From contig JAUWZV010000001.1 in the NCBI GenBank assembly GCA_030615105.1, forward strand, positions 1,399 to 65,398: 64,000 bases of DNA. The letters are read 5' to 3'. Position numbers and translations under genes: made by a program. This document shows positions 1 to 64,000 of the stretch, piece after piece. Within the stretch, counting starts at the first letter, position 1, and every line of letters begins with the position of its first letter. This DNA comes from Desulfobacteraceae bacterium (GTDB taxonomy: Bacteria; Desulfobacterota; DSM-4660; Desulfatiglandales; B25-G16). A model generated the notes under the pieces. It worked only from the letters and a program-made list of their open reading frames with translations, was not told the origin of the DNA and searched no databases.

Positions 1-135
1 TATGGGCTGGTTGCTTATGCCAGTTAGCAATCCTTGGGGCCTTTTTATTTATGGGGGGATAGCTCACCGGTAGCGAAAAGACAGTTCCCGGCTGCCCTTC
101 CCTTCAACTCTTACCGGACCACTGTGGGGGTGGGA

Positions 136-909
136 ATGAGTGATTTAAAAAAATTAAAGCAAATTGAGTTATTGGAAAACAAAAGATTTCATAAAGAAAT
201 CTCAAAGTTCCTTGCACTTCAGTTAAGCATTGAAGATTTAACACAACGTTTAAAAGGGGGAGGTTTAGAGGCTGAAAAAATATCTAAAGAGCTTAACGAA
301 AAAAAAGATTTCTTATCATTTATAAAAAAGCATATCTCGGATGCATATGATATTAGTTTGCTTACATTAGATGGTAAGACTTATCCTGTTCGTACATCAA
401 AACCTATATCTTGTTTTTCACCACCATATAACTATAATCTTAACGAGATTTATGCCTCTCATCTTAACGCTGAAAACTACCTCTATCACTTAATGGGTAA
501 TAAGATATTGAATGATAAAACCAAAGAGCGTTTTATCCAGGATAACAAATTTTTATTTTTAAAAATCGATTTAAGTTACGATAAGGAAGATATAAAATTC
601 GAGATAGATGATATAGTTCAAAAAGCCCAAAATTTAATTGGAAAAAAAAGACCAGCAAAAGGGATACTCAAACAGCAATTATTTGACCATGTCTTTTCAG
701 ATTATGCAGCCATATTTCCTGTAAGAAAAGCCTGTGAAAGAACCTCAGCTTATTTAGAAAATGTACACAAAATAACAATTGATGCTGATTCATTGTATAG
801 AAGATATTACCCTGAATGGAAAAGGGGAAATAGAATATCGAATATTAGAACTTGGAAAAAACAAAAAGCAAGTAGCTGGAGGGATAAAGTAGGACAAATA
901 AATAATTAG
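136..909 (+). CDS. hypothetical protein (island cargo, coiled-coil-like N-terminus)
   Basis: Track ORF 34..909. I prefer the ATG at 136 (MSDLKKLKQ...) because it is preceded by a purine-rich GGGGGTGGGA. No domain recognised. A hairpin terminator follows. Confidence 0.5.
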   Translation: MSDLKKLKQIELLENKRFHKEISKFLALQLSIEDLTQRLKGGGLEAEKISKELNEKKDFLSFIKKHISDAYDISLLTLDGKTYPVRTSKPISCFSPPYNYNLNEIYASHLNAENYLYHLMGNKILNDKTKERFIQDNKFLFLKIDLSYDKEDIKFEIDDIVQKAQNLIGKKRPAKGILKQQLFDHVFSDYAAIFPVRKACERTSAYLENVHKITIDADSLYRRYYPEWKRGNRISNIRTWKKQKASSWRDKVGQINN

Positions 910-946
910 ACGTCACTTTTAATAAAATATCACCCTGATTATATTT

Positions 947-978
947 AGGCCGTAAGGTTAAAACTTACGGCCTTTTTA
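947..978 (+). terminator. intrinsic terminator
   Basis: AGGCCGTAAG-gttaaaa-CTTACGGCCT stem-loop followed by a T-run. Confidence 0.6.
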
Positions 979-999
979 TTCAAAAGGGAGGATAGATTT

Positions 1000-1218
1000 A
1001 TGAATTCAGAATTAAAGATTGCAAGGATAAGAGCAGGATTTAGCCAACACAAATTAGCATTTAAGATCGGAATAAGCCAGACCATTATCAGTACTTTTGA
1101 GCAAGGATACAAAAAACCCAATCAAGAACAGGCTGAATTGATTGCAGAAGCATTGAACGTCAGTATCAAAAACATTTTTCCTGAAATCAAGGAACAACCT
1201 ATTTTGGTTAAGGGATAA
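1000..1218 (+). CDS. XRE-family helix-turn-helix transcriptional regulator
   Basis: IARIRAGFSQHKLAFKIGISQTIISTFEQGYKKPNQEQAELIAEAL is a Cro/C1-type HTH pattern. A GGGAGG RBS lies upstream. Confidence 0.8.
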   Translation: MNSELKIARIRAGFSQHKLAFKIGISQTIISTFEQGYKKPNQEQAELIAEALNVSIKNIFPEIKEQPILVKG

Positions 1219-1312
1219 TAAACTATGGCAATATTACTCTTTAGCTATCGCTCACTCTTTGCTTGCATTGTAAATCTAATATTCAAAATATTGAACCTTA
1301 AGAGTGCATAAC

Positions 1313-3103
1313 ATGAAAAAGGCAATACAAAGCCACTTTCAAGGCAACTATCGAACCTTTTATGAGAAATATCTACCAGACGTTAAGAAAATAGGCGGTG
1401 AAGAATATAAGGCAAGATGCCCTTTTCACGATGATACTGAACCTTCTTTCAATTTTGATAATCAGACAGGTCAATATTTCTGTCATGGATGCAACAAAAA
1501 GGGCGACGCTATCCACTTTTACGCAAAGATTAATAGTCTGGATACCAGGCGGGATTTTGGCAAGATTCTAAGGGGCATAGCCAATGATTTTAATATTCCC
1601 TGGGAAGAAAACAGGCCGAAACTTATCAAAACATATAATTACACCGATGCAGAGGGTTTATTACTTTATCAGGTATGTAGATATGAGCCTAAGAATTTCA
1701 AGCAAAGACAGCCTAACAATAATGGTAGATGGACTTGGAATTTAAAAGGGATTGAGCCTGTATTGTATCAACTACCAAAGGTATTGGCAGCCAAAGAGGT
1801 TTTGATTGTTGAAGGTGAAAAGGACGTTGATAACCTAATGGAATTAGGATTGACAGCCACTACCTGCCCTATGGGAGTTAAAAAGTGGAGGCCAGAATAT
1901 AATGAATCTCTTAAAGGTAAGGATATTGTCTTGATACCTGATAATGACCTTGAGGGCAAAGAACACATGGCACAGATAGCAATATCCCTTAATGGACAGA
2001 CTAAAAGCCTTAAACTGATAGAACTCCCGGGCTTACCAAGTAAAGGCGATGTTTCTGATTTCATTGCTAAGTTTGATGATAAGGCAGAGGCAACCGAAAA
2101 GCTATCCATTATGATTGAAGGCGCAGGCCCTTACGAACCACCGAAAAAGGTCACTATTGAAGATGTCATTTTACAGGCCAAAGATTTTACTGCCCTTGAG
2201 CTACCAGCCAAAAAAAAGCTACTCAATCCCTGGCTAACAGAGCAATCAATCACCCTTATTAGTGGTTGGCGTGGAACTGGTAAAACATGGCTGGCCCTAT
2301 CTATACTTGATTCAGTTAGTAAGGGGGTATCCTTTGGCCCCTGGAAGGCAGAGACATCTACACCCTGTTTATTTCTTGACGGTGAAATGCCTACCCAAGA
2401 CATTATTGAGCGTACAAAGGATTTAGGTATTGATTCAACATATATCTACAGCGATGCTTATGCCAACAATCTTGGATTGCCAAAGGCTAACCTATTAAGT
2501 GAGACGTGGCGATCCACTATGAAACGTATTTTGACCACTAGGGGCATTAAATTATGGGTAATTGATAACCTTGCCTCTTTAGCAGGGGGTATTGATGAGA
2601 ATATAAAAAAGGATTGGGACCCGATAAACAGCTGGCTACTTGACCTTAGATTTGCAGGTATAGCAACTATAATGCTTCACCATGAAGGTAAAGGAGGGGG
2701 CCAGCGTGGCACATCTGCGAGAGAGGATAACCTTGATAATTCTATCATACTCAAGCGACCCTTTGACTATATACCAGAGGACGGATGTAAATTCATTATG
2801 CACTTTGCAAAGGCCAGGGTAAGAACTCAAGACCTATCGTTAATTTCTGATACTCAATTTCATTTGACCCAGGATGAACAGGGCGAGCTTGTATGGACAC
2901 ATGGTAATATTAAGGCTGAAGCTAAAAAAGAGATTCTCAGGCTAACAGATGAAGGATTACCACAAACCGATATTTGTAACTCTACAGGTCTTAGTAAGGG
3001 TTATGTAAGTAAGGTTAAAACTAAGTTAATCCAGGAAAATTATCTTGGCAAAAATGGGAAAATTACCCCTACAGGGATGGATTATCTTTATGAGGAAAAA
3101 TAG
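1313..3103 (+). CDS. bifunctional DNA primase / replicative helicase-like protein (CHC2 zinc finger + Toprim + RepA/DnaB-like P-loop)
   Basis: CHC2 finger: CPFHDDTEPSFNF..CHGCNKKGD. Toprim: LIVEGEKDVDN and IPDNDLEGK. P-loop ATPase: SGWRGTGKTWLAL, WVIDNLASL, HHEGKGG. The track ORF starts at GTG 1304; ATG 1313 is equally possible. Confidence 0.85.
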   Translation: MKKAIQSHFQGNYRTFYEKYLPDVKKIGGEEYKARCPFHDDTEPSFNFDNQTGQYFCHGCNKKGDAIHFYAKINSLDTRRDFGKILRGIANDFNIPWEENRPKLIKTYNYTDAEGLLLYQVCRYEPKNFKQRQPNNNGRWTWNLKGIEPVLYQLPKVLAAKEVLIVEGEKDVDNLMELGLTATTCPMGVKKWRPEYNESLKGKDIVLIPDNDLEGKEHMAQIAISLNGQTKSLKLIELPGLPSKGDVSDFIAKFDDKAEATEKLSIMIEGAGPYEPPKKVTIEDVILQAKDFTALELPAKKKLLNPWLTEQSITLISGWRGTGKTWLALSILDSVSKGVSFGPWKAETSTPCLFLDGEMPTQDIIERTKDLGIDSTYIYSDAYANNLGLPKANLLSETWRSTMKRILTTRGIKLWVIDNLASLAGGIDENIKKDWDPINSWLLDLRFAGIATIMLHHEGKGGGQRGTSAREDNLDNSIILKRPFDYIPEDGCKFIMHFAKARVRTQDLSLISDTQFHLTQDEQGELVWTHGNIKAEAKKEILRLTDEGLPQTDICNSTGLSKGYVSKVKTKLIQENYLGKNGKITPTGMDYLYEEK

Positions 3104-3283
3104 GAAACTTTCGAGGAAACTTTAATGACGTTAGGAATAGGAAACTTTTTAGGAAACTTTAGGAAACTCGAAATGAGGAAAGCAAGGACTACACTGTATT
3201 TCCTCAAACAGAGGGTAGGAAACTTTTCTTATTAGACACAGTAGTTTCCTCCACCCCCCTATAGGGGGAGGAAACAGGAAACT
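3102..3283 (+). repeat. iteron array (putative element replication origin)
   Basis: Exact AGGAAACT at 3102, 3114, 3139, 3151, 3161, 3217 and 3276. An inverted copy lies at 3243-3250. Degenerate copies lie at 3133, 3176, 3198 (inverted) and 3269. A near-palindrome AGTTTCCTCCACCCCCCTATAGGGGGAGGAAAC spans 3243-3275. The array begins at the stop codon of the primase/helicase gene. Confidence 0.6.
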
Positions 3284-3457
3284 TTTTATTAAATGAGTAT
3301 CCTTAAAGAACTATAAAATGGATATGAAATATCAATCCTTGAAGGTGGTTTTGAAAACTGAGTTAATGGAAAAAATAGGTATTTTAGGTATCTTGCTTGC
3401 ACGCACAGCGTATAGGAAAAATTAAGCATTATGGTTAAAGGGGGTTAGATAAGATAA

Positions 3458-3961
3458 ATGGATAAGAAAAAAGACAAGACAAAGCTTTTTAAGACTAATC
3501 CTGCAAGAAAACAACGTGACGCAACTATAGCTGAAATGAGATTGAAAGGGAAAAGTATTAGAGAGATAGCAAAAGAGATCGGGCTGGATAAATCGCAGGT
3601 TTGTAGGGTGCTAAACGATAAAGAAATTAAGAAAATATTAGATGAGGTACACCGTTTTTATGGTGGTTTTGCCGAAGATGTGAGCAGAGAGTTTATGAAC
3701 TTGTGTTTATTAAGTAGTGATCCAGCAATAAGAGAAAAAGCTATCAAAGAATATCACAAAATCATGGGGATAGCCCCCACGATGACGCAATCAATTTATA
3801 TTCGAAACCTATATCAAGACAATAGACAACAGATTCTCAGTCCTGATGTTTTGAAGCTTTTAGGTAAACACCTTCAAGATGGCATTATTGATATAACACC
3901 CCTAGAGATAGAGAAGATGAGTCCAAAAGAAAATGACCCGGAAGATGAGGAAGATGGATAA
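3458..3961 (+). CDS. HTH-domain protein, small-terminase-like or regulatory
   Basis: N-terminal HTH (GKSIREIAKEIGLDKSQVCRVLN), then a helical region and an acidic tail. The architecture resembles phage TerS/regulatory HTH proteins; this is resemblance only. Confidence 0.45.
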   Translation: MDKKKDKTKLFKTNPARKQRDATIAEMRLKGKSIREIAKEIGLDKSQVCRVLNDKEIKKILDEVHRFYGGFAEDVSREFMNLCLLSSDPAIREKAIKEYHKIMGIAPTMTQSIYIRNLYQDNRQQILSPDVLKLLGKHLQDGIIDITPLEIEKMSPKENDPEDEEDG

Positions 3962-4145
3962 TCAAATAACAAAAAGATTGCTAAGTGTTGAAGAAGTGGC
4001 CCAATATCTGGGGCTTTCTCCAAGGACTATTTATAATCAAATAGCTCCTAAGTCAAAAAGACCGTTTCCAATAAAGGCGAAAAGAATCGGCAAGCTTGTT
4101 AAATTTGATGTCAGAGATTTAGATAATTACATCGACACACTCTAA
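3954..4145 (+). CDS. AlpA/excisionase-family DNA-binding protein
   Basis: LLSVEEVAQYLGLSPRTIYNQI...GKLVKFDVRDLDNYI. The track ORF starts at 3933; ATG 3954 overlaps the stop of the upstream gene. Confidence 0.7.
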   Translation: MDNQITKRLLSVEEVAQYLGLSPRTIYNQIAPKSKRPFPIKAKRIGKLVKFDVRDLDNYIDTL

Positions 4146-4258
4146 GCTTAAAAGATAGTGGGCTATTGATAACTAATTGATATTTCTAATATTTTTCATA
4201 CTTAGGTCAAGACAAGGTCAACAGATTGAAAGAGAGATAACAAGATAATCAGAGTAAT

Positions 4259-4717
4259 ATGAAAATCCTCATTGATACCAGAGAACAGCAACCTTATGAG
4301 TTTGAAAATCTCTCAGAAGTGGGAACCATTCCTATAGGTGATTATAGTATTGCAGGTTTAGAGAATCATATAGCCATTGAACGCAAGGAACTTAATGACC
4401 TTATCGGATGCCTTACTACAGACAGAGACAGATTTGAACGTGAGTTATTTAAGGGGCGATCCCTGGATTACTTTGGTTTAGTTCTTGAGTGTTCTTTATC
4501 AGACCTTGCTAATGGCCGGTATAGATCAGAGATGGATCCTAAATCAGCAATTCAATCCCTGGTAGCATTTAGTGTGAGATACCGGTTACCGGTGTGGTTC
4601 TGTGAATCAAGGGAGTATGCGCAGCGTGTGACTGAAAGCCTGCTTTGTAAGTATGTCAAGGAGATAGATAAGCTTGACCAGGCTATCAAGGGTAATAAGA
4701 AGGTTAAGGGTGAATAG
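4259..4717 (+). CDS. ERCC4 (XPF/Mus81-type) nuclease domain protein
   Basis: IGDYSI...IERKELNDL matches the ERCC4 signature GDXnERKX3D. The protein is a 152-aa stand-alone domain. Confidence 0.7.
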   Translation: MKILIDTREQQPYEFENLSEVGTIPIGDYSIAGLENHIAIERKELNDLIGCLTTDRDRFERELFKGRSLDYFGLVLECSLSDLANGRYRSEMDPKSAIQSLVAFSVRYRLPVWFCESREYAQRVTESLLCKYVKEIDKLDQAIKGNKKVKGE

Positions 4718-4861
4718 CAGACTTAGGCCTCTGGGAGATCGTTTAACCTGGGCGTGATATGGGCTTATATCTACACAAACAGAGGTGATACAGGGCTGAT
4801 ATAAGGGATAGGGGCCTGATTAGGTAAGGAGAAGGCTGAGATAGGCAGGGAGTAATAGACC

Positions 4862-5038
4862 ATGAACCCCATAGAAGCAAACGAAACAGCTAAAGATATG
4901 CAGGATATGGGACAGAGAAAGGAAGAGGGGGTGCGGGGTGCAGAATGGGTCCCATACGACATGCTTATACAGGAACCTGAGGGCTCGACGCACGGGAAAA
5001 ACTTAACAGGAGCAATTTTGAGGGTCGGGAGAATTTAA
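4862..5038 (+). CDS. possible small acidic protein (58 aa), unannotated by the track
   Basis: ATG preceded by GGGAG about 7 nt upstream. Product: MNPIEANETAKDMQDMGQRKEEGVRGAEWVPYDMLIQEPEGSTHGKNLTGAILRVGRI. No domain recognised. It lies in a purine-rich 330-bp spacer. Confidence 0.25.
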   Translation: MNPIEANETAKDMQDMGQRKEEGVRGAEWVPYDMLIQEPEGSTHGKNLTGAILRVGRI

Positions 5039-5051
5039 GACTCAATGATAT

Positions 5052-5441
5052 CTAATTGTCTGTTAATTCTTTCAATATTGCATTTAATGCGATCTTATTG
5101 AAATGAGTAGTAAATCCACAGAAACAACGAAAAGGAGAACCAAGTGCTTTAGCCGACATAGCTATTTTACATCTAGGACAATATACAGCTTCGTGATAGC
5201 CTCCCTCCGGTCTCCTTTTAAAAAGAGCTCCTTTGTATTCTTTAAAATCCTCGCACGTTTCCACAAGCTCCTTGTATTTTTCGGATACCTCTCTCAATTT
5301 TTTCGCACACTCGGCATTCTCTTTCTTAAGCTCGATATTTTCTTTAGAGATTCTATCTATCTCAGCGTCAAGTTTAAGAAGCCGCTCTCTGAGGATACCA
5401 CTTACAGAGAATTCTTTCAAAAATTCAGCAATAAACCCCAT
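5052..5441 (-). CDS. hypothetical coiled-coil protein with C-terminal zinc-ribbon-like motif
   Basis: Heptad-rich N-half, then CPRCKIAMS...FRCFCGF. No clear RBS. Confidence 0.4.
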   Translation of the reverse strand: MGFIAEFLKEFSVSGILRERLLKLDAEIDRISKENIELKKENAECAKKLREVSEKYKELVETCEDFKEYKGALFKRRPEGGYHEAVYCPRCKIAMSAKALGSPFRCFCGFTTHFNKIALNAILKELTDN

Positions 5442-5861
5442 GAGATTATTCGAATAAAAATTTTAGTTAGCGAGTCATTATTGGATAAAAATAACATAGG
5501 GATATAATAAATACAAAAAAAAGGCAGGGGAAAGCGAAATTAAGCCTTCTCAGGGTTTATTTTTTTATCTTTCGTTCTTTGAAAACTAAATTCAAGGTGG
5601 GTAACAGCCAGCCTGAAGTCGGTTGTAATTCACGGAAGACCTACGCCCCAGTTTTGGGTAATGCAACACCGTGTCGTGGGACACCCACGTAGCAAGCCTA
5701 AGCGAAAAATGGCAGTTTTAAGACTACTAAAAGTATTCTAACCTTACATTGACAGTTCTTATTTTCCTTGACTGTTTTACTTTGAGCCTTACGACATCTC
5801 CTGCTTTTTTCTTTTGTACGTATTGATAAAAGTGAATCCTATTTAAAATCTTAAATCGCCC

Positions 5862-7289
5862 TCAGTTTTGTGGATATAATTTTTTAAAAATCCTTACTGC
5901 CAATTCTTTACTTCCACGAATCTTTTTTAATTTTCCATAGGCTTTTAGGGCTTCGTCTCTTTTTTCTTGCTTTAAATAAAGATTACATGCTTTGTAAAGA
6001 TAATCTATGGCATTATATGGTTGTCCTTGTTTAAGATAGTGATCTGCAAGATATTCGTAGAACACAATCTCATCAGGGAGTTTCTTGATAGCTACTTTAA
6101 CATCATTAATATATTGTCTTAATATAAAATTCGACCAGTTAACTTCATACCATGATTCATAAAGACTGAATAGAGCTAAATAAGAAAGTTCATCTATAAC
6201 CCCTGTTTCTTCCATGATTTCTTTAATTGCAAAAACTCCCTTACCGAATTCTTTAGATTTTTCAAATAGATTCATAATAGACCAATAATAACCCCCTGCC
6301 ATCCCACAATCATCACATGATGCAATTGCTTTTTTATAATAATAAATTGCATCATCTATCTTTTCTTGCTTTGCATACATGTCGCCTATATCATGATATA
6401 TGAAATCTTCCCTTACTCCCATTTCCTTAAGGGTGTCTTTTATTGAATCGTTTTTATCAATTAATTTTAAGGCAATATCATAATAGTCTATTGCTTGTTT
6501 AAAGTTGTTCTTATAGGTATGAATCCTACCTAATCCACAGCAAGCACTAATTATTAAATGATTTCTTTTTGCTTTTTCAAAAATGAATTCATACAACCTT
6601 AATGCCTCATCATAAAGTTTCTTTTTAAAAAAATCATTACTTTCAGTCATTCCCTCAAATAAAATATTTCTGGCACAAACACTGTAATAATCAAGCACTG
6701 ACTCCCATTCGGCAGGAACTAACCGCCTATGAGGTTTTTCAATATATTTTTCAACAATCTTTATCATTTCCCAGGCATTTGGAATCCTGGCTTCGATCTT
6801 ACAGCATTTGGAACACTCATAAGGGGTAGGGAGAGTATAAATTGCATCGATAAAATTTATATAGGCTGAATCAAATTTACCTTCTACATAATCTTTCTTT
6901 CCTGCTTGCAGATATTTGTCGTATTTCACCTGCTCAGGCAATAAAGCCATAAGGTCAAAATGGACATGGAGGACACCATTTTTTGCCGAACTGCAAATGA
7001 TTTCTGAATCGTAATACCCGTCCTTTTTGACTTGATAACACCGAGGTTGCGTTTGCAGCCCAGAGATAGAAGTGGAATACGGAGTTTTAAATGAAGTCTC
7101 TACCGATTTATCTTGAGATATCCACTCATAGATATCTGCCCCTTGTGGATTGGAATTGACGACCACCTTGGTAGTACGCTTTTTAATAGCGCTTTCCTGA
7201 ATAGTACTTTCCTTAATAGCGCCTGTGCAACCTGAAATGAAAAGCATCATTAAGATAAACAGAAAAACGGTTTTTTTGTTATCATGCAA
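5862..7289 (-). CDS. PEGA-domain / TPR-repeat lipoprotein
   Basis: Track ORF 5862..7367. A TTG at 7289 preceded by GGAGG (7294-7298) gives MHDNKKTVFLFILMMLFISGC, a lipoprotein signal peptide with lipobox. There is a PEGA-like NSNPQGADIY motif and several TPR-like repeats. Confidence 0.7.
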   Translation of the reverse strand: MHDNKKTVFLFILMMLFISGCTGAIKESTIQESAIKKRTTKVVVNSNPQGADIYEWISQDKSVETSFKTPYSTSISGLQTQPRCYQVKKDGYYDSEIICSSAKNGVLHVHFDLMALLPEQVKYDKYLQAGKKDYVEGKFDSAYINFIDAIYTLPTPYECSKCCKIEARIPNAWEMIKIVEKYIEKPHRRLVPAEWESVLDYYSVCARNILFEGMTESNDFFKKKLYDEALRLYEFIFEKAKRNHLIISACCGLGRIHTYKNNFKQAIDYYDIALKLIDKNDSIKDTLKEMGVREDFIYHDIGDMYAKQEKIDDAIYYYKKAIASCDDCGMAGGYYWSIMNLFEKSKEFGKGVFAIKEIMEETGVIDELSYLALFSLYESWYEVNWSNFILRQYINDVKVAIKKLPDEIVFYEYLADHYLKQGQPYNAIDYLYKACNLYLKQEKRDEALKAYGKLKKIRGSKELAVRIFKKLYPQN

Positions 7290-7527
7290 GCTGCCTCCAT
7301 AAATAGAAAACCTCACCTCTTCAAGACAAGAGAAACTGGGTTCAAATATAATCCATATCACCCCCAATTAAGGGCTATCGAAGTAAAGCAAAGATCCACG
7401 TTAAGAATAGGTCTTTATACCTCAAATTTCAACGAAAAAGAAAAAGTGAATGGGTTATTCCATGGGTATCCGAAATATGCGATTGTGGGCGACATATGCC
7501 CTTTTAGCTAGGCAATGAAATGAGAAG

Positions 7528-7689
7528 CTACTTTGAAGATTTGGGTGGGTTCTTTCCGTACTTTTTGAGAAGTTCTTGCATAGCCTCTTCAAGTATAAAA
7601 TTTATAGGCTTTTCAAGATCGATAGCAAGCTTCTTAAATTTTTTCAAGAGATCATTATTTATGAGGGTTGAGAACATCTTCTTTTCCAT
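7528..7689 (-). CDS. ribbon-helix-helix (CopG/Arc-like) protein, 53 aa, missed by the ORF track
   Basis: MEKKMFSTLINNDLLKKFKKLAIDLEKPINFILEEAMQELLKKYGKNPPKSSK shows a strand-helix-helix pattern. It is transcribed divergently from the integrase gene. Confidence 0.6.
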   Translation of the reverse strand: MEKKMFSTLINNDLLKKFKKLAIDLEKPINFILEEAMQELLKKYGKNPPKSSK

Positions 7690-7736
7690 AAAATAAATAA
7701 TAATATCAAGAAATCAAAAAATCAATAAAAAATAAT

Positions 7737-7766
7737 TTGACAAACTTGAATCAATGATATATTGAT
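7737..7766. promoter_or_regulatory. candidate promoter/operator in the divergent RHH-int control region
   Basis: TTGACA (7737-7742) followed by the palindrome ATCAAT-N5-ATTGAT (7750-7766) in AT-rich DNA. The -10 element is weak. Confidence 0.3.
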
Positions 7767-7829
7767 ATATTTAGATCATTTATTCATAATCTCTAAACCA
7801 CAAGCGATGACATTTAAAACAAAAAATAG

Positions 7830-7907
7830 ACCGTTCAAGTTAGGCTATGTCGTGAGGTGTAGCCAGGGTGCTTGTGCCCTTGAGTACAACTTGAGCGGTT
7901 TTATTTG
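7830..7907 (+). promoter_or_regulatory. terminator-like long hairpin in the integrase leader (possible attenuator)
   Basis: ACCGTTCAAGTT (7830-7841) pairs with AACTTGAGCGGT (7888-7899). TTTTATTT follows, about 25 nt upstream of the int start. Confidence 0.4.
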
Positions 7908-7931
7908 GCCTAATGGCCAGGGAGGTTAATT

Positions 7932-9128
7932 ATGGCTATCTTAGCAGAATGTCCAAAATGCCACAGAAAGCAGACCACAAGGAATAAGCTTTGTGCTTGT
8001 GGTGCAGACTTGGACAAATTAAAGAGATCTAAAAAGGTCAGGTATTGGATTAACTATCGACTACCAGGTGGCAAACAGCGCAGGGAGCTTGTTACTATGC
8101 AAGGCAATCCAGATGCTTGCTGCTCCATTGAAATAGCCAGGGATGCAGACGGTAAAAGGAGAGTACAGAAAAGAGAGAACCGGATATTTGACATCAAACC
8201 GGAAACCAAAATGACCTTTAACGAGCTTACAGAGTGGTACCTGGGCCTTGAGAAAGTTAAATCTCTTGCATCTTATTCCATATTGCAAGGCTACCTTAAG
8301 AAATTCAATTCAGAATTTGGAAACAAGATTGTAGGTCAGATTAAACCCGCTGACTTAGAAAATCTTCAGGCGAAGCGTAAGAAGGAAGGTTGTGCCGATG
8401 CTACCGTTGATCAGGAAATAGGCAAGGTCAGGGCTATGATCTTTAAAGCGTTTGATAATGATATTGTGGGAGGTGATACTATCAAGGCATTCAAGAGAGT
8501 CAAAAAACTACTTAAAGGAAATGCAAACGCACGGGATAAGATACTTTCTAAAGATCAGTTTAATAAGCTTTTAGAGTCTTCTTCCAGGCACCTTAAAGGG
8601 ATTCTTGCTACTGGCTATTATACCGGCATGAGAAAAGGCGAAATTCTAAATCTTACCTGGAATAAGCTTGATCTAAAAAATCGGCTTATTCAACTTGAGG
8701 CAGAAGATACTAAGGATAAAGAGCCGAGAAATATCCCTATCTGTGATGATCTATATGAGATATTGAGCGCCATACCAAGGGCAATATATGACCCCCATGT
8801 GTTTCTCTATAATGGTAAACCCATTAGAGATATTAGAACTGCTTTGAGAAAGGCCTGTAAACAAGCAGGTATACTCTACAGTCGATTTGCTAAGGATGGT
8901 TTTATATTTCACGATCTTCGCCACTGTTTCAATACAAATATGAGAAAAGCAGGGATCCCTGAATCTGTGATTATGCAGGTTACTGGCCATTCAACCAGGG
9001 AGATGTTCGACCGATATAACACAATTGACCTTAAGGATACCCAGCAGGCTATTAATCAGTTACAAAATTTTTTGAATGTTGACCATTCTGTTGACCAAGC
9101 GGCCCAAAATGACAAAAATAAGGATTAG
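7932..9128 (+). CDS. tyrosine recombinase / phage-type integrase with N-terminal zinc ribbon
   Basis: CPKCHRK...CACG at the N-terminus. Catalytic pattern: TGMRKGEIL (R), HDLRHCF (HxxR), GHSTREMFDRYNT (H..Y). It ends 32 nt from the tRNA 3' end. Confidence 0.9.
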   Translation: MAILAECPKCHRKQTTRNKLCACGADLDKLKRSKKVRYWINYRLPGGKQRRELVTMQGNPDACCSIEIARDADGKRRVQKRENRIFDIKPETKMTFNELTEWYLGLEKVKSLASYSILQGYLKKFNSEFGNKIVGQIKPADLENLQAKRKKEGCADATVDQEIGKVRAMIFKAFDNDIVGGDTIKAFKRVKKLLKGNANARDKILSKDQFNKLLESSSRHLKGILATGYYTGMRKGEILNLTWNKLDLKNRLIQLEAEDTKDKEPRNIPICDDLYEILSAIPRAIYDPHVFLYNGKPIRDIRTALRKACKQAGILYSRFAKDGFIFHDLRHCFNTNMRKAGIPESVIMQVTGHSTREMFDRYNTIDLKDTQQAINQLQNFLNVDHSVDQAAQNDKNKD

Positions 9129-9159
9129 CAGAAAATCCGCTAACCCTTAAACAGTCTTA

Positions 9160-9246
9160 TGGTGCCGAAGGCGGGACTTGAACCCGCACGGGCATAACCC
9201 ACTACCCCCTCAAGATAGCGTGTCTACCAGATTCCACCACTTCGGC
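9160..9246 (-). tRNA. tRNA-Leu (anticodon GAG), CCA encoded
   Basis: The reverse complement GCCGAAGTGGTGGAATCTGGTAGACACGCTATCTTGAGGGGGTAGTGGGTTATGCCCGTGCGGGTTCAAGTCCCGCCTTCGGCACCA folds as a class II cloverleaf. Anticodon stem CTATC/GGTAG, loop TTGAGGG, long variable arm, T-loop GGTTCAAGTCC. Confidence 0.9.
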
Positions 9247-9309
9247 ATAAGAGCTTAGGGCTTCGCCCAATTGGCCTCCGGCCCGTATGGCCTACGCCCC
9301 GGAGGGAAT

Positions 9310-9422
9310 ATTGGAGTAATGGAGTACTGGAATAATGGGTTTAAAGGAAGAAGAACAATCGAAAATTATCTTTCCCATTTTTACTCATCCCAATGTTCCA
9401 CTATTCCATCATTCCATTTGGG
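9310..9422. repeat. inverted-repeat element (ATTGGAGTAATGGAGTACTGGAATAATGGG arms)
   Basis: The left arm (9310-9339) is roughly complementary to the right arm (9389-9422). A related element lies at 51952-52083. Confidence 0.55.
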
Positions 9423-9492
9423 TGCCACCAATTGACTACTCCTAAAAGATATCTTACTTGTTTTAATTAGCTGTAGAATTTCCGATACGTTA

Positions 9493-9846
9493 TTATCTTT
9501 CAGTTTTTGTATCAGAAGGGATATTAGTATTTATTGGTTTAGCCTTTTCTTGCTCACTTGCCTTTAAAGGCCTTTCCTGTTGAGTTTTGGCTTTCCCCTC
9601 CATAATAGAAGATTTTGGAGCCCTGGATGCTAAAAAGGCCAAGGTAAGGGAAGTTATCATAAAAGCAATAGCCACGCCTGCAGTTAATTTGTTGAGAAAA
9701 GGTGCAGCGCCAGCACTCCCAAATATTGTCTGGCTACTACCTCCAAATGCAGCTCCCAAGTCAGCTCCTTTACCAGCTTGGAGAAGTATACCTATTACCA
9801 ACCCGATACAAATAAATACGTGAATAATTATGAGCATTGTCGTCAT
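9493..9846 (-). CDS. secG: preprotein translocase subunit SecG
   Basis: IIHVFICIGLVIGILLQAGKGADLGAAFGGSSQTIFGSAGAAPFLNKLT is the typical SecG core. tRNA-Leu lies downstream, as in E. coli secG-leuU. Confidence 0.85.
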   Translation of the reverse strand: MTTMLIIIHVFICIGLVIGILLQAGKGADLGAAFGGSSQTIFGSAGAAPFLNKLTAGVAIAFMITSLTLAFLASRAPKSSIMEGKAKTQQERPLKASEQEKAKPINTNIPSDTKTER

Positions 9847-9954
9847 TTATTTACCTTATGTTTAAAAATATGATTACTTATATATCATATCTTCTAAATA
9901 TTTCAAATTTAATTTCATATCCTATTAAAAAAATCATGCAAATTATCACTATTT

Positions 9955-10217
9955 TATAATGAGACCTTTACATAATTCACATTTTCTTAACGAGGATGGG
10001 CTTTTCTTCAGTTCCGAGGCTCCCGGGCTGGTCTTTTCAGCAACTTATCTACGGGGGAGTTTTGCCCCCTCCGCATTGCCCCGACATGTCGGGGCCTGCG
10101 GTTTCCCCCACTGATAAGTCGCGAAAAGACAGCGCCCTACCGCCAGTTACTTCAGAAAAGCCCACCCTCTTTTTTAGGGTGACAAAAATTGTCAGATTTT
10201 GCAAAGGTCTCATAATA
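9955..10217 (+). repeat. diverged third copy (core only) of the 291-bp rod-hairpin element, nested in an outer inverted repeat
   Basis: 10001-10163 aligns by eye (about 85 percent) with the centre of 16504-16794. The outer inverted repeat is ATGAGACCTTT (9958-9968) / AAAGGTCTCAT (10203-10213). Confidence 0.6.
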
Positions 10218-10414
10218 TGATTCGTCAGTAATCCCCATTAGAAGATTTGAACGGGGCTTGAAACCACTCTCAAACTTATTGATACTTTCACTCCACTATA
10301 AATGATAAGGCTTTTTTTCTAACGGGGTAAATATTCAATTCTTGACATTTATATAAATTTGGTTAACTATGATTTTAAAAGATATATATTCTTTGTGGCC
10401 ATAAAAAGGATAGT

Positions 10415-10723
10415 TTGGGAATGGATAAGGAAGAATATACAAATAAGTATCGAAACTTAAGAATACTTAAGAGCATTCAGGAATATTTGAAGTCAGATGA
10501 TAATGACTATACTGGTGTATATCCTATCAGGGTACCTGATGAGTTGCTATACCAGACATTAAAATTAAAGGGAGCCAAAAGTGCCGATACCATAATACAT
10601 CACATATTCAAATTGGGTCTCAGCATGTGGAGTGAAAAGGTATATAATACAGTATTTGGCTCTCAGCAAGACCTTGAAGAATTTATAGAAATTGTCAAAA
10701 AGCAGAATAAGGAAAACAAATAG
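10415..10723 (+). CDS. hypothetical protein
   Basis: Track ORF. The ATG at 10421 is the more likely start. No domain recognised. Confidence 0.4.
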   Translation: MGMDKEEYTNKYRNLRILKSIQEYLKSDDNDYTGVYPIRVPDELLYQTLKLKGAKSADTIIHHIFKLGLSMWSEKVYNTVFGSQQDLEEFIEIVKKQNKENK

Positions 10724-10822
10724 ATTATCATTATATAATATTTAATATCTTATTAACTACTCCCTTTAACTTTAACTCTCCTGGTAACCCCTATCAGAAT
10801 TTTACGAAGAATAACCAGAATG

Positions 10823-10944
10823 CCCCGACTTTTAGTCGGGGATGAATGGTCAAAATAAGCAAGCAATGTCGAAGTCATTGCTAAGCAAGTTCGAGCGGCA
10901 TACTGCGAGAACTTGCGCCAAGAAGCCCCGACCTTTGGTCGGGG
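10823..10944. repeat. hairpin cluster (CCCCGAC-N5-GTCGGGG family)
   Basis: CCCCGACttttaGTCGGGG (10823-10841), AGCAATGtcgaagtCATTGCT, CAAGTTC...GAACTTG and CCCCGACctttgGTCGGGG (10926-10944). The same apical hairpin type occurs in the 291-bp element. Confidence 0.5.
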
Positions 10945-11075
10945 AGTTTCACTCTGGACTTTACACTCCGTTTAAAAAAGTCGAACAGCATTTTGGATAC
11001 CATACCCGTCTTTCAGCAGGGGCAATCTAACAGGGTAAAAATAAAATTCCTTTTAAAATAAGTACCTAAAGTGAG

Positions 11076-12475
11076 CTAAAGTTCAATTATTAAATTTCGA
11101 TATCTATTCAGATTTACCATGACTCTGGCTGCCCTTTCAGGTGTGGAGAAATTGACAAGAATTTTAGCCTCCTCAAACTGTTTTATCTGCTCATCCCATA
11201 TTTTAGGTGGGGCCGAAAGGCAGGTGATGATAGGTTTTTTCTGCTCCCTATAATTTAATAAGAACGACAGACTTTTAATAGAAACAACATTGGCAGAGGC
11301 AAACATCATAAATAGAAGTATACCTGCTACGTTTTCATCTCGCATAACTGCATGCAAAATGCCAACGAGTGCCTCTGAGTTATACCATGCTGGACCCATA
11401 TCCACCGGGTTTGTTCTTAAAGCCAGAGGGGGCAGAATCTCGTTTATCTTATTCTGGGTTTCACGTGTAAATGAAACTATGTTAAGACCAGCCATCTGAC
11501 AAATATCAGCGGCGGCTATACCCGGACCAGCTTGAGAGGAGAGTATAGCCACACCTGAACCATTTAGTACAGGTGATCCGGCTAATGCCTTGGCTGTATC
11601 TAATAGGTCCTCCATGCTATTCACTTCCATTATGCCTGCCTGGCTAAATGCCCCTGAATAAATCTCCCCTCTTCCAGCCATAGATCCTGTATGGGAATGG
11701 GATGCCTTATCCCCTATATCTCCGACACCTGTTTTGTAGGCAATAATTGGTTTTTTACCCTTATATGTCTTGGCCGTGTCTATTAGTCCCTTTGGATCAT
11801 CAATACCCTCTATATAAAGGGCTATTACATATGTATCTGGGTCATGCATTAAATAATCAACCATCTGCACAAAATCTACATTCAGCCGGTTTCCGATTCC
11901 TACTATCTTACTGAAGCCTATATTATCCCTCATGGCCATAAAAGAGAGCAGATGGCACATTCCCCCCCGCTCTGGCTGGCAAGCCCAATACTGCCCTTTC
12001 TTAACAAAGAAAACTCTGGCGTGAATGAGGCATTCAGGTTGGCGTGTAAATTTATCATACCAAAGGTATTGGGGCCGATTACTGGCACATTAGGCCTGTT
12101 TACAATTTTGGCAAGCTGGTCATGAAGATTTGAACCAATTGGATCATCAATCTCCTTAAATCCGGCTGTAATAAGGACTATACCCTTAACACCTTTAGCA
12201 AGGCATTCTTCAAAGATCGCAGGAACCATTTTTGCTGGTAGCACTACTATGGCCAAGTCAATATCATATGGAAGTTCCGTTATGGAGGGAAAAGTCTTCA
12301 GACCCATAATCTCTTTTGAACCAGGATTAATGGGTATAATCTTACCCGGGAAGTCCCCCTTAGTCAGACTCTTCATTACATGAAACCCAAGCTTAGCTTC
12401 CTTTTCCGATGCACCTATAACTGCTACTGACTTGGGGTTAAAGAGTATATTCATGTTGCCTATTTTCATATCCAT
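11076..12475 (-). pseudogene. ADP-forming acyl-CoA synthetase alpha / CoA-binding (succinyl-CoA-ligase-like) protein, split by a frameshift
   Basis: ORF 11930..12475 (NPKSVAVIGAS...LASQSGG) and ORF 11076..11960 (...IGFSKIVGIGN...HTGSMAG...) are consecutive halves of one roughly 465-aa protein. The frames switch at a C7 run (11962-11968; G7 on the coding strand). One extra G would restore SQSGGGMCHLLSF. Confidence 0.75.
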
Positions 12476-13315
12476 ATCTTATAATTCTTCCTCTGTCGAT
12501 TGAAAATAGTTATATAGACGCTGACACTAGCCAAGACCGTAGAGAAGATAAGACCTATCCTGTGCCCAGTTGGTAACTCAGCTGGTAATAGAAAAATACG
12601 GTTATATGGAAACATTAACCTTGAATTAAGACACAGGAAAGACTCTTACCATATTTTTATCTGGTCTTCAACGGATCTAGCAGGCATATACACGCTGATA
12701 TCGTCTTGGGTTTAATAGACAGGATGGGAGATATAATTTGGGGAAAGACAATTTTTCCTTATTACTATAATCATCGGAGCTTTTGTTTAAAAAAACGCTA
12801 TTCTCATGTATAATCCGGGCTGAACATAAAAATCACATTTCTCTTATTGTAGAGTCGAAGATGGGCGCGGTGGCTTTAGGAAGCCCGGAGTAGCTGTTGC
12901 CGGCGGTTTTCGACATATGCTGGTGCCTCACTCCATTCCATAGCTGCATTTTGGCTGCTTTGACCATTACCTAAATCTTTAACATTATCCAGGTCAGTTG
13001 TTTTTCGCAAAACCCATAAAGCTCCATGGGCTGCCTGATTTGAACCACCGATTCATCTAAACCAATGAAGCACTAGGATAAGGGATCAGTTTCAATATTG
13101 GCCAAGATACACCTGAAGAGGGAACCCGAACATTTCATTTGTTGACATTATAGACCTGAGGATGTTTTGTCCTGACACGAGGAGAATGAGCATTAGTCCA
13201 TTTTTGAAATCGAAACTCGAATTTTAAGTCGCCTTGGAACCCCTTTTTAAGATTGGCCCCGAAGGATGATCATGGTAGTAACCTGTTGTAATAACGGCTC
13301 CTTCCCATCAAAACC

Positions 13316-14119
13316 CTATCGCCCCTTCCACTGAGGTTTCCTCTTCTCAGCAAAGGCTTTGGGGCCCTCGACCCAGTCTTCAGATTCCATGGCCTGCTTA
13401 AAGAGGGAATATTCTGGTTTAATGGCTTCCTCGAGGGTCGGCTTTTCCATACCCTGGAGGGCGCACTGTTTGCTGGCTCTCACGGAAAGCGGGGCGCACT
13501 CAAGAATTTCGGCCGCCCACCTCTCAACTGTCTCCATGAGTACCTTCAATGGTACTACCTCATTGACTAGCCCATACTCTTTGGCCTGCTTGGCGGTAAT
13601 CAGTTTTGCCGTCAACATCATCCCCATAGCTAACTTCAAGGGGATCTGCCTGGGAAGGCGGTGAACACCACCTGCTCCTGCCACTAATCCTACCCTAGGC
13701 TCTCGAAGACCAAACTGAGCGTGTTCTGCAGCAATGATAATGTCGCAAGCAAGGACGATCTCAAAACCACCCCCAACAGCAACACCGTTGACCGCAGCAA
13801 TAATTGGTTTATAACAATCGAATCGTGTGGTGATCCCCCCGAAACCACCTCTAATCGCCTTTTCTGTCAATAACGATTCCTTTATGGCTTCAAAGCCTTC
13901 TTCTGCGGTGAACTTGAGGTCGTTTCCTGCGCAGAAGGCCTTCTCTCCTGCCCCCGTGTAGATGGCCACCCAGGCATCAGGATCCTCGCAGAAATCATCA
14001 AATGCCTTTGAAAGCTCCAAGTTTGCCGGTGGATGGAGGGCGTTCATGACTTCAGGGCGTTTGATGGTGATGTAGACCAGATGTCCCCTTTTCTCGCAAT
14101 TGATGAACTCGAATGCCAT
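13316..14119 (-). CDS. enoyl-CoA hydratase/isomerase (crotonase) family protein
   Basis: AFCAGNDLKF, AAVNGVAVGGGFE and a typical 267-aa crotonase fold pattern. An AAGGAGG RBS is present. Confidence 0.85.
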   Translation of the reverse strand: MAFEFINCEKRGHLVYITIKRPEVMNALHPPANLELSKAFDDFCEDPDAWVAIYTGAGEKAFCAGNDLKFTAEEGFEAIKESLLTEKAIRGGFGGITTRFDCYKPIIAAVNGVAVGGGFEIVLACDIIIAAEHAQFGLREPRVGLVAGAGGVHRLPRQIPLKLAMGMMLTAKLITAKQAKEYGLVNEVVPLKVLMETVERWAAEILECAPLSVRASKQCALQGMEKPTLEEAIKPEYSLFKQAMESEDWVEGPKAFAEKRKPQWKGR

Positions 14120-14149
14120 TTTTACCTCCTTATTTATAACAGTTCGCTA

Positions 14150-15138
14150 GCTCGTCTCGATCTGCTTTGCTATTGTTAGGATTGCTGGTGAGTCATTCAG
14201 CACCGAGTCCAATAATGCCTCGAAAAAGGCTACCATCGATTTACAAACAGGTCGAGCAAGTCCGTTGCCAATCAGGTTATGAAACTCAATGTTTTAAAAG
14301 GTATCGATGAGAAGTATTCATGACGACTAAAGAATTCAAATTTATTTTAACATTCTGAAAGATAGCCCATTATCAAACACCATTTGAAAATTGAACTTCG
14401 GCTGAAAAAATAATGAATCCTTCTGCAAATGTAAAGAGTTTTTTATAGGTCTTCCACTAATAATGAATGAAGGATAACCGTGCATTGATTAGATCTATGG
14501 AAAGACAGGGCGCAGTTGTCCACCATGGTAAAGATGGCCATTTCCACGGATCCTCATTTTTCCGAGATGGAACGTCGGGGGCTCACCCCAAGAGGCACCG
14601 TGCTTAGGCCCGGCACCGTATACCGCTTCCTTCGCCAATATGAGATTAAGGACACAGAAAATCCACCTCCCATGGATCGCGGGATTTTCGGAGCCGAACT
14701 GTCGAATGACATCTGGCAAAGTGTCGCTATGAACGGCCTTCTGGTCACCGTGGCGTTGAAAAAAGTGCAAAACCCATGCCGAGTTCCACTTGAGTAAAAG
14801 GCTTCGGCATGAACTCATCTGAATGATCCGGCCGGCGGTCAGGTAGGCATGGGCCGCAGATATGGTATAGGCACCTGTCATACCGCCTTGGTGACCCGGA
14901 TGCCGAACTTGTTTTGCATACCACAAAGTCCATGGATGGCATGCTCGGGAATGGAAGTCCTTTAAAAGATATCATTATAGATCCCATAAAAGGATGTTTT
15001 CACGTCTTGGATAGCGATCTGGGGGTCCTTCTCCACCTCTTGCGTGGCCATCTGAGCCAATTCAGACTAAGTCATTTCCCGCCACGTGCCCTTAGAAGGC
15101 GTCGTACCCGTACCAACAATATCAACTCGTTTTGACAT
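14150..15138 (-). pseudogene. degraded SCP-x/thiolase-like gene
   Basis: An intact GGAGGG RBS and ATG at 15138 give MSKRVDIVGTGTTPSKGTWREMT, then a stop. Compare MGKRVAIVDTVQTEHG of the intact paralog. Thiolase-like segments continue in shifting frames (e.g. ENPAIHGR, LIGNGLARP). The track ORFs at 14495-15135 are out-of-frame pieces. Confidence 0.55.
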
Positions 15139-15220
15139 AAACTTATCCCTCCTTTTTAATAAAAATCAGCAGAAAGTCTGTGGAACAAAAATTTCAGCTA
15201 ACTAAGGTGGCTAACAGAAG

Positions 15221-16024
15221 TCAATCTGCACTATTAATAAAAAACCCCTCTATAAAATTTTCTCGTGAAAACTGGCCTTCGGTAAATTCTTTGAGAGAGG
15301 TCTCTTCACCGAAGAGTTTAGAAGCGATTTCTTTCGAGCTCATGCCTGATTTTTTAAGGTTGTGAACCCGGTCTTTGATTTTCTCAAAATAGGCAATGGT
15401 TCGCCTTAACACATCCGAACCATCGCTGTATATCCTCCCAGAAGAGGTTATCAAAAACTCAGGTTGAAGAGTTAGCATCTTTTTCAAGGCCTTTACAACC
15501 AGTCTATTATCCTCATCCTTTCGCGCCGAATTGGGCTTTTCCATAAAGAATTCGTCCCCTGTAAATAACCATCCTCTCTCCCTCAAGAGAAAAACCACAT
15601 GATCCCCTGAGTGCCCGGAGGTGTTAACTATTTGAAGGGGGTAATGGGTGGTGTGGATTTTATCACCCAGGGGATTGACCAAGCAAAGCTCGGGACAGCC
15701 CCAAAGCTGCTCCTGATAAGAAAAAATATCCTGTTTACGAGCAATAATGGGTAGGGATTCTTGGGGTGCAAAAACAGGGATTTTCAGTCTTTCCATAATT
15801 ACTTTGTTGCCACCTATATGATCCACGTGATGATGGGTATTGACTGCCATGGAAATGTTTTGATTTGCCAAGTAATCAACCAGTTCCCTCCGGGTATTAT
15901 GGCATCCAGTATCTATCAGAAGTCCATCTATCAAATAGGCGGCCACGCTAAAGACAACCCGGCCATTTACCTCGGTGCCCATCATGATTCGAGTAATATC
16001 CTTATATCTTTTGACCTCAAACAT
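15221..16024 (-). CDS. MBL-fold metallo-hydrolase
   Basis: HHHVDHIGG (HxHxDH) zinc motif and downstream His/Asp ligands. Confidence 0.8.
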   Translation of the reverse strand: MFEVKRYKDITRIMMGTEVNGRVVFSVAAYLIDGLLIDTGCHNTRRELVDYLANQNISMAVNTHHHVDHIGGNKVIMERLKIPVFAPQESLPIIARKQDIFSYQEQLWGCPELCLVNPLGDKIHTTHYPLQIVNTSGHSGDHVVFLLRERGWLFTGDEFFMEKPNSARKDEDNRLVVKALKKMLTLQPEFLITSSGRIYSDGSDVLRRTIAYFEKIKDRVHNLKKSGMSSKEIASKLFGEETSLKEFTEGQFSRENFIEGFFINSAD

Positions 16025-16311
16025 ACTTTCTAGGATAACTGTCGGCTGTTTCTTGTATCTCTCTTCCTAAATCCTTTTAAAATAGGGCGCCTTACCGTAA
16101 AGCCTCTGGCTATAATCTGAACGCTATGAATCCCCTACACGATGCAGAAGGCTTTGCGTTTCTTAAATTCTCAAGTTTTGCACCTCTGAATAAAATTTAT
16201 AGAGATAAGAAATAATTATCTTACATGTTTTAAATAAATAAAAGAGACTCCTCTTTGTGATGTATTAACGTATTGATATAAGAAATAAACTATTAAAAGG
16301 AGTTCTCTAAA

Positions 16312-16503
16312 ATGCATACTACGAATCACAAAAAGTTAAAAGCAGAAATTGAAAATTATAGGATTAATGGAAAAAATATTTTCGAATCAAGGATGGATAA
16401 TGCATTTTCTATGCTCAAATTCAAAACACAGCTGAATCGAACCAAAACCAAGAAGAAAGATGGGGTATCATGCGGCGCATCTGCTGTTTATATTGATCTC
16501 TTG
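16312..16503 (+). pseudogene. possible N-terminal fragment of a DDE (IS4/IS1634-like) transposase
   Basis: FSMLKFKTQLNRTKTKKKDGVS resembles N-termini of IS4-type transposases, recalled from memory. It is cut off after about 64 codons by the 291-bp repeat. Confidence 0.3.
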
Positions 16504-16794
16504 CCTATCAACAATCGGCAGAGGACCCCGGGCGTAAGCCCGGGGGTGAATGCCTTAATGAGCACAACCTTGATGTCTTTTCTTACGTTCCAAGGCTCCC
16601 GGCCTGGTCTTTTCAACGACTTATCTGCAAGGGAGTTTTGCCCCCTCCGCATTCCCCCGACAAGTCGGGGGCTGCGGTTTCCCCCGCTGATAAGTCGTGA
16701 AAAGGACGGCGGCTTCTCACCAGTCACTCAGAAAAAACATCAAGGCCTGCCCTTGTCTCCAAGTGCCACGGGCGTAAGCCCGTGGGTATCTACT
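16504..16794 (+). repeat. 291-bp rod-hairpin repeat, copy 1
   Basis: Identical to 36748-37038 except for 7 substitutions and no indels (manual comparison). It contains two 8-bp hairpins with GTAA loops (16526-16545, 16766-16785) and a long central self-complementary region. Confidence 0.85.
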
Positions 16795-17088
16795 TTGAAG
16801 ATTAATAATATTCACAGTTTTTGCCTGAGACATTAGTATCATTAGTCTATCAGGCAAGAAATATGCCTTTTACAGGTTCAAACAGGGCGCATACCGATAG
16901 CATTCATTTATGAAAGCCTTTCATTTGTAATTAAAGAAAGATTATAAAAAAATAATAAAAAAAACTTGACAAGAAGGAAATAATAGGTGAATTTACAGTC
17001 TAAAATTAAACTGCTGGCCGGTAGATTAGTAATATTATACTGAAATGTCTACGGCATTCGAAAAAATTTTACGGCAGAAAGCTGCCAT

Positions 17089-17736
17089 ATGAAAATGGGA
17101 AAAAAATTAAACAGTCAGCCAGTTTATCATTCTCATAAAGTATCAAGTAAAAAGAACAGAAAAACTCAAATACTTGAAGCTGCCGCTTTGGTCTTCAAAA
17201 AAAAAGGTTATGATAGGGCCACTCTTCAAGACATTGTCAGCATTGTAGGCATAACCAAGGCGGCTCTCTATCATTACTTTCAAAACAAACATGAGCTGTT
17301 TTATACAATTATTCACACCATGATGATAAGGGGCATCGATGAGCTGACTAAAATTTTCGGAATGCCTATTTCGGCAGAAGAAAAGATCTGTCTTGCCTTC
17401 AAACAACACTTTTCCTCCTATGAATCTCATTTCCCTGAATTTTTGGTACTGCTTCATGAAAAGACCAATTTACTGCCTCCAAAAATGGAGAAACAAATCA
17501 AACAAGAATTTAAGCAGTATATGTCTTTTTGGGAGCAATTTATAAGGGAAGGAGTTGCAACAGGGCATTTTAGGCAAGATTTAGATCCAAAGATCATGAC
17601 TTGGTCGGCCATCGGGATGTGCAATTGGGTTTATAAATGGGCTTCCCCAAAAGGAAGGCTCAAATTCAATCAGATTGCTGAGATTTTTACCAGCATTTTT
17701 TTGGTAGGGATCCGGCATCGAGAAAAGGTCGGATAG
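17089..17736 (+). CDS. TetR/AcrR-family transcriptional regulator
   Basis: ILEAAALVFKKKGYDRATLQDIVSIVGITKAALYHYFQNKHELF is the TetR N-terminal HTH. Confidence 0.85.
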   Translation: MKMGKKLNSQPVYHSHKVSSKKNRKTQILEAAALVFKKKGYDRATLQDIVSIVGITKAALYHYFQNKHELFYTIIHTMMIRGIDELTKIFGMPISAEEKICLAFKQHFSSYESHFPEFLVLLHEKTNLLPPKMEKQIKQEFKQYMSFWEQFIREGVATGHFRQDLDPKIMTWSAIGMCNWVYKWASPKGRLKFNQIAEIFTSIFLVGIRHREKVG

Positions 17737-17961
17737 ATCGCCAATATTGGCTCGCATTGGAGGAACTCTTTTACATGCCACCACTTAAGCCAGCTGTTTA
17801 AAACGTTTTTAAAAGGAATAGCTACGGAAAAAAAGATAGTGAACTCACCGATTTCGGAATTCTTCAGCTTAAGGTATTCTGCAGCCAAGCAAATATTGTC
17901 TCCGCCGAAGCTCGGAAGGAAAGAAACTGTGATTTCACCTACTTAGAAGAAGGACGCCAAC

Positions 17962-19119
17962 ATGGATTTCTCATTAAGTGAAGAACAGGAGATCTTACGT
18001 AATTCAATAAGGAAATTCCTGGAAAAGGAATATCCTAAAGAATACATTAGGAGAATCGATAAAGAAGAAGAATATCCTTTGGAGATCGTTCAAAAGATGG
18101 CCGAGTTGGGATGGCTTGGTCTTTCAATTCCAGAGAAATATGGAGGGGTTGGGGGTGACATTCTTGATCAGACTCTGATGATTGAAGAACTGGCTCGGTG
18201 TTCATCATCCATCGCTATAGCTTACTTGCTCAATATTTGTTTTGGTGCCAAGACCATCATTTACATGGGTAGCGAGAAGCAGAAAAAAAAATATTTACCT
18301 AAAATAGCCTCCGGTGATCTGATATTTTGTCTGGGCCTGACAGAGCCCAGCGGCGGAACAGATGCCCTCTCCTTGTCCACTCGAGCTGTAAGAAATGGTG
18401 ACCATTATGTAATCAATGGACAGAAGGTATTTATCACTGGGGCTCACGTATCTCACTACATAATTCTTGTGGCTAGGACGGGTCCCAAAAAGAAAAAACT
18501 AACACGAAATATTGGCATTTTTTTAGTGGATAGCAAGTCAAAAGGGATCAATATCCGTCTGCTTGATAAGCTCGGAAATAAAGCAACTGGAACCTGTGAA
18601 ATATTTTTAGAGGATGTGGTCGTTCCAGCCGAAAACATACTAGGTGATGAACGAAATGGTTGGTATCAAATCGTTAACACTCTTAATAACGAGAGGATTT
18701 CAGTAGCCGCTATTTGCTTAGGAACGACCCAGGCAGTTATCGATGAATCTTTGAAATATGTCTTGGAGCGAAAGGCATTTGGCAAGCCCATAGGTCAGTT
18801 TCAATATATTCAGAAATATATTGTCGATATGGTGATGGATCTGGAGGCCTCCCGGTTACTTACTTACAAGGCCGCCTGGCTTGAATCTCAAGGCAAAAAT
18901 TGCAATATTGAAGCTGCCATAGCCAAATTGGTGGCATCAGAGGCCTGTTTTAAAGCAACCACGAACGGAATGCGCATTTTCGCCGGATATGGGTACATGA
19001 TGGAATATGACATGCAGAGACTGTGGCGTGATTCTGAACTTTGGATCTTTGCCCCCATATCAAATGAAATGTCACGCAACCTTTTAGCGCAAGAATTGGG
19101 ACTCCCCAGATCTTATTGA
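17962..19119 (+). CDS. acyl-CoA dehydrogenase
   Basis: 385 aa. GLTEPSGGTDA and a typical ACAD three-domain pattern, with a C-terminal helical domain containing the catalytic-region motif YGYMMEYDMQRLWRD. Confidence 0.9.
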   Translation: MDFSLSEEQEILRNSIRKFLEKEYPKEYIRRIDKEEEYPLEIVQKMAELGWLGLSIPEKYGGVGGDILDQTLMIEELARCSSSIAIAYLLNICFGAKTIIYMGSEKQKKKYLPKIASGDLIFCLGLTEPSGGTDALSLSTRAVRNGDHYVINGQKVFITGAHVSHYIILVARTGPKKKKLTRNIGIFLVDSKSKGINIRLLDKLGNKATGTCEIFLEDVVVPAENILGDERNGWYQIVNTLNNERISVAAICLGTTQAVIDESLKYVLERKAFGKPIGQFQYIQKYIVDMVMDLEASRLLTYKAAWLESQGKNCNIEAAIAKLVASEACFKATTNGMRIFAGYGYMMEYDMQRLWRDSELWIFAPISNEMSRNLLAQELGLPRSY

Positions 19120-19246
19120 TCAAGTAATGTGGTCTCATGGAGCAGGCTGGGGTATGTATAAATCAAACATCATACGGTTTTCTGGTGGCAGAAAACCGGG
19201 GAAAGGGTAGTTTTTAAAACATTAATCACCATTGTGGGTATAAAAT

Positions 19247-20386
19247 ATGGGCAAGAGAGTAGCGATTGTTGATACGGTTCAGACCGAACACGGAGACAAA
19301 CTTGAGGACAATATCCGGGAGATCATGTTTGGCGTTGTCAGACAGCTCCTGGATCGTGTGGGAATTGAGAAATCCGAAATCGGGACCATGGTTTCAGCCT
19401 CCTCTGATTATTGGGAGGGGATCAGTTGCTCCAACGCCTATTATTATGATGCTGCGGGTGCCAATCTGAAGAGCGGTTCCAACGCGGAAGAGGACTCGGG
19501 TCTCGCCTTTATCTATGGTTTTATGCGAATTCTCTCGGGGGACTATAAAACCGCGTTGGTCATCAGTATAACGAAATGTTCGGAGACCCCCTCAGCGGCC
19601 ACTCTAACACACATGAGTGCGGACCCTTTTTTTCACCGGCCGGTCGGGCTAAATGAAACGGTGGTTGCAGGTCTTCAGGCAAGGGAATATATGAACCGCT
19701 ATGGCATCACAGAAGAAGACCTGGCCATGGTGGTGGTAAAAAATCTCGGAAACGCCCAAAAAAATCCATATGCACATAGGGGTGGGCAACTGTCTGAGGA
19801 AGAGGTCTTGGCTTCATCCATGATGGTCTATCCCTTGCGAGAAATGGATATCCCCTCCACCTCTGATGGTGCCTGCGCAGTTTTATTGGCCGAGGAAAAG
19901 ATTGCCAGGGATCTGACCGATACACCGATATTTGTTGAGGGCGTGGGCTGGGGTACTGATCATTCCTTTTTGGGAGATCGAAATCTTTTAAATGGATCCT
20001 TGCCAAAAGCGGCTGAGAGGGCCTATCAGATGGCTGGGGTAAAAGATCCTTCCAACGAGATAGACATGGCCGAAATCTGCGATATAACCTCCTTTCATGA
20101 GATCTTATGGATGGAGCAATTGGGTTTTTGCCCCCCAGGAAAGGGAGCAGATCTTGTCAAAGACGGCGTAACAGCTATGCATGGCAAACTTCCGGTGAAC
20201 CCTTCCGGAGGTTTGTTTGGGGCCAATCCCTATGTTGCCCGCGGTCTGATCCGGATTGCTGAGGCCGCTATGCAGCTAAAGGGAGAGGCGGGAGATCGTC
20301 AGGTGCTGGACGTGAGCAGGGCGGTTGCCCAAAGCGTTCACGGGTTGGGCGGTCAATTACATTCTGTCATTATTCTTGGAACATAG
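19247..20386 (+). CDS. SCP-x-type thiolase-like protein lacking the nucleophilic Cys
   Basis: Thiolase-like throughout (VNPSGGL, HGLGG). Where the paralog has ATCGSTG, this protein reads NAEEDSGLAF. Confidence 0.8.
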   Translation: MGKRVAIVDTVQTEHGDKLEDNIREIMFGVVRQLLDRVGIEKSEIGTMVSASSDYWEGISCSNAYYYDAAGANLKSGSNAEEDSGLAFIYGFMRILSGDYKTALVISITKCSETPSAATLTHMSADPFFHRPVGLNETVVAGLQAREYMNRYGITEEDLAMVVVKNLGNAQKNPYAHRGGQLSEEEVLASSMMVYPLREMDIPSTSDGACAVLLAEEKIARDLTDTPIFVEGVGWGTDHSFLGDRNLLNGSLPKAAERAYQMAGVKDPSNEIDMAEICDITSFHEILWMEQLGFCPPGKGADLVKDGVTAMHGKLPVNPSGGLFGANPYVARGLIRIAEAAMQLKGEAGDRQVLDVSRAVAQSVHGLGGQLHSVIILGT

Positions 20387-20398
20387 GGAGAATTTGGT

Positions 20399-21565
20399 AT
20401 GGGTCACGCAGTAGCCATTATCGGTACGGGTCAGACTCACTGTGGAAAAAGAACGGATGTTTCCTATCCTGAATTGATTTATGAGGCAGTAAGTAGGGCC
20501 TTTGAGGATTCCGGGCTGAGTCCGGATGATATTGAGGCCGTTGTGTCAGGCTCGATGCCTCCTGCCATGGAAGGTGTCAATAACCCCCACCTTTATTGGG
20601 CCGATGCCATGGGTGCCGGAGGAAAACCTCTCATAAGGATTGCGACCTGTGGTTCTACCGGCATATCGCTGGCTCATGCCGGTTTTTATCATGTGTCCTC
20701 AGGGCTTTTCGATCTGGTCCTGGTGGTGGGGGCAGAAAAGATGTATGAGGGAAACCCACAGGGGGTCATGGCCACTGTGGCAGATCCATTCTTTCAGAGG
20801 CCATTTTTGGCCGGTGCACCTGGGATCTTTGCACTTCAATCCAACGAATGGGCTCACCGTTATGGCCTTGAAGAGAAACGGGTGCGAATGGCTGCTGCCG
20901 AGTTATCAGTGCGAAACCATACGGATGCCCTGGATAATCCCTATGCTCACATTAAGGTTAAGATTGCTGTCGAGGATGTTCTTAAATCCCGTGTCATTGC
21001 TTATCCAGTCAGGATTCTGGATGTGTGCCCGGCCTCAGATGGTGCCTGCGCGGTTATCATGGCCTCGGAAAGAATGGTCAGAAAAATGGGGGCGAAGCCA
21101 GCCTGGATTCGTGGGGTAGGTTACTGTGGCGAAGAGGCATTTTTTGGTGAGGGAGACAAAGTGGTCTGGCAGGCTGCCATCAATGCGGCCAAAACAGCTT
21201 ACAAGCAGGCAGGCATAACAGATCCACGGAAAGAAATAGATGTGGCTGAGGTGTATAACCCTTTCACATTTCAGGAAATGCTTTTTTATGAGTGCTTTGG
21301 TTTTTGTGATTTTGGCCAGGCCTGCGAGCTTGTGGAGAAAGGGGTTGTTATGAGAGGAGGTGATCTCCCTTGCGATCCTTCCGGAGGTGTGCTTTGCACC
21401 AATCCCATCGGTGCAACCGGTTTACAGAGGGCCGCTGAGATCGCACTTCAGGTAACCAACAAGGCGGGTGACCATCAGATTCCCGGAGCAAGTACGGGAC
21501 TGACACATGCCATGGGAGGCCTTGATCAATTTAATGGGATTATGATCATTTCAAATTCATTATAG
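20399..21565 (+). CDS. SCP-x-type thiolase-like protein (Cys present)
   Basis: IRIATCGSTGISLAHA...VVGAEKM and CDPSGGV. It has CTNPIGATG where thiolases usually have GHPxGA(T/S)G. Confidence 0.8.
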   Translation: MGHAVAIIGTGQTHCGKRTDVSYPELIYEAVSRAFEDSGLSPDDIEAVVSGSMPPAMEGVNNPHLYWADAMGAGGKPLIRIATCGSTGISLAHAGFYHVSSGLFDLVLVVGAEKMYEGNPQGVMATVADPFFQRPFLAGAPGIFALQSNEWAHRYGLEEKRVRMAAAELSVRNHTDALDNPYAHIKVKIAVEDVLKSRVIAYPVRILDVCPASDGACAVIMASERMVRKMGAKPAWIRGVGYCGEEAFFGEGDKVVWQAAINAAKTAYKQAGITDPRKEIDVAEVYNPFTFQEMLFYECFGFCDFGQACELVEKGVVMRGGDLPCDPSGGVLCTNPIGATGLQRAAEIALQVTNKAGDHQIPGASTGLTHAMGGLDQFNGIMIISNSL

Positions 21566-21580
21566 TCACAGGGGGCATTT

Positions 21581-22045
21581 ATGAGTGGAGAATCCAGAAT
21601 ATTAGAAGGCTACGTTAGTTTGCCCTATAAATGGGCAATGGGTGCTGCTACCACCCGTTTCTTTGAAGAATTAAAAAACAAGAAAATTATGGGAACAAAA
21701 TGTCCAAAATGTAATCGGGTTTTGATACCGGCTAGAAGCTTCTGTTCCCATTGCTTTGAGAAAATAGATGAGTGGAAGGAGGTTTCACAAGAAGGAACAC
21801 TTAGGACCTGGTGTACGGTAAATTTTTCTTATGAAGGGCAACCCAAGGAGCCTCCTTACATCCTCGGCATCATTGATCTGGATGGCGCGGATGTAGGACT
21901 TCCCCATTTTGTGGGAGGCGTGGATTTGGACGACTTTGAGGAAGCTGCCAAAAAGGTTCATATCGGAGGCAGGGTAAGGGCGGTCTGGAAAGAGAATAGA
22001 ACGGGGAATATCCTGGATATAGATTATTTCCAACCGGTTGAATAA
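21581..22045 (+). CDS. DUF35 zinc-ribbon / OB-fold protein (thiolase partner, BbsA-like)
   Basis: CPKCNRVLIPARSFCSHC rubredoxin-like ribbon followed by an OB-fold-like C-half. It lies immediately downstream of the thiolase pair. Confidence 0.8.
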   Translation: MSGESRILEGYVSLPYKWAMGAATTRFFEELKNKKIMGTKCPKCNRVLIPARSFCSHCFEKIDEWKEVSQEGTLRTWCTVNFSYEGQPKEPPYILGIIDLDGADVGLPHFVGGVDLDDFEEAAKKVHIGGRVRAVWKENRTGNILDIDYFQPVE

Positions 22046-22120
22046 TCTCTGAATTCTATCTTTGTGCTTTTGTGGGCAAGGAATTCGTTAGCTTATTAAA
22101 ATCTATTTTAAGAGGACGCC

Positions 22121-23746
22121 ATGGTTAAGAAAGAGAGCAGATCTACCATTTCTGGGATTTCTCAGAAAATTTTCTACCCACGGGCAGACATTGTCCACAC
22201 AATGACTGAAGGGAAAGAGGAGAAACCAGGGGAATTTCCTTTCACTCGAGGAATTTTCCCCCAGGGCTACCGTCAACAGCCATGGATGGAGAGTTTGGCG
22301 AGCGGCTATGGATTACCTGAAAAAACCAACGAGCGGGAGAAGTACTTGTCTAAGGTCGGACAGGCGGGATACGGTGGCCGAGCGTCTATCAACCTGGTCT
22401 TTGATAGGCCTACGTTCTGCGGCATGGACAGTGATCATCCCATGGCTCAGAACGAATTGGGCGAGGTTGGTGTGATCATTGATTCCCTGATGGACATGGA
22501 GCGACTTTTTAAGGGCTTCCCCTTGGACAGATTGAACGTAGGTTTTATTGCTGACCGCTCAGGCCCTATCATTATGGCCATGTATGTGGCCCTTGCTGAC
22601 AAGCTTGGTATCTCTAGGCATAAGTTGAGGGGGATTGTCTGCAACAATCCTTTGACAGACTTCTACTGCAGCAAGACCCCGATGTTTCCACTCCGAGAGT
22701 GCCTTCGTCTGATGGTGGATTGCATCAAGTTTTGTACTGAAGAGGTGCCCAATTTCAACATTGCTCGAATTGGAGGTTACAACACCAGGGAACTGGGCAG
22801 TACTGCGATTCAGGAGATCGGTTTTAACTTAGCCATTGCAAAAACCATTGTGGAGGCCTGTGTAGAGGAAGGACTGAGTGTTGACAAATTTGCGGGCAAC
22901 ATCAGCTTTCAGTTTTCCCAGGGGAGCTACTTTTTCGAGGAGATTGCCAAGATACGCGCGGCGCGAAGGATTTGGGCCAAATTGCTGAAAGAAGGATTTG
23001 GTGCAGAGAAAGACTCTATTTGTCGGATGAAGATCCACATGCAGACTGCTGGCTCCAGCCTCACAGCACAGGAGCCCCTTAACAACATTGCTCGCATTGC
23101 GCTTCAGGTTTTGTCTGCGAGCCTCTCCGGCTGCCAGAGTATGCATATTGCCTCCTTTGATGAAGCCCTTGGCATTCCTACCGAAGAAGCTGCTAGTGTG
23201 GCTATCAAAACCTCCAAGATCGTGATGCACGAGACAGGAATAACAGATGTAGCTGACCCATTAGGTGGTTCCTATTATATGGAGGCTCTGACAGAGGAAA
23301 TTGAGAAGAGGATTGTGAAACTTATGGAGCGTATCGACGAACTTGGAGGAGCGATTAAGGCAATTGAGGAGGGGGTTTTCGAACAAGAGATTGCCGATGC
23401 CAGTTACTTGCTTCAAAAAGAGATATCTGAGGGCAAACGAGTTATCGTGGGGATGAATCGTTTTCAGGAGAAAGACCAGAAGCTGGAGTATAAGGTCTTT
23501 AGGCCCGATCCGAAGGTATCCAGCATAGCTATAGATCGTGTGAGGAAACTGAGGGAAGAGAGGGATCAGGAGCGGGCGGAAAAATGTATTGAACAAATTA
23601 GAGAAGCAGCGCGAAGAAATGAGGCACTAATGCCCCTCTATATCGAAGCTGCTAAGTCCAATGTCACGCTTGGGGAGATGATTAGAGCCCTGGAAGAGGG
23701 ACTGGGTACATTCCAATATTCGCCGATTATCTCCAGGGTTGAATAA
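22121..23746 (+). CDS. B12-dependent acyl-CoA mutase large (substrate-binding) subunit, paralog 1
   Basis: FPFTRGIFP, FFEEIAKIRAARRIWAKL, HMQTAGSSLTAQEPLNNIARIALQ, DEALGIPTEEA and DPLGGSYYMEALT are methylmalonyl-CoA-mutase family blocks. Confidence 0.85.
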   Translation: MVKKESRSTISGISQKIFYPRADIVHTMTEGKEEKPGEFPFTRGIFPQGYRQQPWMESLASGYGLPEKTNEREKYLSKVGQAGYGGRASINLVFDRPTFCGMDSDHPMAQNELGEVGVIIDSLMDMERLFKGFPLDRLNVGFIADRSGPIIMAMYVALADKLGISRHKLRGIVCNNPLTDFYCSKTPMFPLRECLRLMVDCIKFCTEEVPNFNIARIGGYNTRELGSTAIQEIGFNLAIAKTIVEACVEEGLSVDKFAGNISFQFSQGSYFFEEIAKIRAARRIWAKLLKEGFGAEKDSICRMKIHMQTAGSSLTAQEPLNNIARIALQVLSASLSGCQSMHIASFDEALGIPTEEAASVAIKTSKIVMHETGITDVADPLGGSYYMEALTEEIEKRIVKLMERIDELGGAIKAIEEGVFEQEIADASYLLQKEISEGKRVIVGMNRFQEKDQKLEYKVFRPDPKVSSIAIDRVRKLREERDQERAEKCIEQIREAARRNEALMPLYIEAAKSNVTLGEMIRALEEGLGTFQYSPIISRVE

Positions 23747-23760
23747 AGGGGAGGAATGAC

Positions 23761-24171
23761 GTGGACAAACAGAGAAAAATACGTGTGCTACTTGCAAAGG
23801 CAGGGTTGGATACCCATGAGAGGGGGGTGAAGCTGATTGCCGCCTCTCTGCGGGACGCCGGTATGGAGGTGATTTATAGTGGTGTGTTCCAAACGAGCAT
23901 GAGCATTACCCGTACCGCCCTCCAAGAGGATGTGGATGTCATTGGCCTGAGTTATTTGTGTGGAGCGCATCAATCATTGACTCAGGAGATCTTGAAAGAG
24001 CTTCAAAAAAACGGGCTGGGAGATGTAGCGGTTATCTGCGGCGGTATTATTCCTGGTGAAGACATCGAGCAGATGAAGGCCATAGGCGTCAAAGAGATTT
24101 ACGGTCCTGGTACACCTATGGAGAGAATTATCAAAGGTATACATGAATTGGCTGAATCCAGGATTCATTAG
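23761..24171 (+). CDS. cobalamin-binding small subunit, paralog 1
   Basis: GTG start with a GGGGAGG RBS. RVLLAKAGLDTHERGVK carries the DxHxxG motif, followed by a Rossmann-like B12-binding domain. Confidence 0.85.
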   Translation: MDKQRKIRVLLAKAGLDTHERGVKLIAASLRDAGMEVIYSGVFQTSMSITRTALQEDVDVIGLSYLCGAHQSLTQEILKELQKNGLGDVAVICGGIIPGEDIEQMKAIGVKEIYGPGTPMERIIKGIHELAESRIH

Positions 24172-24413
24172 ATTGTTATTTGAAATGAGGTTGTTCGCAC
24201 TATGTATGCTATACCCGATCTCTGAAACGAAAGCTCTAAGATCTTAGGGCATCATTGGAAGATATCTCCGTTTTGCGTAGGGATGAATAGCATAGTTGTT
24301 GAGGGATATGGGGGAATGATTCTCTCGACACGCGAGATAGTCCCTTCTTTGATGCCCCGGCCTTTGGTTGGGGAGTGATAGTGGGAAGCGAGCTTAAGGG
24401 AGGAGGAAGTATC

Positions 24414-26114
24414 ATGTTTGAAAAGGGTTTTCTAACACAGGTTAAAAAGAGAAAGACAGATTGGTTAGAGAAAAAATACTCTCAAGCGGTGGAAAGGTTT
24501 ACAGAGAGGAAAAAACGCTTCGAGACCAATGCTGGGATAGAAATCGACCCCCTTTACACACCTGATAATCTGGAAAAAGAGAATTATTTTGAAAAGATAA
24601 GTTTTCCTGGAGAATTCCCCTACACCCGGGGATCTTACCCCATAGGGTATCGCTCAAGATACTGGCAGCCTCGAGGGTATTGTGGATTTGGGACATCTGA
24701 AGAAACCAACGAAAGGCTGAAATTTGCCCTGCAACAGGGGGAGCCGGGGTTGAATGTTATTGTAGATCTGCCCACCTCCTATCATGGGATTGACGCGGAT
24801 GATCCGAGGGCCGAAGGAGAGGTTGGAAAAACCGGTGTCAGCATCAATTCCATTGAAGACATGCGGGATCTCTTTGAAGGGATTCCGATTGATAGGATTT
24901 CTATAACCTTTAATACCACCGGGTTGGTTATTATGGCTATGTACTTTGCGATGGCTCGGGAAAGAGGGGTCCCCTTTAAAAATCTTTGGGGAACTGCCCT
25001 TAATAACCCTTTAGCTTCTTACGTTTCCTGCAACTCTGCCTGCTTGCCTATCCCGGAAGATGCCCTAAGAGAATTAACAGATATCGTAGAGTTTGCTGTT
25101 AGAAACCTGCCTAAATGGAATCCTATGAACATTGGGTCCTATGAATATCGTGAAAATGGTGCCAACGCAATTCAAGAATTGGCCTTCATGTTCGGCAACG
25201 CCATGGCCTATACGGATTCTTTTATCCATAGAGGGCTGGATTTTGATGAATTCGCACCAAAATACGTTTTCTATACATCCGTTCAGACTAACTTATTTGA
25301 GGAGATAGCCAAGTTCCGTGCAGCGAGAAGAATCTGGGCAATGATCGCCCGAGATCGTTACAAAGCCAAGAATCCTGCTTCCATGATTTTCAGGATTCAC
25401 GCGCAGACCTCAGGATTCAGCATGACGGCAGAGCAACCCTTGAACAATATAGTCCGTGAGACGATTCAGAGCCTGGCAGCGGCTTTAGGTGGCACCAATT
25501 CTCTTTATACTAACTCTTATGATGAAGCCCTTTGCCTTCCCACGGAGGAGGCCCTTCGAACGGCCATGCGGGTTCAGCAGATTATTATGGAAGAGAGCGG
25601 TGTAGCCGATACCATCGATCCTTTAGGCGGTTCCTACTATGTGGAAACCCTAACAAACAAGATGGAAGAGCGGGTTTGTAGACTTATAAAGGAGATAGAT
25701 GATAGGGGAGGTATGGTTAAGGCTATTGAAAGCGGTTGGGTGCAATCTGAGTGTGAGCGCTCGATCGCCACCTATATGGACAGGGTGGAAAAAGGAGAAA
25801 TAGTTGTTGTGGGCTACAATAAATACCAGATCGATGAACCAGTACAATATGGTGTTTTTAGCGTGGATCCCAAATACGAACTCAAACAGCGAAATCGGCT
25901 GAAGAAACTGAGGGCAGAAAGGAACAAGGAAGAGGTTTCAAAGGCCCTGGATATGCTTCGGGAAGCGGCGAAGGGAAACGAAAATATGATGATTCCATGC
26001 ATGGAGGCAGCCCGCGCAAGGGCCACCTTTGGTGAGATGACAGAGGCCATTTACGGGCAAATGAGATCATTTAGAAGTCAATTTAAGGACCTGAAGATGA
26101 AGATGTATGCATAA
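24414..26114 (+). CDS. B12-dependent acyl-CoA mutase large subunit, paralog 2
   Basis: Track ORF 24375. ATG 24414 follows a GGGAGGAGGA RBS. Family blocks: FPYTRGSYP, LFEEIAKFRAARRIWAM, HAQTSGFSMTAEQPLNNIVRETIQ, DPLGGSYYVETLT. Confidence 0.85.
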   Translation: MFEKGFLTQVKKRKTDWLEKKYSQAVERFTERKKRFETNAGIEIDPLYTPDNLEKENYFEKISFPGEFPYTRGSYPIGYRSRYWQPRGYCGFGTSEETNERLKFALQQGEPGLNVIVDLPTSYHGIDADDPRAEGEVGKTGVSINSIEDMRDLFEGIPIDRISITFNTTGLVIMAMYFAMARERGVPFKNLWGTALNNPLASYVSCNSACLPIPEDALRELTDIVEFAVRNLPKWNPMNIGSYEYRENGANAIQELAFMFGNAMAYTDSFIHRGLDFDEFAPKYVFYTSVQTNLFEEIAKFRAARRIWAMIARDRYKAKNPASMIFRIHAQTSGFSMTAEQPLNNIVRETIQSLAAALGGTNSLYTNSYDEALCLPTEEALRTAMRVQQIIMEESGVADTIDPLGGSYYVETLTNKMEERVCRLIKEIDDRGGMVKAIESGWVQSECERSIATYMDRVEKGEIVVVGYNKYQIDEPVQYGVFSVDPKYELKQRNRLKKLRAERNKEEVSKALDMLREAAKGNENMMIPCMEAARARATFGEMTEAIYGQMRSFRSQFKDLKMKMYA

Positions 26115-26244
26115 GGCAGATTGTAATTTGTTATGCGGTGAAGAATGGTTTTGGATAGAGTGTTCCAGAATTGTGGGATCTAAAGCCATTTTCTGAACAC
26201 AACCTGACCAGTTATACTCAATACCTGATTTACGGAGAGTAGCT

Positions 26245-26643
26245 ATGTCCAATGGAAGGAAATTAAGAGTGCTTTTAGCAAAGCCTGGCTTGGACGGACA
26301 CGACTTAGGTATCAAGTTGGTGGCAAGAGCCTTGAGGAATGCCGGGATGGAGGTTGTGTACACTGGGCTTAACATAACTCCGGAAGAGACGGTAACCGTA
26401 TCAATCCAGGAGTCAGTGGATGTGATAGGGGTTAGTTATCTATCTGGTTCACATCTTCTGCTAACTGAAAAGATAATGGGAATACTCAAGGAAAAAGATG
26501 CTGGCCATTTTAAATTGGTAGTAGGTGGAATTATTCCAGAAGAGGACATCCAGAAATTGAAGCAGATGGGTGTTGCGGAGGTCTTCCGACCTGGCACATC
26601 TGTTAAAGAAATTGCGGATTCCATAGGCCGGATGGTTTGTTAA
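26245..26643 (+). CDS. cobalamin-binding small subunit, paralog 2
   Basis: RVLLAKPGLDGHDLGIK carries the DxHxxG motif. Confidence 0.85.
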   Translation: MSNGRKLRVLLAKPGLDGHDLGIKLVARALRNAGMEVVYTGLNITPEETVTVSIQESVDVIGVSYLSGSHLLLTEKIMGILKEKDAGHFKLVVGGIIPEEDIQKLKQMGVAEVFRPGTSVKEIADSIGRMVC

Positions 26644-26906
26644 AACGGTTTAATTTAGAGACTCGGCCGGTGCTAATATCGTGATGTTTTGCCTCAAGAT
26701 TCTTAAAGGGGATTGAGGTTTATATTTGCTTGAGCTATCGGGGTTTGTGCCCTGCCATGGGGGTTCTGAATGTGGGAGAGATCCAAGAATGGGTTGTAAA
26801 AATATAAGTGCCTCTTTTGCACGCATTCGTGGAAATAGGTCCTTTCATGCTGAGAAAAGAATGAGAGGGGAATATTATCTCAATATGGTGAGTTAGGAGA
26901 TTTTTC

Positions 26907-28721
26907 ATGTCTGGTGATACACTGGTTAGTCTTTTTCACAAAATGGCCTTGAAGAAAAAAGAACAGACGGCCTTAAGAAAAAAAGACTTTGGCGTCTGGA
27001 ATCCCATCAGCTGGAACGAATACAATGAACACGTCAAATACTTCTGCCTGGGGATGAGATCATTGGGGCTTAAAGCCGAAGACAAGGTGGGCATACTTGG
27101 AGAGCCCCGCTCTGAATGGATTTACGCTGAATTATCCACCCAAACTGCCGGGGCCATTGTGGTGGGGCTCTATTCGACAAGCCCACCTCCCCAGATCCAT
27201 TATATTCTCCACCATAGCGAGGCCGTATTTGTTATAGCCGAGGATCAGGAACAGGTAGATAAAATTTTGGAAATTAAAGATGATCTCACGATGCTCAAGC
27301 AGATCATTTATATGGATCCAAAAGGTCTCAGACATTACGAAGAGCCCATGCTCATAAGTTTTTCAAAGGTAGAGGAGTTAGGCAGGGAAATTGATGGAAG
27401 AGAACCCCATTTGTATAATGAATTGGTTGCCCAGGTTAAAGAAGATGACATTGCAATGATCATCTATACGTCTGGGACAACGGGCAATCCGAAAGGCGCC
27501 ATGATTTCCCATCACAATATCAAGGCCATGATCGATGATATGACAAAGATAACAGGTATTTGTGAAAAAGACTCTGTAGTCAGTTACCTTCCTTTGTGTC
27601 ACATCGCTGAACAGATTTTTTCTGTTTTTATTCCTTTAAAAGTTGGGGCAGTTTGTAATTTTGCCGAAAGCATAGAAACGGTAAACGAAAATATTCGTGA
27701 GATTTCTCCAACAATATTTCTCGGAGTTCCGAGAATTTGGGAGAAAATGCATAGCGATATCTTGGTGAAAATTGAGCGATCAACCCCCCTAAAACGCCTC
27801 CTTTTCAAGTTGTTCATGATACCTGGAGAAAAGATGGCACAAAAGAAATTTTCCAAGAAGCGAATTGGTCTCATCTTGAGAATTTTAAACTTTATCGCTT
27901 ACTATGGATTGTACCGCGCGCTGCAGGACAAATTAGGCCTTCTGAGAGGGAAACTGATCATAAGTGGAGCGGCAGCTATAGGCCCCGATGTGATTCAATT
28001 TTTTCATGCAATAGGCCTTAATGTTCGTCAAGCCTACGGCATGACTGAGACAGCAGGATTGACCTTCATACATCAAGATAACCAGGTCAAATTAGATACG
28101 GTTGGTAATAGTATTCCCAGCCTTTCAGTTAAGCTTGCAGAGGATGGTGAGATATTGAAGAAGGGGGAGTCTGTCTTTGTTGGATACTTCAAAGACCCTG
28201 AAAGCACTGCCGCCGTAAAGAAAGACGGCTGGCTCCATACGGGGGATATTGGGGAGTTCGATGAAGATGGCCAACTGAAGATAGTAGATAGAAAAAAAGA
28301 CCTGATTGTCACACCGGGTGGTAAAAATATTGCTCCTCAATATATCGAAAACAAACTTAAATTCAGTCCTTATATCGGTGAGGTGATTGTAATCGGTGAG
28401 AACAAAAGATACATCGCGTCTCTCATTCAGCTTAATCTGGATATGGTAAGCGAATGGGCCATGGCCCAGAAAATCTACTTTACGACCTATACGGATCTCT
28501 CCAGGAAACCGGAGGTTTACGAATTGATTGCCGACGAGATTCGAAATGTAAACAAAACGTTATCGCGTGTAGAGTCAATCAAGAAATTTCTGATTCTTGA
28601 AAAGATGTTGGATCACGATGATGAAGAGCTAACCGCCACCATGAAAATCAGACGAAAAAAACTGATACAACTTTACGAAGAAAAGATCGAGGAACTGTAT
28701 ACTAGTGGTTATACCGTTTAG
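26907..28721 (+). CDS. AMP-forming acyl-CoA ligase (long-chain-fatty-acid--CoA ligase family)
   Basis: IYTSGTTGNPKGAM AMP-binding motif, GYGMTE-like YGMTETAG, HTGDIGEFDEDGQLKIVDRKKD. 604 aa. Confidence 0.85.
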   Translation: MSGDTLVSLFHKMALKKKEQTALRKKDFGVWNPISWNEYNEHVKYFCLGMRSLGLKAEDKVGILGEPRSEWIYAELSTQTAGAIVVGLYSTSPPPQIHYILHHSEAVFVIAEDQEQVDKILEIKDDLTMLKQIIYMDPKGLRHYEEPMLISFSKVEELGREIDGREPHLYNELVAQVKEDDIAMIIYTSGTTGNPKGAMISHHNIKAMIDDMTKITGICEKDSVVSYLPLCHIAEQIFSVFIPLKVGAVCNFAESIETVNENIREISPTIFLGVPRIWEKMHSDILVKIERSTPLKRLLFKLFMIPGEKMAQKKFSKKRIGLILRILNFIAYYGLYRALQDKLGLLRGKLIISGAAAIGPDVIQFFHAIGLNVRQAYGMTETAGLTFIHQDNQVKLDTVGNSIPSLSVKLAEDGEILKKGESVFVGYFKDPESTAAVKKDGWLHTGDIGEFDEDGQLKIVDRKKDLIVTPGGKNIAPQYIENKLKFSPYIGEVIVIGENKRYIASLIQLNLDMVSEWAMAQKIYFTTYTDLSRKPEVYELIADEIRNVNKTLSRVESIKKFLILEKMLDHDDEELTATMKIRRKKLIQLYEEKIEELYTSGYTV

Positions 28722-28744
28722 ATTAAATAAATAGGATCTAAAGA

Positions 28745-29644
28745 ATGGGCGAAGAATTGGAATATCTAATTCAAACGATCATGGGGGGGCTATCCACAGG
28801 GAGCGTGTATGCCTTAATTGCCCTTGGGTTTGTTCTGATCTATAAAGCTACAGACGTTTTAAATTTTGCTCAGGGTGAACTGATGATGATGGGGGCCTTT
28901 TTCTGTTTCACGGCCATCGTCTATTTCAAACTTAGTTTCATTCCCGCCTTTTTGCTATCCCTTGTCTTTTCTGCGGTCATAGGCTTTCTCATCAATGTGA
29001 TCGCTATTCGGCCCATGGTAGGCAAACCCGTATTTTCCATAGTGATGATCACTATCGGCTTGGCTACCATTTTTCGAAGTATAGTTGGCCTCATTTTTGG
29101 ACATATTGAGAAACCATTTCCTTCGCCTTTTCCCATTGAAAAAGCCATCAATATAGGAGGCTTATACATCTCCATGGTGCATATCTGGATGATCTCCATT
29201 AGCATCATCTTCGTGCTTTTATTTTACCTCTTTTTCAAGTTCTCAATCCTCGGTATCGCCATGAAGGCCGCCGCCAATGAGCAGATAGCCACCATGCTAC
29301 AGGGCATCAATATCAAAAAAATGTTTGCCCTGTCATGGGGCATTGCTGCAATTACTTCCACGGTTGCAGGCGTTTTTCTGGCCAGTGCGAGCTTCATCCA
29401 TTGTGATATGGGGTTCATTGGTCTCAGGGCATTTCCAGCAATCGTTCTCGGTGGCTTGGATAGTGTGGCGGGAGGGGTCATCGGCGGATTTACCATTGGT
29501 TTGATTGAGAACTTGGCTGGTGCTTATTTAGATAAGGCCCTTGGGGGTGGGGTTAAGGAGATCACATCCTATGTCATTGTGATCTTTATCATGATGATCA
29601 AACCATATGGCCTTTTTGGAAAGGAACATATCGAAAGGGTATAA
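28745..29644 (+). CDS. LIV-type ABC transporter permease (LivH-like)
   Basis: Multi-pass membrane protein. NFAQGELMMMGAF and the C-terminal IKPYGLFGK are typical of LivH. Confidence 0.85.
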   Translation: MGEELEYLIQTIMGGLSTGSVYALIALGFVLIYKATDVLNFAQGELMMMGAFFCFTAIVYFKLSFIPAFLLSLVFSAVIGFLINVIAIRPMVGKPVFSIVMITIGLATIFRSIVGLIFGHIEKPFPSPFPIEKAINIGGLYISMVHIWMISISIIFVLLFYLFFKFSILGIAMKAAANEQIATMLQGINIKKMFALSWGIAAITSTVAGVFLASASFIHCDMGFIGLRAFPAIVLGGLDSVAGGVIGGFTIGLIENLAGAYLDKALGGGVKEITSYVIVIFIMMIKPYGLFGKEHIERV

Positions 29645-29650
29645 GTATTA

Positions 29651-30694
29651 ATGACTAGTGGCAACTTTAAAGAGACCTATAGGGAAGATATAAAGGTTTT
29701 CCAGACCTTTTTCGTCAAATTCTGGTTAGTCCTTTTTATTTTGATCATGCTCTTTCTTCCTTTCATCGCGGACAGATACTTTATCTATCTGGCCAATTTA
29801 TCGGGGATAGCGATCATAGGGGCATTAGGGATAAATCTACTTACCGGATATACCGGCCAGGTCTCACTGGGGCATGCTGCCTTCTTGGCCATTGGCGCTT
29901 ACACCGCAGCTATTTTGTCGTCCAGGTTTGGAATTCCCTTCTGGATCCTTATTTTTGTTTCAGGCATATCCGCTTCCCTGTTTGGCCTGATTATCGGTAT
30001 CCCCTCTTTAAGGTTACGAGGGCTTTATCTCGTGATTACTACTATGGCCTTCCAATTTATTGTAGAACATGTGCTCTTCCGATGGGAGACCCTGACGCAT
30101 GGGGACGAAGGGATTGCACTGCCTGTTCCAAGTATCGCAGGTTTCAGCTTTGAAACGGACCAGAGATTCTACTATCTAATCTTTGTTGCGACCGCACTTG
30201 CCATAATAACCATGAAGAATGTCATCCGGACAAGGACGGGGAGAGCCTTACAGGCGCTCAGGGACAGGGATATCATAGCTGAGACCATGGGTATCAACTT
30301 GGCAAAGTATAAACTCCTGTCCTTTATTGGCAGTTCATTTTATGCCGGTGTGGCAGGAGCGCTCTATGCTTACTACTTGGCTTTTATCAGTCCGGATCAT
30401 TTTAGCCTGATGGTCTCTATTCAGTACATCGCCATGATTATCGTTGGGGGTATGGGGACTATACTTGGCTCCATCTTCGGGGCTGTCTTCATTATCTTGC
30501 TTCCAGAGATGCTTGGCTTTATGAGCAGGGGTATTGCAAGCCACTTCCCTCTTTTCGAAACCGGTTTTGGAGATGTGAAAAACCTTGTTTATGGGCTCAT
30601 CATCGTTGGCTTTCTGATCTACCAGCCCGACGGGCTTTATGGGTATTGGATCAGGATCAAGACCTATTTTAAGACTTACCCGTTCACCTTTTAG
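29651..30694 (+). CDS. LIV-type ABC transporter permease (LivM-like)
   Basis: LLTGYTGQVSLGHAAFLAIGAY and GINLAKYKLLSFIGSSFYAGVAGALY are typical of LivM. Confidence 0.85.
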   Translation: MTSGNFKETYREDIKVFQTFFVKFWLVLFILIMLFLPFIADRYFIYLANLSGIAIIGALGINLLTGYTGQVSLGHAAFLAIGAYTAAILSSRFGIPFWILIFVSGISASLFGLIIGIPSLRLRGLYLVITTMAFQFIVEHVLFRWETLTHGDEGIALPVPSIAGFSFETDQRFYYLIFVATALAIITMKNVIRTRTGRALQALRDRDIIAETMGINLAKYKLLSFIGSSFYAGVAGALYAYYLAFISPDHFSLMVSIQYIAMIIVGGMGTILGSIFGAVFIILLPEMLGFMSRGIASHFPLFETGFGDVKNLVYGLIIVGFLIYQPDGLYGYWIRIKTYFKTYPFTF

Positions 30695-30808
30695 ACCTAT
30701 GATCCTAACGTGGGCGGAAAAATATCTTTAGAGGAAGGGAGGTGACAAATGGTTTTTGTTAATTTTGGGAATGAAATATTAATGTTAAACAATGAGGAGG
30801 TATAAAAA

Positions 30809-32020
30809 ATGAAAAAGCTGATGTTAATCATGGTGTTTTTTGCCGCTATGCTATTTGCAACACTGCCAGTTATGGCTGGTGGTGTTCCAGGCGTGGATGA
30901 AAAGACTATAAAGATTGGAATGCTGACAGATTTTTCCGGCCCCGGGAGGCATCCGGGACACGAGTGTTATATGGGCGTTAAAATGTGGGTGGATCAAGTG
31001 AATATGAAAGGCGGTATCAATGGTCGGAAGATCAAGCTTTTTTATGGTGACCATGGTTGGGATCCAAGCCGGGGTATGGCTGAGGCCAGGCGCTTAGTCG
31101 CCCAACATGACATTTTTGGCCTCGTTGGCACCTGTGCTAGCTCTGTCAATAAGGTCCTCATGCCATTTTTAAAAAAGGAGAAATTACCTAACATCGGTCC
31201 CATGTCTGTTTCCAGATTCCTGTGGGATCCGCCCAAGAAATACACTTTTGCCATCCTCACGGACACGAATCGTGTTTTCCAGGTTTTGGTGGAGTATATC
31301 GTTCAAGACCTTAAAGTGAAAAATCCCGCGATCGGTATTATCTATCAGGATGATGCATGGGGGAAGGATGGCCTTCGGGGCCTGAAGACGGCTGCCAAGA
31401 GGCATGGGATTACACTTGTAGCCGAGGAATCTTACAAACGGGGTAGCGTGGACTTTGCCACACAGATGCTGAATTGCAAGAGGGCTGGGGCCAAGTATAT
31501 TTTCCATCCAGGCTTCTCAGCTGCTATGGCAGGCATTATGCAAGAGGCCGCCAAAATTAATTATTCTCCAAAATTTCTTGGTGAGACAGGCTGCATGACT
31601 TTTTCAATGCTGAAGGTCGCCGGAGCATTGGCTAAAGATCAGATTTTCGGGTACCCCTGCGCCGTGGATGGTGTGGAAGTTTCGGGAATAAAAAAGCTCA
31701 AACAGATAAGCAACAAATACAGGCCGAAACTTGATTCCAAATTTAAATCGGGTGACAAACTGGATCCCAACTATATTATAGGCTATGGTGCAGGCTTAGT
31801 CTTCGGGGAAGGTTTGAAGAGAGCTGGTCGCGATATAACACGAGAAAAATTTATAAAGGCGTTGGAAAGCCTAAAGGATTGGGAAATGGGCGGCATCTTC
31901 GGCCCTGTTACTTATGGTCCGGATGATCGCGATGGATCTGGCTGGACCATGGTATATAAGGCAGATCCAGAGAACATGCGTTTTGTCCCAGTGACCGGCT
32001 TCAGAAAGCCCGCACAATAG
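30809..32020 (+). CDS. ABC transporter periplasmic substrate-binding protein (LivK / Peripla_BP_6 type)
   Basis: Signal peptide MKKLMLIMVFFAAMLFATLPVMAGG. IKIGMLTDFSGPG start, typical of this binding-protein family. Confidence 0.85.
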   Translation: MKKLMLIMVFFAAMLFATLPVMAGGVPGVDEKTIKIGMLTDFSGPGRHPGHECYMGVKMWVDQVNMKGGINGRKIKLFYGDHGWDPSRGMAEARRLVAQHDIFGLVGTCASSVNKVLMPFLKKEKLPNIGPMSVSRFLWDPPKKYTFAILTDTNRVFQVLVEYIVQDLKVKNPAIGIIYQDDAWGKDGLRGLKTAAKRHGITLVAEESYKRGSVDFATQMLNCKRAGAKYIFHPGFSAAMAGIMQEAAKINYSPKFLGETGCMTFSMLKVAGALAKDQIFGYPCAVDGVEVSGIKKLKQISNKYRPKLDSKFKSGDKLDPNYIIGYGAGLVFGEGLKRAGRDITREKFIKALESLKDWEMGGIFGPVTYGPDDRDGSGWTMVYKADPENMRFVPVTGFRKPAQ

Positions 32021-32275
32021 CGAGGGAAAAGGTATCTATAAATAATCCAATCAACTTCCTGCCCACCCGGGACTTAAACCTCAACCGAGGGGTCCTGGGT
32101 AGATGCAGGGATATAGGTATAAAGATGGACCTCCTAACCGGCACTGTAATGCCAACCCCAAGGTGTTTACCACAGGTTGGCCCACAGGTTAAAATAACCG
32201 GACTTGCTGGTGGATTTAATGATTGTTCCACTATTAAGGGTTTCCATTATTATTACTATTAAGGAGGTTAATATA

Positions 32276-33964
32276 ATGTTTGATGCAGAAACCCTAAAGA
32301 AGGATTTGGAAGACCGGAAAGCCTGGGAACGGTCCTTTAAAAAGCGATACTTGAAAAGCTTTGAAAACAAAACACATTCAGGAATTCCAGTTAAATCGGT
32401 CTATTCACCTTCGGATATTCTGGATTTTGACTTAAAAAAATGTCCTTCCCCCGGGAACTATCCATACACACGGGGAATCTACCCGGCCCAATACCAGTTT
32501 CAGGCCTGGATGAACCAGCAGGTACACGGATATGGGCAGGCGGAGGATACCCGGGAGAGGATGGACATATTAGTGAAGGAGGGGATGGAAGGTTACTTTG
32601 GGAACCTGGTTTTTAATCTGGTCCTGGATCTGGTCTCACAGGCGGGATTAGACCCGGATGATCCTGAGGCACGGGGAAAGGTTGGCCAGGTGGGAGTCCA
32701 TATTAGCTGCCTGAAAGACTTGGAGATTCTTTTTGATGGTTTGCCCCTTAAAAAGGTTAATGCCAGTTTTATTGTGGGTGAACCCTCTATCTGTTTGCTG
32801 GCCATGTACATTCTATACGGAGAAGGTCGTGGTGTACCAAAGGAAAATTTAAGAGGCAACACCATGAACTACCTATTGCGGGGGTTTAATTGGGATGTGG
32901 CCATGTATCCCCCAAAGAATGCCCTCAAGATCTCGGTTGAACTGATTCGCTACTGCTCCCGTTTCATGCCCACCTGGAATACGACCAATTTAAGTGGTTA
33001 TATTATTCGGGAGGCAGGCGCCTCTGCTGTCCAGGAACTGGCATTTACCCTTGCCAAGGGAATGAATCTTATCGAGACCTGCATGGAAGCAGGCCTTAAA
33101 CCAGATGATTTTGTCCCTCGCTTTGGCTTTCAACTCGGCTTTCACAACGACTTTTTCGAAGATATTGCCAAGTACCGGGCCTTGCGCCGGATGTGGGCAA
33201 CCATTAATCACGATCGATACGGGTGCCGGAATCCTAAGTCCCTCCAGGCCAGAATTCATACCCACACCTGTGGAAGTTCACTGGTGGCCCAGCAACCCAT
33301 GAATAACATCATCCGAGCGACTCTACAGACATTTGGGGCAGTTCTTGCTGGAACCAATGCCTTGCAGACGAGCGCTTATGATGAAGCTCTTTCAATTCCA
33401 ACGGAGCAGGCAGCCACTCTTGCTCTCAGGACCCAGCAGATTATCCAGCATGAGAGTGGGGTCACAAAAGTATCCGATCCACTTGCCGGAAGCTATTATC
33501 TGGAAAGGCTGACCGACGAAATGGAAAAGAGTGCCTATAAAATTCTGGACACGATCGAAGGGATGGGAGGTTTTATCAAGGCGTACGAAACGGGCTGGCT
33601 TAGGGAGCAAATTGCCGAGGAAGCATTGAAATGGCGGCATCGATTGGATAGTGTGGAGGAGGTCATAGTAGGTTTGAATCGCTACCAGGAAGAGGGAGAA
33701 AAGGTTGAGGTGCCGCACTTTCATGTAGATGAGAAAATCGAGCAACGAGCCATTGAAAGGATCCAGGAATACCGTAAAAACAGGGATCAGGGCAAGTGCC
33801 AGGAAGCATTAAATCGCCTCCGGAAAGTGGCCGTGAAGGTGGAGCAAGGCAACCGGCATTACTTTTTAATGGAGGCTCTGATTGATGCTTACAGAGCCAA
33901 GGCTACCCTTGGTGAGACCATGTCAATCCTGAAGGAAATCTTAGGTTATGGTTATGCTTACTGA
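32276..33964 (+). CDS. B12-dependent acyl-CoA mutase large subunit, paralog 3
   Basis: Track ORF 32204. ATG 32276 follows an AAGGAGGT RBS. Family blocks: YPYTRGIYP, FFEDIAKYRALRRMWATI, HTHTCGSSLVAQQPMNNIIRATLQ, DPLAGSYYLERLT. Confidence 0.85.
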   Translation: MFDAETLKKDLEDRKAWERSFKKRYLKSFENKTHSGIPVKSVYSPSDILDFDLKKCPSPGNYPYTRGIYPAQYQFQAWMNQQVHGYGQAEDTRERMDILVKEGMEGYFGNLVFNLVLDLVSQAGLDPDDPEARGKVGQVGVHISCLKDLEILFDGLPLKKVNASFIVGEPSICLLAMYILYGEGRGVPKENLRGNTMNYLLRGFNWDVAMYPPKNALKISVELIRYCSRFMPTWNTTNLSGYIIREAGASAVQELAFTLAKGMNLIETCMEAGLKPDDFVPRFGFQLGFHNDFFEDIAKYRALRRMWATINHDRYGCRNPKSLQARIHTHTCGSSLVAQQPMNNIIRATLQTFGAVLAGTNALQTSAYDEALSIPTEQAATLALRTQQIIQHESGVTKVSDPLAGSYYLERLTDEMEKSAYKILDTIEGMGGFIKAYETGWLREQIAEEALKWRHRLDSVEEVIVGLNRYQEEGEKVEVPHFHVDEKIEQRAIERIQEYRKNRDQGKCQEALNRLRKVAVKVEQGNRHYFLMEALIDAYRAKATLGETMSILKEILGYGYAY

Positions 33965-34000
33965 TGGGGTGGATATAGCTTTATTTTTGGAGTTGAGAGA

Positions 34001-34432
34001 ATGGCAGAGGGTACAACTAATCAGGCTAAAGAGGAATATGGTCGTTCAGGGCAAGATAGAAAAATAAGGGTATTATTGACCAAATCCCGGATGGATGCAC
34101 ATGATCGCGGGATCAGAGATGTGGCAAAGGAACTGAGTAATGCCGGGATGGAGGTCGTTTTTACCCGGTATGCACTGCCGGAGGAGATTGTGAAGACCGC
34201 CATTCAGGAGGGTTCGGATGTAATCGGAGTGAGTTGCTCTACTGGAGGGCATCTCTACGTGACGGAAAGGATTCAAGACTGTTTGGAAAAAGAAGGGATA
34301 AAAGAGATCAAGGTGATTTTTGGCGGGATCATACCGGACGTGGATGTGCCCAAGATGAAAGAAAGAGGCGTGGTGGGCATATTCGGACCGGGTTCTTCTG
34401 TCCAGGAGATCATCCGGGCAATTACTGAATGA
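34001..34432 (+). CDS. cobalamin-binding small subunit, paralog 3
   Basis: RVLLTKSRMDAHDRGIR carries the DxHxxG motif. Confidence 0.85.
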   Translation: MAEGTTNQAKEEYGRSGQDRKIRVLLTKSRMDAHDRGIRDVAKELSNAGMEVVFTRYALPEEIVKTAIQEGSDVIGVSCSTGGHLYVTERIQDCLEKEGIKEIKVIFGGIIPDVDVPKMKERGVVGIFGPGSSVQEIIRAITE

Positions 34433-34478
34433 AAACAGCCCCTGGCTGGCAGCTAAATGAATTGGAAAAGAGACTTTT

Positions 34479-35273
34479 ATGCTGGGAATCAAAAATCTCG
34501 AAATTACCTATCATGACATTATTCTGGTTATAAAAGGCATATCTTTGACAGTCAAAGATGGTAGTATGGTCGCCCTTTTAGGTGCCAATGGAGCAGGCAA
34601 AAGCACTATTCTGAAGGCGGTATCAGGGGTTCTCGAGGTCGAAGATGGCGATATTGAGGATGGAACTATTGATTTTGATGGGATTCGTCTTAATAACAAA
34701 ACCCCCCATTTCATTGTCAAAAAGGGTCTCATTCAAGTTCCAGAAGGCCGCCGTATCTTTGATGAACTCACCGTGGAAGAAAATATCCGGATTGGCTCTT
34801 TTCTGCGGAAGGATTCAAAGAAGATAAAAGAAGACTACGAAAATGTTCTGGCTTATTTCCCTTCTTTAGTCCACCTAAAGAAGCGCCTTGCCGGTTATCT
34901 TAGCGGAGGAGAACAGCAGATGCTGGCCATTGGTAGAGCCATGATGGCAAAACCACGATTGCTTATGCTCGACGAGCCGTCTCTGGGGTTGGCCCCTATA
35001 CTAGCTCATCAGGTTTTTAATAGGGTTAAGGAGTTTAATAGCAGGGAAGGGGTTTCTGTTTTGCTGGTCGAGCAAAATGCCATTATGGCCTTAGATGTGG
35101 TGGAGTATGGCTACATTATGGAAAACGGCAAAATCGTCTTGGACGGCCCAAGCCATAAACTCGTTGAAAACCCTGATATTAAGGAATTTTATTTGGGACT
35201 TACGGATGTGGGTGGGAAGAAGAGCTATCGGGATATCAAACATTACAAAAGAAGGAAGCGATGGCTTTCTTGA
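34479..35273 (+). CDS. LIV-type ABC transporter ATP-binding protein (LivF-like)
   Basis: Walker A GANGAGKST, signature LSGGEQQMLAIGRA, Walker B LLMLDEPSLGLAP. Basic C-terminal tail KHYKRRKRWLS. Confidence 0.85.
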   Translation: MLGIKNLEITYHDIILVIKGISLTVKDGSMVALLGANGAGKSTILKAVSGVLEVEDGDIEDGTIDFDGIRLNNKTPHFIVKKGLIQVPEGRRIFDELTVEENIRIGSFLRKDSKKIKEDYENVLAYFPSLVHLKKRLAGYLSGGEQQMLAIGRAMMAKPRLLMLDEPSLGLAPILAHQVFNRVKEFNSREGVSVLLVEQNAIMALDVVEYGYIMENGKIVLDGPSHKLVENPDIKEFYLGLTDVGGKKSYRDIKHYKRRKRWLS

Positions 35274-35301
35274 CCTTTTTTACAAATCCTTGGAGGTAGG
35301 G

Positions 35302-36747
35302 ATGGTCGATAATAAAGAAATTGAAAGGTTAAAGAGGACGTATGAAGCCTGGAAAGAAGAGGATTTAGAAGGGCCTATCAGGAAATACGGTGAACGGGTT
35401 GAGAGATTTGAAACAAGGTCGGAGATACCCGTTAAGCCTTTATACACGCCATTGGATATTGAAGGATTTGATTATCTGGAAAAACTCAATTTCCCGGGCA
35501 GGTATCCATTTACGCGAGGCATCTATGCAGAGGGGTACCGTACGAGGACTTGGTTCGTCCGGGGCTTGTTTGGATACGGAACGGCGGAAGAGACGAATCA
35601 GAGAATGAAATTCCTTATTCATCAAGGAGCGACTGGGCTTAACATTGTTTTTGACGCCCCCACGGGTTGGGAAGGCATAGACGCGGATAACCCATTGGCT
35701 ATGGGTGAAGTGGGTAAAAACGGGGTTTCTGTGAATACACTGAAAGATATGGAGGATATGTTCAAGGGACTCCCTGTTGAGAAATTGAATGTAACGTGGG
35801 CCTCCTGTGTTGGGGCATCAAACATACCCCTGACGGCTATGTATATTGCCATGGCCCAAAAGAGAGGTTTAGATATTTCTAAATTAAATGGGGCGGCCAT
35901 AAATGATATCTTTGTGGGATATTCCCTTAACGTCTGTTCTCTGCCTTACACCCATCCCAAAGACGCCCTAAAGGATTGGTGTGATGCAGTGGAACATGCC
36001 ATTTTGCACATGCCGAATTGGTTTCCGTGCTCCATTGCTTCTTATGAGATGGGTGAATCAGGAGCGACGCCCGTTCAACAGATCGCATTTACTATTGCTG
36101 CGGCCATCTCCTATACCAGAGCGCTTATGGAGCGAGGCCTCAAGGCAGAGCAGATTTCTCCAAAATATGCGGTTTTTCTATCCTGTGGGAATATTTTTTT
36201 AGAAGAGGTGGCCAAGTACCGTGCTCTGAGAAGAATGTGGGCCAAGACCTTCAGAGAGAAATTTGGGGTTACGTTAAAGAGAGGGCTGCAGTGCAGGATC
36301 CATACCCAGACCTCAGGATTGACCCTGAGGGCCGAGCAACCCCTAAATAATATTGTCAGAACGACATGCCAGAGTTTAGCTTCCATTTTCGGTGGAACCA
36401 ATTCCTTATACACAGACCCTTATGACGAGGTAGTGGGTCTCCCTACCGAAGAATCTCATCGTCTTGCAATGAGGACTCAACAGATCATCATAGAAGAAAC
36501 AGGGGTTGCCGATACTATCGATCCACTTGCTGGGTCCTATTACATTGAATCTCTCACGGACAAGGTGGAGGAGGAGGCCTGGAAGATAGTGGATAGGGTT
36601 GAGGAGATGGGCGGAATGCTGGAGGCTATTGAAAGACGGTATTTCCGGTCCCTGATTGATGAGTCTTACCATAGATATCTCAAAGCTGTGGAAAACAATG
36701 AAAAGGTTATTGTTGGATATAACAAATACCACCACACAGAAGAACTA
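35302..36747 (+). pseudogene. B12-dependent acyl-CoA mutase large subunit, paralog 4, C-terminally truncated
   Basis: ATG 35302 follows a GGAGGT RBS. The track ORF 35095 is a spurious upstream extension overlapping livF. Family blocks are present up to VIVGYNKYHHTEE. The last ~90 residues seen in paralogs 1-3 are replaced by the 291-bp repeat. No small subunit follows. Confidence 0.7.
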
Positions 36748-37038
36748 CCTATCAACAATCGGCAGAGGACCCCGGGCGTAAGCCCGGGGGTGAATGCCTT
36801 AATGAGCACGACCTTGATGTCTTTTCTTACGTTCCAAGGCTCCCGGCCTGGTCTTTTCAACGACTTATCTGCAGGGGAGTTTTGCCCCCTCCGCATTCCC
36901 CCGACAAGTCGGGGGCTGCGGTTTCCCCCGCTGATAAGTCGTGAAAAGGACGGCGGCCTCTCACCAGTCACTCAGAAAAAACATCAAGGCCTGCCATTGT
37001 CTCTAAGTGCCACGGGCGTAAGCCCGTGTGCATCTACT
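36748..37038 (+). repeat. 291-bp rod-hairpin repeat, copy 2
   Basis: Same orientation as 16504-16794, with 7 substitutions. It begins inside the mutase-4 reading frame. Confidence 0.85.
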
Positions 37039-37066
37039 GTCAGCGGTAAATGGTCCGTTAAAAAAA

Positions 37067-37094
37067 CAAATGACAAATGACAAATGACAAATGA
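37067..37094 (+). repeat. heptanucleotide tandem repeat (CAAATGA)x4
   Basis: Four perfect units at 37067, 37074, 37081 and 37088. They overlap the stop of the upstream ORF and the ATG (37084) of the TonB-like gene. Confidence 0.85.
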
Positions 37095-37690
37095 CAATTT
37101 TCATATAAATAGCTATCACTCAGAGTTAAAGAGAAAGCAGATTATCCCTATCACATTTCTTTTATCAATTATAATCCATGTAAGTGTAATTATAGCCTTT
37201 CAGGGTGTCTTCCCCATAGCAGGGTTCAGGAGCAAGCTAAGGGCCTATAAGGTAGATTTAATACGCCTTCCAGTTAAGGAGATTATGAAGAGTAGTAAAG
37301 AGTAAAGAAGAAAAACCTCCTGCCATCAGCCAAATTCATAGAAAACCACCTGTGGAACCCAGAGAGGCAACAATCTCCTTGGATACCAGGGATTCCACCT
37401 ATCACCCATATACTAAAGTGCTAAAGGAAAGGATACTTAATCATTGGATTTATCCATTATCTGCCCGGCAGAACTATATTCAGGGCACTCTTATGATAGT
37501 CTTCAGGCTGGAAAGAGGTGGTAGACTTATTGATTGCAACATGGCCCGCTCCTCAGGGCACGAAATCCTCGATACGCACGCCCTTAAGGCTATAAGCTTG
37601 GCAAGCCCTTTTCCACCATTTCCTGAAAATATAACGGTTCAATTCCTAAATATAAATGCGTCCTTTGCCTACCGGTTAAAATTTGAATAA
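37084..37690 (+). pseudogene. TonB-family protein interrupted by a 7-bp tandem duplication
   Basis: ORF 37084..37305 encodes an N-terminal TM segment (IIPITFLLSIIIHVSVIIAF). ORF 37352..37690 encodes a TonB C-terminal domain. AGTAAAG is duplicated at 37294-37300 and 37301-37307. Removing one copy gives the in-frame ...IMKSSKEEKPPAISQIHRKPPVEPREATISLD. Confidence 0.65.
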
Positions 37691-37834
37691 CCTTGATGTA
37701 TGCTTCTCTATTCCACAAAACCAAAATCTTGAATTTCCTGTTTTTTTATACCTTGATTGTCTTATTACTCCTTGATCTCAGCGCAGAATGGTGATACAAG
37801 CCTATCAACTTAAGAGACCGGAGGAAAATATCTA

Positions 37835-38017
37835 ATGCCTATTTACGAATATCTGTGCAATCAATGTGGTGAGATATCGGAGATAATAGTGGCCACGTTT
37901 CTGGAACTACCTGTTGTGGAAGAGGAGAACGCTGCGATACACCTCCCTGTACAAATGGAGGAATCTGCAGAAAAGATCAATAAAGGAGGACGATCAAGAA
38001 ATGTCAGTCGATTTTGA
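37835..38017 (+). CDS. possible FmdB-type zinc-ribbon protein (N-terminal motif only)
   Basis: MPIYEYLCNQCGE is the FmdB-family start, but no second CxxC follows in this frame. A +1 frame gives a Cys/Gly-rich tail. The reading frame is uncertain. Confidence 0.3.
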   Translation: MPIYEYLCNQCGEISEIIVATFLELPVVEEENAAIHLPVQMEESAEKINKGGRSRNVSRF

Positions 38018-38462
38018 TAAGGAAATGGAAGAGTTGCAGGCATCTATTATAGCAGATGCCAGGAAGGTATATTCAGAAGAGATGATCGAAAGGTGGCTTA
38101 GCCCAAAATATATAGGAGAAATGGAAAAGCCTCAGGGATGCGGAAAGGTTAAAGGACCTTGTGGAGATACCGTGAAGATTTTTCTTGATATCCATAATGA
38201 CAAGATCATTGATGCCCGGTTTATTACTGATGGATGTGCAACTACTATTGCTGCAGGCAGCATGGCCTGTGAACTTGCCATAGGAAAAAACATTAAGGAT
38301 GCATTTAAAATCAGCAATGAGGTAATTTTAAAAAATTTAGGCGGTCTGCCAGAAGATAATGTCCACTGCGCACTCCTGGCATCTAATACCTTAAAAGAGG
38401 CATTAACTGATTACCTTACATCCAAGAAGGAGCCCTGGAGGAGCCTTTACAAAAAACAGTAA
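38001..38462 (+). CDS. NifU/IscU N-terminal-domain Fe-S cluster scaffold-like protein
   Basis: Track ORF 37914. ATG 38001 follows an AAAGGAGGA RBS. GPCGDTVKIFL...FITDGCATTIAAGS...NVHCALLASNTLKEAL shows the three conserved Cys. Confidence 0.75.
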   Translation: MSVDFDKEMEELQASIIADARKVYSEEMIERWLSPKYIGEMEKPQGCGKVKGPCGDTVKIFLDIHNDKIIDARFITDGCATTIAAGSMACELAIGKNIKDAFKISNEVILKNLGGLPEDNVHCALLASNTLKEALTDYLTSKKEPWRSLYKKQ

Positions 38463-38495
38463 GGGTATGGAAGGGTACAAGGTTTAGTATAAAAA

Positions 38496-39866
38496 TTAAG
38501 CCCCTATTGTTTTTCGATACCTTATGCAATTTTTATTATTGTTATTATAATCCAGCAAAGATAGATACCCAATGTTCCTATAGGCCTTTTCTTTAGCACC
38601 TTCCAGGGTTGAATCCCCTGCAATTATATGCAATACTCTTCCACCGTCTGTTATAAGGCCTTTTTCCGGGTCTTCTCTTACGCCTGAAAAGTAGGTGGCA
38701 ATTCCCCTCTCTATCTTATCTAATCCAGCTACCATATGGCCTTTTCCATAGCGTCCTGGGTATCCCTTGTTCCAGCCCTTGCTTGCCTTTGAACGACCTT
38801 CCATGGCCACTATATCCACATAATACTGTTTATTCCAGACAGGGTTGATTTGATCCAAATTCCCTTCCCATACTGCCATGCCAATCTCGAATAGGTCTGT
38901 GCTTAATTTCCGGCAAAGCACCTCCCACTCAGGATCGCCATGTCTTACATTAATTTCAAAGACCTCTAAATTGTTGTAAGGGTCAAGATTTAGACCAAAG
39001 TATAAGACACCTTTATAATTCCATCCCAGGCCTAAATCACCCCTGTTGTAAATTGCATTCACTGTTGGGTTTAAAATCTCTTTTATAATCCTATTTACAA
39101 GCCATGGGGTCACAATTTTATGGGGCACATAACATCCTGTTCCACCTGTATTAAGATTTCCACCAAAACCCCTGATTGATTCCTCATCATCCGGATCAAA
39201 GGCCCTTTTGTAATCCTGGACAAACATTTTTAAAGGCAGCGCATGTTCACCATCCAGATAGACGAAAAAAGATATCTCTGTGCCATATTTTCTTTCTTCG
39301 ATAACAACCTTATCACCTGATTTTCCGAATATTTTTTCTACCATGATTTGGTCAATTGCGCTCTCGGCTTGTGTAGCATCATCACATCCTATTGCACCCT
39401 TTCCTGCCGCAAGGCCATTTGCCTTTACAAAAACCTGATAACCAATATTCCGGACATATCTTTTTGCATCTTCTGGATTATCAAAAACCCAGTATTCTGG
39501 TTTGGGTACTCCTATTTCCATTAAGATATTATCCGTAAATGCTCTGTCATTCTCTAATCTGACATATTCTTTTTTTGGCCCAATTGTTCTTATTCCTTTT
39601 TCATTCAGTATATCTACCAGACCTTCTTCAAGGGGGTTTTCTGAGCCTATATCAACGAGATCAACCTTGTTTTCCAGGCAAAATTTTGCTACCTCGTTGA
39701 AATCTCTTATATCCATACATTCTATCAATTTTCTCTTCCCCTTTAATGTATAAGACACTCCAGCATTGCCAGGAACAAAATAGACCTTTTCAACATGCTG
39801 ACTGTCTCCGTATTTATCAGCAAGGGAGTGGTCTCTGCCTCCAGTACCATATACAAGGACTTTCAT
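38496..39866 (-). CDS. purD: phosphoribosylamine--glycine ligase (PurD), divergent and slightly long
   Basis: MKVLVYGTGGRDHSLA...VYFVPGNAGV, VKANGLAAGKG, FEINVRHGDPE, TDGGRVLHI. These align by eye with E. coli PurD blocks. Confidence 0.75.
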   Translation of the reverse strand: MKVLVYGTGGRDHSLADKYGDSQHVEKVYFVPGNAGVSYTLKGKRKLIECMDIRDFNEVAKFCLENKVDLVDIGSENPLEEGLVDILNEKGIRTIGPKKEYVRLENDRAFTDNILMEIGVPKPEYWVFDNPEDAKRYVRNIGYQVFVKANGLAAGKGAIGCDDATQAESAIDQIMVEKIFGKSGDKVVIEERKYGTEISFFVYLDGEHALPLKMFVQDYKRAFDPDDEESIRGFGGNLNTGGTGCYVPHKIVTPWLVNRIIKEILNPTVNAIYNRGDLGLGWNYKGVLYFGLNLDPYNNLEVFEINVRHGDPEWEVLCRKLSTDLFEIGMAVWEGNLDQINPVWNKQYYVDIVAMEGRSKASKGWNKGYPGRYGKGHMVAGLDKIERGIATYFSGVREDPEKGLITDGGRVLHIIAGDSTLEGAKEKAYRNIGYLSLLDYNNNNKNCIRYRKTIGA

Positions 39867-40115
39867 TTCTTCCTCCCTTGAAGGTTAATGTAAAGGTGCT
39901 GACTTATATGTGGATAGGGGGTGAGTGTTAAAATTTGATTGCGGGAGTATATTGGGATTGCCAGGGGATGTCAACATTAATTGCTTGAGTACGGAGCCTA
40001 TTTAAACTTGTCTTTTTTTATATTTTGTTATATTTTTTCAAATTTAATAGGCAAGTAAGAGCTTATAGAGCTTATTTCACTTCGCTTATCCCCGCGCTTG
40101 CATGGGGAGAGGAGT

Positions 40116-40249
40116 GGCCTGCCCTCCCCGTCCCGAGGCCGGTACGGGATCGGGAGGCGCGACTTGCACGGAATATGCTTCTGTAGCTGTAATATTTCAG
40201 GAGCTGAGTTCGTAAAAATCTGGCTTTACAAGTAAGGTCTGGGCCAGGG
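40116..40249 (+). repeat. GCCCTGG...CCAGGG module (family R2), copy with an internal hairpin insertion
   Basis: Starts GGCCTGCCCT and ends AGGTCTGGGCCAGGG. The interior shares CTGTAATATTTC with other copies. Confidence 0.55.
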
Positions 40250-40278
40250 AATGATGGGAAAAATTGTTATCCGTTAAC

Positions 40279-40697
40279 GGTTATTTGTTATTCGAGTAAC
40301 GAACATGCTCAATAAAGTGTGGAAAATGTAGGGTCGGCCTGCCCTGGCGCGAATTGCCTGAAACCTGCTGTCGTCACTGTAATATTTCGCAAACAGAAGT
40401 CGTAGAAATCAAACATTGTAAATCAGGTCTGGGCCAGGGGTTTTATACCCGACCTTAAAAAGGTGGCCCGCCACTGAACTTTGGCGGACCACCCTACATT
40501 TGTATGTTGGTTCAGTTTTTATAACAGACAATAAGTCCAAAGGATATCGAGCAGTTACCGAATAACTAATAGAAGGATTCCTAAATACGCTTGTAGTAGA
40601 AAAAGTCATTGCGATTCTCACGAATGCGGGACTCGCAATGACGGATAGAATAGAATATTATTTTGGAAGTGGACTACTAATAACGAATAACAAATAA
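40279..40697. repeat. nested inverted-repeat composite (contains an R2 module at 40336-40440 and a GTCATTGCGA...TCGCAATGAC hairpin)
   Basis: Outer inverted repeat GTTATTTGTTATTCG (40279-40294 / 40683-40697). The inner 40301-40565 is homologous to 57226-57536. AAATGTAGGGT pairs with ACCCTACATTT. Confidence 0.6.
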
Positions 40698-40720
40698 CAT
40701 AAATAGACTTTTCTATTAAA

Positions 40721-41197
40721 ATGAAGATTGGAGTTATTTCAGATACCCACCTAAAAAATGTGAATCCCCAGCTAATGGATATTTATCAGGATTATTTCTC
40801 TGATGTGGATATGATTATCCATGCGGGAGATCTTGTTTCCATAGAAATAGTTGATTTTTTAAGCCAGAAGCCCCTCCATGTAGTTCAGGGGAATATGGAC
40901 AGTTTGGATATAAAAGGGAGGTTTCCTAAAAAAAAGATAATAGAGGCAGGCGATTTCCGCTTGGGATTGATCCATGGATGGGGGTCCCCGTTTGGACTAG
41001 AAAGGAGGATAAGATCTGAGTTTAATGATGTCCATGTCATTATTTACGGCCATTCTCACAGGCCGGCTAATCACATTAATAAGGGAATTATTCTTTTTAA
41101 TCCAGGAAGTGCTACTGGTTTCAGTATCTCTGGATCCCATTCGATTGGGATCTTGGATATAAGGGACACAGTAAAGGGTAATATAATTACACTTTGA
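40721..41197 (+). CDS. YfcE/MJ0936-family metallophosphoesterase
   Basis: ISDTHL, HAGD, GNMD, IHGW and GHSH metal-ligand motifs in 158 aa. Confidence 0.8.
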   Translation: MKIGVISDTHLKNVNPQLMDIYQDYFSDVDMIIHAGDLVSIEIVDFLSQKPLHVVQGNMDSLDIKGRFPKKKIIEAGDFRLGLIHGWGSPFGLERRIRSEFNDVHVIIYGHSHRPANHINKGIILFNPGSATGFSISGSHSIGILDIRDTVKGNIITL

Positions 41198-41206
41198 GGT
41201 TAAATA

Positions 41207-41686
41207 ATGAAGGTTCTTTGGGCGCCATGGCGGATGGAATATGTAAGTTCTGATAATAACGAAGGGGAATGTATATTTTGTACAGGTGATGAAAGGAGTC
41301 AGGATGAAAGGAGGTTAATTTTATTTATTGGAAACCGTAGCATTGTTCTTATGAACAGGTTTCCTTATATAAATGGCCATCTTTTGATAGCCCCATTGCG
41401 ACATGTTTCCACTTTAAATGCCCTATCACCAGAGGAGAAACTCGACCTAATAACAATGGTTGAGAAATCCATTGGGGTTTTAAAGGAGGTTATGAATCCA
41501 GAGGGATTTAATGTAGGTTTAAACCTGGGAAAGATAGCAGGGGCCGGAGTTGAGGATCATATCCATTTCCATGTTGTTCCTCGGTGGAACGGGGATACTA
41601 ATTACATGACTGTATTTGGAGAAGTAAGGGTCATTCCGGAACATATTCAGGCGACTTATCGAAAATTGTTACCTTTTTTCAAATAA
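41207..41686 (+). CDS. HIT-family protein
   Basis: Histidine triad HIHFHVVPRW; C.FC motif near the N-terminus. Confidence 0.8.
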   Translation: MKVLWAPWRMEYVSSDNNEGECIFCTGDERSQDERRLILFIGNRSIVLMNRFPYINGHLLIAPLRHVSTLNALSPEEKLDLITMVEKSIGVLKEVMNPEGFNVGLNLGKIAGAGVEDHIHFHVVPRWNGDTNYMTVFGEVRVIPEHIQATYRKLLPFFK

Positions 41687-41730
41687 TTTTAGACACGATA
41701 AAGTGTTTTTAAAGAATTTAGGAGGATGTT

Positions 41731-42084
41731 ATGAAACATATAAAGGCTATTATAAGTATATTAGTGATGTTGCTGATCGTAATACTTATTGTTGAGAACC
41801 TTGGAGAGTTATCCAAGACATTGACCCTTAAAGTAGATTTACTTTTTTGGGACTGTAAAACCCCACCAATGCAATTCTATTTGGTTATTATAATAGTGTT
41901 TCTGCTTGGTATTCTTATAGCCGGTTTTTACGGTATAGTTGAACGCTTTAAATTAAAGAAGGAGATAAGGATAATTTCAAAGGCCAATAGGGAGAAAGAC
42001 AAGGAACTGAACTCTTTTAGAAACCTACCTATTGTTGAAAGTAAGATAGAGGATAAAGGGCCAGCAGGAGGAGATCAGGATTAG
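41731..42084 (+). CDS. LapA-like (DUF1049) inner-membrane protein
   Basis: Two TM segments plus a coiled C-tail, directly upstream of lapB. Confidence 0.55.
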   Translation: MKHIKAIISILVMLLIVILIVENLGELSKTLTLKVDLLFWDCKTPPMQFYLVIIIVFLLGILIAGFYGIVERFKLKKEIRIISKANREKDKELNSFRNLPIVESKIEDKGPAGGDQD

Positions 42085-42121
42085 GGTCTGATTGGCGGGA
42101 AGAGATTAGGTTACCTTCAGG

Positions 42122-43324
42122 ATGTGGGAAGAAATCAAATATTGGTTTTTTGATCTACAGGGTTTTGGGTTTGGCATCTGGTTGATTTTTGCCTTTGTAG
42201 CCGGTCTACTTGTAGATAGGTTTATTAGGTCCAGGGGTGCTAAAAAGCTTAGGAGAAAGCTGGATAAGGGAGATAAGGCCTTCTTTAAGGGTATTCAATA
42301 CATACTTTCCAATGAGCCAGATCAAGCAATTGAACAATTCACAAAGTCGGTTCAGATTAACTCAGATACAATTGAAACCTATGTTGCTTTGGGTAATCTT
42401 TATAGATCTAAGGGTGATATTGAGAGGGCTATAAGGATAAGACAGGGAATAATTTTAAGACCCAGTCTGGACAAAAAGATAAGGTTTAGGGCAATTTTTG
42501 ATCTCGGTTTAGATTACAGGAAGGGTGGTTTTTTAAATCGTGCTCTATCAGCCTTTCAGGAGGTTCTGGAAAGTGACCCGAACAATATTGAGGCCCTTGA
42601 GCAGATCGAGCGAATTTATGAAGATGTCTATGATTGGGAAAAGGCCTTTAAAACTCGGCAGGCTATCTCAAGGCTTGTAAAAGGGGATCACCGGCATATC
42701 CTGGCCCACCACCAAACAGAGCTTGGGAAGCAGCAAGAGAAGAATGGTGATATTTTAAGGGCTGAGAAATCTTACAAAAAGGCCATCTCTATCTTTGATA
42801 AATGCGTTGATGTCTATCTTCATTTAGGCGATCTTTATTTTAGTCAGAAAGAGCACAAAAAGGCTTTATCTACATGGAGGAGGGTAATTGATGTGGCACC
42901 TCAGTTTACTTTTCTTGCCTATCAAAGGCTGGAAACGGCTTACTCAAGGATGAAAAACCTTAAGCCTGTAGAAGATTTTTTACGAGAGTCTGTCAGAAAA
43001 AATTCTGATGGCTTTACCCATTTAGCCCTGGCCAGATTCCTCTTCAGCAAGGGAGAGATAGATTCTGCCCTGGATGAATTGAATCAGGCTATTAAATTAG
43101 ATCCCTCCTTTTTTGATGCCAGGAAATTTATGGGGGAGATACTTTTAGAAGAAGGCAGAAATGAAGATGCCTTAGAGGCCTATAAAGATCTTCTCTTATC
43201 CACCGTAGGTGAGCCTTATTTAAAATTTCAATGTAGCAATTGTGGATACAGACCAGACAAACTTGTCTGGAAGTGCCCACAGTGCCTGAAATGGGATTCA
43301 ATAAATACTATAGAGCCACCCTGA
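42122..43324 (+). CDS. lapB: lipopolysaccharide assembly protein LapB (YciM)
   Basis: N-terminal TM, TPR repeats, and a C-terminal rubredoxin-like CSNCGYRPDKLVWKCPQCLKWDS. Confidence 0.8.
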   Translation: MWEEIKYWFFDLQGFGFGIWLIFAFVAGLLVDRFIRSRGAKKLRRKLDKGDKAFFKGIQYILSNEPDQAIEQFTKSVQINSDTIETYVALGNLYRSKGDIERAIRIRQGIILRPSLDKKIRFRAIFDLGLDYRKGGFLNRALSAFQEVLESDPNNIEALEQIERIYEDVYDWEKAFKTRQAISRLVKGDHRHILAHHQTELGKQQEKNGDILRAEKSYKKAISIFDKCVDVYLHLGDLYFSQKEHKKALSTWRRVIDVAPQFTFLAYQRLETAYSRMKNLKPVEDFLRESVRKNSDGFTHLALARFLFSKGEIDSALDELNQAIKLDPSFFDARKFMGEILLEEGRNEDALEAYKDLLLSTVGEPYLKFQCSNCGYRPDKLVWKCPQCLKWDSINTIEPP

Positions 43325-43396
43325 TTTATCTAATGGTAATGTGCCTTCTTAAATCTCTGCATTTCCCTTCTTTTATTGTAATTACTCAGGTATCTT

Positions 43397-43739
43397 GCCA
43401 CAAAGGCACCAAGACCCGCCCGCCTCGCCTAAGGCGAAGCCGATGGCGGGCAGGCAACAAGATTATAGAATTATTCTTTATAATAGCCTTTTTAATGCGC
43501 CTCAGGCGCATTAATGCGTGGCACATTGAAATTAATGAGCCTAAGGCTCATTAATAAGAAAACTCCGTTATTCAATTTATATTCATCTTCCCCGCCTGCC
43601 GTCCGTCGGGCAGGTCTTTGGGTCCCTGGCCCAGACCTGGCTTGTAATGAATTTATATATAGAATTCATCTGATAAATAATGCAGCGCCCATATGATATT
43701 CAAGCACTTGCGCCAAGGCGGGCTTTGTGCCTTGGTGGC
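43397..43739. repeat. repeat nest between lapB and gap
   Basis: Flanked by GCCACAAAGGCACCAAG (43397-43413) and CTTTGTGCCTTGGTGGC (43723-43739). It contains the R1 palindrome 43415-43455, hairpins TAATGCGCCTCAGGCGCATTA and TTAATGAGCCTAAGGCTCATTAA, and the R2 module 43624-43723 (reverse). Confidence 0.55.
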
Positions 43740-43756
43740 TGAATAGTTACGTCCTG

Positions 43757-44764
43757 TTAATCTAAGCTTTTTGCAATGTATACAGCAAGATCTACAAGCC
43801 TGTTTGCATAGCCGAATTCATTATCATACCACCCAAGAACCTTTACCATATCATCCCCTATAGTCATTGTTGATAGGGCATCCACAACAGTGGAGGCAGT
43901 AATTCCATTGAAATCAATGGAAACAAGTGGCTCATCAGAATATTCAAGAATACCCTTCATGCTACCCTTAGAGGCCTCTTCAAAGGCCCTATTTACCTCT
44001 TGAGCAGTGGCAGGTCTACTTAGCTGGACAACAAGATCGGTTAAAGATACATTGGGTGTGGGAACCCTTAAGGCCATCCCATTCATCTTGCCAGCCAGTT
44101 CAGGAATAACCAGGGAAACTGCCTTTGCCGCTCCTGTAGTTGTAGGGATCATGGAAACAGATGCTGCTCTGGCCCTTCTGAGGTCCTTGTGGGGAAAATC
44201 GAGAAGCCTCTGATCTGTAGTATAAGAATGTATTGTTGTCATAAGGCCTTTTTCAATCCCAAAACTGTCTAACAAAACCTTACAGATCGGGGCCAGACTA
44301 TTTGTCGTACATGATGCATTTGAAATGATATCATGATTCTTTGGATCGTACTGTTTATGATTGACCCCGATTACCAGGGTTATATCAGGATCTGTGGCTG
44401 GAGCCGAAATGATAACCTTTTTAGCCCCAGCATCTAAATGCTTAGAGGCCTGGGACCTGTCTCTGAAAAGTCCTGTAGACTCGAGAACTATATCTACACC
44501 AAGATCCTTCCAGGGAAGCTTACCAGGGTCCTTTTCCGAGATAACTCTTATCCTCTTTCCATTAACTATAATATTATTCTCATCTACTTTAATTTCAGCC
44601 TTGAGTACTCCATGAACTGAATCATATTTAAGAAGATGGGCAAGGGTATTAGGATCTGTAAGGTCATTTAGGGCTAAGAATTCAATATCATCCCTTGTGT
44701 ATGCTGCACGGAGAACCATTCTGCCTATACGCCCAAAACCATTAATCCCTACCTTTACTGTCAT
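43757..44764 (-). CDS. gap: type I glyceraldehyde-3-phosphate dehydrogenase
   Basis: MTVKVGINGFGRIGR; SNASCTTNSLAP active site; WYDNEFGY. Confidence 0.95.
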   Translation of the reverse strand: MTVKVGINGFGRIGRMVLRAAYTRDDIEFLALNDLTDPNTLAHLLKYDSVHGVLKAEIKVDENNIIVNGKRIRVISEKDPGKLPWKDLGVDIVLESTGLFRDRSQASKHLDAGAKKVIISAPATDPDITLVIGVNHKQYDPKNHDIISNASCTTNSLAPICKVLLDSFGIEKGLMTTIHSYTTDQRLLDFPHKDLRRARAASVSMIPTTTGAAKAVSLVIPELAGKMNGMALRVPTPNVSLTDLVVQLSRPATAQEVNRAFEEASKGSMKGILEYSDEPLVSIDFNGITASTVVDALSTMTIGDDMVKVLGWYDNEFGYANRLVDLAVYIAKSLD

Positions 44765-44840
44765 GACTGCCTCCTCTTTATAGTATGCAGTAAAAAGTAA
44801 GCAGTATATAGTGCCTGCTCCTTACTGTATACTGCCTACT

Positions 44841-45251
44841 TTATTTCTCTTGTGTTGGTGTAAGTAGCTCGCTCGCCAGAGAAATGCTTCTTTTTCCTGC
44901 GGTCTTTGCCATATCTGCTATTTCTGCTAAGCTGTGTCCTTCCCTATGATGGGCAATGGCTATTACCATAGGTAAATTTATGCCTGTTACGATCTCAACT
45001 ATGTTTTTTTGAAGAAAAGACAGGGCCAGATTTGATGGTGTCCCTCCAAACATGTCTGTCATAACAAGAACACCTTGCCCTTGATTCAGAGAGTCTATTT
45101 TTTTCTCGATCATATCTCTTAATTTTTTGGAATCCTTCATGGCATCAATGGAAATGCACTCAACAGACTCCACAGCCCCCACAATAAATTCGGCTGCCTC
45201 GAGGAGTTCTTTTGCTAACTGCCCGTGAGTTATAATAAGCAAACCGATCAT
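44841..45251 (-). CDS. PTS EIIA component, mannose/fructose family
   Basis: MIGLLIITHGQLAKELLEAAEFIVG N-terminus with the phosphorylatable His. 136 aa. Confidence 0.75.
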   Translation of the reverse strand: MIGLLIITHGQLAKELLEAAEFIVGAVESVECISIDAMKDSKKLRDMIEKKIDSLNQGQGVLVMTDMFGGTPSNLALSFLQKNIVEIVTGINLPMVIAIAHHREGHSLAEIADMAKTAGKRSISLASELLTPTQEK

Positions 45252-45259
45252 TAAAAAAG

Positions 45260-45721
45260 TTAAAACTCCTCATTCTTATCTATTATAATCTCATAGATCT
45301 CTTCCCTGGATTTTGCGCTCATCAACCGCCACCTAAAATTACCATCTTTTAACATCCTTGATATCTTGGCCAGGGCCTTCAGGTGCATACCAGCTGAATT
45401 CTCAGGTGCAAGCAAAAGAAAGAGAAGATATGCAGGTTTTTCATCTATGGAATCAAAATTCAGGCCATCAGTGCTTCTGCCAAAAGAGATTAGGAGTTTA
45501 TTCAATCCCTTTAATTTTCCATGAGGCAGAGCAATCCCATCGCCTATGCCAGTGCTTCCCAGCCTCTCTCTCTCTAAAAGAACCTGAAGTAAAGACCCTT
45601 TATTTAAAGAAGTCTCCTGCTCGGTTATAATCTGTGTGAGCTCTTCCAAAACCCCTTTTTTATCATGAGCCCTCAGATCAGCGATAATAAACTGTGGTTT
45701 AAGTATTTCTGAAAGTTTCAT
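45260..45721 (-). CDS. ptsN: PTS IIA-like nitrogen regulatory protein PtsN
   Basis: GIGDGIALPHGK motif. Positioned downstream of rpoN-hpf. Confidence 0.8.
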   Translation of the reverse strand: MKLSEILKPQFIIADLRAHDKKGVLEELTQIITEQETSLNKGSLLQVLLERERLGSTGIGDGIALPHGKLKGLNKLLISFGRSTDGLNFDSIDEKPAYLLFLLLAPENSAGMHLKALAKISRMLKDGNFRWRLMSAKSREEIYEIIIDKNEEF

Positions 45722-45739
45722 TCCCTTACCCTTGATTAG

Positions 45740-46282
45740 CTATTTAGTAGAGGTTTCAATAAGACCTAAATTCCCATCTTTTCGTTTGTAGATAACGTTA
45801 ATATTTTTAGATTTAGAATTAGTAAACACAAGAAAATTTCCTTTTGATAACTCCATTTGCATTGCCGCCTCATTTACATCCATAGGTTTTACATCCACTC
45901 TTTCTGTCTTTATTATCTTAGGATCCGATTCATCTTGCCTTTCTTGGGTTTCTATCTCACCATTTAAGAAATCCCCACCTTTAATATCCTCCAATTTATA
46001 TTCCCTTTTTCGAGAGAGCATGCGCCTGAGCTGCACCTCTATCTTATCCATTACCTGATCAATAGACGAATACATATCACCACTCTCATCTACAGCCTTA
46101 ATCTTGTTTCCATCAATAGATAAAGCCACGTCAGCAATGTGCCTAAATTTTTCTACCTTAAGAACAATATGGGCCTCAACAGGAGAATCAAAGTACTTCT
46201 TTACCTTATAAACCTTTTCCTCTACATATGACTTTAATTCTTCTGATGGTTCCATATGCCTAAAAGTAAAAGATATCTCCAT
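45740..46282 (-). CDS. hpf: ribosome hibernation-promoting factor, long form
   Basis: MEISFTFRHMEPSEELKSYVEEK N-domain plus a C-terminal dimerisation domain (FLVFTN...INVIYKRKDGNLGLIE). Confidence 0.85.
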   Translation of the reverse strand: MEISFTFRHMEPSEELKSYVEEKVYKVKKYFDSPVEAHIVLKVEKFRHIADVALSIDGNKIKAVDESGDMYSSIDQVMDKIEVQLRRMLSRKREYKLEDIKGGDFLNGEIETQERQDESDPKIIKTERVDVKPMDVNEAAMQMELSKGNFLVFTNSKSKNINVIYKRKDGNLGLIETSTK

Positions 46283-46421
46283 TCTATCCTCCTTAAAAAA
46301 GATGAATTCTTAACAAAAAAAAATCTGAAAGTCAAACATCGATCCTGACTAGATGTCTTCGTAACCCAAGATCTTAACATTTGTGTCAAGTTTTGCAATT
46401 AAAGCAAGTGCTGATGACTTT

Positions 46422-46592
46422 AAATTCGAAATCCTAAGCACGAAATACGAAACAAATCCGAATTACCAAAATTCCAATGTTCTAAACCATGAGACTTTTC
46501 TTTGAGCAAATAACACTTTGTGATGTTTCGAATTTTGAACATTTGAAATTTAGATATTGTTTCGAGTTTCGATATTCGAATTTAGGATTTTC
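46422..46592. repeat. AT-rich MITE-like inverted repeat between rpoN and hpf
   Basis: Left arm 46422-46488 (AAATTCGAAATCCTAAGCACGAAATACGAAACAAATCC...) is roughly complementary to right arm 46526-46592 (...GTTTCGAGTTTCGATATTCGAATTTAGGATTTTC). Confidence 0.55.
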
Positions 46593-46662
46593 TTACGGCA
46601 TGCCTCGTCGGTTTGACCCCGAGTTTTGCTAACTAAAAAGCTAAAATAATAAATCAGCAAGC

Positions 46663-48111
46663 CTATCTATAAGTATTCTTTCTTTGATTCGATGGAAGGA
46701 TTCTAAGCATCTCCCTATACTTGGCCACGGTCCTGCGGGCTATATCTATATTTGATCGCTTTAAAATATTAACTATCTCCTGATCACTAAAGGGTTTGGA
46801 CTTGTCTTCAGCCCTGATTATCTCCTTAAGCCTCTCCTTAACGCTCAAAGAGGCCACTTTATCCACTCCATCAACTGATTGGATACCACTATTCAAAAAA
46901 TATTTTAACTCCAAAACACCAAAAGGGGTATACATATATTTGTTATTCATGACCCGGCTTATAGTTGATTCATGCATCTGAATATCTTCAGCTACATCTC
47001 TCAAAACCATTGGTTTCAAATGCGCTGCTCCAAACTCAAAAAAGTCTTTTTGTAACTTAACAATGCTCTCTGTGGCCTTATAGATTGTTTTCTGCCTTTG
47101 ATGAATGCTTTTGATAAGCCAGGAGGCGCTCTTTAGCTTATCCCTAATATATTCCCTCGTAGCCCTGGATAGATCATCTTTCTTAACGAGTGTCTCTTTA
47201 TAGAATGCACTGATTCTTAATTTGGGAAGGCCGTCATCATTTAAAACAATGCGGAACTCATCCCCCATTTTATAGACGTAAACATCAGGGGTTATATATA
47301 TAGTTTCCTCATCATTATAGAAACGACCTGGTTTAGGCTCCAAAGAGGCTATAACAGATACAGCATTTAAAACCTCCTCCAATGAAACTTCCAGATTTTT
47401 AGCAATCTGGTGGTATCTTTTTTTCTCCAATTGCTTCAGATGATCAGTCAAGATTTTTTCTACTGTACTCCCCATCAGATTCTGAAAACGTAGCTGAATC
47501 AAGAGACATTCCTTGGTATCTTTTGCCCCGACACCAACAGGATCAAGCTCGTGTATAATATCCAGTACCTTTAAGATCTCCTCTCTTGATCGATGGGTAG
47601 ATAGGATAATATTATCAATAGATGTCTTAAGATAGCCATCAGAGTCAATGTTGCCAATAATGTATCTCCCGATCTCCTTCTGCACTTCATCAAGATCGCT
47701 GAGTTGTAATTGCCACATAAGATGGGAGTAAAGATTTGTTTTAGGAGAAATTAAATTCTCAAAGGATTGTTGTCTGTCTTCTGCACCTTCATTGGGTGAG
47801 CTTGCCCATGCTGTATTATATTCTGAGATGTATGCCTCCCAATCGAAATCATCCCTTAGTGTCTCTTTAATTGTTACCTCTTTTAGGGGCTCTTCTTTGA
47901 TAGATTCTTCTTTCTTTTCCTCTTCTGGCAATCTTTCCTCTGTCTCATCACCTGGAACCTCCTCCAGTAATGGATTGATCTCCATCTCGTGATTCACTGT
48001 CTGACAGAGCTCCAGTCTGGAGAGTTGTAAAAATTTGATGGCCTGCTGCAGCTGGGGCGTCATTATTATCCGCTGGACCATCTTGAGTGATTGTCTAAGT
48101 TCAAGTGCCAT
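46663..48111 (-). CDS. rpoN: RNA polymerase sigma-54 factor
   Basis: MALELRQSLKM...TPQLQQAIKFLQLS N-terminus. C-terminal RpoN box ARRTVAKYRE. Confidence 0.95.
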   Translation of the reverse strand: MALELRQSLKMVQRIIMTPQLQQAIKFLQLSRLELCQTVNHEMEINPLLEEVPGDETEERLPEEEKKEESIKEEPLKEVTIKETLRDDFDWEAYISEYNTAWASSPNEGAEDRQQSFENLISPKTNLYSHLMWQLQLSDLDEVQKEIGRYIIGNIDSDGYLKTSIDNIILSTHRSREEILKVLDIIHELDPVGVGAKDTKECLLIQLRFQNLMGSTVEKILTDHLKQLEKKRYHQIAKNLEVSLEEVLNAVSVIASLEPKPGRFYNDEETIYITPDVYVYKMGDEFRIVLNDDGLPKLRISAFYKETLVKKDDLSRATREYIRDKLKSASWLIKSIHQRQKTIYKATESIVKLQKDFFEFGAAHLKPMVLRDVAEDIQMHESTISRVMNNKYMYTPFGVLELKYFLNSGIQSVDGVDKVASLSVKERLKEIIRAEDKSKPFSDQEIVNILKRSNIDIARRTVAKYREMLRILPSNQRKNTYR

Positions 48112-48131
48112 GGTATATATCTATATAAAAT

Positions 48132-48872
48132 CTATAAATAAAAACCTTCTCCTAAATAAACAGACCTAACTACCTCACTGGCTGCAATCTTTCCAGGTTC
48201 ACCGAACTCGATAATCTCACCCTCATTTATAATGTAAGCAAGATCACAGACATCCAATGTTTCCCTGACATTATGGTCTGATATCAATATCCCCAAATCC
48301 CTTTCCTTAAGCCCTTTAATTATTTGCTTGATATCATTAATAGCCATAGGATCAATGCCTGCAAATGGCTCATCAAGCAAAATAAATTTGGGATTAGTAA
48401 TCAGGGACCTTGTAATTTCCAGTCTTCTCCTCTCACCGCCAGAGAGAGAGTAGGCCTTTTGTTTGGCCAAATGGCCTATGTTCAGCTCAGATAAAAGGGA
48501 CTGAAGAAATTCATCTCTTTCCTGGACTGGTATATTTATAATCTCCATAATAGCTAAAAGGTTTTCCTCAACAGTAAGTTTTCTGAAAACCGATGGTTCC
48601 TGAGAGAGATAATTAATCCCCTGCCTGGCCCTTAAATACATCGGCTCGCGGGTAATATCTCGCCCATCCAAAAATATCTGACCTTCCTTAGTCCTAATCA
48701 AGCCAACTATCATATAGAAAGTAGTGGTTTTACCTGCCCCATTTGGTCCAAGGAGTCCAACAATCTGTCCCCTTTTAACCGATAAATTTACCCTATTTAC
48801 AACTGCCCTCTTCCCATAGAATTTAACAAGATCCTTTACATTTAAAGAACCTCTATTATTTTCCTCTCTCAT
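48132..48872 (-). CDS. lptB: LPS export ABC transporter ATP-binding protein LptB
   Basis: GPNGAGKTT, LSGGERRRLEI, ILLDEPFAGIDP. Positioned directly upstream of rpoN. Confidence 0.9.
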   Translation of the reverse strand: MREENNRGSLNVKDLVKFYGKRAVVNRVNLSVKRGQIVGLLGPNGAGKTTTFYMIVGLIRTKEGQIFLDGRDITREPMYLRARQGINYLSQEPSVFRKLTVEENLLAIMEIINIPVQERDEFLQSLLSELNIGHLAKQKAYSLSGGERRRLEITRSLITNPKFILLDEPFAGIDPMAINDIKQIIKGLKERDLGILISDHNVRETLDVCDLAYIINEGEIIEFGEPGKIAASEVVRSVYLGEGFYL

Positions 48873-48939
48873 CTAAAAATATTCGCCTGTTATTCTTTAG
48901 AGCTAGATTTTTTAATAACCATCTTTGAAAATTCTAAAT

Positions 48940-49043
48940 CCCTGACCCAGAACTGGTTTACAAGGTTTTAGTTATATTGCTTTCACTTCCGAAGTAATAC
49001 AACTACAAGATAATATTCCTGGCAATTCGCGCCAGGGCGGGCC
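48940..49043 (-). repeat. R2 module (reverse orientation)
   Basis: CCCTGACCCAGAACTGG ... GGCAATTCGCGCCAGGGCGGGCC. Confidence 0.5.
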
Positions 49044-49085
49044 TAAGCACCAAACCCTAAACAAACACTCATGCCCATTCTGGGC

Positions 49086-49301
49086 ACCACGAAGGATGAA
49101 AATTAATTCTATTTTCGGACCAAATTCAAAATTTAAATGTCCAAAATCCGAAACTCATTGAAAAAATTTTTACCGAGCCCCCACATCTAAACATGTTTTG
49201 GTCATTTGGATTTTGGTATTTGGTATTGTTTAGAATTTCGGATTTAGGGTTTAGTATTTGCATGTCGAATTTGGTTTAATATTTTCATCCTTCTTTGTGG
49301 C
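49086..49301. repeat. AT-rich MITE-like inverted repeat between lptA and lptB, flanked by CACCACGAAGGATGAAAA / TTTTCATCCTTCTTTGTGGC
   Basis: The arms contain CCAAAATCCGAAAC (49141-49154) and GAATTTCGGATTTAGGG (49233-49249). It is related in sequence style to 46422-46592. Confidence 0.5.
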
Positions 49302-49320
49302 ATGAAAGCACGAAAGGACT

Positions 49321-49956
49321 TCATTCTTTTCCTTTTTCCTCCTTAGGGAATAGAGTGGCCTTGACCCTTTTCGTTTCACCCCCCTCAATTATAATCCGAT
49401 TTTCATTTAAAAATATAATTATACGGTGCCCCTCTACAAAATCTGGACCTTGTTGGATAATAGGATTTTCTGTAAGCACAACCTTGTCCTCATTCTGATA
49501 AAAAACTGCCTTCCCTGCCCGGGCCACACCACCATCAGAGCGATTAATAATAACATCTCCTAAGGCAATAATCTTATCTATCCTGCTGGATTCTACACTG
49601 GATTCATTTTTAGCGGAGTTATCAAGATAGTATACAATCATCTTCTGGCAATTTACCACCATATCTTCTCTTCTGGCCCTGACCTTACCTTCAAATACAA
49701 TTAACCTTTTTTTCTGATCAACCTCAAGGCTATTTGAGTGGATAATAATAGGGCTCTTTGAGGAGATCTTTTTGGATGCCTGGCTTACCCTGTTAGAATA
49801 CCCCTTGTCTGGGGACGGGGCGGATTCACACAGGGTATAATGTCCCCTGTTAAATCTAACAGGGTTTGCTTTAGAAAAGGCGCTGATTTGAGGAGGTACC
49901 AGAAAAACAAAGAATATGATTACACTAAAAGAAAAAATAGAAAGTAAAATCCTCAT
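49321..49956 (-). CDS. lptA: LptA-like (OstA-domain) periplasmic LPS transport protein
   Basis: Signal peptide. A repetitive beta-jellyroll-like sequence (LVFEGKVRA...QKMIVYY...). Positioned between lptC and lptB. Confidence 0.7.
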   Translation of the reverse strand: MRILLSIFSFSVIIFFVFLVPPQISAFSKANPVRFNRGHYTLCESAPSPDKGYSNRVSQASKKISSKSPIIIHSNSLEVDQKKRLIVFEGKVRARREDMVVNCQKMIVYYLDNSAKNESSVESSRIDKIIALGDVIINRSDGGVARAGKAVFYQNEDKVVLTENPIIQQGPDFVEGHRIIIFLNENRIIIEGGETKRVKATLFPKEEKGKE

Positions 49957-50525
49957 CTATCAAAAACCCCACCCATAACGGTTGTACAAACATTTTTCTT
50001 TACTGTAAATTTCTCCCTTTTTAGGTCAATATAAAGACCATTTCCATTGACCTCAAAGAAAGGACCAATTATTTTTATAGATTTATCTGTTTCCACAGAT
50101 TCATCTTTCTGTCTATAGATTAAAAGGCTTGTTTCTATCTGGTAGCCGTTAGCAGACCTCCCAATCACATCCCCTTTTAAGATAATTTTCCCACTCTCCC
50201 TGAAATAATCACCTTCGTTTCCTTTTATGGTAAAAGAGTTCTTTTCAATAGAGTCTAATTTTAAAAAAACATCCTTTAAAGTCACAATCTGCCTTTTGTT
50301 AAAAAAATGGGCCTCTTTTGCCTTAAGCTCCCATTTTCCTTTGCCATTTTTATAATCCTGGCTATATTTGATATCGGAAATTTTAAGGGATTCTCTGGGT
50401 ATCAAATTGGATGTTGTTGAGGAAACCATAACTAAATAGGGTACCTTAAAGAGAAAAAAAGCGGTTATAATTAATAGTAAAAAAATACCTGCTACCGGCC
50501 AAATTATTATAGGAACTTTTTTCAT
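49953..50525 (-). CDS. lptC: LptC-like LPS export protein
   Basis: Single N-terminal TM segment, 190 aa. Its stop overlaps the lptA start by 4 bp (49953-49956). Downstream of kdsA. Confidence 0.6.
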   Translation of the reverse strand: MKKVPIIIWPVAGIFLLLIITAFFLFKVPYLVMVSSTTSNLIPRESLKISDIKYSQDYKNGKGKWELKAKEAHFFNKRQIVTLKDVFLKLDSIEKNSFTIKGNEGDYFRESGKIILKGDVIGRSANGYQIETSLLIYRQKDESVETDKSIKIIGPFFEVNGNGLYIDLKREKFTVKKNVCTTVMGGVFDR

Positions 50526-50682
50526 AAATTATACCAACTAAAATGCCTAATGCCTAAAGTTATAGGTGCCTAAAGTTTAAATAGAAAAAATGATTTGACT
50601 GCTCGAGTTAACATCATTATTTACTTTAAGATAATATTGTGTTTCTCCTCCATAACTTTAGCTCACTTTAGATCACTTTAAA

Positions 50683-50783
50683 CCCTGGCCCAGACCTGAT
50701 CTATAGGTTTAATAGTCTAATTCAAGCACATACTGGCATATAGACTTGATAGGCTGTTTATATCACATCGTACCAGGGCGGGC
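50683..50783 (-). repeat. R2 module (reverse) overlapping the 3' end of kdsA
   Basis: CCCTGGCCCAGACCTG ... CGTACCAGGGCGGGC. The last codons and stop of kdsA (KARPGTM*) are encoded inside the repeat terminus. Confidence 0.55.
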
Positions 50784-51641
50784 TTTAGTCACTTTCTCCC
50801 TAACTAACCGGTGTATTTTCTTAAGTGTATTAAGAAGGGGTTCAACTTGCTCAAATGGAAGAGAATTTGGACCGTCAGAGAGGGCTGAATCAGGATCTGG
50901 ATGGATCTCCAAAAAAACTCCGTCAGCACCAGCGGCTACAGCTGCCCTTGCAAGAGGAGCAACGAATTGTCTCTGCCCACCGGATGACTTACCCCGGCCT
51001 CCAGGTAATTGTACACCATGGGTGGCATCAAAGACAACCGGATATCCAAGATTCTTCATAACAGATAAAGATCTCATATCCACAATAAGGTTATTGTAAC
51101 CAAAGGATGTTCCTCTTTCTGTTAATAAAATGCTGCTATTGCCCCCTGATACAGCCTTTAAAACAACCTGCTCAATATCCCAGGGAGAGAGGAATTGCCC
51201 CTTTTTTATATTTATTGGTAAACGAGTTCTGGCTGCCTCTAATATTAAATCTGTCTGGCGGGATAGAAATGCAGGAATCTGAATAATATCCAAAATCTCT
51301 GCTGCTTTCCCGATCTCACTCACCTGATGTATATCTGATAGAATTGGCAAACCCATGGTATTCTTTACCTCTTTAAGAATCTCCAATCCTTCATTCAAAC
51401 CCGGACCCCTAAAGGACTCGATTGATGTGCGATTGGCCTTATCATAAGAACTCTTGAAGATTACTGGAATTTTCACCCTTTGTGCTAATCCCTTTAAAAA
51501 TCTCGCCACCTTAAGAGTTAGCTCTTTATTCTCTATCACACATGGACCGGAGATCAAAAATAGAGGGCCGTTCCCGCCAACTGTCAAGTCTCCTATCTTT
51601 ACCCGGCTGGATACCTTTATTTTTCCATTTTCAGCAACCAT
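50763..51641 (-). CDS. kdsA: 3-deoxy-8-phosphooctulonate synthase
   Basis: FLISGPCVIE, FKSSYDKANR, IIQIPAFLSRQTDL, FDATHGVQ. Confidence 0.9.
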   Translation of the reverse strand: MVAENGKIKVSSRVKIGDLTVGGNGPLFLISGPCVIENKELTLKVARFLKGLAQRVKIPVIFKSSYDKANRTSIESFRGPGLNEGLEILKEVKNTMGLPILSDIHQVSEIGKAAEILDIIQIPAFLSRQTDLILEAARTRLPINIKKGQFLSPWDIEQVVLKAVSGGNSSILLTERGTSFGYNNLIVDMRSLSVMKNLGYPVVFDATHGVQLPGGRGKSSGGQRQFVAPLARAAVAAGADGVFLEIHPDPDSALSDGPNSLPFEQVEPLLNTLKKIHRLVREKVTKARPGTM

Positions 51642-51742
51642 ACTATTTAGCTTTATAAATACAGTATCTCTGAATTTCTATATCTTATTGAAATCACAGT
51701 ATTTTTAGTAGTGCCTGATTTATGCCGACCACATGGAATGAT

Positions 51743-51846
51743 GGCCCGCCCTGGCGCTACTTGCCTGGAAAAAGCTATTACCGCTTTAACATCTTGTAAG
51801 CGAAGCCTGCAGAATTCCGGTCTTGCAAATCAGGTCTGGGCCAGGG
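51743..51846 (+). repeat. R2 module
   Basis: GGCCCGCCCTGGCGCTACTTGCCTGG ... AATCAGGTCTGGGCCAGGG. Confidence 0.55.
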
Positions 51847-51951
51847 AGTGCCTGCCCTGTTAAATAGGGTTTTATTGAAATATGCCATCATTATGCTCCT
51901 TAGATTGTCTTAAAATATGAGCGTTTAAAAGCTCATATTTAACGGGGTAAA

Positions 51952-52083
51952 AGTACTGGAATAGTGAATAATAAAAATTGAATATTGATAATTGTCAATT
52001 GAATATTAATGTTGGAAATTCACAATTGTCAATAGTCATTCGATTGAACCCATCACTCCAGTATTCCATTACTCCAATTGGGG
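51952..52083. repeat. inverted-repeat element related to 9310-9422
   Basis: CCAGTATTCCATTACTCCAATTGGGG (52058-52083) is the complement of the ATTGGAGTAATGGAGTACTGG motif at 9310. The interior has AATTGTCAAT repeats. Confidence 0.5.
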
Positions 52084-52249
52084 AGAAGCCCCTTAAATTT
52101 TATTTTATTGTTATCCAAAGAAATAATAAAGTCAAGAATCCCTTTTTTATTTTCACAGTTTTAATTTTTTAAAAAACTTTAGATAAACTTCTTCTTGTAA
52201 AGATAAAAGGATTTTCATATAGTGACCACAATTTTGTGAGATTTGTAAT

Positions 52250-53419
52250 ATGGCTAAGCATAAGGTGAAAAAGACAATCGATGAAATAAACAGGCGGATA
52301 AAAGAGGGTAAAGTAGTGGTGGTTACCGCCGAAGAGATGGTAGGCATAGTAAAGGAAAAGGGCCCTGAAAAAGCCGCAAAGGAGATTGATGTAGTTACAA
52401 CTGGAACCCTTTCCCCAATGTGCTCATCAGGAGCCTTTATTAACTTTGGACAGAGTAAACCACCTATCAAGGCATATCAGGTCACCCTAAACGGTGTTCC
52501 TGCCTATGCCGGACTTGCTGCTGTAGATATATATATTGGTGCCTCTGAACCGATCATGGATGATCCATTAAATAAGGTCCACCCAGGTCAGTTCAAATAT
52601 GGTGGCGGACACGTTATCGAAGATCTGGTGTCTGGTAAAAAGGTGGAATTAATAGCTAAGTCTTACACAACAGACTGCTATCCAAGTAAAGAAATAAAAA
52701 AGCAAATAAGACTATCAGATCTACCTTATGCAGTTTTACTCAATCCCAGAAATTCCTACCAGAACTACAATTGTGCTATAAACATGAAGGACGAAACGAT
52801 CTATACCTATATGGGCGTCTTGAGACCTAAGGCCGGTAATGTGAACTATGCAACAGCTGGTCAGCTAAGCCCACTCCTTAATGATCCTTACTGCCTGACT
52901 ATAGGTCTAGGGACCAGGATTTTCCTTGGAGGCACGCAGGGATACATAACATGGGCTGGCACCCAGCACAATCTGTCAGTTAAGAGAGGAAAAAATGGGG
53001 TCCCCTTAGAACCAGGTGCAACATTAATGGTGATGGGCAATTTAAAGGAGATGAATCCACGATGGTTAGTCGGGGTGAGTATTCTTGGGTATGGATGTTC
53101 CTTAGCTGTAGGTATGGGTTTACCGATTCCAATCCTCAATGAGGATATGGCAAGGTACACAGGTGTCTCTGATGAGGATATCTTCACCCAGATTATTGAT
53201 TATGGAAAAGACTATCCCCAGGGAAGGGCCAAAAGTCTCGGCGAGGTAAGCTATGCGGAATTGAAAAGCGGGACAATAACCCTGAATGGCCAGAGTATAC
53301 AAACCGCGCCAATGTCCTCTTATGTGAGGGCTAAAGAGATTGCGGAGATCCTTAAAGAATGGATTCAAACAGGTCATTTCTATCTTAGTCATCCTCAGCA
53401 CCTCCTCAAGAATATGTAA
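52250..53419 (+). CDS. DUF39 (COG1900) homocysteine-biosynthesis-type protein
   Basis: KTIDEINRRIKEGKVVVVTAEEM N-terminus and overall pattern typical of the methanogen-type DUF39 family, recalled from memory. No fused ferredoxin domain. Confidence 0.7.
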   Translation: MAKHKVKKTIDEINRRIKEGKVVVVTAEEMVGIVKEKGPEKAAKEIDVVTTGTLSPMCSSGAFINFGQSKPPIKAYQVTLNGVPAYAGLAAVDIYIGASEPIMDDPLNKVHPGQFKYGGGHVIEDLVSGKKVELIAKSYTTDCYPSKEIKKQIRLSDLPYAVLLNPRNSYQNYNCAINMKDETIYTYMGVLRPKAGNVNYATAGQLSPLLNDPYCLTIGLGTRIFLGGTQGYITWAGTQHNLSVKRGKNGVPLEPGATLMVMGNLKEMNPRWLVGVSILGYGCSLAVGMGLPIPILNEDMARYTGVSDEDIFTQIIDYGKDYPQGRAKSLGEVSYAELKSGTITLNGQSIQTAPMSSYVRAKEIAEILKEWIQTGHFYLSHPQHLLKNM

Positions 53420-53508
53420 ATAATTCCAATTAAGAATTCTTAAACAAAGGAGAACAAGGCTTCTCCACTCATGCCAAATATTTCCTGCCAGAAAAACAAG
53501 GATTTTAT

Positions 53509-54312
53509 ATGTCAGTGACTAAAAATAGGAAGCTGAAAAATATTTTAGATGCCATGGGATCTGTGCTTATCGCCTTTTCAGGCGGTGTTGATAGCACCCT
53601 CCTCCTTCATGTAGCCTCCGAAATACTGAAAGAAAAGGTAAAGGCAGCTACCTTCATCTCCCCAATCTTTCCAAAGAATGAAATTGTCAGGGCAGAAAAT
53701 TTTACCAGTAGATTAGGGATAAATCATATAAAGATCAAATTTGATATACTTTCCAATAAAGATTTTCTTAAGAATGATGGCATGAGGTGTCATTTCTGTA
53801 AACTAACAATGATTAAGGAGTTAAAAAAAGAGGCAAAAAAGTGCGGCCTTGAATATATAATCGATGGGAGCAATCTTGACGACATGAAAGATTACCGGCC
53901 TGGTCTGAAGGCAGCACACAAATCAGGCATAAGAAGTCCCTTGCTGGAGGCTGGCTTTACAAAAGAAGATATAAGAAAAGAGGCGAAAGAAAGGAAGATA
54001 GACCTCTGGAATACGCCATCTTCTGCGTGCCTGGCCTCAAGGATTGCCTTTGACACGTATATAAAGGGAAAAGACCTATGCATGATAGAGAGAGGGGAAG
54101 AATTTTTGCATCAGCTTGGTTTTAGAGAAGTAAGGGTACGCTATCATCCTCCTATTGCCAGGATCGAGGTCTCAAGGGAAGAGATTTTACGATTGGCAGA
54201 ATTACCTATCAGAGATAAAGTGGTTGAGAACCTTAAGGAACTCGGTTTTAAATATATCACCCTGGATCTTTCTGGCTACAGGACTGGAAGTATGAATGAT
54301 CTACTTTCTTAA
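53509..54312 (+). CDS. PP-loop ATP-utilising enzyme, LarE/TIGR00268-like sulfur transferase
   Basis: AFSGGVDSTLL PP-loop. C-terminal LGFREVRVRYHPPIARIEV is typical of this family. Confidence 0.75.
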   Translation: MSVTKNRKLKNILDAMGSVLIAFSGGVDSTLLLHVASEILKEKVKAATFISPIFPKNEIVRAENFTSRLGINHIKIKFDILSNKDFLKNDGMRCHFCKLTMIKELKKEAKKCGLEYIIDGSNLDDMKDYRPGLKAAHKSGIRSPLLEAGFTKEDIRKEAKERKIDLWNTPSSACLASRIAFDTYIKGKDLCMIERGEEFLHQLGFREVRVRYHPPIARIEVSREEILRLAELPIRDKVVENLKELGFKYITLDLSGYRTGSMNDLLS

Positions 54313-54608
54313 CCCTACCCGCCATAAGCGGATCATCCTTGCCCTATGAGGTCCATATTTCACCGGGGTTCAACTACTCTACCGTTGCGAGGATTAAAAT
54401 ATTTCATAGACTTAAATCACAATTACTTAATTTATGAATATTAGTTGACATTTGCTTGAATATTCAATAGTTATTTTTAGTGATCACAATTTAACCATCA
54501 AAATGGCTCTTGATTGGAAATTATAAAATATTAAAAAAAATGCCAGTGCGATATCTGCCTTATTATATCCTTACTTAGATATAAAGGATTAATTTAAGGA
54601 GAATAGAC

Positions 54609-55583
54609 ATGATAATTGAATGTGAGAGATGCCACACTAAATTTAACCTTGATGAAAATCTTCTGAAAGAAATCGGCTCAAAGGTTAGATGCTCCATCTG
54701 CAAACATGTATTTACTGCCTTTCCGCCCAAAGCAGAGCCTGAGATTGAGGAAGTCCCAATTAAGGAAACAGAAAAGACAATGATCTTAACCCCTGAAGAG
54801 ATTCAGGAAAAGCTTGGTCAGGAAGAGGAAGGGATAGAAGCAGTATCTTTTGAAGATTTAGCTGATTTAGAGGAAGGCCCTGTAGAGGTGGAGGGAGAGG
54901 AGAAGATAGATATCGATGAGGCAATAGATAGGGCAACAAAGCTTGAACAAGAAATTATAGCCCAAAAGGAATTGGAAAGCAAAGAAGAGATAGAAGAGGA
55001 AAAAGAGCCAGTTAAGCCCCGCCCGATTATTAAAAAAAGGCGAAGATCAAGATTATTGATCACAATTTTGATAATCATTCTTTTACTTGTTGGGGCTGTA
55101 GCTGCCTTGATTATGTTTAAACCAGATTTACTATCAGAATACATTCCTTTCCTTAAAAAACCCCTATCTAAAGAACAGGTCTTTGACATGGGAAACAAAA
55201 GACTATCCTTTAAAGATTTAAAGGGTTCTTTTGTTAATTCTGAAAAACTCGGCAAGCTCTTTGTGGTTACAGGTTTAGTAACAAATAATTACCCAGATAA
55301 AAGGAGTTTTATCAGGGTCAGATCCAATATCCTGGATCCCAAAGGTAAGGTAGTTAAAAGCAAAATTAACTATGCTGGAAACCCAATAATTGATAAGGAA
55401 CTGCAATCCCTGTCTATGGAAGAGATAAATAATCGGCTAATGAATAGATTCGGCAAAAATAAGATGAATACAAATATCCTTCCTAACTCTTCCATTCCTT
55501 TTATGATTATTTTTAGCGACTTACCTAAAGATATAAGCGAATTTACTGTAGAGGCGATAAGTTCTTCACCTGCTAAAAAGTAA
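54609..55583 (+). CDS. MJ0042-type zinc-ribbon protein with acidic linker, TM segment and DUF3426-like C-domain
   Basis: MIIECERCHTKFNLDENLL...VRCSICKHVF, then an E-rich region, then a TM segment (LLITILIIILLLVGAVAALIMF). Confidence 0.7.
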   Translation: MIIECERCHTKFNLDENLLKEIGSKVRCSICKHVFTAFPPKAEPEIEEVPIKETEKTMILTPEEIQEKLGQEEEGIEAVSFEDLADLEEGPVEVEGEEKIDIDEAIDRATKLEQEIIAQKELESKEEIEEEKEPVKPRPIIKKRRRSRLLITILIIILLLVGAVAALIMFKPDLLSEYIPFLKKPLSKEQVFDMGNKRLSFKDLKGSFVNSEKLGKLFVVTGLVTNNYPDKRSFIRVRSNILDPKGKVVKSKINYAGNPIIDKELQSLSMEEINNRLMNRFGKNKMNTNILPNSSIPFMIIFSDLPKDISEFTVEAISSSPAKK

Positions 55584-55713
55584 GCTGCCTAAAAAATCCT
55601 CATGTCTAAAATCGACAGATTTTTAGACACTCCAGTTCTCTTCCCCAGAGAGATTTATATTTTATTTAGAATCAAACAGAAAATATTATTAAGTAGATGA
55701 ATGTGCAAACAAG

Positions 55714-55923
55714 GTGATTTTACCCTATAGGATCGGCGGCCGAAGAATGGCCCAAGCGATTTTAAGACCAGCGGTTAGCGACTTTCTAGAGGCTGCCATC
55801 CATGACCACAGCTTTGAACTCAACATTGAGGAAATAATGGTCGGGAAGGACTCGCATCTCAATAACCTTACCTTGGTCGACTCTGGTATTAGGCAGGAAA
55901 AGGAGGCGGGATGCTTGATCTAA
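55714..55923 (+). pseudogene. possible RCK/TrkA-C domain gene fragment
   Basis: GGRRMAQAILRPAVSDFLE...[28 protein letters not shown] resembles the N/C-domain junction of TrkA-type proteins. It is only 69 codons long and overlaps the serS start. Confidence 0.35.
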
Positions 55924-57191
55924 AGTTTGTTCGGTCTAACCTTGATCTAATAAACGATATGCTCAAAGACAGGGGTTATGATCTTGATCTTTCCGGATTT
56001 CAGTCTCTGGATAAGAAGAGGCGATCTATCCTGACCAGTCTTGAAGAGCTCAGGTATAGGCGTAATAAAGTTTCTGACCAGATAGCGGTTATGAAAAAAA
56101 GTGGAGAAGATGTATCATCCCTTATCTCTGAGATGAAGGCTGTCTCCAAAGAGATAAAGGAGATTGAGGCTGAACTACCTGATATAATGGATCAGTTGAA
56201 TAGGCCTTTTATGCTTATCCCTAATATCCCACATGAATCAGTGGTTGTTGGTAAGGATGCCGATGATAATCCGGTTATTAGAAGGTGGGGAAAGATTAGG
56301 GACTTTGATTTTAACCCTCTTCCCCATTGGGAGATAGGAGAGAACCTCAATATCCTTGACTTTTCCCGGGCAGCCAAGATTGCAGGGAGTAGATTTTCTC
56401 TTCAGAGTGGTTTGGGTGCCAGATTAGAAAGGGTGCTGATCAATTTTATGCTCGACATTCATACCAATAATCATGGTTATACTGAAATCCTTCCCCCATT
56501 TCTTGTTAACTCCATTAGCATGACAGGAACAGGTCAATTACCAAAATTTAGAGAGGATCTGTTCAAGGTGGACGGTTGGGACCTTTTTCTCATTCCTACG
56601 GCAGAGGTACCGGTTACCAATATACACAGGGATGAAATCCTATCCTTTGATGAACTTCCCATCAAGTATGTCTCCTATACCCCATGTTTTAGGTCAGAGG
56701 CAGGCTCTTACGGTAAAGACACAAGAGGGCTTATCAGGCAACACCAATTTAATAAAGTGGAGCTGGTTAAATTCTGCTGCCCTGAAGATTCAGACCAGGA
56801 ATTGGAGTCCTTAACTACCGATGCGGAGGAGATTTTACAGCGTCTGGAGCTTCCCTACAGAGTAGTTTCACTATGTACAGGTGATCTTGGATTTTCTGCT
56901 GCTAAAACCTATGATATTGAGGTCTGGCTCCCGGGACAGCAACTATTTAGAGAGATATCCTCTTGCAGTAACTTTACAGACTTCCAGGCCAGAAGGGCAA
57001 ATATTCGCTTTAGAAGGAAAAAGGGGAGCGGTACAGAACTCGCCCACACCATTAACGGCTCAGGCCTGGCAGTTGGAAGAACTTTTGTGGCAATCTTGGA
57101 GAATTATCAGCAGCCTGATGGAACCGTGGTTATTCCAGAGGCACTAAGACCATACCTGAATGGGCTATCCGTTATTAAGAAGGAGGGTTGA
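55911..57191 (+). CDS. serS: serine--tRNA ligase
   Basis: [10 protein letters not shown] coiled-coil arm. Class II motifs [32 protein letters not shown]. Confidence 0.95.
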
Positions 57192-57225
57192 GGGGGAAAA
57201 ATTGAAACTGGATAAACGAAATAGG

Positions 57226-57536
57226 GAACATCCTCAATAAAGTGTGGAAAATGTAGGGTCGGCCCGCCCTGGCGCGACAATTCTGGGTATTTGATATCGG
57301 TATCATTATTTGTAGGGTATCAATACCAAATAACCAACTTTCAATAAGAGGTCTGGGCTAGGGGTTTTATACCCGCCCGCCTCGCCTGAGCGAGAGCGAT
57401 GGCGGGCAGGCCCGACCTTAAACAGGTAGCATATTAATAAGCCTAAGGCTTATAAAATGCCACCCTACATTTGTATGTTGGTTCAGGTTTTATAACATAC
57501 AATAAGTCCACAGGATATTGAGCAATTACGAAATAA
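57226..57536. repeat. composite repeat homologous to 40301-40565 (contains R2 module 57261-57364 and R1 palindrome 57372-57412)
   Basis: Shared scaffold: CTCAATAAAGTGTGGAAAATGTAGGGTCGGCC, GGGGTTTTATACCC, GACCTTAAA, CCACCCTACATTTGTATGTTGGTTCAG.TTTTATAACA.ACAATAAGTCCA. The interiors differ. Confidence 0.6.
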
Positions 57537-57590
57537 GCACAGCGAGCAAAAGGAAGTATACAGTATCAAGTTTCAAGAAGGGGACCGGCA

Positions 57591-58823
57591 ATGAGTGGAC
57601 TCGAAGAATTATACAGCAAAATTGAGAGCTACAGGTCTGAGATCATTGAGATGCAGAGAGAACTTACCTCACGGCCTGCCCTGAGTCCAGAAAATGGTGG
57701 AAGCGGAGAGCATGATAAGGCTGAATATATTAAAGAACAGCTTTTGCTCCTTAAACCGGATATTTTCCATGAAATTCATGCCCCGGATAAAAGGGCAGCC
57801 AATGGATACAGGCCCAATTTGGTGGCTACCTGGAAGGGAAGTAGGGAAGGAAGGGCTGTCTGGGTGCTCAGTCACCTGGATATAGTCCCTCCTGGTGATC
57901 TTTGTTTATGGAGCGGTGATCCATATAAGATGAGAGTGGAAGGGGATAAGATTATTGGCCGGGGTGTTGAGGATAACCAGCATGGCATAGTCAGTTCATA
58001 TCTTGCCGTGAAAGGAATTCTGGATTTAAAAAAGCCATTCTCCAGACAAGTTGGCCTTGTCTTAGTTGCTGATGAAGAGATAGGCAGTAAATATGGGCTG
58101 AAATACCTTTTAAAGAAAATGGGGGATCTCTTTAAAGAGGATGATCTGATTATTGTTCCTGACGGTGGAAACGAGGAAGGTACAATGATCGAGATCGCAG
58201 AAAAGTCAATGCTGTGGATAAAATTTACCATTATTGGCGCACAGTGTCATGCAAGTACACCAGAAAAAGGAAAGAATAGCCTCTTTGGTGTAGCTAAATT
58301 GATTTTGGAATTGGACAAATTAAAGGAGAGATTTGACTTCAAGAATCCTATCTTTAAACCACAGGAATCAACATTTGAGCCTACCAAGATAGAGGCAAAT
58401 GTCCCTAATGTAAACACCATTCCAGGGAGAGATATCTTTTATCTGGACTGCCGGATTTTACCAGATTATCAGGTAGATAAGATTATTGAAGAGATTACTG
58501 CCATAAGTAAAAGAATTGCCAGGGAACTCAATCTCAAGATAGATGTTGAGGTATTCCACAGGCAGGGTGAGGCACCCCCTACACCAACAGATTCCCCAGT
58601 GGTTGCTGCCCTTGCCAAGGCTATAAAGAAGGTAACCGGATTGACAGCTAAACCTATGGGTATTGGAGGTGGCACAGTTGCAGCATTTTTCAGGGAAGCA
58701 GGACTTCCGGCTGCAGTCTGGTGTACCACATCCCAAACAGCCCACCAGCCAGATGAATACTGCCTGATCAAAAACATCATCACCGATGCTAAAATCATGG
58801 CCACAGTCTTCCTATCTGAATGA
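57591..58823 (+). CDS. M20-family metallopeptidase (ArgE/DapE/ACY1 type)
   Basis: LSHLDIVPPGD, VADEEIGS and the dimerisation-domain pattern. 410 aa. Confidence 0.8.
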   Translation: MSGLEELYSKIESYRSEIIEMQRELTSRPALSPENGGSGEHDKAEYIKEQLLLLKPDIFHEIHAPDKRAANGYRPNLVATWKGSREGRAVWVLSHLDIVPPGDLCLWSGDPYKMRVEGDKIIGRGVEDNQHGIVSSYLAVKGILDLKKPFSRQVGLVLVADEEIGSKYGLKYLLKKMGDLFKEDDLIIVPDGGNEEGTMIEIAEKSMLWIKFTIIGAQCHASTPEKGKNSLFGVAKLILELDKLKERFDFKNPIFKPQESTFEPTKIEANVPNVNTIPGRDIFYLDCRILPDYQVDKIIEEITAISKRIARELNLKIDVEVFHRQGEAPPTPTDSPVVAALAKAIKKVTGLTAKPMGIGGGTVAAFFREAGLPAAVWCTTSQTAHQPDEYCLIKNIITDAKIMATVFLSE

Positions 58824-58840
58824 TTGTATTAATTCTGGCA

Positions 58841-58880
58841 AAAAAGCCCTGGAAACTTTTTGTAGTTCCAGGGCTTTTTA
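58841..58880. terminator. bidirectional intrinsic terminator between convergent genes
   Basis: AAAAAGCCCTGGAAAC-tttttgta-GTTCCAGGGCTTTTTA, with an A-run and a T-run flanking the stem. Confidence 0.65.
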
Positions 58881-58893
58881 TTGAATCACAAAA

Positions 58894-60288
58894 TTAGAGT
58901 ACTGGCAAAATCAAAAAGGCTATAGATGTAATTACAAAATAGACAACAAATACCAGTAGAAGCCAACCCATGATCTCCCTGAACTCAAGCTTGGCAACAG
59001 CAAGCATAGCAATCGCCCAGAAGGGTTGAATCATATCAGTCATCATATCTCCCCAGCCATAGGCTATAACTACCTTATTAGCAGCTACTCCTAACTCTTT
59101 GGCAGCCGGCAGCAGATAAGGGGCAGTGATCGCCCATTCTGAACCACCTGAAGGAATAAGGTAGTTTAAAAGACCGGCATACCAGTATACGACCAGCAAA
59201 AAGGTACTGCCACTACACACAGCTACAAAGGCACTGGTAAAAGCGGTTGCCAGGGCAGTATATTTAAACAGACCAAAGATGCCGGCGTAAAAAGGAAACT
59301 GGATTACAATCCCCCAGACTGCTCTCCCTGCCTCTTCAGTTGCCTTGAGAAAGCTCCAGGGTCTCCAGTGAAATATGACACAATGCATCAGAAAGAAGAG
59401 ATTGATATTATTCAAATTTATAGCTTTGGCAAATCCGATCTCGCCAATTGTTTTACCGAGCCACCAAAAACCGGCTATAGCCATAATGAAATTCCATCCC
59501 GGCCACCAGTTTAACCATGCTGATGGGCTGAGCTTGCCAGTCGGCCTCTCTGGAGACTCGTATATCTTTAATTGATTCATCAATTCAGGCTTGACCTTAT
59601 AGGTCTTTTCCTCTGAGGGATGCATCAGGGACATCAGGACGGTAACAACAACGATTATGATTATTAGCAAAATGATATTAAATGGGGTGAAGATAGTCTG
59701 AGATGTTGAAATAGTATCTGTCAGGTAGCCGCTCTTTATCAGAAAGTTTCCAGGTGTGTTTACCAGCAGGGGTGCTGATGCGGATAAACCAGCATGCCAG
59801 GTACAGCCAAGTCCAAGGTAGGCCCCTGCAACAAGCAGCCTGTAGTCTACCTTAGGATTATTTTTGACCATAAATAAGGCCAACATGGCACTTCCAATCA
59901 GGCTCAGGCCCCAGTTAAACCAGGCTATAATCATGGAAAATAGGGCCATAACCATAATGGCTTGCCATGGCTTTTCTGTGTTAGGGAGACTAGAGAGGCC
60001 ATTTAGCAGCCTTTTTAAAGGCGGTGAACAGGCTAAGATGTAGCCGGTCATCATAATCAGGCACATCTGCATGCCAAATTTGAGTAAGATCCAAAATCCC
60101 TTGCCCCAGGCGTGAACAGCCTTTACTGGCCCCACATCTCCCCATATAAATGCAAAGATAAAGGTTATAACTGTAAGGATCCACACAATAACTATGGCAT
60201 CGGGAATCCACTTTTCAGTCCAATTGGTTAACCCTCCGCCCCAGTCCTTTAAAAACTCAAGGCTTGATCTTTCGCTTTTTTCGGCCAT
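58894..60288 (-). CDS. short-chain fatty acid transporter (AtoE/TIGR00366-like)
   Basis: A 464-aa polytopic membrane protein. The N-terminal EKWIPDAIVIVWILTVITF pattern is typical of AtoE homologs, recalled from memory. Confidence 0.7.
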   Translation of the reverse strand: MAEKSERSSLEFLKDWGGGLTNWTEKWIPDAIVIVWILTVITFIFAFIWGDVGPVKAVHAWGKGFWILLKFGMQMCLIMMTGYILACSPPLKRLLNGLSSLPNTEKPWQAIMVMALFSMIIAWFNWGLSLIGSAMLALFMVKNNPKVDYRLLVAGAYLGLGCTWHAGLSASAPLLVNTPGNFLIKSGYLTDTISTSQTIFTPFNIILLIIIIVVVTVLMSLMHPSEEKTYKVKPELMNQLKIYESPERPTGKLSPSAWLNWWPGWNFIMAIAGFWWLGKTIGEIGFAKAINLNNINLFFLMHCVIFHWRPWSFLKATEEAGRAVWGIVIQFPFYAGIFGLFKYTALATAFTSAFVAVCSGSTFLLVVYWYAGLLNYLIPSGGSEWAITAPYLLPAAKELGVAANKVVIAYGWGDMMTDMIQPFWAIAMLAVAKLEFREIMGWLLLVFVVYFVITSIAFLILPVL

Positions 60289-60576
60289 GGTAATTACCCC
60301 CCTCTTTTATATTATTACCTGATTATGCCTATCCTTAAATTCCTATCAGTATTTTTTATCACCCCCTTTTCCAGAACTTTTGTTAGTATAGAATATTGAA
60401 AAGAAAAATCAAGCATATTTACTGCTCTTAAGTTTTTATCAAGGCCCAAAAGATAGTTAAAATTATTATATGAGTTATCATAACCTATCAATCTTAATAT
60501 CATGTTTCAATTTTCCTTTTGATTTCTTGACAGATAGAATATAAAAAAGAACATATTCTAAATCACAGAGGTTTTG

Positions 60577-61416
60577 ATGAACAATACTATAAAAATTGCC
60601 TTGGCCCAGATATCTCCTTCCTCTGGTGGAATTAGTCATAATTTAGACAAGGCCAAAGAGTTTATGAGGAAGGCATACATAGAGAGAGCCAATCTTATAA
60701 TCTTCCCTGAGATGTACCTATCAGGTTATACAGTGATAGGAAATTATAACAGTAAAGATTTTCAAAACATAGCTATAAATATTGATGATTCTCCAATAAT
60801 TGAATTGATTCAATTATGCTCAAAATTAGATGTACATTTGATTATTGGACTTCCCTTGAGGGATTCCGTGTCAAATAATGTAATTTATAATGCTGCTATA
60901 TTTTTGGGGCCTGATGGAGTGATAGGGATTCACAAAAAAATAACATTGCCCAATGGTAATTATCGGCGGGAGAGATTTTACGAGGGAGAATATTTTAAAC
61001 CTGGAGATCATCTCTCTGTATTTAAGACCTCCATGGGTATTTTCGGTATCTTTATCTGCTATGAACTTTTTATGCCGGAGATTCCGAGGCAACTGGCAGT
61101 TCAAGGGGCAGAATATCTTGTTTGTCTTGCTGCCGGGCCTGCATCACAAAAGAAGGGCTTTGATATGTTTCTTCCTGTCAGGGCAATAGAAAACAGTGCT
61201 TATCTAATCTTTTGTAACCTGCCACAAGAGGGAGAGAAGAGCTTTTTCGGTAGTTCAAGGATTATAATGCCAAATGGAAGGATACTTCATCAGGCAAAGA
61301 TGGGGGAAGAAGATTGGATAATAGGTGAACTGGATCAAAAGGAGGTAGAAAGAGCGAGATTATATTATCCAAATCTTAAAGACAGAAAAGCATTGGAAAT
61401 GGTTACATTTGAATGA
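60577..61416 (+). CDS. carbon-nitrogen hydrolase (nitrilase superfamily)
   Basis: IIFPEM (Glu), HKKITLP (Lys), IFICYELFMPE (Cys). The track start TTG 60574 is adjacent to ATG 60577. Confidence 0.8.
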   Translation: MNNTIKIALAQISPSSGGISHNLDKAKEFMRKAYIERANLIIFPEMYLSGYTVIGNYNSKDFQNIAINIDDSPIIELIQLCSKLDVHLIIGLPLRDSVSNNVIYNAAIFLGPDGVIGIHKKITLPNGNYRRERFYEGEYFKPGDHLSVFKTSMGIFGIFICYELFMPEIPRQLAVQGAEYLVCLAAGPASQKKGFDMFLPVRAIENSAYLIFCNLPQEGEKSFFGSSRIIMPNGRILHQAKMGEEDWIIGELDQKEVERARLYYPNLKDRKALEMVTFE

Positions 61417-61485
61417 TGATTAAAGATGGTAATGTTAATATTGGGTTCCTATAGTGAATGACTTAAATAATTTGACATTCAATAG

Positions 61486-61600
61486 CCTGCCCGCCATGCA
61501 AGCAAGGCGAGGCGGGCGGGCCTGTCATTGCGAGCGCAGCGAAGCAATCTCATGGGATTGCTTCGTCATCCCGAAAGCCTTCGGGATTCCTCACAATGAC
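61486..61600. repeat. R1 palindrome (reverse) followed by a three-hairpin GTCATTGCGAG...CTCACAATGAC element
   Basis: GCCTGCCCGCCATGCAAGCAAGGCGAGGCGGGCGGGCC, then GTCATTGCGAGCGCAGCGAAGCAATCtcatgGGATTGCTTCGTCATCCCGAAagccTTCGGGATTCCTCACAATGAC. Confidence 0.6.
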
Positions 61601-61646
61601 TACTTTCTTTTGTCATTCACTATAATCTAAGGTTTAGAGTTTAGCG

Positions 61647-62405
61647 ATGGTAGAGATAACGTGCCCGCAATGTAATTATACAAAAAGCGTTCCTCTTGAA
61701 AGGATACCTTCAGGGATAAGATGGGTAAGATGCCCAAGTTGCGGAAATAGGTTTGAATATCTGAAGAAGGAAGAAGATGTAAAAGCTGAGAAGAGACATG
61801 CCACACCATGGGAAAGACGTTTACAGCTCGGGCTGTGGAAAGGCATAAAGCAAACAATTAGATCTACAATCTTTTCACCCAAGAAAATATTTTCCTATAT
61901 GCCTGTCAGGGCTGGATTGAGAGAGCCTTTGGCATTCGGACTATTGATAGGCTCTATCAGCAGCATGTTTTCCTTTTTCTGGGAATTTATGATCGCTACC
62001 AGTGGATTTCTCAAACCTTTGGAGGGTATTTCTATATCATTTGGCTTACCTATTATATTCTTGTCCCTTATCTTCCTTTCACCCTTATTAGTAACAATTG
62101 ATATCTTTATCTCAAGCTTTATCATCCATCTTTTGCTCCTTCTGGTAAAAGGTGGGAAAAACAGATTTGAGGCTACCTTCAGGGTGGTGGCCTATTCTCA
62201 GGCTACCAGGATTTGGTCCATATTACCATTTATAGGCAGTCTAATAGGATGGGTCTGGAGAAGTATTATTCAGATTATCGGGCTTAAAGAGGCCCACGAG
62301 ACAACTTATTTAAAGATATTTGTTGCCTTCTCTATCCCAATAGGGTTGCTACTTCTTATTGCAGTTGGTGCGTTTTTCTTCATTATAAGGACTATAAGTC
62401 TCTGA
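61647..62405 (+). CDS. zinc-ribbon + Yip1-domain membrane protein
   Basis: MVEITCPQCNY...VRCPSCGNRF (MJ0042-type ribbon) followed by about 5 TM segments. Confidence 0.65.
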   Translation: MVEITCPQCNYTKSVPLERIPSGIRWVRCPSCGNRFEYLKKEEDVKAEKRHATPWERRLQLGLWKGIKQTIRSTIFSPKKIFSYMPVRAGLREPLAFGLLIGSISSMFSFFWEFMIATSGFLKPLEGISISFGLPIIFLSLIFLSPLLVTIDIFISSFIIHLLLLLVKGGKNRFEATFRVVAYSQATRIWSILPFIGSLIGWVWRSIIQIIGLKEAHETTYLKIFVAFSIPIGLLLLIAVGAFFFIIRTISL

Positions 62406-62474
62406 AACGGTGAATCTATACTTTTATCTTTATACTCTCATTCCCATTATAGCATGCAAGATTGCTGAACTTCC

Positions 62475-62868
62475 CTATCCTCCGACTGTGCCGATGTTAA
62501 GGGCGTACTGAAGGAATAGGTAAACCAGATAGACACCCAAGAGCCAAGCTCCTTGCCACCTCCTGAACCAGCCGTCCCTGTTGATGAAGATGAAGAACCG
62601 GAACGGGTAAAGGATGAGGCTCATGGCCGGGAAGTGGAAATTGTAAAAGTTAGGGGGAACCGCCAGAGGCTTGACAGCAGCAGCAGCGCCAATGACAAAA
62701 AGACAGTTCAGAACGTCCGCGCCCACAACATTGCCTACCATAATTTCTGGATGCTTTTTCCGGACAGCGGCAATAGCCGTCATGAGTTCGGGCAGAGAGA
62801 TACCAAAGGCAACGATAGTGGCGGCGATGCCAAGACGGCCAGACTGATTGTTGAAAATAAAACCTACC
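62475..62868 (-). pseudogene. N-terminally truncated CaCA (Na+/Ca2+ exchanger, YrbG-like) gene
   Basis: The alpha-2 repeat LGIAATIVAFGISLPELMTAIAAVRKKHPEIMVGNVVGADVLN extends upstream of the track ORF (62475..62783) to an in-frame TAG at 62869-62871. Only about 130 of the expected ~320 codons are present. Confidence 0.6.
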
Positions 62869-62984
62869 TAAGCCATTGGAATGGCGATCTTTTTACATAA
62901 ATGATCTTCCAATTTTGATGGACTTTTGCGAAGAGGTCCAGGAAGTCTCAATTCAGAATCACCCCGGGCCCAGACCCGGAATGT

Positions 62985-63296
62985 AAGTGGACAGAAGCAG
63001 CTCTGGCACAAAAATTAGGGGTAATACAGCAAACGCTCAATTCCTGGATCTCAGATATTAGAGAGCGCCAAAGGGCCAACCGAAACATTATTATTATCCG
63101 CTTAAGCCGCCTTGCCTGTCCGCCGTCTTTTTGGAGGGGCTGGACCCAGGAGCAGATCGCGGAAACAACCAGGGTAACACGAGGAAGAGTAGTGCGAATT
63201 GTTAATAATACCAATTTTGGTGAAATTAACACTTTGCTCTCCCAAGGCCGGGACATGGATTACATCGCCAGGCATTATCACATGGACCTTGTCGTG
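62985..63296 (+). pseudogene. start-less fragment of an HTH-repeat protein (ParB/DNA-methylase-associated type)
   Basis: KWTEAALAQKLGVIQQTLNSWISDIRERQ...GWTQEQIAETTRVTRGRVVRIVNNTNFGEINTLLSQGRDMDYIARHYHMDL. There is no start codon in frame. It is cut at 63297 by an R1 palindrome. Confidence 0.35.
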
Positions 63297-63339
63297 ACCC
63301 GCCCGCCTCGCCTGAGGCGATGCCGATGGCGGGCAGGCC
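63297..63339. repeat. R1 GC-rich palindrome
   Basis: ACCCGCCCGCCTCGCCTGAGGCGATGCCGATGGCGGGCAGGCC. Other copies lie at 43415-43455, 57372-57412 and 61486-61522. Confidence 0.7.
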
Positions 63340-63383
63340 TGGGCTTTAAGATTAGAAGGTAAAAGCGACCGGAAAAGTTTTAA

Positions 63384-63594
63384 ATGTTTGGGTTGGGGAT
63401 CACGGAATCGGAGCTGAGGTTGGCAGGCAGTAGCAAGAAGGTATCCAGGCCACGGAGGTTGTTCTGTCAACTGGCTGTGGGGGGAGATGGGGTATCCCGG
63501 AGCGAAAGTTGCACGTTTCCCTGGTGTGACTACTTCAGCTGTCAACCGTTCAGCGAATTCTGAGGAAATACCAAAACTTAACCGTTATCTATAA
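63384..63594 (+). pseudogene. frameshifted C-terminal fragment resembling the HTH tail of IS200/RayT-like (REP-associated) transposases
   Basis: MFGLGITESELRLAGSSKKVSRPRRLFCQLAV, then a G6 run (63479-63484), then in the +1 frame EMGYPGAKVARFPGVTTSAVNRSANSEEIPKLNRYL. The family assignment is from memory only. Confidence 0.3.
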
Positions 63595-63710
63595 GTTGTT
63601 TCAGAACCAACGTCCCCCTTTTTTTATCTACCTTTGTGAAATGCGGTTAATGACCGTAAGCTCGAAGCGTGCTAAAATAACGCACCACAGTGGTGCTACT
63701 CCATGCTACA

Positions 63711-64000
63711 CTACCCACCGCCTAGAAGACAGTATAAAAAGAAGACACCAGTGAGGAAAAGTCCGATTATGGCCAAGGCATCCCAATTAATGACGCGAAA
63801 GGTCTTTCGGCTTGAATTAGAAGTCAATCCCACTATAACCACACCGGTCATCATAATTGCGATTATGCCTGTCAAGATATGAGCCGGATTAACATCTGAA
63901 AGGAATGATCCCTTGAGATAAAAGACATCGTCAATGGCAATAATGAGGAGGTCGAACAAATTGCTTCCCAAAATATCGGCGATAGCCATGTCTTTGGCAC
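63711..64000 (-). CDS. CaCA (Na+/Ca2+ exchanger) family protein, C-terminal part (continues beyond the window)
   Basis: IADILGSNLFDLLIIAI alpha-repeat motif and terminal TM segments. The ORF is open to the window edge. Confidence 0.65.
   Translation of the reverse strand, partial: AKDMAIADILGSNLFDLLIIAIDDVFYLKGSFLSDVNPAHILTGIIAIMMTGVVIVGLTSNSSRKTFRVINWDALAIIGLFLTGVFFLYCLLGGG

Follow-up and report, generated by a model that had tools for sequence, protein, structure and literature searches.

A predicted integrative and replicative element, PICI-like or tycheposon-like, at a tRNA-Leu(GAG) gene of an uncultured sediment bacterium

The PICI scheme of de Sousa et al (2023; SatelliteFinder) recognizes five core components: an integrase, alpA/merR/stl regulation, a primase-replicase with its origin, a small terminase and capsid morphogenesis. 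Tail, holin, portal and head-tail connector genes are 'forbidden', and a capsid-morphogenesis gene is also lacking in the SaPI-type 'Type B' PICIs (PMC10085698). The tycheposons of Prochlorococcus split into a cargo type and a terS/MCP type (Hackl et al, bioRxiv 10.1101/2020.12.28.424599), and marine VEIMEs are by definition elements that virus particles yield as concatemers (Eppley et al, 2022, PMC9618062). Satellites have been described from Streptomyces and mycobacteria too (PMC10690885, PMC12822802). The initial annotation of the locus studied here took elements of this kind to be hardly known beyond Enterobacteria and Firmicutes; with tycheposons and VEIMEs as close analogues, and with the Streptomyces and mycobacterial satellites, that view is dated.

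We analysed a 64,000-nucleotide stretch of DNA (the window) from an uncultured sediment bacterium. From about −140 to 9158 it appears to hold a single compact island of ~9.3 kb within the 3′ end of tRNA-Leu(GAG) (Table 1). Judged by its genes, the element is PICI-like or tycheposon-like, integrative and replicative. The account that we favour, and consider reasonably probable, is an integrative, self-replicating, virion-less island in tRNA-Leu(GAG) with spread in borrowed capsids as its last step.

Table 1. Features of the island and the adjoining host locus, in window coordinates.
Feature	Position	Strand	Evidence or detail
Left arm of element, cut by window edge	1..51	+	attL predicted farther left
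int-alpA RNA-like structured motif (Rfam RF02996), 5′ leader of first ORF	52..118	+	28.9 bits
Orphan 257-aa protein, variable 'first gene' slot	136-909	+	AF2 pLDDT 47
Terminator-like hairpin closing first transcription unit	947..973	+	10-bp stem then T run
XRE/Cro-type HTH regulator	1000-1218	+	HTH_3 PF01381 8e-14; phrog_2439, phrog_3, phrog_8
Primase-helicase, four domains	1313(1304)-3103	+	Zn_ribbon_DnaG 1e-14, AAA_25 3e-26, phrog_239 6e-32
Replication origin (predicted)	3099..3345	.	six exact AGGAAACTT iterons plus degenerate copies
167-aa HTH protein, probably small-terminase-like	3458..3961	+	phrog_2538 (terS) E 6e-4
Excisionase-family HTH_17 protein (Xis/AlpA-like), 70 aa	3933-4145	+	PF12728 1e-9, phrog_66 2e-9
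Stand-alone ERCC4/XPF-type nuclease	4259-4717	+	PF02732 7e-11, phrog_3490 5e-21
129-aa coiled-coil protein, C-terminal CxxC...CxC zinc ribbon, cargo	5052..5441	-	weak coiled-coil matches only
TPR-repeat protein, lipoprotein-type signal, cargo	5862-7367	-	TPR_12, TPR_1, TPR_2 ~1e-13
Arc/RHH repressor-like gene, divergent from int	7528-7689	-	PF12651, phrog_3180 5e-11
Divergent rhh/int control region (putative)	7690..7931	.	short repeats ATCAAAAA x3, TGATATAT x2
Tyrosine integrase (int)	7932-9128	+	PF00589 5e-23, phrog_1 3e-56
Hairpin and T run, 14-bp stem, element-borne	9119..9149	-	position read directly
Start of att core (attR)	9159..9189	.	L063 divergence, L001 end, L014 core
Host tRNA-Leu(GAG), integration target	9160-9246	-	ARAGORN; Rfam 49.2 bits
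Host secG, directly upstream of tRNA-Leu(GAG)	9493-9846	-	PF03840 on identical product

By homology the island is one of a family that metagenomes reveal in uncultured bacteria. About 20 metagenome contigs carry a primase-helicase 63–84% identical to that of the window, several together with the RHH gene and int, and close variants of element genes (81–90% identity) occur in other samples. At their ends, family members have full or partial copies of their tRNA or tmRNA targets: tRNA-Leu(CAA) in L011, tRNA-Lys(CTT) in L014 and a tmRNA-like 3′ fragment in L008, with 3′ fragments of other tRNAs in L009, L012 and L015. Relative L014 is complete, with 9475 bp between 50-nt att repeats and an att core (50 nt) that begins 2 nt outside its tRNA. 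Its genes include a TerS (phrog_83) and, matching phrog_10 at 9e-26, a major head protein of the HK97 type, and no virion gene was found in it besides these two; because a complete relative carries both within 9.5 kb, the family reading is strengthened. In most relatives no virion-related gene was seen. Contig L015 runs from the element end back into its start with a 12,597-bp period, as a circular or tandem form would.

The right boundary is marked by a conspecific contig (L063) that is 99% identical to the window from 9159 rightwards and unrelated leftwards; this divergence point therefore fixes the element/host junction at 9158|9159. An element-only contig from an independent Logan assembly (k=31; L001) equals window 33–9188 at 100% identity and hence stops after exactly 30 nt of the putative core. 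The att core is predicted to span at least 31 nt, reaching into the 3′ half of the tRNA. The tRNA-Leu(GAG) gene lies outside the element, as host DNA that the att core restores, and the hairpin at the element's right end is a likely terminator for the rebuilt tRNA. The initial annotation had the element span 1–9246, which has to be redrawn at both ends, since the left end lies off the window and the right end at 9158. Its placement of the integrase beside the tRNA-Leu 3′ end is borne out (the int stop codon lies 31 nt from that end), as is its host locus, in which secG and tRNA-Leu(GAG) are ordered as in E. coli (secG-leuU). A search for phage genes in the 55 kb host flank found none.

On the left, a copy of the tRNA 3′ end that would represent attL was sought in window 1–9100 and none was found. 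Synteny with four relatives suggests that attL lies ~100–140 nt left of the window start, and phage or conjugation genes upstream of the window are therefore not expected; a copy of ATGGTGCCGAAGGCGGGACTTGAACCCGC... would sit within ~300 nt left of the window, with host genes beyond it. Because both the window and the Logan contig end before attL, the total size and the lack of upstream genes are read from the synteny of relatives. The position of attL beyond the window, together with a 67,316-bp source contig that exceeds the window by 3.3 kb, on one side or both, leaves room for a larger prophage or ICE that continues upstream, with the visible 9 kb as its integrase-side end. We judge this very unlikely: a partial tRNA/tmRNA 3′ fragment lies ~150–190 nt left of the int-alpA motif and first ORF in L012, L008 and L009, host genes follow beyond it in L009, the L014 primase gene is ~1.2 kb from attL, matching its offset from the window start, and the independent element-only contig begins at window position 33.

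The integrase retains directly readable catalytic motifs (TGMRKGE, HDLRH, GHS, RY) and has an N-terminal CPKC...CACG zinc ribbon. The small divergent RHH regulator and the XRE regulator of the initial annotation were both recovered. The RHH gene is kept in L010, L011, L014, L015 and L019, adjoining int in all of these but L015, and the intervening region in the window would control the rhh/int pair; XRE homologues precede the primase gene in L009, L013, L018 and L024. What had been called an AlpA-type excisionase is the 70-aa HTH_17 protein. Its membership of the excisionase family stands (TIGR01764, 32.8 bits against a cut-off of 28.8), and 'AlpA-type' holds only as the same HTH class, there being no match to Pfam Phage_AlpA. 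The gene overlaps the upstream 167-aa HTH gene, and in L066 and L068 such a gene is likewise paired with one for a homologue of the 167-aa protein.

In Proteobacteria the int-alpA motif is known from the vicinity of int, alpA and primase genes. In the window the match covers the full RF02996 model (E 0.01 in 10.5 kb, 3e-4 in 300 nt) and scores below the gathering score of 35.8 bits; position-equivalent motifs in L008, L009, L015 and L017 all exceed it (39–44 bits; scores among relatives 43.7, 41.5, 39.3 and 41.2). The L012 motif scores 32.4 bits, and its positions 255–306 are 85% identical to window 56–107. In a manual structural alignment of a small sample, six instances, the three-stem fold had at least two standard pair types in 13 of 16 pairs, with compensatory changes in all three stems and both-sided changes in P1, P2 and P3.

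The primase-helicase comprises, in order, a CHC2 zinc finger, a Toprim primase, a RecA-like (AAA_25) helicase and a C-terminal wHTH. Family matches (Zn_ribbon_DnaG, AAA_25, and phrog_6088 and NF005477 over the Toprim region) and motifs readable directly (EGEKD / DNDLEG; Walker A GWRGTGKT) agree with the CHC2-Toprim-P-loop protein first described. The iteron array reported immediately downstream of its gene is equally well founded: all six exact copies of AGGAAACTT fall within 3102–3284, with 1.16 expected per 64 kb, and six copies were reached in 0 of 100 shuffles. The putative origin also contains a palindrome built of inverted iteron halves (3243–3275) and an AT-rich stretch (3285–3345), and iteron-like repeats follow the primase gene in 13/13 relatives examined. 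Across relatives, the C-terminal wHTH helix co-varies with the iteron sequence. The wHTH is thus predicted to bind the iterons, and the protein would therefore also be the origin-recognition protein. The order of CHC2, Toprim and an ATPase of the RecA-like hexameric-helicase type is shared with T7 gp4 and Twinkle-type primase-helicases; unlike these, the element's protein adds the C-terminal wHTH that co-varies with the adjacent iterons.

The closest genome-derived relative of the primase is from a Desulfobacterales MAG. The best phage matches are 25–31% identical and annotated as primase/helicase or DnaG/twinkle, and IMG/VR is nearly without close relatives, giving two matches only (30–34% identity), which counts against the favoured account. 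Relatives at 24–35% identity also occur on plasmids, and mobilizability is predicted for 52 of the 145. Such plasmid kin would suit an integrative mobilizable element moved by a conjugative helper through an unrecognized oriT or relaxase, for example the orphan 257-aa protein, and three of the ten element proteins are without an assigned function and could hide another transfer mechanism. This explanation seems improbable to us, as no relaxase, coupling protein or T4SS component was matched in the element (Pfam, NCBIfam, PHROGs), relatives have capsid and terS genes and not MOB genes, and the orphan is conserved in no relative and therefore cannot be the family's transfer function.

As first noted, capsid, tail, portal and lysis genes are missing from the element: none of its 10 proteins matched these or a large terminase, holin or head-tail connector at E≤0.01 (PHROGs, Pfam). 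The initial annotation counted four cargo genes. The ERCC4 nuclease is better removed from this list and is probably part of the replication/recombination backbone, with orthologues (77% and 62% identity) that follow the primase gene in L013 and L016, in L013 in the same slot, directly after an AlpA-like gene. The remaining three appear to be member-specific cargo. The orphan was rightly said to have no recognizable domain: it has no match in Pfam, PHROGs, NCBIfam or PADLOC, and its sole match among 5.8e9 proteins is itself. For the 129-aa protein the coiled coil and zinc ribbon are present, with no family match and no homologue in relatives. In the supposed PEGA/TPR lipoprotein, the TPR repeats are supported and a lipobox (FISGC) can be read by eye; PEGA was not recovered by Pfam, and relatives hold no homologue.

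The absence of structural genes, with attL not seen, could also describe what is left of a decayed prophage, now immobile and fixed in the chromosome. This is the reading to which we give least credence: the backbone genes are all intact with their catalytic motifs and the iteron array is perfect, the junction at this tRNA differs in a conspecific population of 99% identity, relatives are equally compact with intact att repeats, and the close gene variants noted above are found in other samples.

The step from an integrative island to one that uses borrowed capsids depends on the 167-aa HTH protein, which is probably small-terminase-like, as the initial annotation had proposed. It matches the terS profile phrog_2538 over positions 10–102 of 129, and 43 of the 90 members of its family match the same profile, the best at 1.2e-13. 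Its AF2 model (pLDDT 84) has as its best PDB fold match 2ao9, at a probability of 0.90–0.97 but E 0.13–0.36. This structure is a putative nonameric TerS (PMC7672466), and the E217 TerS (7uxe) is also among the best matches, all of which are weak (E>0.1, TM<0.5). CII-like regulators and invertase HTH domains are weakly matched as well. In the one IMG/VR context examined (L062), no large terminase lies beside the homologue, and in most relatives the protein in the equivalent slot is not detectably homologous.

These data bear on a further explanation, in which the element is a cargo-type integrative replicative island independent of phage, a plasmid-like circle spread by vesicles, transformation or chance transduction, and the 167-aa protein is a transcription regulator and not a terminase subunit. 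We regard this as unlikely while giving it real weight. The matches to CII-like regulators and invertase domains point this way, a capsid gene is present in L014 and absent here, no packaging gene was seen in most relatives, none of the three cargo genes has to do with phage biology, and such a cargo class exists among tycheposons (10.1101/2020.12.28.424599). Against it stand the terS matches across the HTH family, the putative TerS nonamer as top fold match, and an unrelated TerS encoded downstream of the primase gene in L014 and L025.

Compared with PICIs of the SaPI and EcCICFT073 types, the element is similar in size class and in site-specific integration with int at one end; by function, an HTH protein of the AlpA/MerR class, a putative iteron origin immediately 3′ of the primase-replicase gene and a probable small-terminase-like gene would be further likenesses. 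An integrase is present, regulation is represented by the HTH_17/TIGR01764 and XRE proteins with Pfam Phage_AlpA unmatched, capsid morphogenesis has no Pfam or PHROGs match, and no forbidden gene was matched. With putative counterparts of four of the five core components, the element resembles a 'Type B' PICI by function. Unlike PICIs, it has neither a capsid-morphogenesis gene nor a Stl-like master repressor, with RHH and XRE proteins instead, and in contrast to the PICI Pri-Rep its replication protein is a fusion of DnaG-Toprim and RecA-like AAA_25 with a wHTH. PICI hosts are Proteobacteria or Firmicutes, whereas the host here is uncultured and probably belongs to the Desulfobacterota. The initial annotation inferred satellite logic from int, alpA, pri-rep/ori and a terS-like gene; the virion-less tRNA element stands, and the label 'P4-like' does not. 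A P4-like satellite, a type with seven core components, was ruled out, as Psu, Sid, Delta, Epsilon and an alpha-type primase were all without a match (PHROGs, Pfam), the primase-helicase being of the DnaG/AAA_25 and not the alpha/D5 type; common to both are an integrase at tRNA-Leu, a large primase-helicase, a regulator of the AlpA class and an RNA motif of the int-alpA type. A cfPICI was likewise rejected, its own MCP, portal, head-tail adaptor/connector and terL all being absent from the window; L014 has an MCP and a TerS only.

With tycheposons the element shares a tRNA-targeting tyrosine recombinase, predicted partial-tRNA flanks, an excisionase and a primase/helicase. The likeness is one of functional organization, and host phylum and habitat differ. 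The split between cargo and PICI-like tycheposons is mirrored by the window element and L014, which are linked by their integration and replication modules. The element combines a TerS-like gene with cargo, which was never observed among tycheposons (10.1101/2020.12.28.424599), and the family has hallmarks beyond theirs in the int-alpA RNA, the RHH-int pair and the putative iteron-binding wHTH. VEIMEs are similar in being small, in combining a tyrosine integrase and a primase/helicase with homologues of AlpA, excisionase and terS, and in having no major capsid gene; they are known from virus particles, the window element from assembled sequence. By analogy, the element would fit both the core components of the PICI scheme (PMC10085698) and the dichotomy drawn for tycheposons (10.1101/2020.12.28.424599).

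The gene content suggests how the favoured island would work. The tyrosine integrase would recombine a core that repeats the tRNA 3′ end over 31 nt or more, under control of the Arc/RHH protein acting from the divergent promoter region, and the HTH_17 excisionase would direct excision. The excised circle would replicate from 3099–3345, where iterons and covariation are observed and the biochemistry is extrapolated from them; one polypeptide would recognize the origin through its C-terminal wHTH and supply both helicase and primase. Expression of the leftward module would be gated by the XRE protein together with the leader RNA that resembles int-alpA. In what is the weakest step, the TerS-like protein would redirect the packaging motor of a helper phage to island DNA. 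A satellite lifestyle, with helper dependence and packaging, is plausible, and the island would exit the cell in borrowed capsids, as is thought for PICIs and PICI-like tycheposons.

The features listed by the initial annotation (integrase, tRNA-Leu, RHH, XRE, primase-helicase, iterons and ERCC4) were all recovered in the sequence of the element, and the order of secG followed by tRNA-Leu is, as had been stated, shared with E. coli. The PEGA domain that had been assigned there was not recovered by Pfam. No protein of the element matched capsid, portal, tail, large-terminase, lysis, relaxase or defence families, which bears out the earlier statement that virion and lysis genes are lacking, and PADLOC found no defence-system match for any of the cargo genes. 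An element mobilised by conjugation, for which a relaxase was among the families sought, is quite improbable. The 257-aa orphan that comes first in the plus-strand gene order returned itself as the sole match in a word-indexed search of 5.8e9 proteins, and its single-sequence AF2 model (pLDDT 47) was too poor for a fold search. A promoter scan gave a number of sites no higher than in shuffled sequences. The integrase carries an N-terminal zinc-ribbon extension (CPKC...CACG; 7932-8030) before the usual SAM-like domain. The interval separating the ERCC4 gene from the convergent cargo genes (4718-5051) is non-coding, purine-rich and relatively GC-rich (0.48), and had no Rfam match.

Features of the integrative element, in window coordinates
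Feature	Position	Strand	Basis or remark
int-alpA-like RNA motif	52-118	+	RF02996
Orphan protein, 257 aa	136-909	+	
XRE gene	1000-1218	+	
Primase-helicase, 596 aa	1313-3103	+	CHC2 zinc finger, Toprim region, AAA_25 RecA-like ATPase; Zn_ribbon_DnaG 1e-14, AAA_25 3e-26, phrog_239 6e-32
Iterons	3102-3284		directly after primase-helicase stop codon
Palindrome of inverted iteron halves	3243-3275		followed by AT-rich stretch
HTH protein, 167 aa (TerS-like)	3458-3961	+	
HTH_17 protein, 70 aa	3933-4145	+	overlaps 167-aa gene; above TIGR01764 excisionase-family cut-off
ERCC4 nuclease	4259-4717	+	
Coiled-coil zinc-ribbon protein	5052-5441	-	
TPR protein	5862-7367	-	
Arc/RHH gene, 53 aa	7528-7689	-	phrog_3180 5e-11; divergent from int
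Integrase	7932-9128	+	PF00589 5e-23; phrog_1 3e-56; gene end 31 nt from tRNA 3′ end
tRNA-Leu(GAG)	9160-9246	-	ARAGORN; sole tRNA of the window

The right-hand end of the element was located from two independent observations. A Logan contig from a k=31 assembly (L001, 9,156 bp) contains the element only, is 100% identical to window positions 33-9188 and stops exactly 30 nt past 9159; considering the behaviour of de Bruijn assemblers, a repeat of at least 31 nt starting at 9159 would explain this stop. The same 9,156-bp contig was the sole return of exact-protein look-ups with the XRE, orphan and primase proteins. A contig from another metagenome (L063), which encodes an identical SecG, matches the window at 99% identity between 11940 and 9159, where the match stops; the 26 nt that follow in L063 (reverse complement, AGAGTGTAGAAATTTATTTATAAAAG) are unrelated. 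This divergence indicates a conspecific population with a different junction, located one base beyond the 3′ end of the tRNA, which may be either an empty site or a site occupied by something else. Together, the stop of L001 and the divergence of L063 place the boundary between element and host between positions 9158 and 9159.

At the other end, neither repeat finding nor a pattern allowing 3 mismatches detected the tRNA 3′ end within 1-9100; thus attL, which is expected to be a copy of ATGGTGCCGAAGGCGGGACTTGAACCCGCACGG..., lies outside the window. In three relatives (L012, L008 and L009) a conserved RNA motif precedes the first ORF, and ~150-190 nt left of this motif lies a partial tRNA or tmRNA 3′ fragment that ARAGORN does not call as a gene; in L009 a host gene is found beyond the fragment. 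Since the motif lies at 52-118 in the window, this spacing would put attL ~100-140 nt upstream of the window start, a position deduced from synteny with the relatives. The primase gene of a complete relative (L014) starts ~1.2 kb from its attL, the same as the offset of the primase gene from the window start. The GenBank contig to which the window belongs has a length of 67,316 bp. That the window holds the tip of a larger element is very improbable.

The right-hand 55 kb of the window is ordinary chromosome (methylmalonyl-CoA mutase, beta-oxidation genes, GAPDH, sigma-54, ABC transporters) and contains no phage genes, so that no helper prophage is visible there. Short TGGAGTAA-type repeats occupy 9305-9340, between the tRNA and secG, and 9305 is the break point of two independent assemblies (L064, L065). 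A 369-nt insertion (9958-10326) with terminal inverted repeats TATAATGAGACCTTT and AAAGGTCTCATAATA has 86% copies at 16577-16735 and 36821-36979 and is missing from three conspecific contigs (L063-L065); it is therefore MITE-like and polymorphic. Also missing from these contigs is a 138-nt segment (10806-10943), bounded by two CCCCGAC...GTCGGGG hairpins, that looks like a REP-like insertion. On the minus strand, two ORFs of 294 aa (with a Succ_CoA_lig domain) and 181 aa overlap (11076-12475); they have the look of a single gene for an ADP-forming acyl-CoA synthetase that a frameshift or an assembly error has divided.

The region following the primase-helicase gene has the appearance of a replication origin. 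All six copies of AGGAAACTT in the 64-kb window fall within the iteron region; 1.16 copies would be expected in the window, and none of 100 shuffles reached six. Iterons and helices were compared over window positions 2930-3345 and the region after the primase gene in L007-L017, L002 and L025, and iteron-like repeats were present in 13 of the 13 relatives examined, within ~330 nt past the primase-helicase stop codon. Across elements, the iteron sequence tracks a helix in the C-terminal wHTH (residues ~540-596) of the primase-helicase; the iteron types include AGGAAACTT and TGGTTGACA. The helix LSKGYVSK accompanies AGGAAACTT in the window, L016 and L015; T[KR]QYVSK..QIQAKKDG accompanies TGGTTGAC in seven elements; VSRPYVSK accompanies TGGTTAAYT in L011; and ISRGQVSK accompanies TGGAAACAT in L017, with variants different from all of these in L002 and L025. 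The strongest argument for a functional origin 3′ of the primase gene, and for one polypeptide serving as initiator, helicase and primase, is this covariation, and a wHTH helix sequence that predicts the iteron sequence would amount to a readable, testable origin-recognition code. A single polypeptide is predicted to carry the biochemical activities of initiator, helicase and primase. That the element is a dead remnant is very improbable.

Orthologues of the primase-helicase with 63-84% identity were found on ~20 metagenome contigs, and one with 59% identity in the chromosome of a Desulfobacterales MAG; relatives in phage and plasmid databases reached 24-35% identity only, and those in IMG/VR 30-34% only. 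These elements have in common the primase-helicase, an RHH gene and integrase (adjoining in L010, L011, L014 and L019), an excisionase-type HTH protein and sometimes an XRE gene, and the rest is variable. Full or partial tRNA or tmRNA genes sit at their ends and vary from member to member: tRNA-Leu(CAA) in L011, tRNA-Lys(CTT) in L014, the 3′ fragment of a tmRNA-like gene in L008, and 3′ fragments of other tRNAs in L009, L012 and L015. Distant primase-helicase relatives (29-56% identity) adjoin tRNA-Sec genes in L025 (29-126), L027 (1610-1708) and L030 (5029-5127), which suggests that tRNA-Sec may be another integration target in the wider family. An ERCC4 nuclease lies downstream of the primase gene in two relatives (L013 and L016), straight after the AlpA-like gene in L013; owing to this recurrence, the ERCC4 gene, previously counted as cargo, looks like part of the backbone.

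Two relatives were informative as whole units. L014 is complete: its 9,475 bp are flanked by direct repeats, 50 nt each, of the 3′ half of tRNA-Lys (L014 1-9672), and beyond the backbone it encodes a P27-type small terminase (phrog_83), which is also found in L025, together with a major head protein of the HK97 type (phrog_10, 9e-26). A homing-endonuclease ORF interrupts the gene for the head protein, accompanied by a match to group I introns at 5493-5791 that stays below threshold (27.9 bits, threshold 50); no portal, large terminase or tail gene was found in L014. A sub-threshold match to Proteo-phage-1 RNA was seen at L014 7669-7738. In L015, the end of a 12,597-bp unit reads back into the unit start through a ~400-nt repeat (6431-6830 and 19028-19426; 100% identity over 300 nt reported) that spans the partial tRNA into the start of int, suggesting a circular or tandem form of this relative. 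Across 109 ORFs from 14 other relatives, a PHROG census matched 42 families, and the 25 of these that were listed include none for capsid, portal, tail or large terminase.

The 167-aa HTH protein had 4 homologues by word-indexed search and 304 by exhaustive HMMER. Of 90 aligned family members, 43 matched phrog_2538 ‘terminase small subunit’ (best 1.2e-13), and the window's own protein matched it at 6e-4 across 70% of the profile. An AF2 model (pLDDT 84) consists of an N-terminal HTH followed by long helices; the top PDB fold matches were chains of 2ao9, regarded as a putative nonameric TerS (PMC7672466), with probabilities of 0.90-0.97 but E-values of 0.13-0.36 and TM-scores below 0.5, and E217 TerS (7uxe) appeared lower in the list. 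The family matched phage genomes (tblastn) through the HTH motif alone and PDB sequences (family profile) through generic HTH repeats alone. Homologues likewise come after a replication module; in the one IMG/VR context examined (L062) a replication gene lies upstream and no large terminase lies beside the homologue. We consider a TerS-type function of the protein probable, and a cargo island independent of any phage rather unlikely.

In L066 and L068 the TerS-like homologue is followed by an HTH_17 gene, and the pair therefore moves as a cassette. An 81% homologue sits behind a different replication module in L066 (437-1791) and L067 (1152-3046), in which the helicase (DnaB_C/AAA_25) and the primase (DnaG zinc ribbon) are separate proteins. 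Homology of the 167-aa family to the proteins in the equivalent slot of L008, L015, L009 and L011 was rejected (hhalign probabilities 0.5-29%), and Pfam gave zero matches for ten slot-equivalent or first-gene proteins of relatives.

The int-alpA RNA is a motif described from Proteobacteria, where it occurs close to integrase, alpA and primase genes, and it is not known to have a function. The window motif, missing from the initial annotation, matches the full Rfam model at 28.9 bits, below the gathering score of 35.8 (E 0.01 in 10.5 kb). Positionally equivalent motifs scored above the gathering score in L009 (43.7 bits), L008 (41.5), L017 (39.3) and L015 (41.2), and that of L012 scored 32.4 bits with 85% identity to the window copy. 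A hand-made structural alignment of six instances revealed compensatory changes in all three stems, counted by hand as MAFFT columns were not structure-consistent. Where the downstream ORF could be placed (five instances), it is a first ORF that is non-homologous between elements and begins a few tens of nt after the motif; this placement points to a leader or regulatory RNA associated with the backbone and not with the gene. The family provides a genomic setting for this RNA outside Proteobacteria.

The most likely course is that Int and Xis would excise the island at the tRNA core under the control of the RHH and XRE regulators, that the excised circle would replicate from the iterons, and that the TerS-like protein would divert the packaging machinery of a helper phage. 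Under a published scheme (PMC10085698), the element has putative functional counterparts of four of the five core components of PICIs and zero forbidden components; it differs in that its replication protein comes from another family and in the absence of a capsid-morphogenesis gene, and any dependence on a helper phage is putative. It is PICI-like or tycheposon-like and is not a demonstrated PICI member. The interpretation first proposed finds partial support; the P4-like reading was rejected, as was that of a prophage remnant. The element resembles VEIMEs (PMC9618062), and tycheposons (10.1101/2020.12.28.424599) offer a parallel in that their cargo-type and terS/MCP-type members likewise have a backbone in common.

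We tentatively propose that the element and its ~20 relatives may constitute an undescribed phage-satellite lineage of sediment Desulfobacterota-like bacteria, with one backbone, interchangeable capsid-hijacking modules and the int-alpA RNA as a conserved switch shared across phyla. The backbone would comprise the RHH-int pair, the int-alpA leader RNA and a single-polypeptide initiator/helicase/primase with matched iterons, and the hijacking modules would be an MCP with a P27-type TerS (L014) or a phrog_2538-type TerS (window). As in tycheposons, islands that encode a capsid protein and islands that carry cargo can be built on a common backbone. On current views, much of the unexplained set of genomic islands consists of phage satellites and related ‘hitcher’ islands. 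More than 99.9% of the PICIs found by SatelliteFinder are in Proteobacteria or Firmicutes (PMC10085698). The family adds a case with clear boundaries from anaerobic sediment bacteria, and a complete relative flanked by att repeats allows comparison. If the proposed lineage is real, the conserved regulatory switch of such islands would be the int-alpA RNA, so far an orphan known from int/alpA/primase loci of Proteobacteria.

Follow-up and report, generated by a model that had tools for sequence, protein, structure and literature searches.

The interval 9955-10217 of the window (by window we mean the whole stretch of 64,000 nucleotides from a Desulfobacteraceae bacterium that was analysed) had been described as a diverged third copy of a 291-bp repeat with an RNA-like architecture. 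Two readings had been offered for this repeat, either a DNA hairpin of the MITE type or a structured non-coding RNA that a mobile unit carries along. The question that the locus raises is which of these it is, and what the three repeats have in common. Our answer, which we hold to be probable, is that they are small non-autonomous mobile DNA elements of two kinds, with a common conserved hairpin module of 165-185 bases. The first of the two readings was backed by terminal inverted repeats (TIRs), a target site duplication (TSD), the copy number and the dispersed ends, whereas the second, the structured RNA, gained no independent support.

Three repeats of two kinds in the window

The repeat search found the 291-nt repeat twice, at 16504-16794 and at 36748-37038, with 98% identity between the two copies. 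A core of 128 nt at 10001-10128 was 89-90% identical to both of them. The third repeat does exist, at an identity higher than the figure of about 85% given for it. The GGGCGTAAGCCC hairpins lie at 16530-16541, 16770-16781, 36774-36785 and 37014-37025, exactly where the original prediction had placed the GTAA hairpins, and these are 4 occurrences in the window against 0.26 expected. The MFE fold of the 291-nt unit is a rod with two terminal hairpins, and its energy is much lower than that of dinucleotide shuffles (z = -6.9 for the + strand and -8.5 for the - strand), as is that of the core at 10 kb (z = -9.1); thus the rod with terminal hairpins that had been predicted was borne out. The three cores are all on the + strand, in agreement with the common orientation proposed for them.

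The element at 10 kb is a textbook TIR/TSD MITE. It is 251 bp long (9961-10211, + strand) and is bounded by the TIRs GAGACCTTTACATAAT, at 9961-9976, and the reverse complement of GAGACCTTTGCAAAAT, at 10196-10211. Two copies of the 5-bp TSD ATAAT flank it directly, at 9956-9960 and at 10212-10216, and the interval 9955-10217 is almost exactly this one complete element. Inside it a rod core extends from 9987 to 10171 on the + strand (its conserved part is around 10001-10163) and scores 200.9 bits with our covariance model. As a diverged copy of the 291-bp unit, however, the element did not stand: it is a different carrier that has the core alone in common with the unit and lacks the GTAA hairpins.

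We call this carrier type A. The consensus ends of the family are GAGACCTTTGCATAAC/...CAAAGGTCTC, with a terminal sequence of the form GAGACCTTTG(A/C)A..., and a perfect 5-bp TSD was found at the GAGACC...GGTCTC boundaries in 12 of 33 type-A copies, the window copy included. Several more copies agreed at 4 of the 5 positions, and the chance of a perfect 5-bp TSD is about 1/1024 per copy. Tens of copies with unrelated flanks are present in the MAG JAWOBA01, all in all a small, non-coding and multi-copy element. The type-A inverted repeat also bounds 270-bp elements that have an unrelated cargo and TSDs of their own (L030:6236-6505 and L077:4814-5084). Furthermore, derivatives of 83 bp that lack the entire core have 5-bp TSDs at three loci, and therefore the core is not needed for type-A mobility.

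Regarding the enzyme, type A would be moved by a DDE transposase acting in trans. At one locus (L087:5789...) the type-A inverted repeat adjoins a decayed transposase fragment containing ...FDSRFDGKWVLKT..., whose best NCBIfam match was to IS1634, a weak one (E = 0.011, 14.8 bits against a cutoff of 100, over 40 residues). IS1634-family elements make target duplications of 5-6 bp, and the remnant together with the 5-bp duplication suggests that the type-A transposase may belong to this family. A protein search with the 62-aa remnant returned only the remnant itself and L087 holds no intact transposase; nor did the search for an associated transposase that had been proposed for these repeats recover an intact one with matching ends, or any autonomous partner with type-A ends. 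Our confidence in the transposase families that we name, here and for the second carrier, is much lower than in the explanation as a whole.

The two 291-nt units belong to a second carrier, type B, in which a left end like those of REP sequences or IS200/IS605 elements is followed by the rod core and a right end. In unit 1 (16504-16794 on the + strand, with family-defined edges at about 16505-16793) the left-end hairpin CCCCGGGCgtaaGCCCGGGG, preceded by CTATCAACAATCGGCAGAGGA, lies at 16526-16545, the rod core at 16563-16748 (188 bits with the covariance model), and the right-end hairpin CCACGGGCgtaaGCCCGTGG, followed by GTATCTAC, at 16766-16785. Unit 2 (36748-37038, also on the + strand) has its left-end hairpin at 36770-36789, its core at 36807-36992 (197.3 bits) and its right-end hairpin, CCACGGGCgtaaGCCCGTGT, which has 7 bp, at 37010-37029. 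In general terms the type-B ends read CTATCAAnAATyGGCAGAGGA-hairpin ... hairpin-GTATCTAC, and the GTAA hairpin has the form GGCAGAGGACC..GGGCGTRAGCCC.

We scanned metagenomes with the left end of the 291-nt unit (GGCAGAGGACCNNGGGCGTRAGCCC), which returned 94 stretches and placed the left end at 67 unique sites, and we counted the forms on 50 unique and fully contained instances. In 29 of these 50 the left end was a single unit of about 60 nt, with one hairpin and then directly GTGGGTATCTAC; in 11 it was joined to the right end by an AT-rich spacer of 44-47 nt, giving a core-less element of about 125 nt; 7 had the left end, the core and the right end, and the remaining 3 had other forms. Since the left end is mostly found without the core, the GTAA hairpins do not belong to an RNA-like design peculiar to the 291-nt unit; rather, they form the ends of a separate, dispersed REP / IS200-IS605-like repeat, which in the metagenomes mostly has no core.

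The boundaries of type B are sharp: at the 67 unique sites the conservation starts at tCTATCAA.AATT and stops at GTGGGTATCTACT. Both edges show TCTAY, which could belong to the target or to the element. The units have subterminal hairpins at both ends and no terminal inverted repeats, and the distance from hairpin to edge is asymmetric, around 17-22 nt on the left and 8 nt on the right; in unit 1 the hairpins lie 22 and 9 nt from the edges of the 291-nt repeat. We found no direct repeat in the flanks of both 291-nt copies of the window or of the single hairpin units. Read on the opposite strand, the unit shows GTAG, 4 nt and then a palindrome, a layout that we take to be the design of REP sequences and of IS200/IS605 ends. 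On this architecture, type B would move as single-stranded DNA by means of a Y1 (HUH) transposase acting in trans, which would recognise the subterminal hairpins and a TCTAY site. The ORFs within 1.5 kb of the 94 metagenome matches contained no Y1 transposase, TnpA or RAYT; those that recurred near the hairpins were a group II intron reverse transcriptase, a 117-aa protein and host genes. The hairpin units are also hot spots for the insertion of other elements: in 7 loci a group II intron begins directly after CTAC, and another unit is interrupted by an IS3-like element.

Long ORFs (16312-16836 and 35095-37080) run through both 291-nt copies of the window, using one and the same open frame of the repeat, and 291 is 3 x 97. 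These two facts are in favour of an in-frame coding insertion that adds a peptide of 97 residues to host proteins, in the manner of the Rickettsia palindromic elements, a reading to which we give practically no credence. The 174-aa ORF that runs through unit 1 had no Pfam match and lies between divergent genes, specifically a metallo-beta-lactamase-fold gene (15221-16024, - strand) and a TetR gene (17089-17736, + strand). Unit 2 lies at the end of a methylmalonyl-CoA-mutase-like paralog (35095-36747, + strand), whose homology stops at the edge of the element while the ORF reads on to 37080. This paralog matches positions 2-444 of the 512 of the Pfam profile. The other three mutase paralogs have around 85 further residues, each then followed by a short ORF of 132-143 aa, presumably the B12-binding small subunit, and no such ORF comes after the fourth. 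As its homology ends at position 444 and the short ORF is missing, this gene is truncated and not interrupted in frame. Furthermore, 9 of 126 copies were inside a long ORF among the matches listed, the copies being mostly intergenic, and the family has hairpins of variable length and insertions of 32 nt, which are incompatible with a reading frame. Thus the truncation of the mutase paralog and the frame-shifting length changes already contradict the coding reading, and we regard the common open frame of 97 codons as chance.

The rod core, its hosts and its carriers

We gathered relatives of the core by an exact match to the core 21-mer GAGTTTTGCCCCCTCCGCATT across 185,579 species genomes, a collection that fixes part of the core by ascertainment; an anchor sequence that is independent of the core is CTGCGGNTTCCCCCNNNGATA. 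The search gave at least 117 genomic stretches with at least 126 core copies, many of them at contig ends. The hosts among the matches listed were around 22 MAGs, 21 of the Desulfobacterota type (labelled Desulfatiglandales, Desulfobacteraceae, Desulfobacterales or 'Deltaproteobacteria') and one of the Acidobacteriota, the latter represented by one short contig. The family is common in sulfate-reducing Desulfobacterota. No match to it was found in the plasmid and phage collections, and a literature search with four diagnostic strings, three of them taken from the core 21-mer and the fourth from the right-end hairpin, found none of them in the texts searched and no relevant description.

The rod is an imperfect palindrome of about 165-185 nt, with a variable closing stem and apical hairpin and with conserved internal loops. 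The covariance model, built from 44 non-redundant cores, gave the window copies 188-201 bits on the + strand versus 27-49 bits on the - strand, and the relatives behaved alike (around 190 versus 30-50 bits). Such a strong preference for one strand means that the module is strand-asymmetric and no simple palindrome.

The rod occupies the middle of at least six carriers with unrelated flanks: type A, with GAGACCTTTGCAT... ends, type B, with its hairpin ends, type C, with GGAGAGCAAAATATTGTTTGCAT... ends, type F, with AACGTTCAAAAGTGTTTGCAT... ends, types D and E, each with outer repeats of their own, and one further carrier in the complete MAG CP070657. In this last genome two inverted cores are 1.76 kb apart, and what they flank is no transposase; the stretch holds ordinary genes, namely an NAD-dependent deacetylase-like ORF and one other. 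Measured on 116 columns, with the ascertained 21-mer and the apical hairpin left out, the identity of the core was 0.785-0.815 when different carrier types were compared and 0.87-0.90 among copies of one type. Just upstream of the core, a stretch of 60 nt had an identity of 0.50 between carrier types, versus 0.51 in the shuffled control. The mean pairwise identity was 0.87 in the paired columns of the core, 0.76 in the unpaired ones and 0.48 outside the core. Concerted evolution within genomes was considered as the cause of this conservation and rejected, because the similarity depends more on the carrier type (0.87) than on the genome (different types within one MAG gave 0.815). The rod is, therefore, a passenger common to unrelated carriers, and the elements have a mosaic structure. 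MITEs usually show the opposite of such a conserved centre with varying ends, and the strand asymmetry is kept in every carrier.

That these are non-autonomous elements built as mosaics is, taken as a whole, an explanation in which we have good confidence. According to it the rod would be carried passively by type A, by type B and by at least four further carriers with inverted repeats of their own, and the individual copies insert at many unrelated sites and then decay neutrally.

The rod could instead be a mobile or cis-acting unit of single-stranded DNA, that is, a hairpin site for a recombinase or a HUH enzyme, comparable to the attC of integrons or the folded attP of CTX, which nests preferentially in other hairpin-forming repeats that then amplify it. 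Its central position in every carrier (types A-G), with the strand asymmetry kept regardless of the carrier, is in line with this, as are the insertion hot spots mentioned above and the closing stem, whose sequence varies while its pairing stays. The core-less type-B carriers with a short spacer are likewise what is expected if the core had inserted there. However, we saw no recurrent gene for a recombinase, an integrase or a HUH enzyme in the neighbourhood of the copies, and we found no empty/filled site pair for the rod alone, the 83-bp type-A forms being microhomology deletions and not empty sites. Almost all the 'stand-alone' rods that we examined actually lie within further outer inverted repeats. 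An integron attC was rejected on inspection of the sequence, which showed neither R'/R'' boxes nor an array. For these reasons we consider the single-stranded-DNA unit unlikely.

Pairing, strand and function of the rod

The original prediction had pointed to changes on both sides of the basal stem and to an altered apical hairpin that keeps its pairing. These changes are visible in the alignment of the three window copies, and they extend to the 44 non-redundant relatives. With the RNAalifold structure, 96.4% of the cells were paired and 15 of the 37 pairs had changed on both sides (104 cells). None of 500 shuffles reached the observed level, and partners slid along the alignment were 50-58% paired. 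Covariation had been proposed as the check that would tell the structure from an ordinary MITE, and since the pairing-preserving changes are real, the element is not shown to be 'ordinary' in that sense.

Such double changes are the main point for a functional structured RNA, either a small regulatory RNA or a guide or scaffold for a mobile-element protein, that is transcribed from the copies and that the carriers only spread. Furthermore, the internal loops and an 11-nt bulge are conserved, the covariance model is strand-specific, the core is 79-82% conserved between carriers with unrelated flanks, and two wobble pairs of the + strand are nearly fixed (T-G in 58 of 71 and G-T in 66 of 71). 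An RNA would be expected to tolerate G-U and avoid A-C on one strand. Among the variable pairs, however, there were 17 G-U versus 55 A-C on the + strand, and taken together the G-U and A-C counts do not clearly single out either strand.

The other signatures of an RNA gene that we examined were absent or neutral. Rfam 15 had no family match, either for the whole window at the gathering thresholds or for two stretches of 401 nt at E <= 10. Noise matches were all that appeared (a snoRNA, a miRNA and a Twister-P5 fragment), and at E <= 10 there was no match to HEARO, the IS605-orfB RNAs or 6S. Regarding a protein partner, all-against-all clustering of 1060 ORFs from the 117 loci showed no linked protein, and the 139 ORFs within 900 nt of the cores had only generic Pfam families (radical SAM, PAS, TPR, ECH and response regulators). 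An omega RNA, a retron or another protein-linked RNA was rejected for this lack of a recurrent neighbour. The orientation of the core relative to the neighbouring genes is random: the nearest upstream ORF was on the same strand in 32 cases and on the opposite one in 39, the nearest downstream ORF in 32 and 32, and all four combinations were equally frequent. A cis-regulatory or terminator role was rejected as well, as there is no orientation bias and the promoter and terminator scans gave only weak consensus matches; in particular, no promoter-like site pointing into the window MITE was flagged at its left end. Two further candidates were rejected by inspection, specifically domain V of a group II intron and a sigma-54 promoter in the 21-mer, whose spacing is off by one.

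The way in which the copies age also speaks against an RNA. In a recent burst of 21 type-A copies (mean identity 92%) the per-site diversity was 0.043-0.044 in the core and 0.032-0.046 in the outer arms, and this equal decay inside and outside the core means that individual copies are not under purifying selection. Core-less derivatives and core-less carriers are common, insertions of 32 nt are tolerated within the most conserved 21-mer, and in some copies the core is inverted in its carrier. Thus, nothing that we found shows that the module works as an RNA, and the functional RNA seems to us quite improbable.

Part of the pairing can arise at the DNA level. In one copy (L113) the inverse of the right arm stands in place of the left arm. 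A 32-nt mini-element, TCTCCGAGCGGGAGGCTCTACGAGCCGGAGGC, was found at three sites; its positions on the two arms mirror each other, and it occurs even within the 21-mer. Two loci (L016 and L082) have the core in inverted orientation with respect to its carrier. Deletions at microhomologies (CAGCA, CTTTTT) have moreover produced derivatives of 159, 125 and 83 bp. Arm replacement, mirrored insertions and core inversion indicate that processes acting on DNA can yield 'compensatory' changes in one step. In the explanation by mobile mosaics, the pairing of the rod would be kept partly by arm-to-arm, intra-strand DNA templating, and selection for the ability to form the hairpin, acting on the master copies that proliferate, may contribute as well. 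As templating from arm to arm mimics RNA covariation, it is a warning for the discovery of RNAs by covariation.

The conserved centre, the strand asymmetry and the compensatory changes are points against a neutral passenger, and they agree no less well with a structured nucleic acid under constraint. A broader reading of the rod builds on this. According to it, the rod is a constrained and strand-specific structured nucleic acid, RNA or folded single-stranded DNA, that at least six non-autonomous transposon scaffolds of different mechanism have captured, or into which it has inserted itself, across Desulfobacterota. It would then be a functional module that hitch-hikes, or else a hyper-parasite of MITEs, with a putative protein partner. 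We see a small chance that this is right. The RNA and single-stranded-DNA versions overlap the explanation by mobile mosaics and do not exclude it. If the core is functional, transposons would here be spreading a new structured element.

For the annotation of these genomes the mobile family matters in any case. It fragments MAG assemblies, as the many copies at contig ends indicate, and it gives rise to spurious long ORFs; the truncated mutase paralog of this window is marked by one of its copies. It is also a clear case of a modular nested architecture, with one hairpin module common to TIR/TSD MITEs and to REP / IS200-IS605-like hairpin elements. What is new is an abundant mosaic family without a match in Rfam or in the plasmid and phage collections, whereas the kinds of element themselves, MITE and REP-like, are known.

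Comparison with known systems

Two known systems resemble the family in part and do not fit it. The omega RNAs of TnpB and IscB (HEARO, IS605-orfB-I/II) are alike in being a structured multi-copy segment of about 150-250 nt near a right-end hairpin of the IS200/IS605 type. However, no tnpB or iscB gene was found beside any of the 126 genomic copies listed, Rfam gave no match, around 17 nt (16749-16765) separate the core from the right-end hairpin downstream of it, and TIR/TSD carriers contain the core as well. The Rickettsia palindromic elements are palindromic repeats that can likewise lie in ORFs and be read through in frame, but here just one window copy touches a real gene, which it truncates, and most copies are intergenic.

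The likeness to the hairpin MITEs is closer. Correia/NEMIS of Neisseria, ERIC/IRU of enterobacteria, Nezha and Chunjie are non-coding multi-copy MITEs of about 100-300 bp with TIRs and short TSDs; they form long imperfect hairpins, are mostly intergenic and have size variants that result from indels at fixed positions. The small size, the TIRs and TSDs, the long hairpin and the indel size variants of our family agree with them. The differences are that here the centre is conserved and the termini differ by subfamily, that the core also occurs in hairpin-ended carriers without TSD, and that no autonomous partner was identified.

The type-B ends, in turn, are like REP/BIME/REPIN sequences, which go with RAYT (TnpA_REP), and like the PATEs derived from IS200/IS605. 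They are units of about 60 nt with a GC-rich palindrome capped by GTAA, and on the opposite strand they have a GTAG head, which appears here as ...CTAC and is separated from the stem by 4 nt. They also have no inverted termini and no TSD, their hairpin-edge distances are asymmetric, and they form mosaics with other motifs. As for a target tetranucleotide, TCTAY is a candidate. No RAYT or TnpA gene adjoins any type-B unit among the ORFs within 1.5 kb, and in the 291-nt unit both hairpins point the same way instead of being inverted, so this unit is not a REPIN. Among known systems, the hairpin MITEs, the REP/BIME/REPIN sequences and the PATEs are thus the nearest to the family described here.

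Surroundings of the window MITE and further repeats

Just upstream of secG and of the MITE (the 251-bp, core-carrying element at 9961-10211) we found a tyrosine recombinase of the phage-integrase family (398 aa) immediately adjacent to a tRNA-Leu(GAG) (9160-9246, minus strand). The pair spans 7932-9246, and an integrated element may have its boundary here. The right end of the MITE also shows an outward-facing promoter-like site (10189-10216), in which a TTGTCA located in the right arm is followed by a 16-nt spacer and CATAAT, the latter formed by the last inverted-repeat base plus the target duplication. The site shows 10/12 consensus matches and is a consensus match only.

Two further repeat families are present in the window. 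The first consists of 90-300-nt modules sharing ...AGGTCTGGGCCAGGG and lies upstream of plus-strand genes (40156-40565, 51753-51861 and 57226-57536), and the second is a GC-rich palindrome, GACCCGCCCGCCTCGCC...GGCGGGCAGGC (43413-43455, 57370-57412 and 63296-63338). Neither of these window families had an Rfam match.

A truncated gene and a possible gene fragment at the element edge

The fourth of the methylmalonyl-CoA-mutase-like paralogs (35095-36747; the others are located at 22121-23746, 24375-26114 and 32204-33964) is cut short at position 444/512 of the Pfam profile, where it meets the 36.7-kb repeat, which is the second 291-nt composite. No small ORF follows it, and this paralog is probably a pseudogene. 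The cluster around it also includes ABC-transporter and mutase genes, as well as three ORFs of ~380 aa (17962-21565), which are putative thiolase-like genes according to their size and position.

Outside the window, the core copy at L023:4713-4802 stops after ...CCCCCAATGATAC, and the sequence continues directly with the 3' portion of an ORF, which by eye resembles a SNF2-type helicase. This junction would be a second site at which the element borders a gene fragment.

Variants, an inverted pair and host labels of the core

A 32-nt mini-insert (TCTCCGAGCGGGAGGCTCTACGAGCCGGAGGC and variants) is nested within the core at three fixed sites (L004, L016, L018, L023, L057, L065, L084 and other loci). 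It is tandem in some cases, is often found as mirror images on both core arms, and in one case lies within the most conserved core 21-mer.

In the closed MAG chromosome CP070657.1 (L062) two cores (4316-4502 and 6265-6451) are in inverted orientation, each on a separate carrier. Between them there is a 1.76-kb two-gene operon, one gene of which is a NAD-dependent deacetylase-like ORF, and no transposase was found there.

Regarding the hosts, only one of the matches listed, the 2.7-kb contig L099 (DATKYC010000220.1), is labelled Acidobacteriota, the 22 MAGs being otherwise of Desulfobacterota type. A binning error is the more likely cause of this label, rather than a host jump.

Other elements inserted at the hairpin unit

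The hairpin unit, a ~60-nt REP-like repeat with a GTAA hairpin, is itself interrupted in one locus. L191, L168 and L175 have an identical left flank and hairpin unit, and in L191 the unit is broken at GGGTATC| by an element starting with an IS3-like orfA (MSKKRKRYTPAFKAK). L191 versus L168 and L175 is a filled versus empty pair, here for a different IS.

A group II intron beginning with GTGTGCC... lies directly 3' of the ...GGGTA(T/G)CTAC of the hairpin unit (L140, L143, L147, L161, L164, L183 and L194). Its copies are at least 83% identical at 6 loci, and its RT/maturase ORF encodes 426 aa (e.g. L183:1600-2880). The hairpin repeat looks like the homing site of this intron, which would resemble the introns with stem-loop targets.

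Follow-up and report, generated by a model that had tools for sequence, protein, structure and literature searches.

Two copies of a probable IS200/IS605-derived element (PATE) flank a catabolic gene cluster in a Desulfobacteraceae bacterium

The repeat pair and the genes between its copies

The window, i.e. the entire 64-kb stretch of Desulfobacteraceae DNA under consideration, contains a catabolic gene cluster lying between two direct repeats at 16504-16794 and 36748-37038. The genes between them code for a TetR regulator, an acyl-CoA dehydrogenase, two thiolase-like proteins, an OB-fold protein, three complete mutase pairs, an AMP-ligase, ABC transporter parts and a truncated fourth mutase (mutase 4), and this tetR-to-mutase-4 content is as originally described. 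MAFFT and a repeat finder both align the repeats without gaps over 291 nt at 98% identity, in agreement with the original prediction of same-orientation 291-bp repeats with seven substitutions and no indels. The substitutions fall at left-copy positions 16566, 16630, 16714, 16752, 16760, 16785 and 16787; the longest block identical between the two is 83 bp, and the similarity is far above chance. Each 291-bp repeat is composed of CTAT, a 285-bp element and a single T. An alignment of 15 copies shows that the start and end of this element are constant at unrelated loci in other MAGs, where the flanks are unrelated.

Table 1. Features of the repeat pair and its surroundings, in window coordinates
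Feature	Position	Strand	Basis or remark
Third, diverged core copy in 251-bp MITE	9961..10211	+	Upstream of secG; TIRs GAGACCTTTACA...TGCAAAGGTCTC
DDE transposase pseudogene, IS4/IS701-like	16312..16924	+	phmmer, tblastn; ~110 N-terminal codons left, frameshift near 16850
CTAT target 5' of left copy	16505..16508	+	Part of L251 empty site; target, not element
Left copy, 285-bp probable PATE ('A-type')	16509..16793	+	Empty site in sister strain, transposase alignment contiguous across
Left-end subterminal hairpin CCCCGGGC-GTAA-GCCCGGGG	16526..16545	+	17 nt from element start, read from sequence
Core hairpin, left copy, ~185 nt	16566..16748	-	nhmmer
Right-end subterminal hairpin CCACGGGC-GTAA-GCCCGTGG	16766..16785	+	8 nt before element end, read from sequence
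Mutase 4 (acyl-CoA mutase large subunit), N-terminal 483/569 codons	35302..36752	+	Pfam match, intact allele
CTAT target 5' of right copy, inside mutase 4	36749..36752	+	Present in uninterrupted allele of L119/L246
Right copy, same 285-bp element	36753..37037	+	Empty mutase 4 site in sister strain
Core hairpin, right copy	36809..36992	-	nhmmer
Right flank	37039..37690	+	Last ~45 nt like 3' end of YfbR-like HD gene, then TonB-family gene

The left copy is a clean, simple insertion: it landed upstream of tetR, in a DDE-transposase gene that was already dead. By phmmer, what is left of this gene aligns with the beginning of a 484-aa protein that carries DDE_5 and DDE_Tnp_1 domains, and the tblastn segments cover 16312-16509, 16795-16860 and 16850-16924. 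Transposase residues 1-66 correspond to 16312-16509 and residues 67-88 to 16795-16860, the frame resuming directly past the copy; hence, the 64-codon DDE remnant recognized earlier is real, but it is interrupted by the left copy rather than ended there. In a sister strain that is 96-98% identical the same site is empty and reads ...TTGCCTAT/TTTGAAG... (L251/L252), the insertion being precise and without a target-site duplication (TSD). A scan for sigma-70 promoters and terminators around the left copy returned consensus-level matches only.

As predicted, mutase 4 loses its 3' end to the right copy: within the ORF at 35095-37080 the Pfam MM_CoA_mutase match stops early, at profile position 444 of 512 (aa 554, ~nt 36757), and the sister strain has an intact allele (P0002, 569 aa, 99% identical). 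Without the element, the sister strain reads ...GAACTACCTAT/TGGTGTT... at this point, and the empty site CTACCTAT/TGGTGTT is again precise and free of a TSD. The absence of a target-site duplication at either copy, which had been pointed out from the start, is explained by these empty sites. The DNA past the right copy is the 3' tip of an unrelated HD-domain gene and then a TonB-family gene, not the remainder of mutase 4. The TonB-family gene starts at 37084 and is frameshifted near 37295 (its 196-aa homologues match in two frames by tblastn). Relatives show the gene order HD-TonB-Zn-ribbon-NifU, and the right flank of the right copy matches this locus; an HD gene itself was not detected anywhere in the window.

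Ends, target site and relatives of the element

The features of IS200/IS605 elements and PATEs have been defined previously (PMC7290912, PMC3119063, PMC10055086). The ends of the 285-bp element, CAACAATCGGCAGAGG... and ...GGGTATCTAC, are not mutually inverted (15 aligned copies and their ends), the 3' end reading GTATCTAC. Insertion leaves no target duplication, as is apparent from TTGCCTAT/285 bp/TTTGAAG versus the empty TTGCCTATTTTGAAG in L251, and the left junction in mutase 4 likewise agrees with L119. Both window copies are preceded by CTAT, a tetranucleotide that is almost invariant before 110 left ends, with the positions farther upstream being random. The two end hairpins share the same (direct) orientation and the 5' one lies farther in (17 versus 8 nt), as is known for the near-end palindromes of PATEs and IS605-type elements (PMC3119063). 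At 285 bp the element is too short for a transposase and its read-through ORF has no Pfam match. The IS608 'guide' rule, whereby bases 5' of the hairpins pair with the cleavage sites, fits the left end loosely and the right end not at all.

An autonomous relative is found at the metagenome locus L136, where an IS200-like IS displays a left-end hairpin, a Y1_Tnp gene (PF01797, E = 1.5e-26) and a right end in succession. Its right end is identical to that of the window element and the left-end hairpin is also common to both, i.e. the ends of the element are shared with those of an element with a Y1 (HUH) transposase. Within the 64-kb window itself no tnpA with such ends was found. We regard it as very probable that the 285-bp element is a non-autonomous IS200/IS605-family derivative of the PATE type, and that two separate recent insertions of it flank the catabolic cluster.

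We propose that a Y1 (HUH) transposase from the autonomous relative would move the element in trans by single-strand 'peel-and-paste', possibly via a single-stranded circle. The transposase is predicted to recognise both subterminal hairpins and to cleave the left end behind CTAT and the right end behind CTAC; the excised strand would then re-enter 3' of another CTAT, with no target duplication resulting. That the element may be mobile at present is suggested by just two strain-specific insertions, absent from the 96-98% identical strain. For IS200/IS605 insertions a lagging-strand bias is expected; GC skew in the window tracks gene orientation and thus gives no replication direction against which such a bias could be judged.

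Among the closest known systems are the HqIRS families of Haloquadratum walsbyi (PMC3119063) and the PATE-like elements of Geobacillus stearothermophilus and Halanaerobium (PMC10055086, PMC7290912). PATEs likewise show neither terminal inverted repeats (TIRs) nor target duplications, occur as strain-specific insertions, carry similar palindromes near both ends with the 5' one deeper, and insert by a conserved 4-5-nt oligonucleotide; they too are too short for a transposase, share their ends with tnpA-bearing elements and include 'terminal-only' minis. Unlike the known PATEs, the element described here has Desulfobacterales-type hosts and a CTAT target, and its interior is a ~185-nt hairpin module shared across element types rather than a tnpA/tnpB remnant or an omega-RNA, with the structured strand antisense to the left-end-to-right-end direction. 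The REP/REPIN sequences with their RAYT (TnpA-REP) transposases (PMC3116915, PMC3337134, PMC8266576) are comparable in their HUH/Y1-type association, short GC-rich hairpins and high copy number. Also reminiscent of REPs are the complementary strand of the right end, on which GTAG precedes a hairpin, the long hairpin with maintained pairing, and the head-to-head hairpin pairs of some metagenome copies. However, REPINs consist of two inverted REP hairpins and go with a single-copy RAYT gene; the end hairpins here are direct and match ordinary IS200-like IS ends, and the long hairpin is a separate module, not a pair of inverted REPs. A tblastn search of 1.4 Mb of loci with an E. coli RAYT sequence gave no match.

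The hairpin core and its spread

The core hairpin occupies the place of the transposase gene in the 285-bp element, and also occurs alone and inside a DDE-type MITE. The MITE copy in the window is bounded by the 5-bp TSD ATAAT at 9956-9960 and 10212-10216. This 251-bp class has a 12-nt TIR, and its 5-bp TSD is perfect in 10 of 25 copies and matches at four of five positions in 5 of 25 (controls: 0.1% perfect, 3% at four of five). Thus, the combination of TIR and fixed TSD typical of a classical MITE is found in the 251-bp unit at 9961-10211 and not in the 285-bp unit. A 22-mer of the core was recovered in at least 117 stretches in ~25 Desulfobacterales-type MAGs, with 49 in one MAG among the matches listed, and the end hairpin in at least 117 stretches in metagenomes. 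A shell-only version of ~105-115 nt, with the left and right ends and no core, occurs in L127 and prevails among the metagenome matches listed; some metagenome copies form head-to-head hairpin pairs.

The left copy folds more stably on the minus strand (z-score -7.9) than on the plus strand (-5.1), and the consensus folds of the core stand at -44.4 versus -14.6 kcal/mol. In the core, 17 of the 37 helix pairs covary on both sides, and the pairing intermediates are G-U in 327 versus A-C in 38 instances, with G-U on one strand at ~11 positions. Selection for this structure acts on the strand complementary to the window plus strand, antisense to the left-end-to-right-end direction. The basal stems differ in sequence between lineages with the pairing kept, while the asymmetric, non-palindromic apex displays an unpaired AGGGGGCAAAAC (invariant by ascertainment). 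Palindromic MITEs, such as ERIC and the Correia elements, are comparable foldback repeats. SMR-A of Haloquadratum (PMC3119063) is likewise a ~110-250-nt foldback repeat, both alone and nested in PATEs, mostly intergenic and with a long imperfect hairpin. The core is unrelated to all of these in sequence and exceeds them in size; its apex is branched and asymmetric, and its basal stems are lineage-specific yet complementary.

The very stable fold, the strong strand-specific covariation and the non-palindromic apical region raise the question of whether the unit is mainly an RNA kept in place, either a structured RNA gene present in many copies or a cis-regulatory RNA, rather than mobile DNA. 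We consider this highly improbable: copies lie at unrelated loci, those of the window are missing from the orthologous sites of the sister strain, and the shells bear transposon hallmarks. Moreover, Rfam searches of the whole window at the gathering threshold and of 16300-17000 at E <= 10 returned only tRNA and noise, which, along with the antisense position of the structured strand, also sets the unit apart from PATEs bearing an omega-RNA (the TnpB/IscB guide RNA). A cis-regulatory role is specifically opposed by the lack of orientation bias relative to neighbouring ORFs across 126 copies (downstream gene on the same strand in 41 versus opposite in 29; upstream 30 versus 34). A phage origin of the core found no support, with 0 matches in viral contigs. 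A different and tentative idea, which we consider rather unlikely, concerns the core alone within a mobile unit: as a strand-specific structured RNA (or single-stranded DNA) it might serve a function independent of the element, having been captured by two mechanistically unrelated shells, the HUH-type PATE and the DDE-type MITE with its TIRs and TSD, and spreading alone as well.

History of the cluster and the right junction

In the sister strain, MBL, the transposase remnant, tetR and ACAD follow in the same order with the left site empty, and mutase 3 through mutase 4 are in the same order with the right site empty, an intact mutase 4 being followed by more cluster genes. Thus, the cluster was in place before either copy arrived, and both insertions are recent, postdating the split from this strain. 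No second copy of the element was found at the sister-strain contig end. In a more distant relative (87% amino-acid identity) the left half of the interval is arranged differently. An inversion, by which the minus-strand hydratase and CoA-ligase left of the cluster would be the downstream genes of relatives flipped, was discarded as these are paralogues at 31-32% identity.

Repeat-bracketed modules are known from IS26 translocatable units and MITE-flanked integrons, where likewise two co-oriented mobile repeats flank an accessory gene block; unlike in these, the block here predates both copies according to the sister-strain comparison. The direct repeats around ~20 kb of functionally coherent genes, and the broken genes on the left side of both copies, might nevertheless suggest that the tetR-to-mutase-4 module was imported whole, the repeats being the termini of a composite mobile unit or the result of a circle having integrated through homologous recombination. 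This is barely credible, given that the cluster occupies the same left-hand location in the sister strain with no copy there, and that mutase 4 continues intact into further cluster genes in that strain. The transposase remnant runs on from one side of the left copy to the other, so that the outer flanks are not one interrupted site, and no TSD surrounds the composite. Segment and repeats are also not present or absent together, the sister strain having the segment and neither repeat. Accordingly, the original view of the pair as delimiting or having brought in the module finds no support in what is a dispersed family with both sites empty in a cluster-bearing sister strain; it had itself named a many-locus repeat with an interval syntenic in relatives as evidence to the contrary, and for the close relative this is largely what we observe. 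The repeat bracket is real, yet largely ordinary and not purpose-built: it is an accident of which CTAT sites were hit, and the repeats are not scars of module duplication or movement. In principle the copies are recombination substrates, as had been suggested, with excision, circle formation or amplification via the two a generic possibility. The right copy does lie where the contig departs from the 98%-identical sister; the left one is a simple insertion and no breakpoint.

At the right junction, either two copies of the element truly recombined and DNA was deleted, or the assembly joined separate loci. Most likely, the mutase-4 copy would have recombined homologously with a further copy located close to where the HD gene ends, an event that would remove the rest of mutase 4, its small subunit, an ABC ATPase, an enoyl-CoA hydratase and any DNA beyond. 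The HD-site region is only 87% identical to relatives and its pre-insertion sequence is therefore not exactly reconstructable. An artefact, in which the assembler entered one element copy and left through the other, with mutase 4 continuing past the insertion and a second copy sitting in the HD gene end, is unlikely. In its favour, many copies of the unit exist, and a separate short-read assembly of this strain ends within each of the two (contig L118, spanning window 16767-36777). Both flanks of the right copy resemble ordinary insertion sites, the left one 3' of CCTAT and the right one within ~10 nt of GCTAT in the HD gene of relatives, and a 5.8-kb NCBI/Logan contig encodes 98.8% (amino-acid) versions of the 'missing' ABC ATPase and hydratase. 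However, that contig need not stem from this strain, and for the adjacent small-subunit protein at least one of the NCBI sources is a metagenome of bulk sediment rather than this MAG. Also against an artefact, the window contig crosses the left copy and the copy at 9961-10211 correctly, the left-copy flanks being one pseudogene in agreement with the sister strain, and long k-mers or reads can tell the two window copies apart (7 differences, at most 83 bp identical). A homologue search with the mutase-4 C-terminus for a contig joining the element to the 3' part of the gene returned distant matches only, and exact-protein look-ups yielded no record for NifU (with two start codons), the window mutase 4 or P0200.

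The cluster is thus resident, and annotation of its bracket as a composite transposon or genomic-island boundary should be avoided. A mobile-element insertion has inactivated one of the mutase paralogues, and the distal genes (the mutase 4 B12-binding subunit, ABC ATPase and hydratase) have been lost or else mis-assembled. With tens of copies per MAG, often at contig ends, the repeat family is a systematic source of contig breaks, and possibly of mis-joins too, in Desulfobacterales-type MAGs. It very probably adds a well-delimited bacterial PATE family, with empty-site proof, a CTAT target and an identified autonomous relative, and it presents one structured module common to three kinds of element. 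If the core does have a function of its own, it would represent an undescribed, abundant RNA class of Desulfobacterales-type bacteria hitch-hiking on transposons.

The repeat pair and its empty sites in a sister strain

The stretches 16504-16794 and 36748-37038 are, as originally described, near-identical repeats in direct orientation: they align without gaps at 98% identity, with seven substitutions (left-copy positions 16566, 16630, 16714, 16752, 16760, 16785 and 16787). They enclose genes for a TetR regulator, an acyl-CoA dehydrogenase, two SCP-x-type thiolases and a ChsH2-like OB-fold protein, then three complete large/small pairs of acyl-CoA mutase subunits and an AMP-forming ligase, and lastly Liv-type permeases, a binding protein, one ATPase and a fourth mutase large subunit (mutase 4), whose Pfam match reaches only position 444 of 512 and stops where the right copy begins. 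A repeat finder gave a third match to the central 128 nt of the repeat, 89-90% identical, at 10001-10128.

The mutase-4 fragment has a full-length homologue (569 aa, 99% identical; TGGTGTTTTTGAGG is from the 3' part of the gene), bearing out its truncation at the right copy. The homologue lies in a sister strain. Its contigs L119, L120, L246 and L248, all from ENA/Logan samples belonging to one project, match the window from 25305 or 30056 to 36752 at 98.3-98.4% identity; beyond the equivalent of 36752 they run on through the rest of mutase 4 and its B12-binding subunit into genes that include a second ABC ATPase and an enoyl-CoA hydratase. At this junction the sister reads GAACTACCTAT followed by TGGTGTT, whereas the window reads GAACTACCTAT followed by CAACAATCGG. 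The 64-codon ORF at the left copy corresponds to the N-terminal part of DDE transposases of the IS4/IS701-like kind, including one full-length match of 484 aa with DDE_5 and DDE_Tnp_1. By tblastn, transposase residues 1-66 correspond to 16312-16509 and, without a change of frame, residues 67-88 to 16795-16860, and further matching sequence follows a frameshift; the remnant ahead of the left copy is indeed a DDE transposase N-terminus, but it does not end there. The sister's left locus (L251 and L252, 96-97% identical) has the MBL-fold gene, the same transposase remnant, tetR and the acyl-CoA dehydrogenase, and reads TTGCCTAT followed by TTTGAAG, with nothing inserted. As both sites are empty in the sister strain, the window copies are precise 285-bp insertions at 16509-16793 and 36753-37037. 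Both inserted 3' of CTAT, later than the split from the sister strain; the empty sites uphold the claimed absence of a target duplication.

The cluster stood at its present position, with its left neighbours unchanged, before the arrival of either copy, and the pair did not deliver it. The proposal that the pair defines a mobile module fails on the sister strain, which carries the cluster and the same left neighbours with both sites empty. The cluster is plastic over a longer time scale, though not via these repeats; in a more distant relative, GCA_043811775.1 (87% amino-acid identity), the right half is shared and the left half is arranged differently. Two independent sister assemblies, L119 and L246, have a common start at the equivalent of ~21958, which falls within the OB-fold gene (21581-22045), so that the sister comparison covers the interval on either side of 19215-21957; this shared start suggests a repeat or a strain-variable insertion there in the sister strain.

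A palindrome-associated element with IS200-like ends

A 22-nt string from the repeat centre, GGAGTTTTGCCCCCTCCGCATT, has at least 117 matching stretches, at loci none of which is from the window's own genome. Among the matches listed, these span about 25 species-level MAGs labelled Desulfobacteraceae, Desulfatiglandales or Deltaproteobacteria, with 49 stretches in one MAG alone and many at contig ends. Comparison of 126 copies reveals a common core of ~160-190 nt within at least three kinds of unit: the A-type of the window pair (15 copies), a 251-bp B-type (66, the commonest form in other MAGs) and the core alone or other (34), with 11 cut by a contig end. A-type copies from other MAGs (L099, L027, L056, L093, L115, L078, L002, L063 and others) have exactly the start and end points of the window pair amid unrelated flanks, and the L099 copy shares 97-98% identity with the pair, as close as its two members are to each other.

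The A-type unit is without terminal inverted repeats. It carries two alike GTAA-loop hairpins in the same orientation, one 17 nt inside its left end (16526-16545) and the other 8 nt inside its right end (16766-16785). The left hairpin with its conserved flanks retrieves at least 117 stretches in metagenomes; most of the matches listed are a shell-only element of ~105-115 nt, consisting of just both end regions, and one such element lies upstream of the HD-TonB genes in L127, from a relative. A tblastn search with an IS608 TnpA sequence, used as a lead only, picked out two end-hairpin loci. At locus L136 this left-end hairpin precedes an ORF with a match to Pfam Y1_Tnp (PF01797, E = 1.5e-26), behind which stands a right end, AAGTGCCACGGGCGTAAGCCCGTGGGTATCTAC, identical to that of the window. 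Given these common ends, the A-type has IS200-like ends with the core in place of the transposase gene, a layout that defines palindrome-associated transposable elements, or PATEs (PMC3119063, PMC7290912, PMC10055086). Among 110 left ends CTAT is nearly invariant just before the element and the bases further upstream are random; right ends finish in GTATCTAC, with T as the next base in 70%. Insertion 3' of a fixed motif without target duplication is a hallmark of the single-strand transposition seen in IS200/IS605 elements (PMC7290912). We place the element among the PATEs, a known kind, as a new and well-delimited member.

L136 833-1500 is itself a small pile-up of mobile elements: a shell-only PATE has a full IS200-like element directly behind it, 3' of a CTAT-like site built from the first element's right end plus TAT, and this IS200-like element lies against the 5' end of an ORF that, judged by eye, looks like an ISL3-type transposase. 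Five metagenome loci (L195, L220, L222, L237, L153) show head-to-head end hairpins, an inverted right-end-like one directly before a left-end-like one, an arrangement that is REP/BIME-like and unlike the PATE layout.

IS200/IS605 insertions are strand-biased relative to replication, with the lagging-strand template as the expected direction, and the same orientation of both copies would need no special explanation; the GC skew of the window tracks gene orientation. One plus-strand frame of the 285-bp element is without a stop (95 codons), so that both insertions yield read-through fusion ORFs; this open frame is probably due to chance in GC-rich hairpin DNA.

Repeats, fusion ORFs and other features of the window
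Feature	Position	Remarks
B-type MITE	9956-10216, including TSD ATAAT	complete, 251 bp; TIR GAGACCTTTACA / TGCAAAGGTCTC; intergenic, upstream of secG
Fusion ORF, transposase remnant + element	16312-16836	
Fusion ORF, mutase 4 + element	35095-37080	
Other intergenic repeat family	40156-40565, 48936-49043, 51753-51861, 57226-57536	unrelated to A-type; one copy inverted; 94-128 nt, 67-96% identical
Short GC-rich palindromes	43413-43455, 57370-57412, 63296-63338	
Likely integrated element	1-9246	low GC, 37-38%; adjoins tRNA gene (9163-9246, minus strand)
Its tyrosine integrase	7932-9128	
Its primase-helicase	1304-3103	
Its ERCC4-like nuclease and HTH proteins		

The right junction

DNA from 37039 on is not mutase 4. 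In relatives the order is an HD-domain (YfbR-like) gene, an overlapping TonB-family gene, a Zn-ribbon gene and NifU; the HD gene was not found in the window, where only the last ~45 nt before the TonB-family start resemble its 3' end, and homology at the right flank starts again no more than about 10 nt from a GCTAT that the relatives carry. We consider a real deletion, the simplest biological history, reasonably probable: a second element copy would have landed close to the HD gene's end, and homologous recombination between the mutase-4 copy and the HD-end copy would then have removed everything between. The repeats are, as had been proposed, possible substrates for recombination. That the junction is instead an assembly join across a multi-copy repeat seems unlikely, even though L118, a Logan assembly of this strain (100% identical), is interrupted within each of the two copies, and a 5.8-kb NCBI/Logan contig that need not come from this strain encodes an ABC ATPase and a hydratase with 98.8% identity to those of the sister; the window contig runs through the other two copies without error, and the copies are distinct enough in sequence to be distinguished. 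Under the favored deletion, the suggested role of the repeats as marks of past breakpoints applies to the right copy, which lies at one (mutase 4 to HD tip), but not to the left copy, a simple insertion with no rearrangement scar.

TonB-family homologues have 195-196 aa. Their counterpart in the window is present in full length, with a frameshift near 37295 where the sequence is rich in A. The heptamer CAAATGA, four times in tandem at 37067-37094, lies over the start codon of the TonB-family gene (37084), and this tandem repeat is absent from relatives; repeat and frameshift could represent slipped-strand phase variation, a pseudogene or sequencing error. A sediment metagenome locus (L128), compared with 37105-38481, is 87.5% identical over the TonB-family gene (37105-37890) and 98% over the NifU region (37886-38481), a mosaic that suggests allelic replacement or a recombination boundary near 37886.

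A structured core in two kinds of element

The unit folds much more stably than shuffled sequences do (z = -5.1 for the plus and -7.9 for the minus strand), and the consensus fold of 103 distinct copies reaches -44.4 kcal/mol on the window's minus strand versus -14.6 on the plus strand. Double-sided covariation is seen in 17 of 37 pairs (e.g. GC 68/CG 27, UA 51/GC 45, CG 52/GC 50), and non-Watson-Crick cells comprise 327 G-U versus 38 A-C over about 11 pair positions. These counts take in inherited changes repeatedly, and the 22-mer, by which the copies were ascertained, is invariant for that reason. Where the core occurs alone, its basal 15-20 bp vary in sequence by lineage with complementarity kept; the core has a non-palindromic apex. 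Together these features speak for selection acting on the core as one single strand, either RNA or DNA. A cis-regulatory role was considered and is unlikely, since the copies, which are mostly intergenic, have no orientation bias.

The B-type shell has 12-nt TIRs and a 5-bp TSD that is perfect in 10 of 25 cases and matches at four of five positions in another 5 of 25, versus 0.1% and 3% in controls. The B-type is a DDE-type MITE, and the same core is thus carried by two unrelated transposition systems; within the window, the MITE upstream of secG has the same core hairpin as the A-type repeat. A parallel is presented by Haloquadratum, where small mobile repeats nest in PATEs (PMC3119063) and, like the window core, ride in them. 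Of the features described, this shared structured core alone might merit more study.
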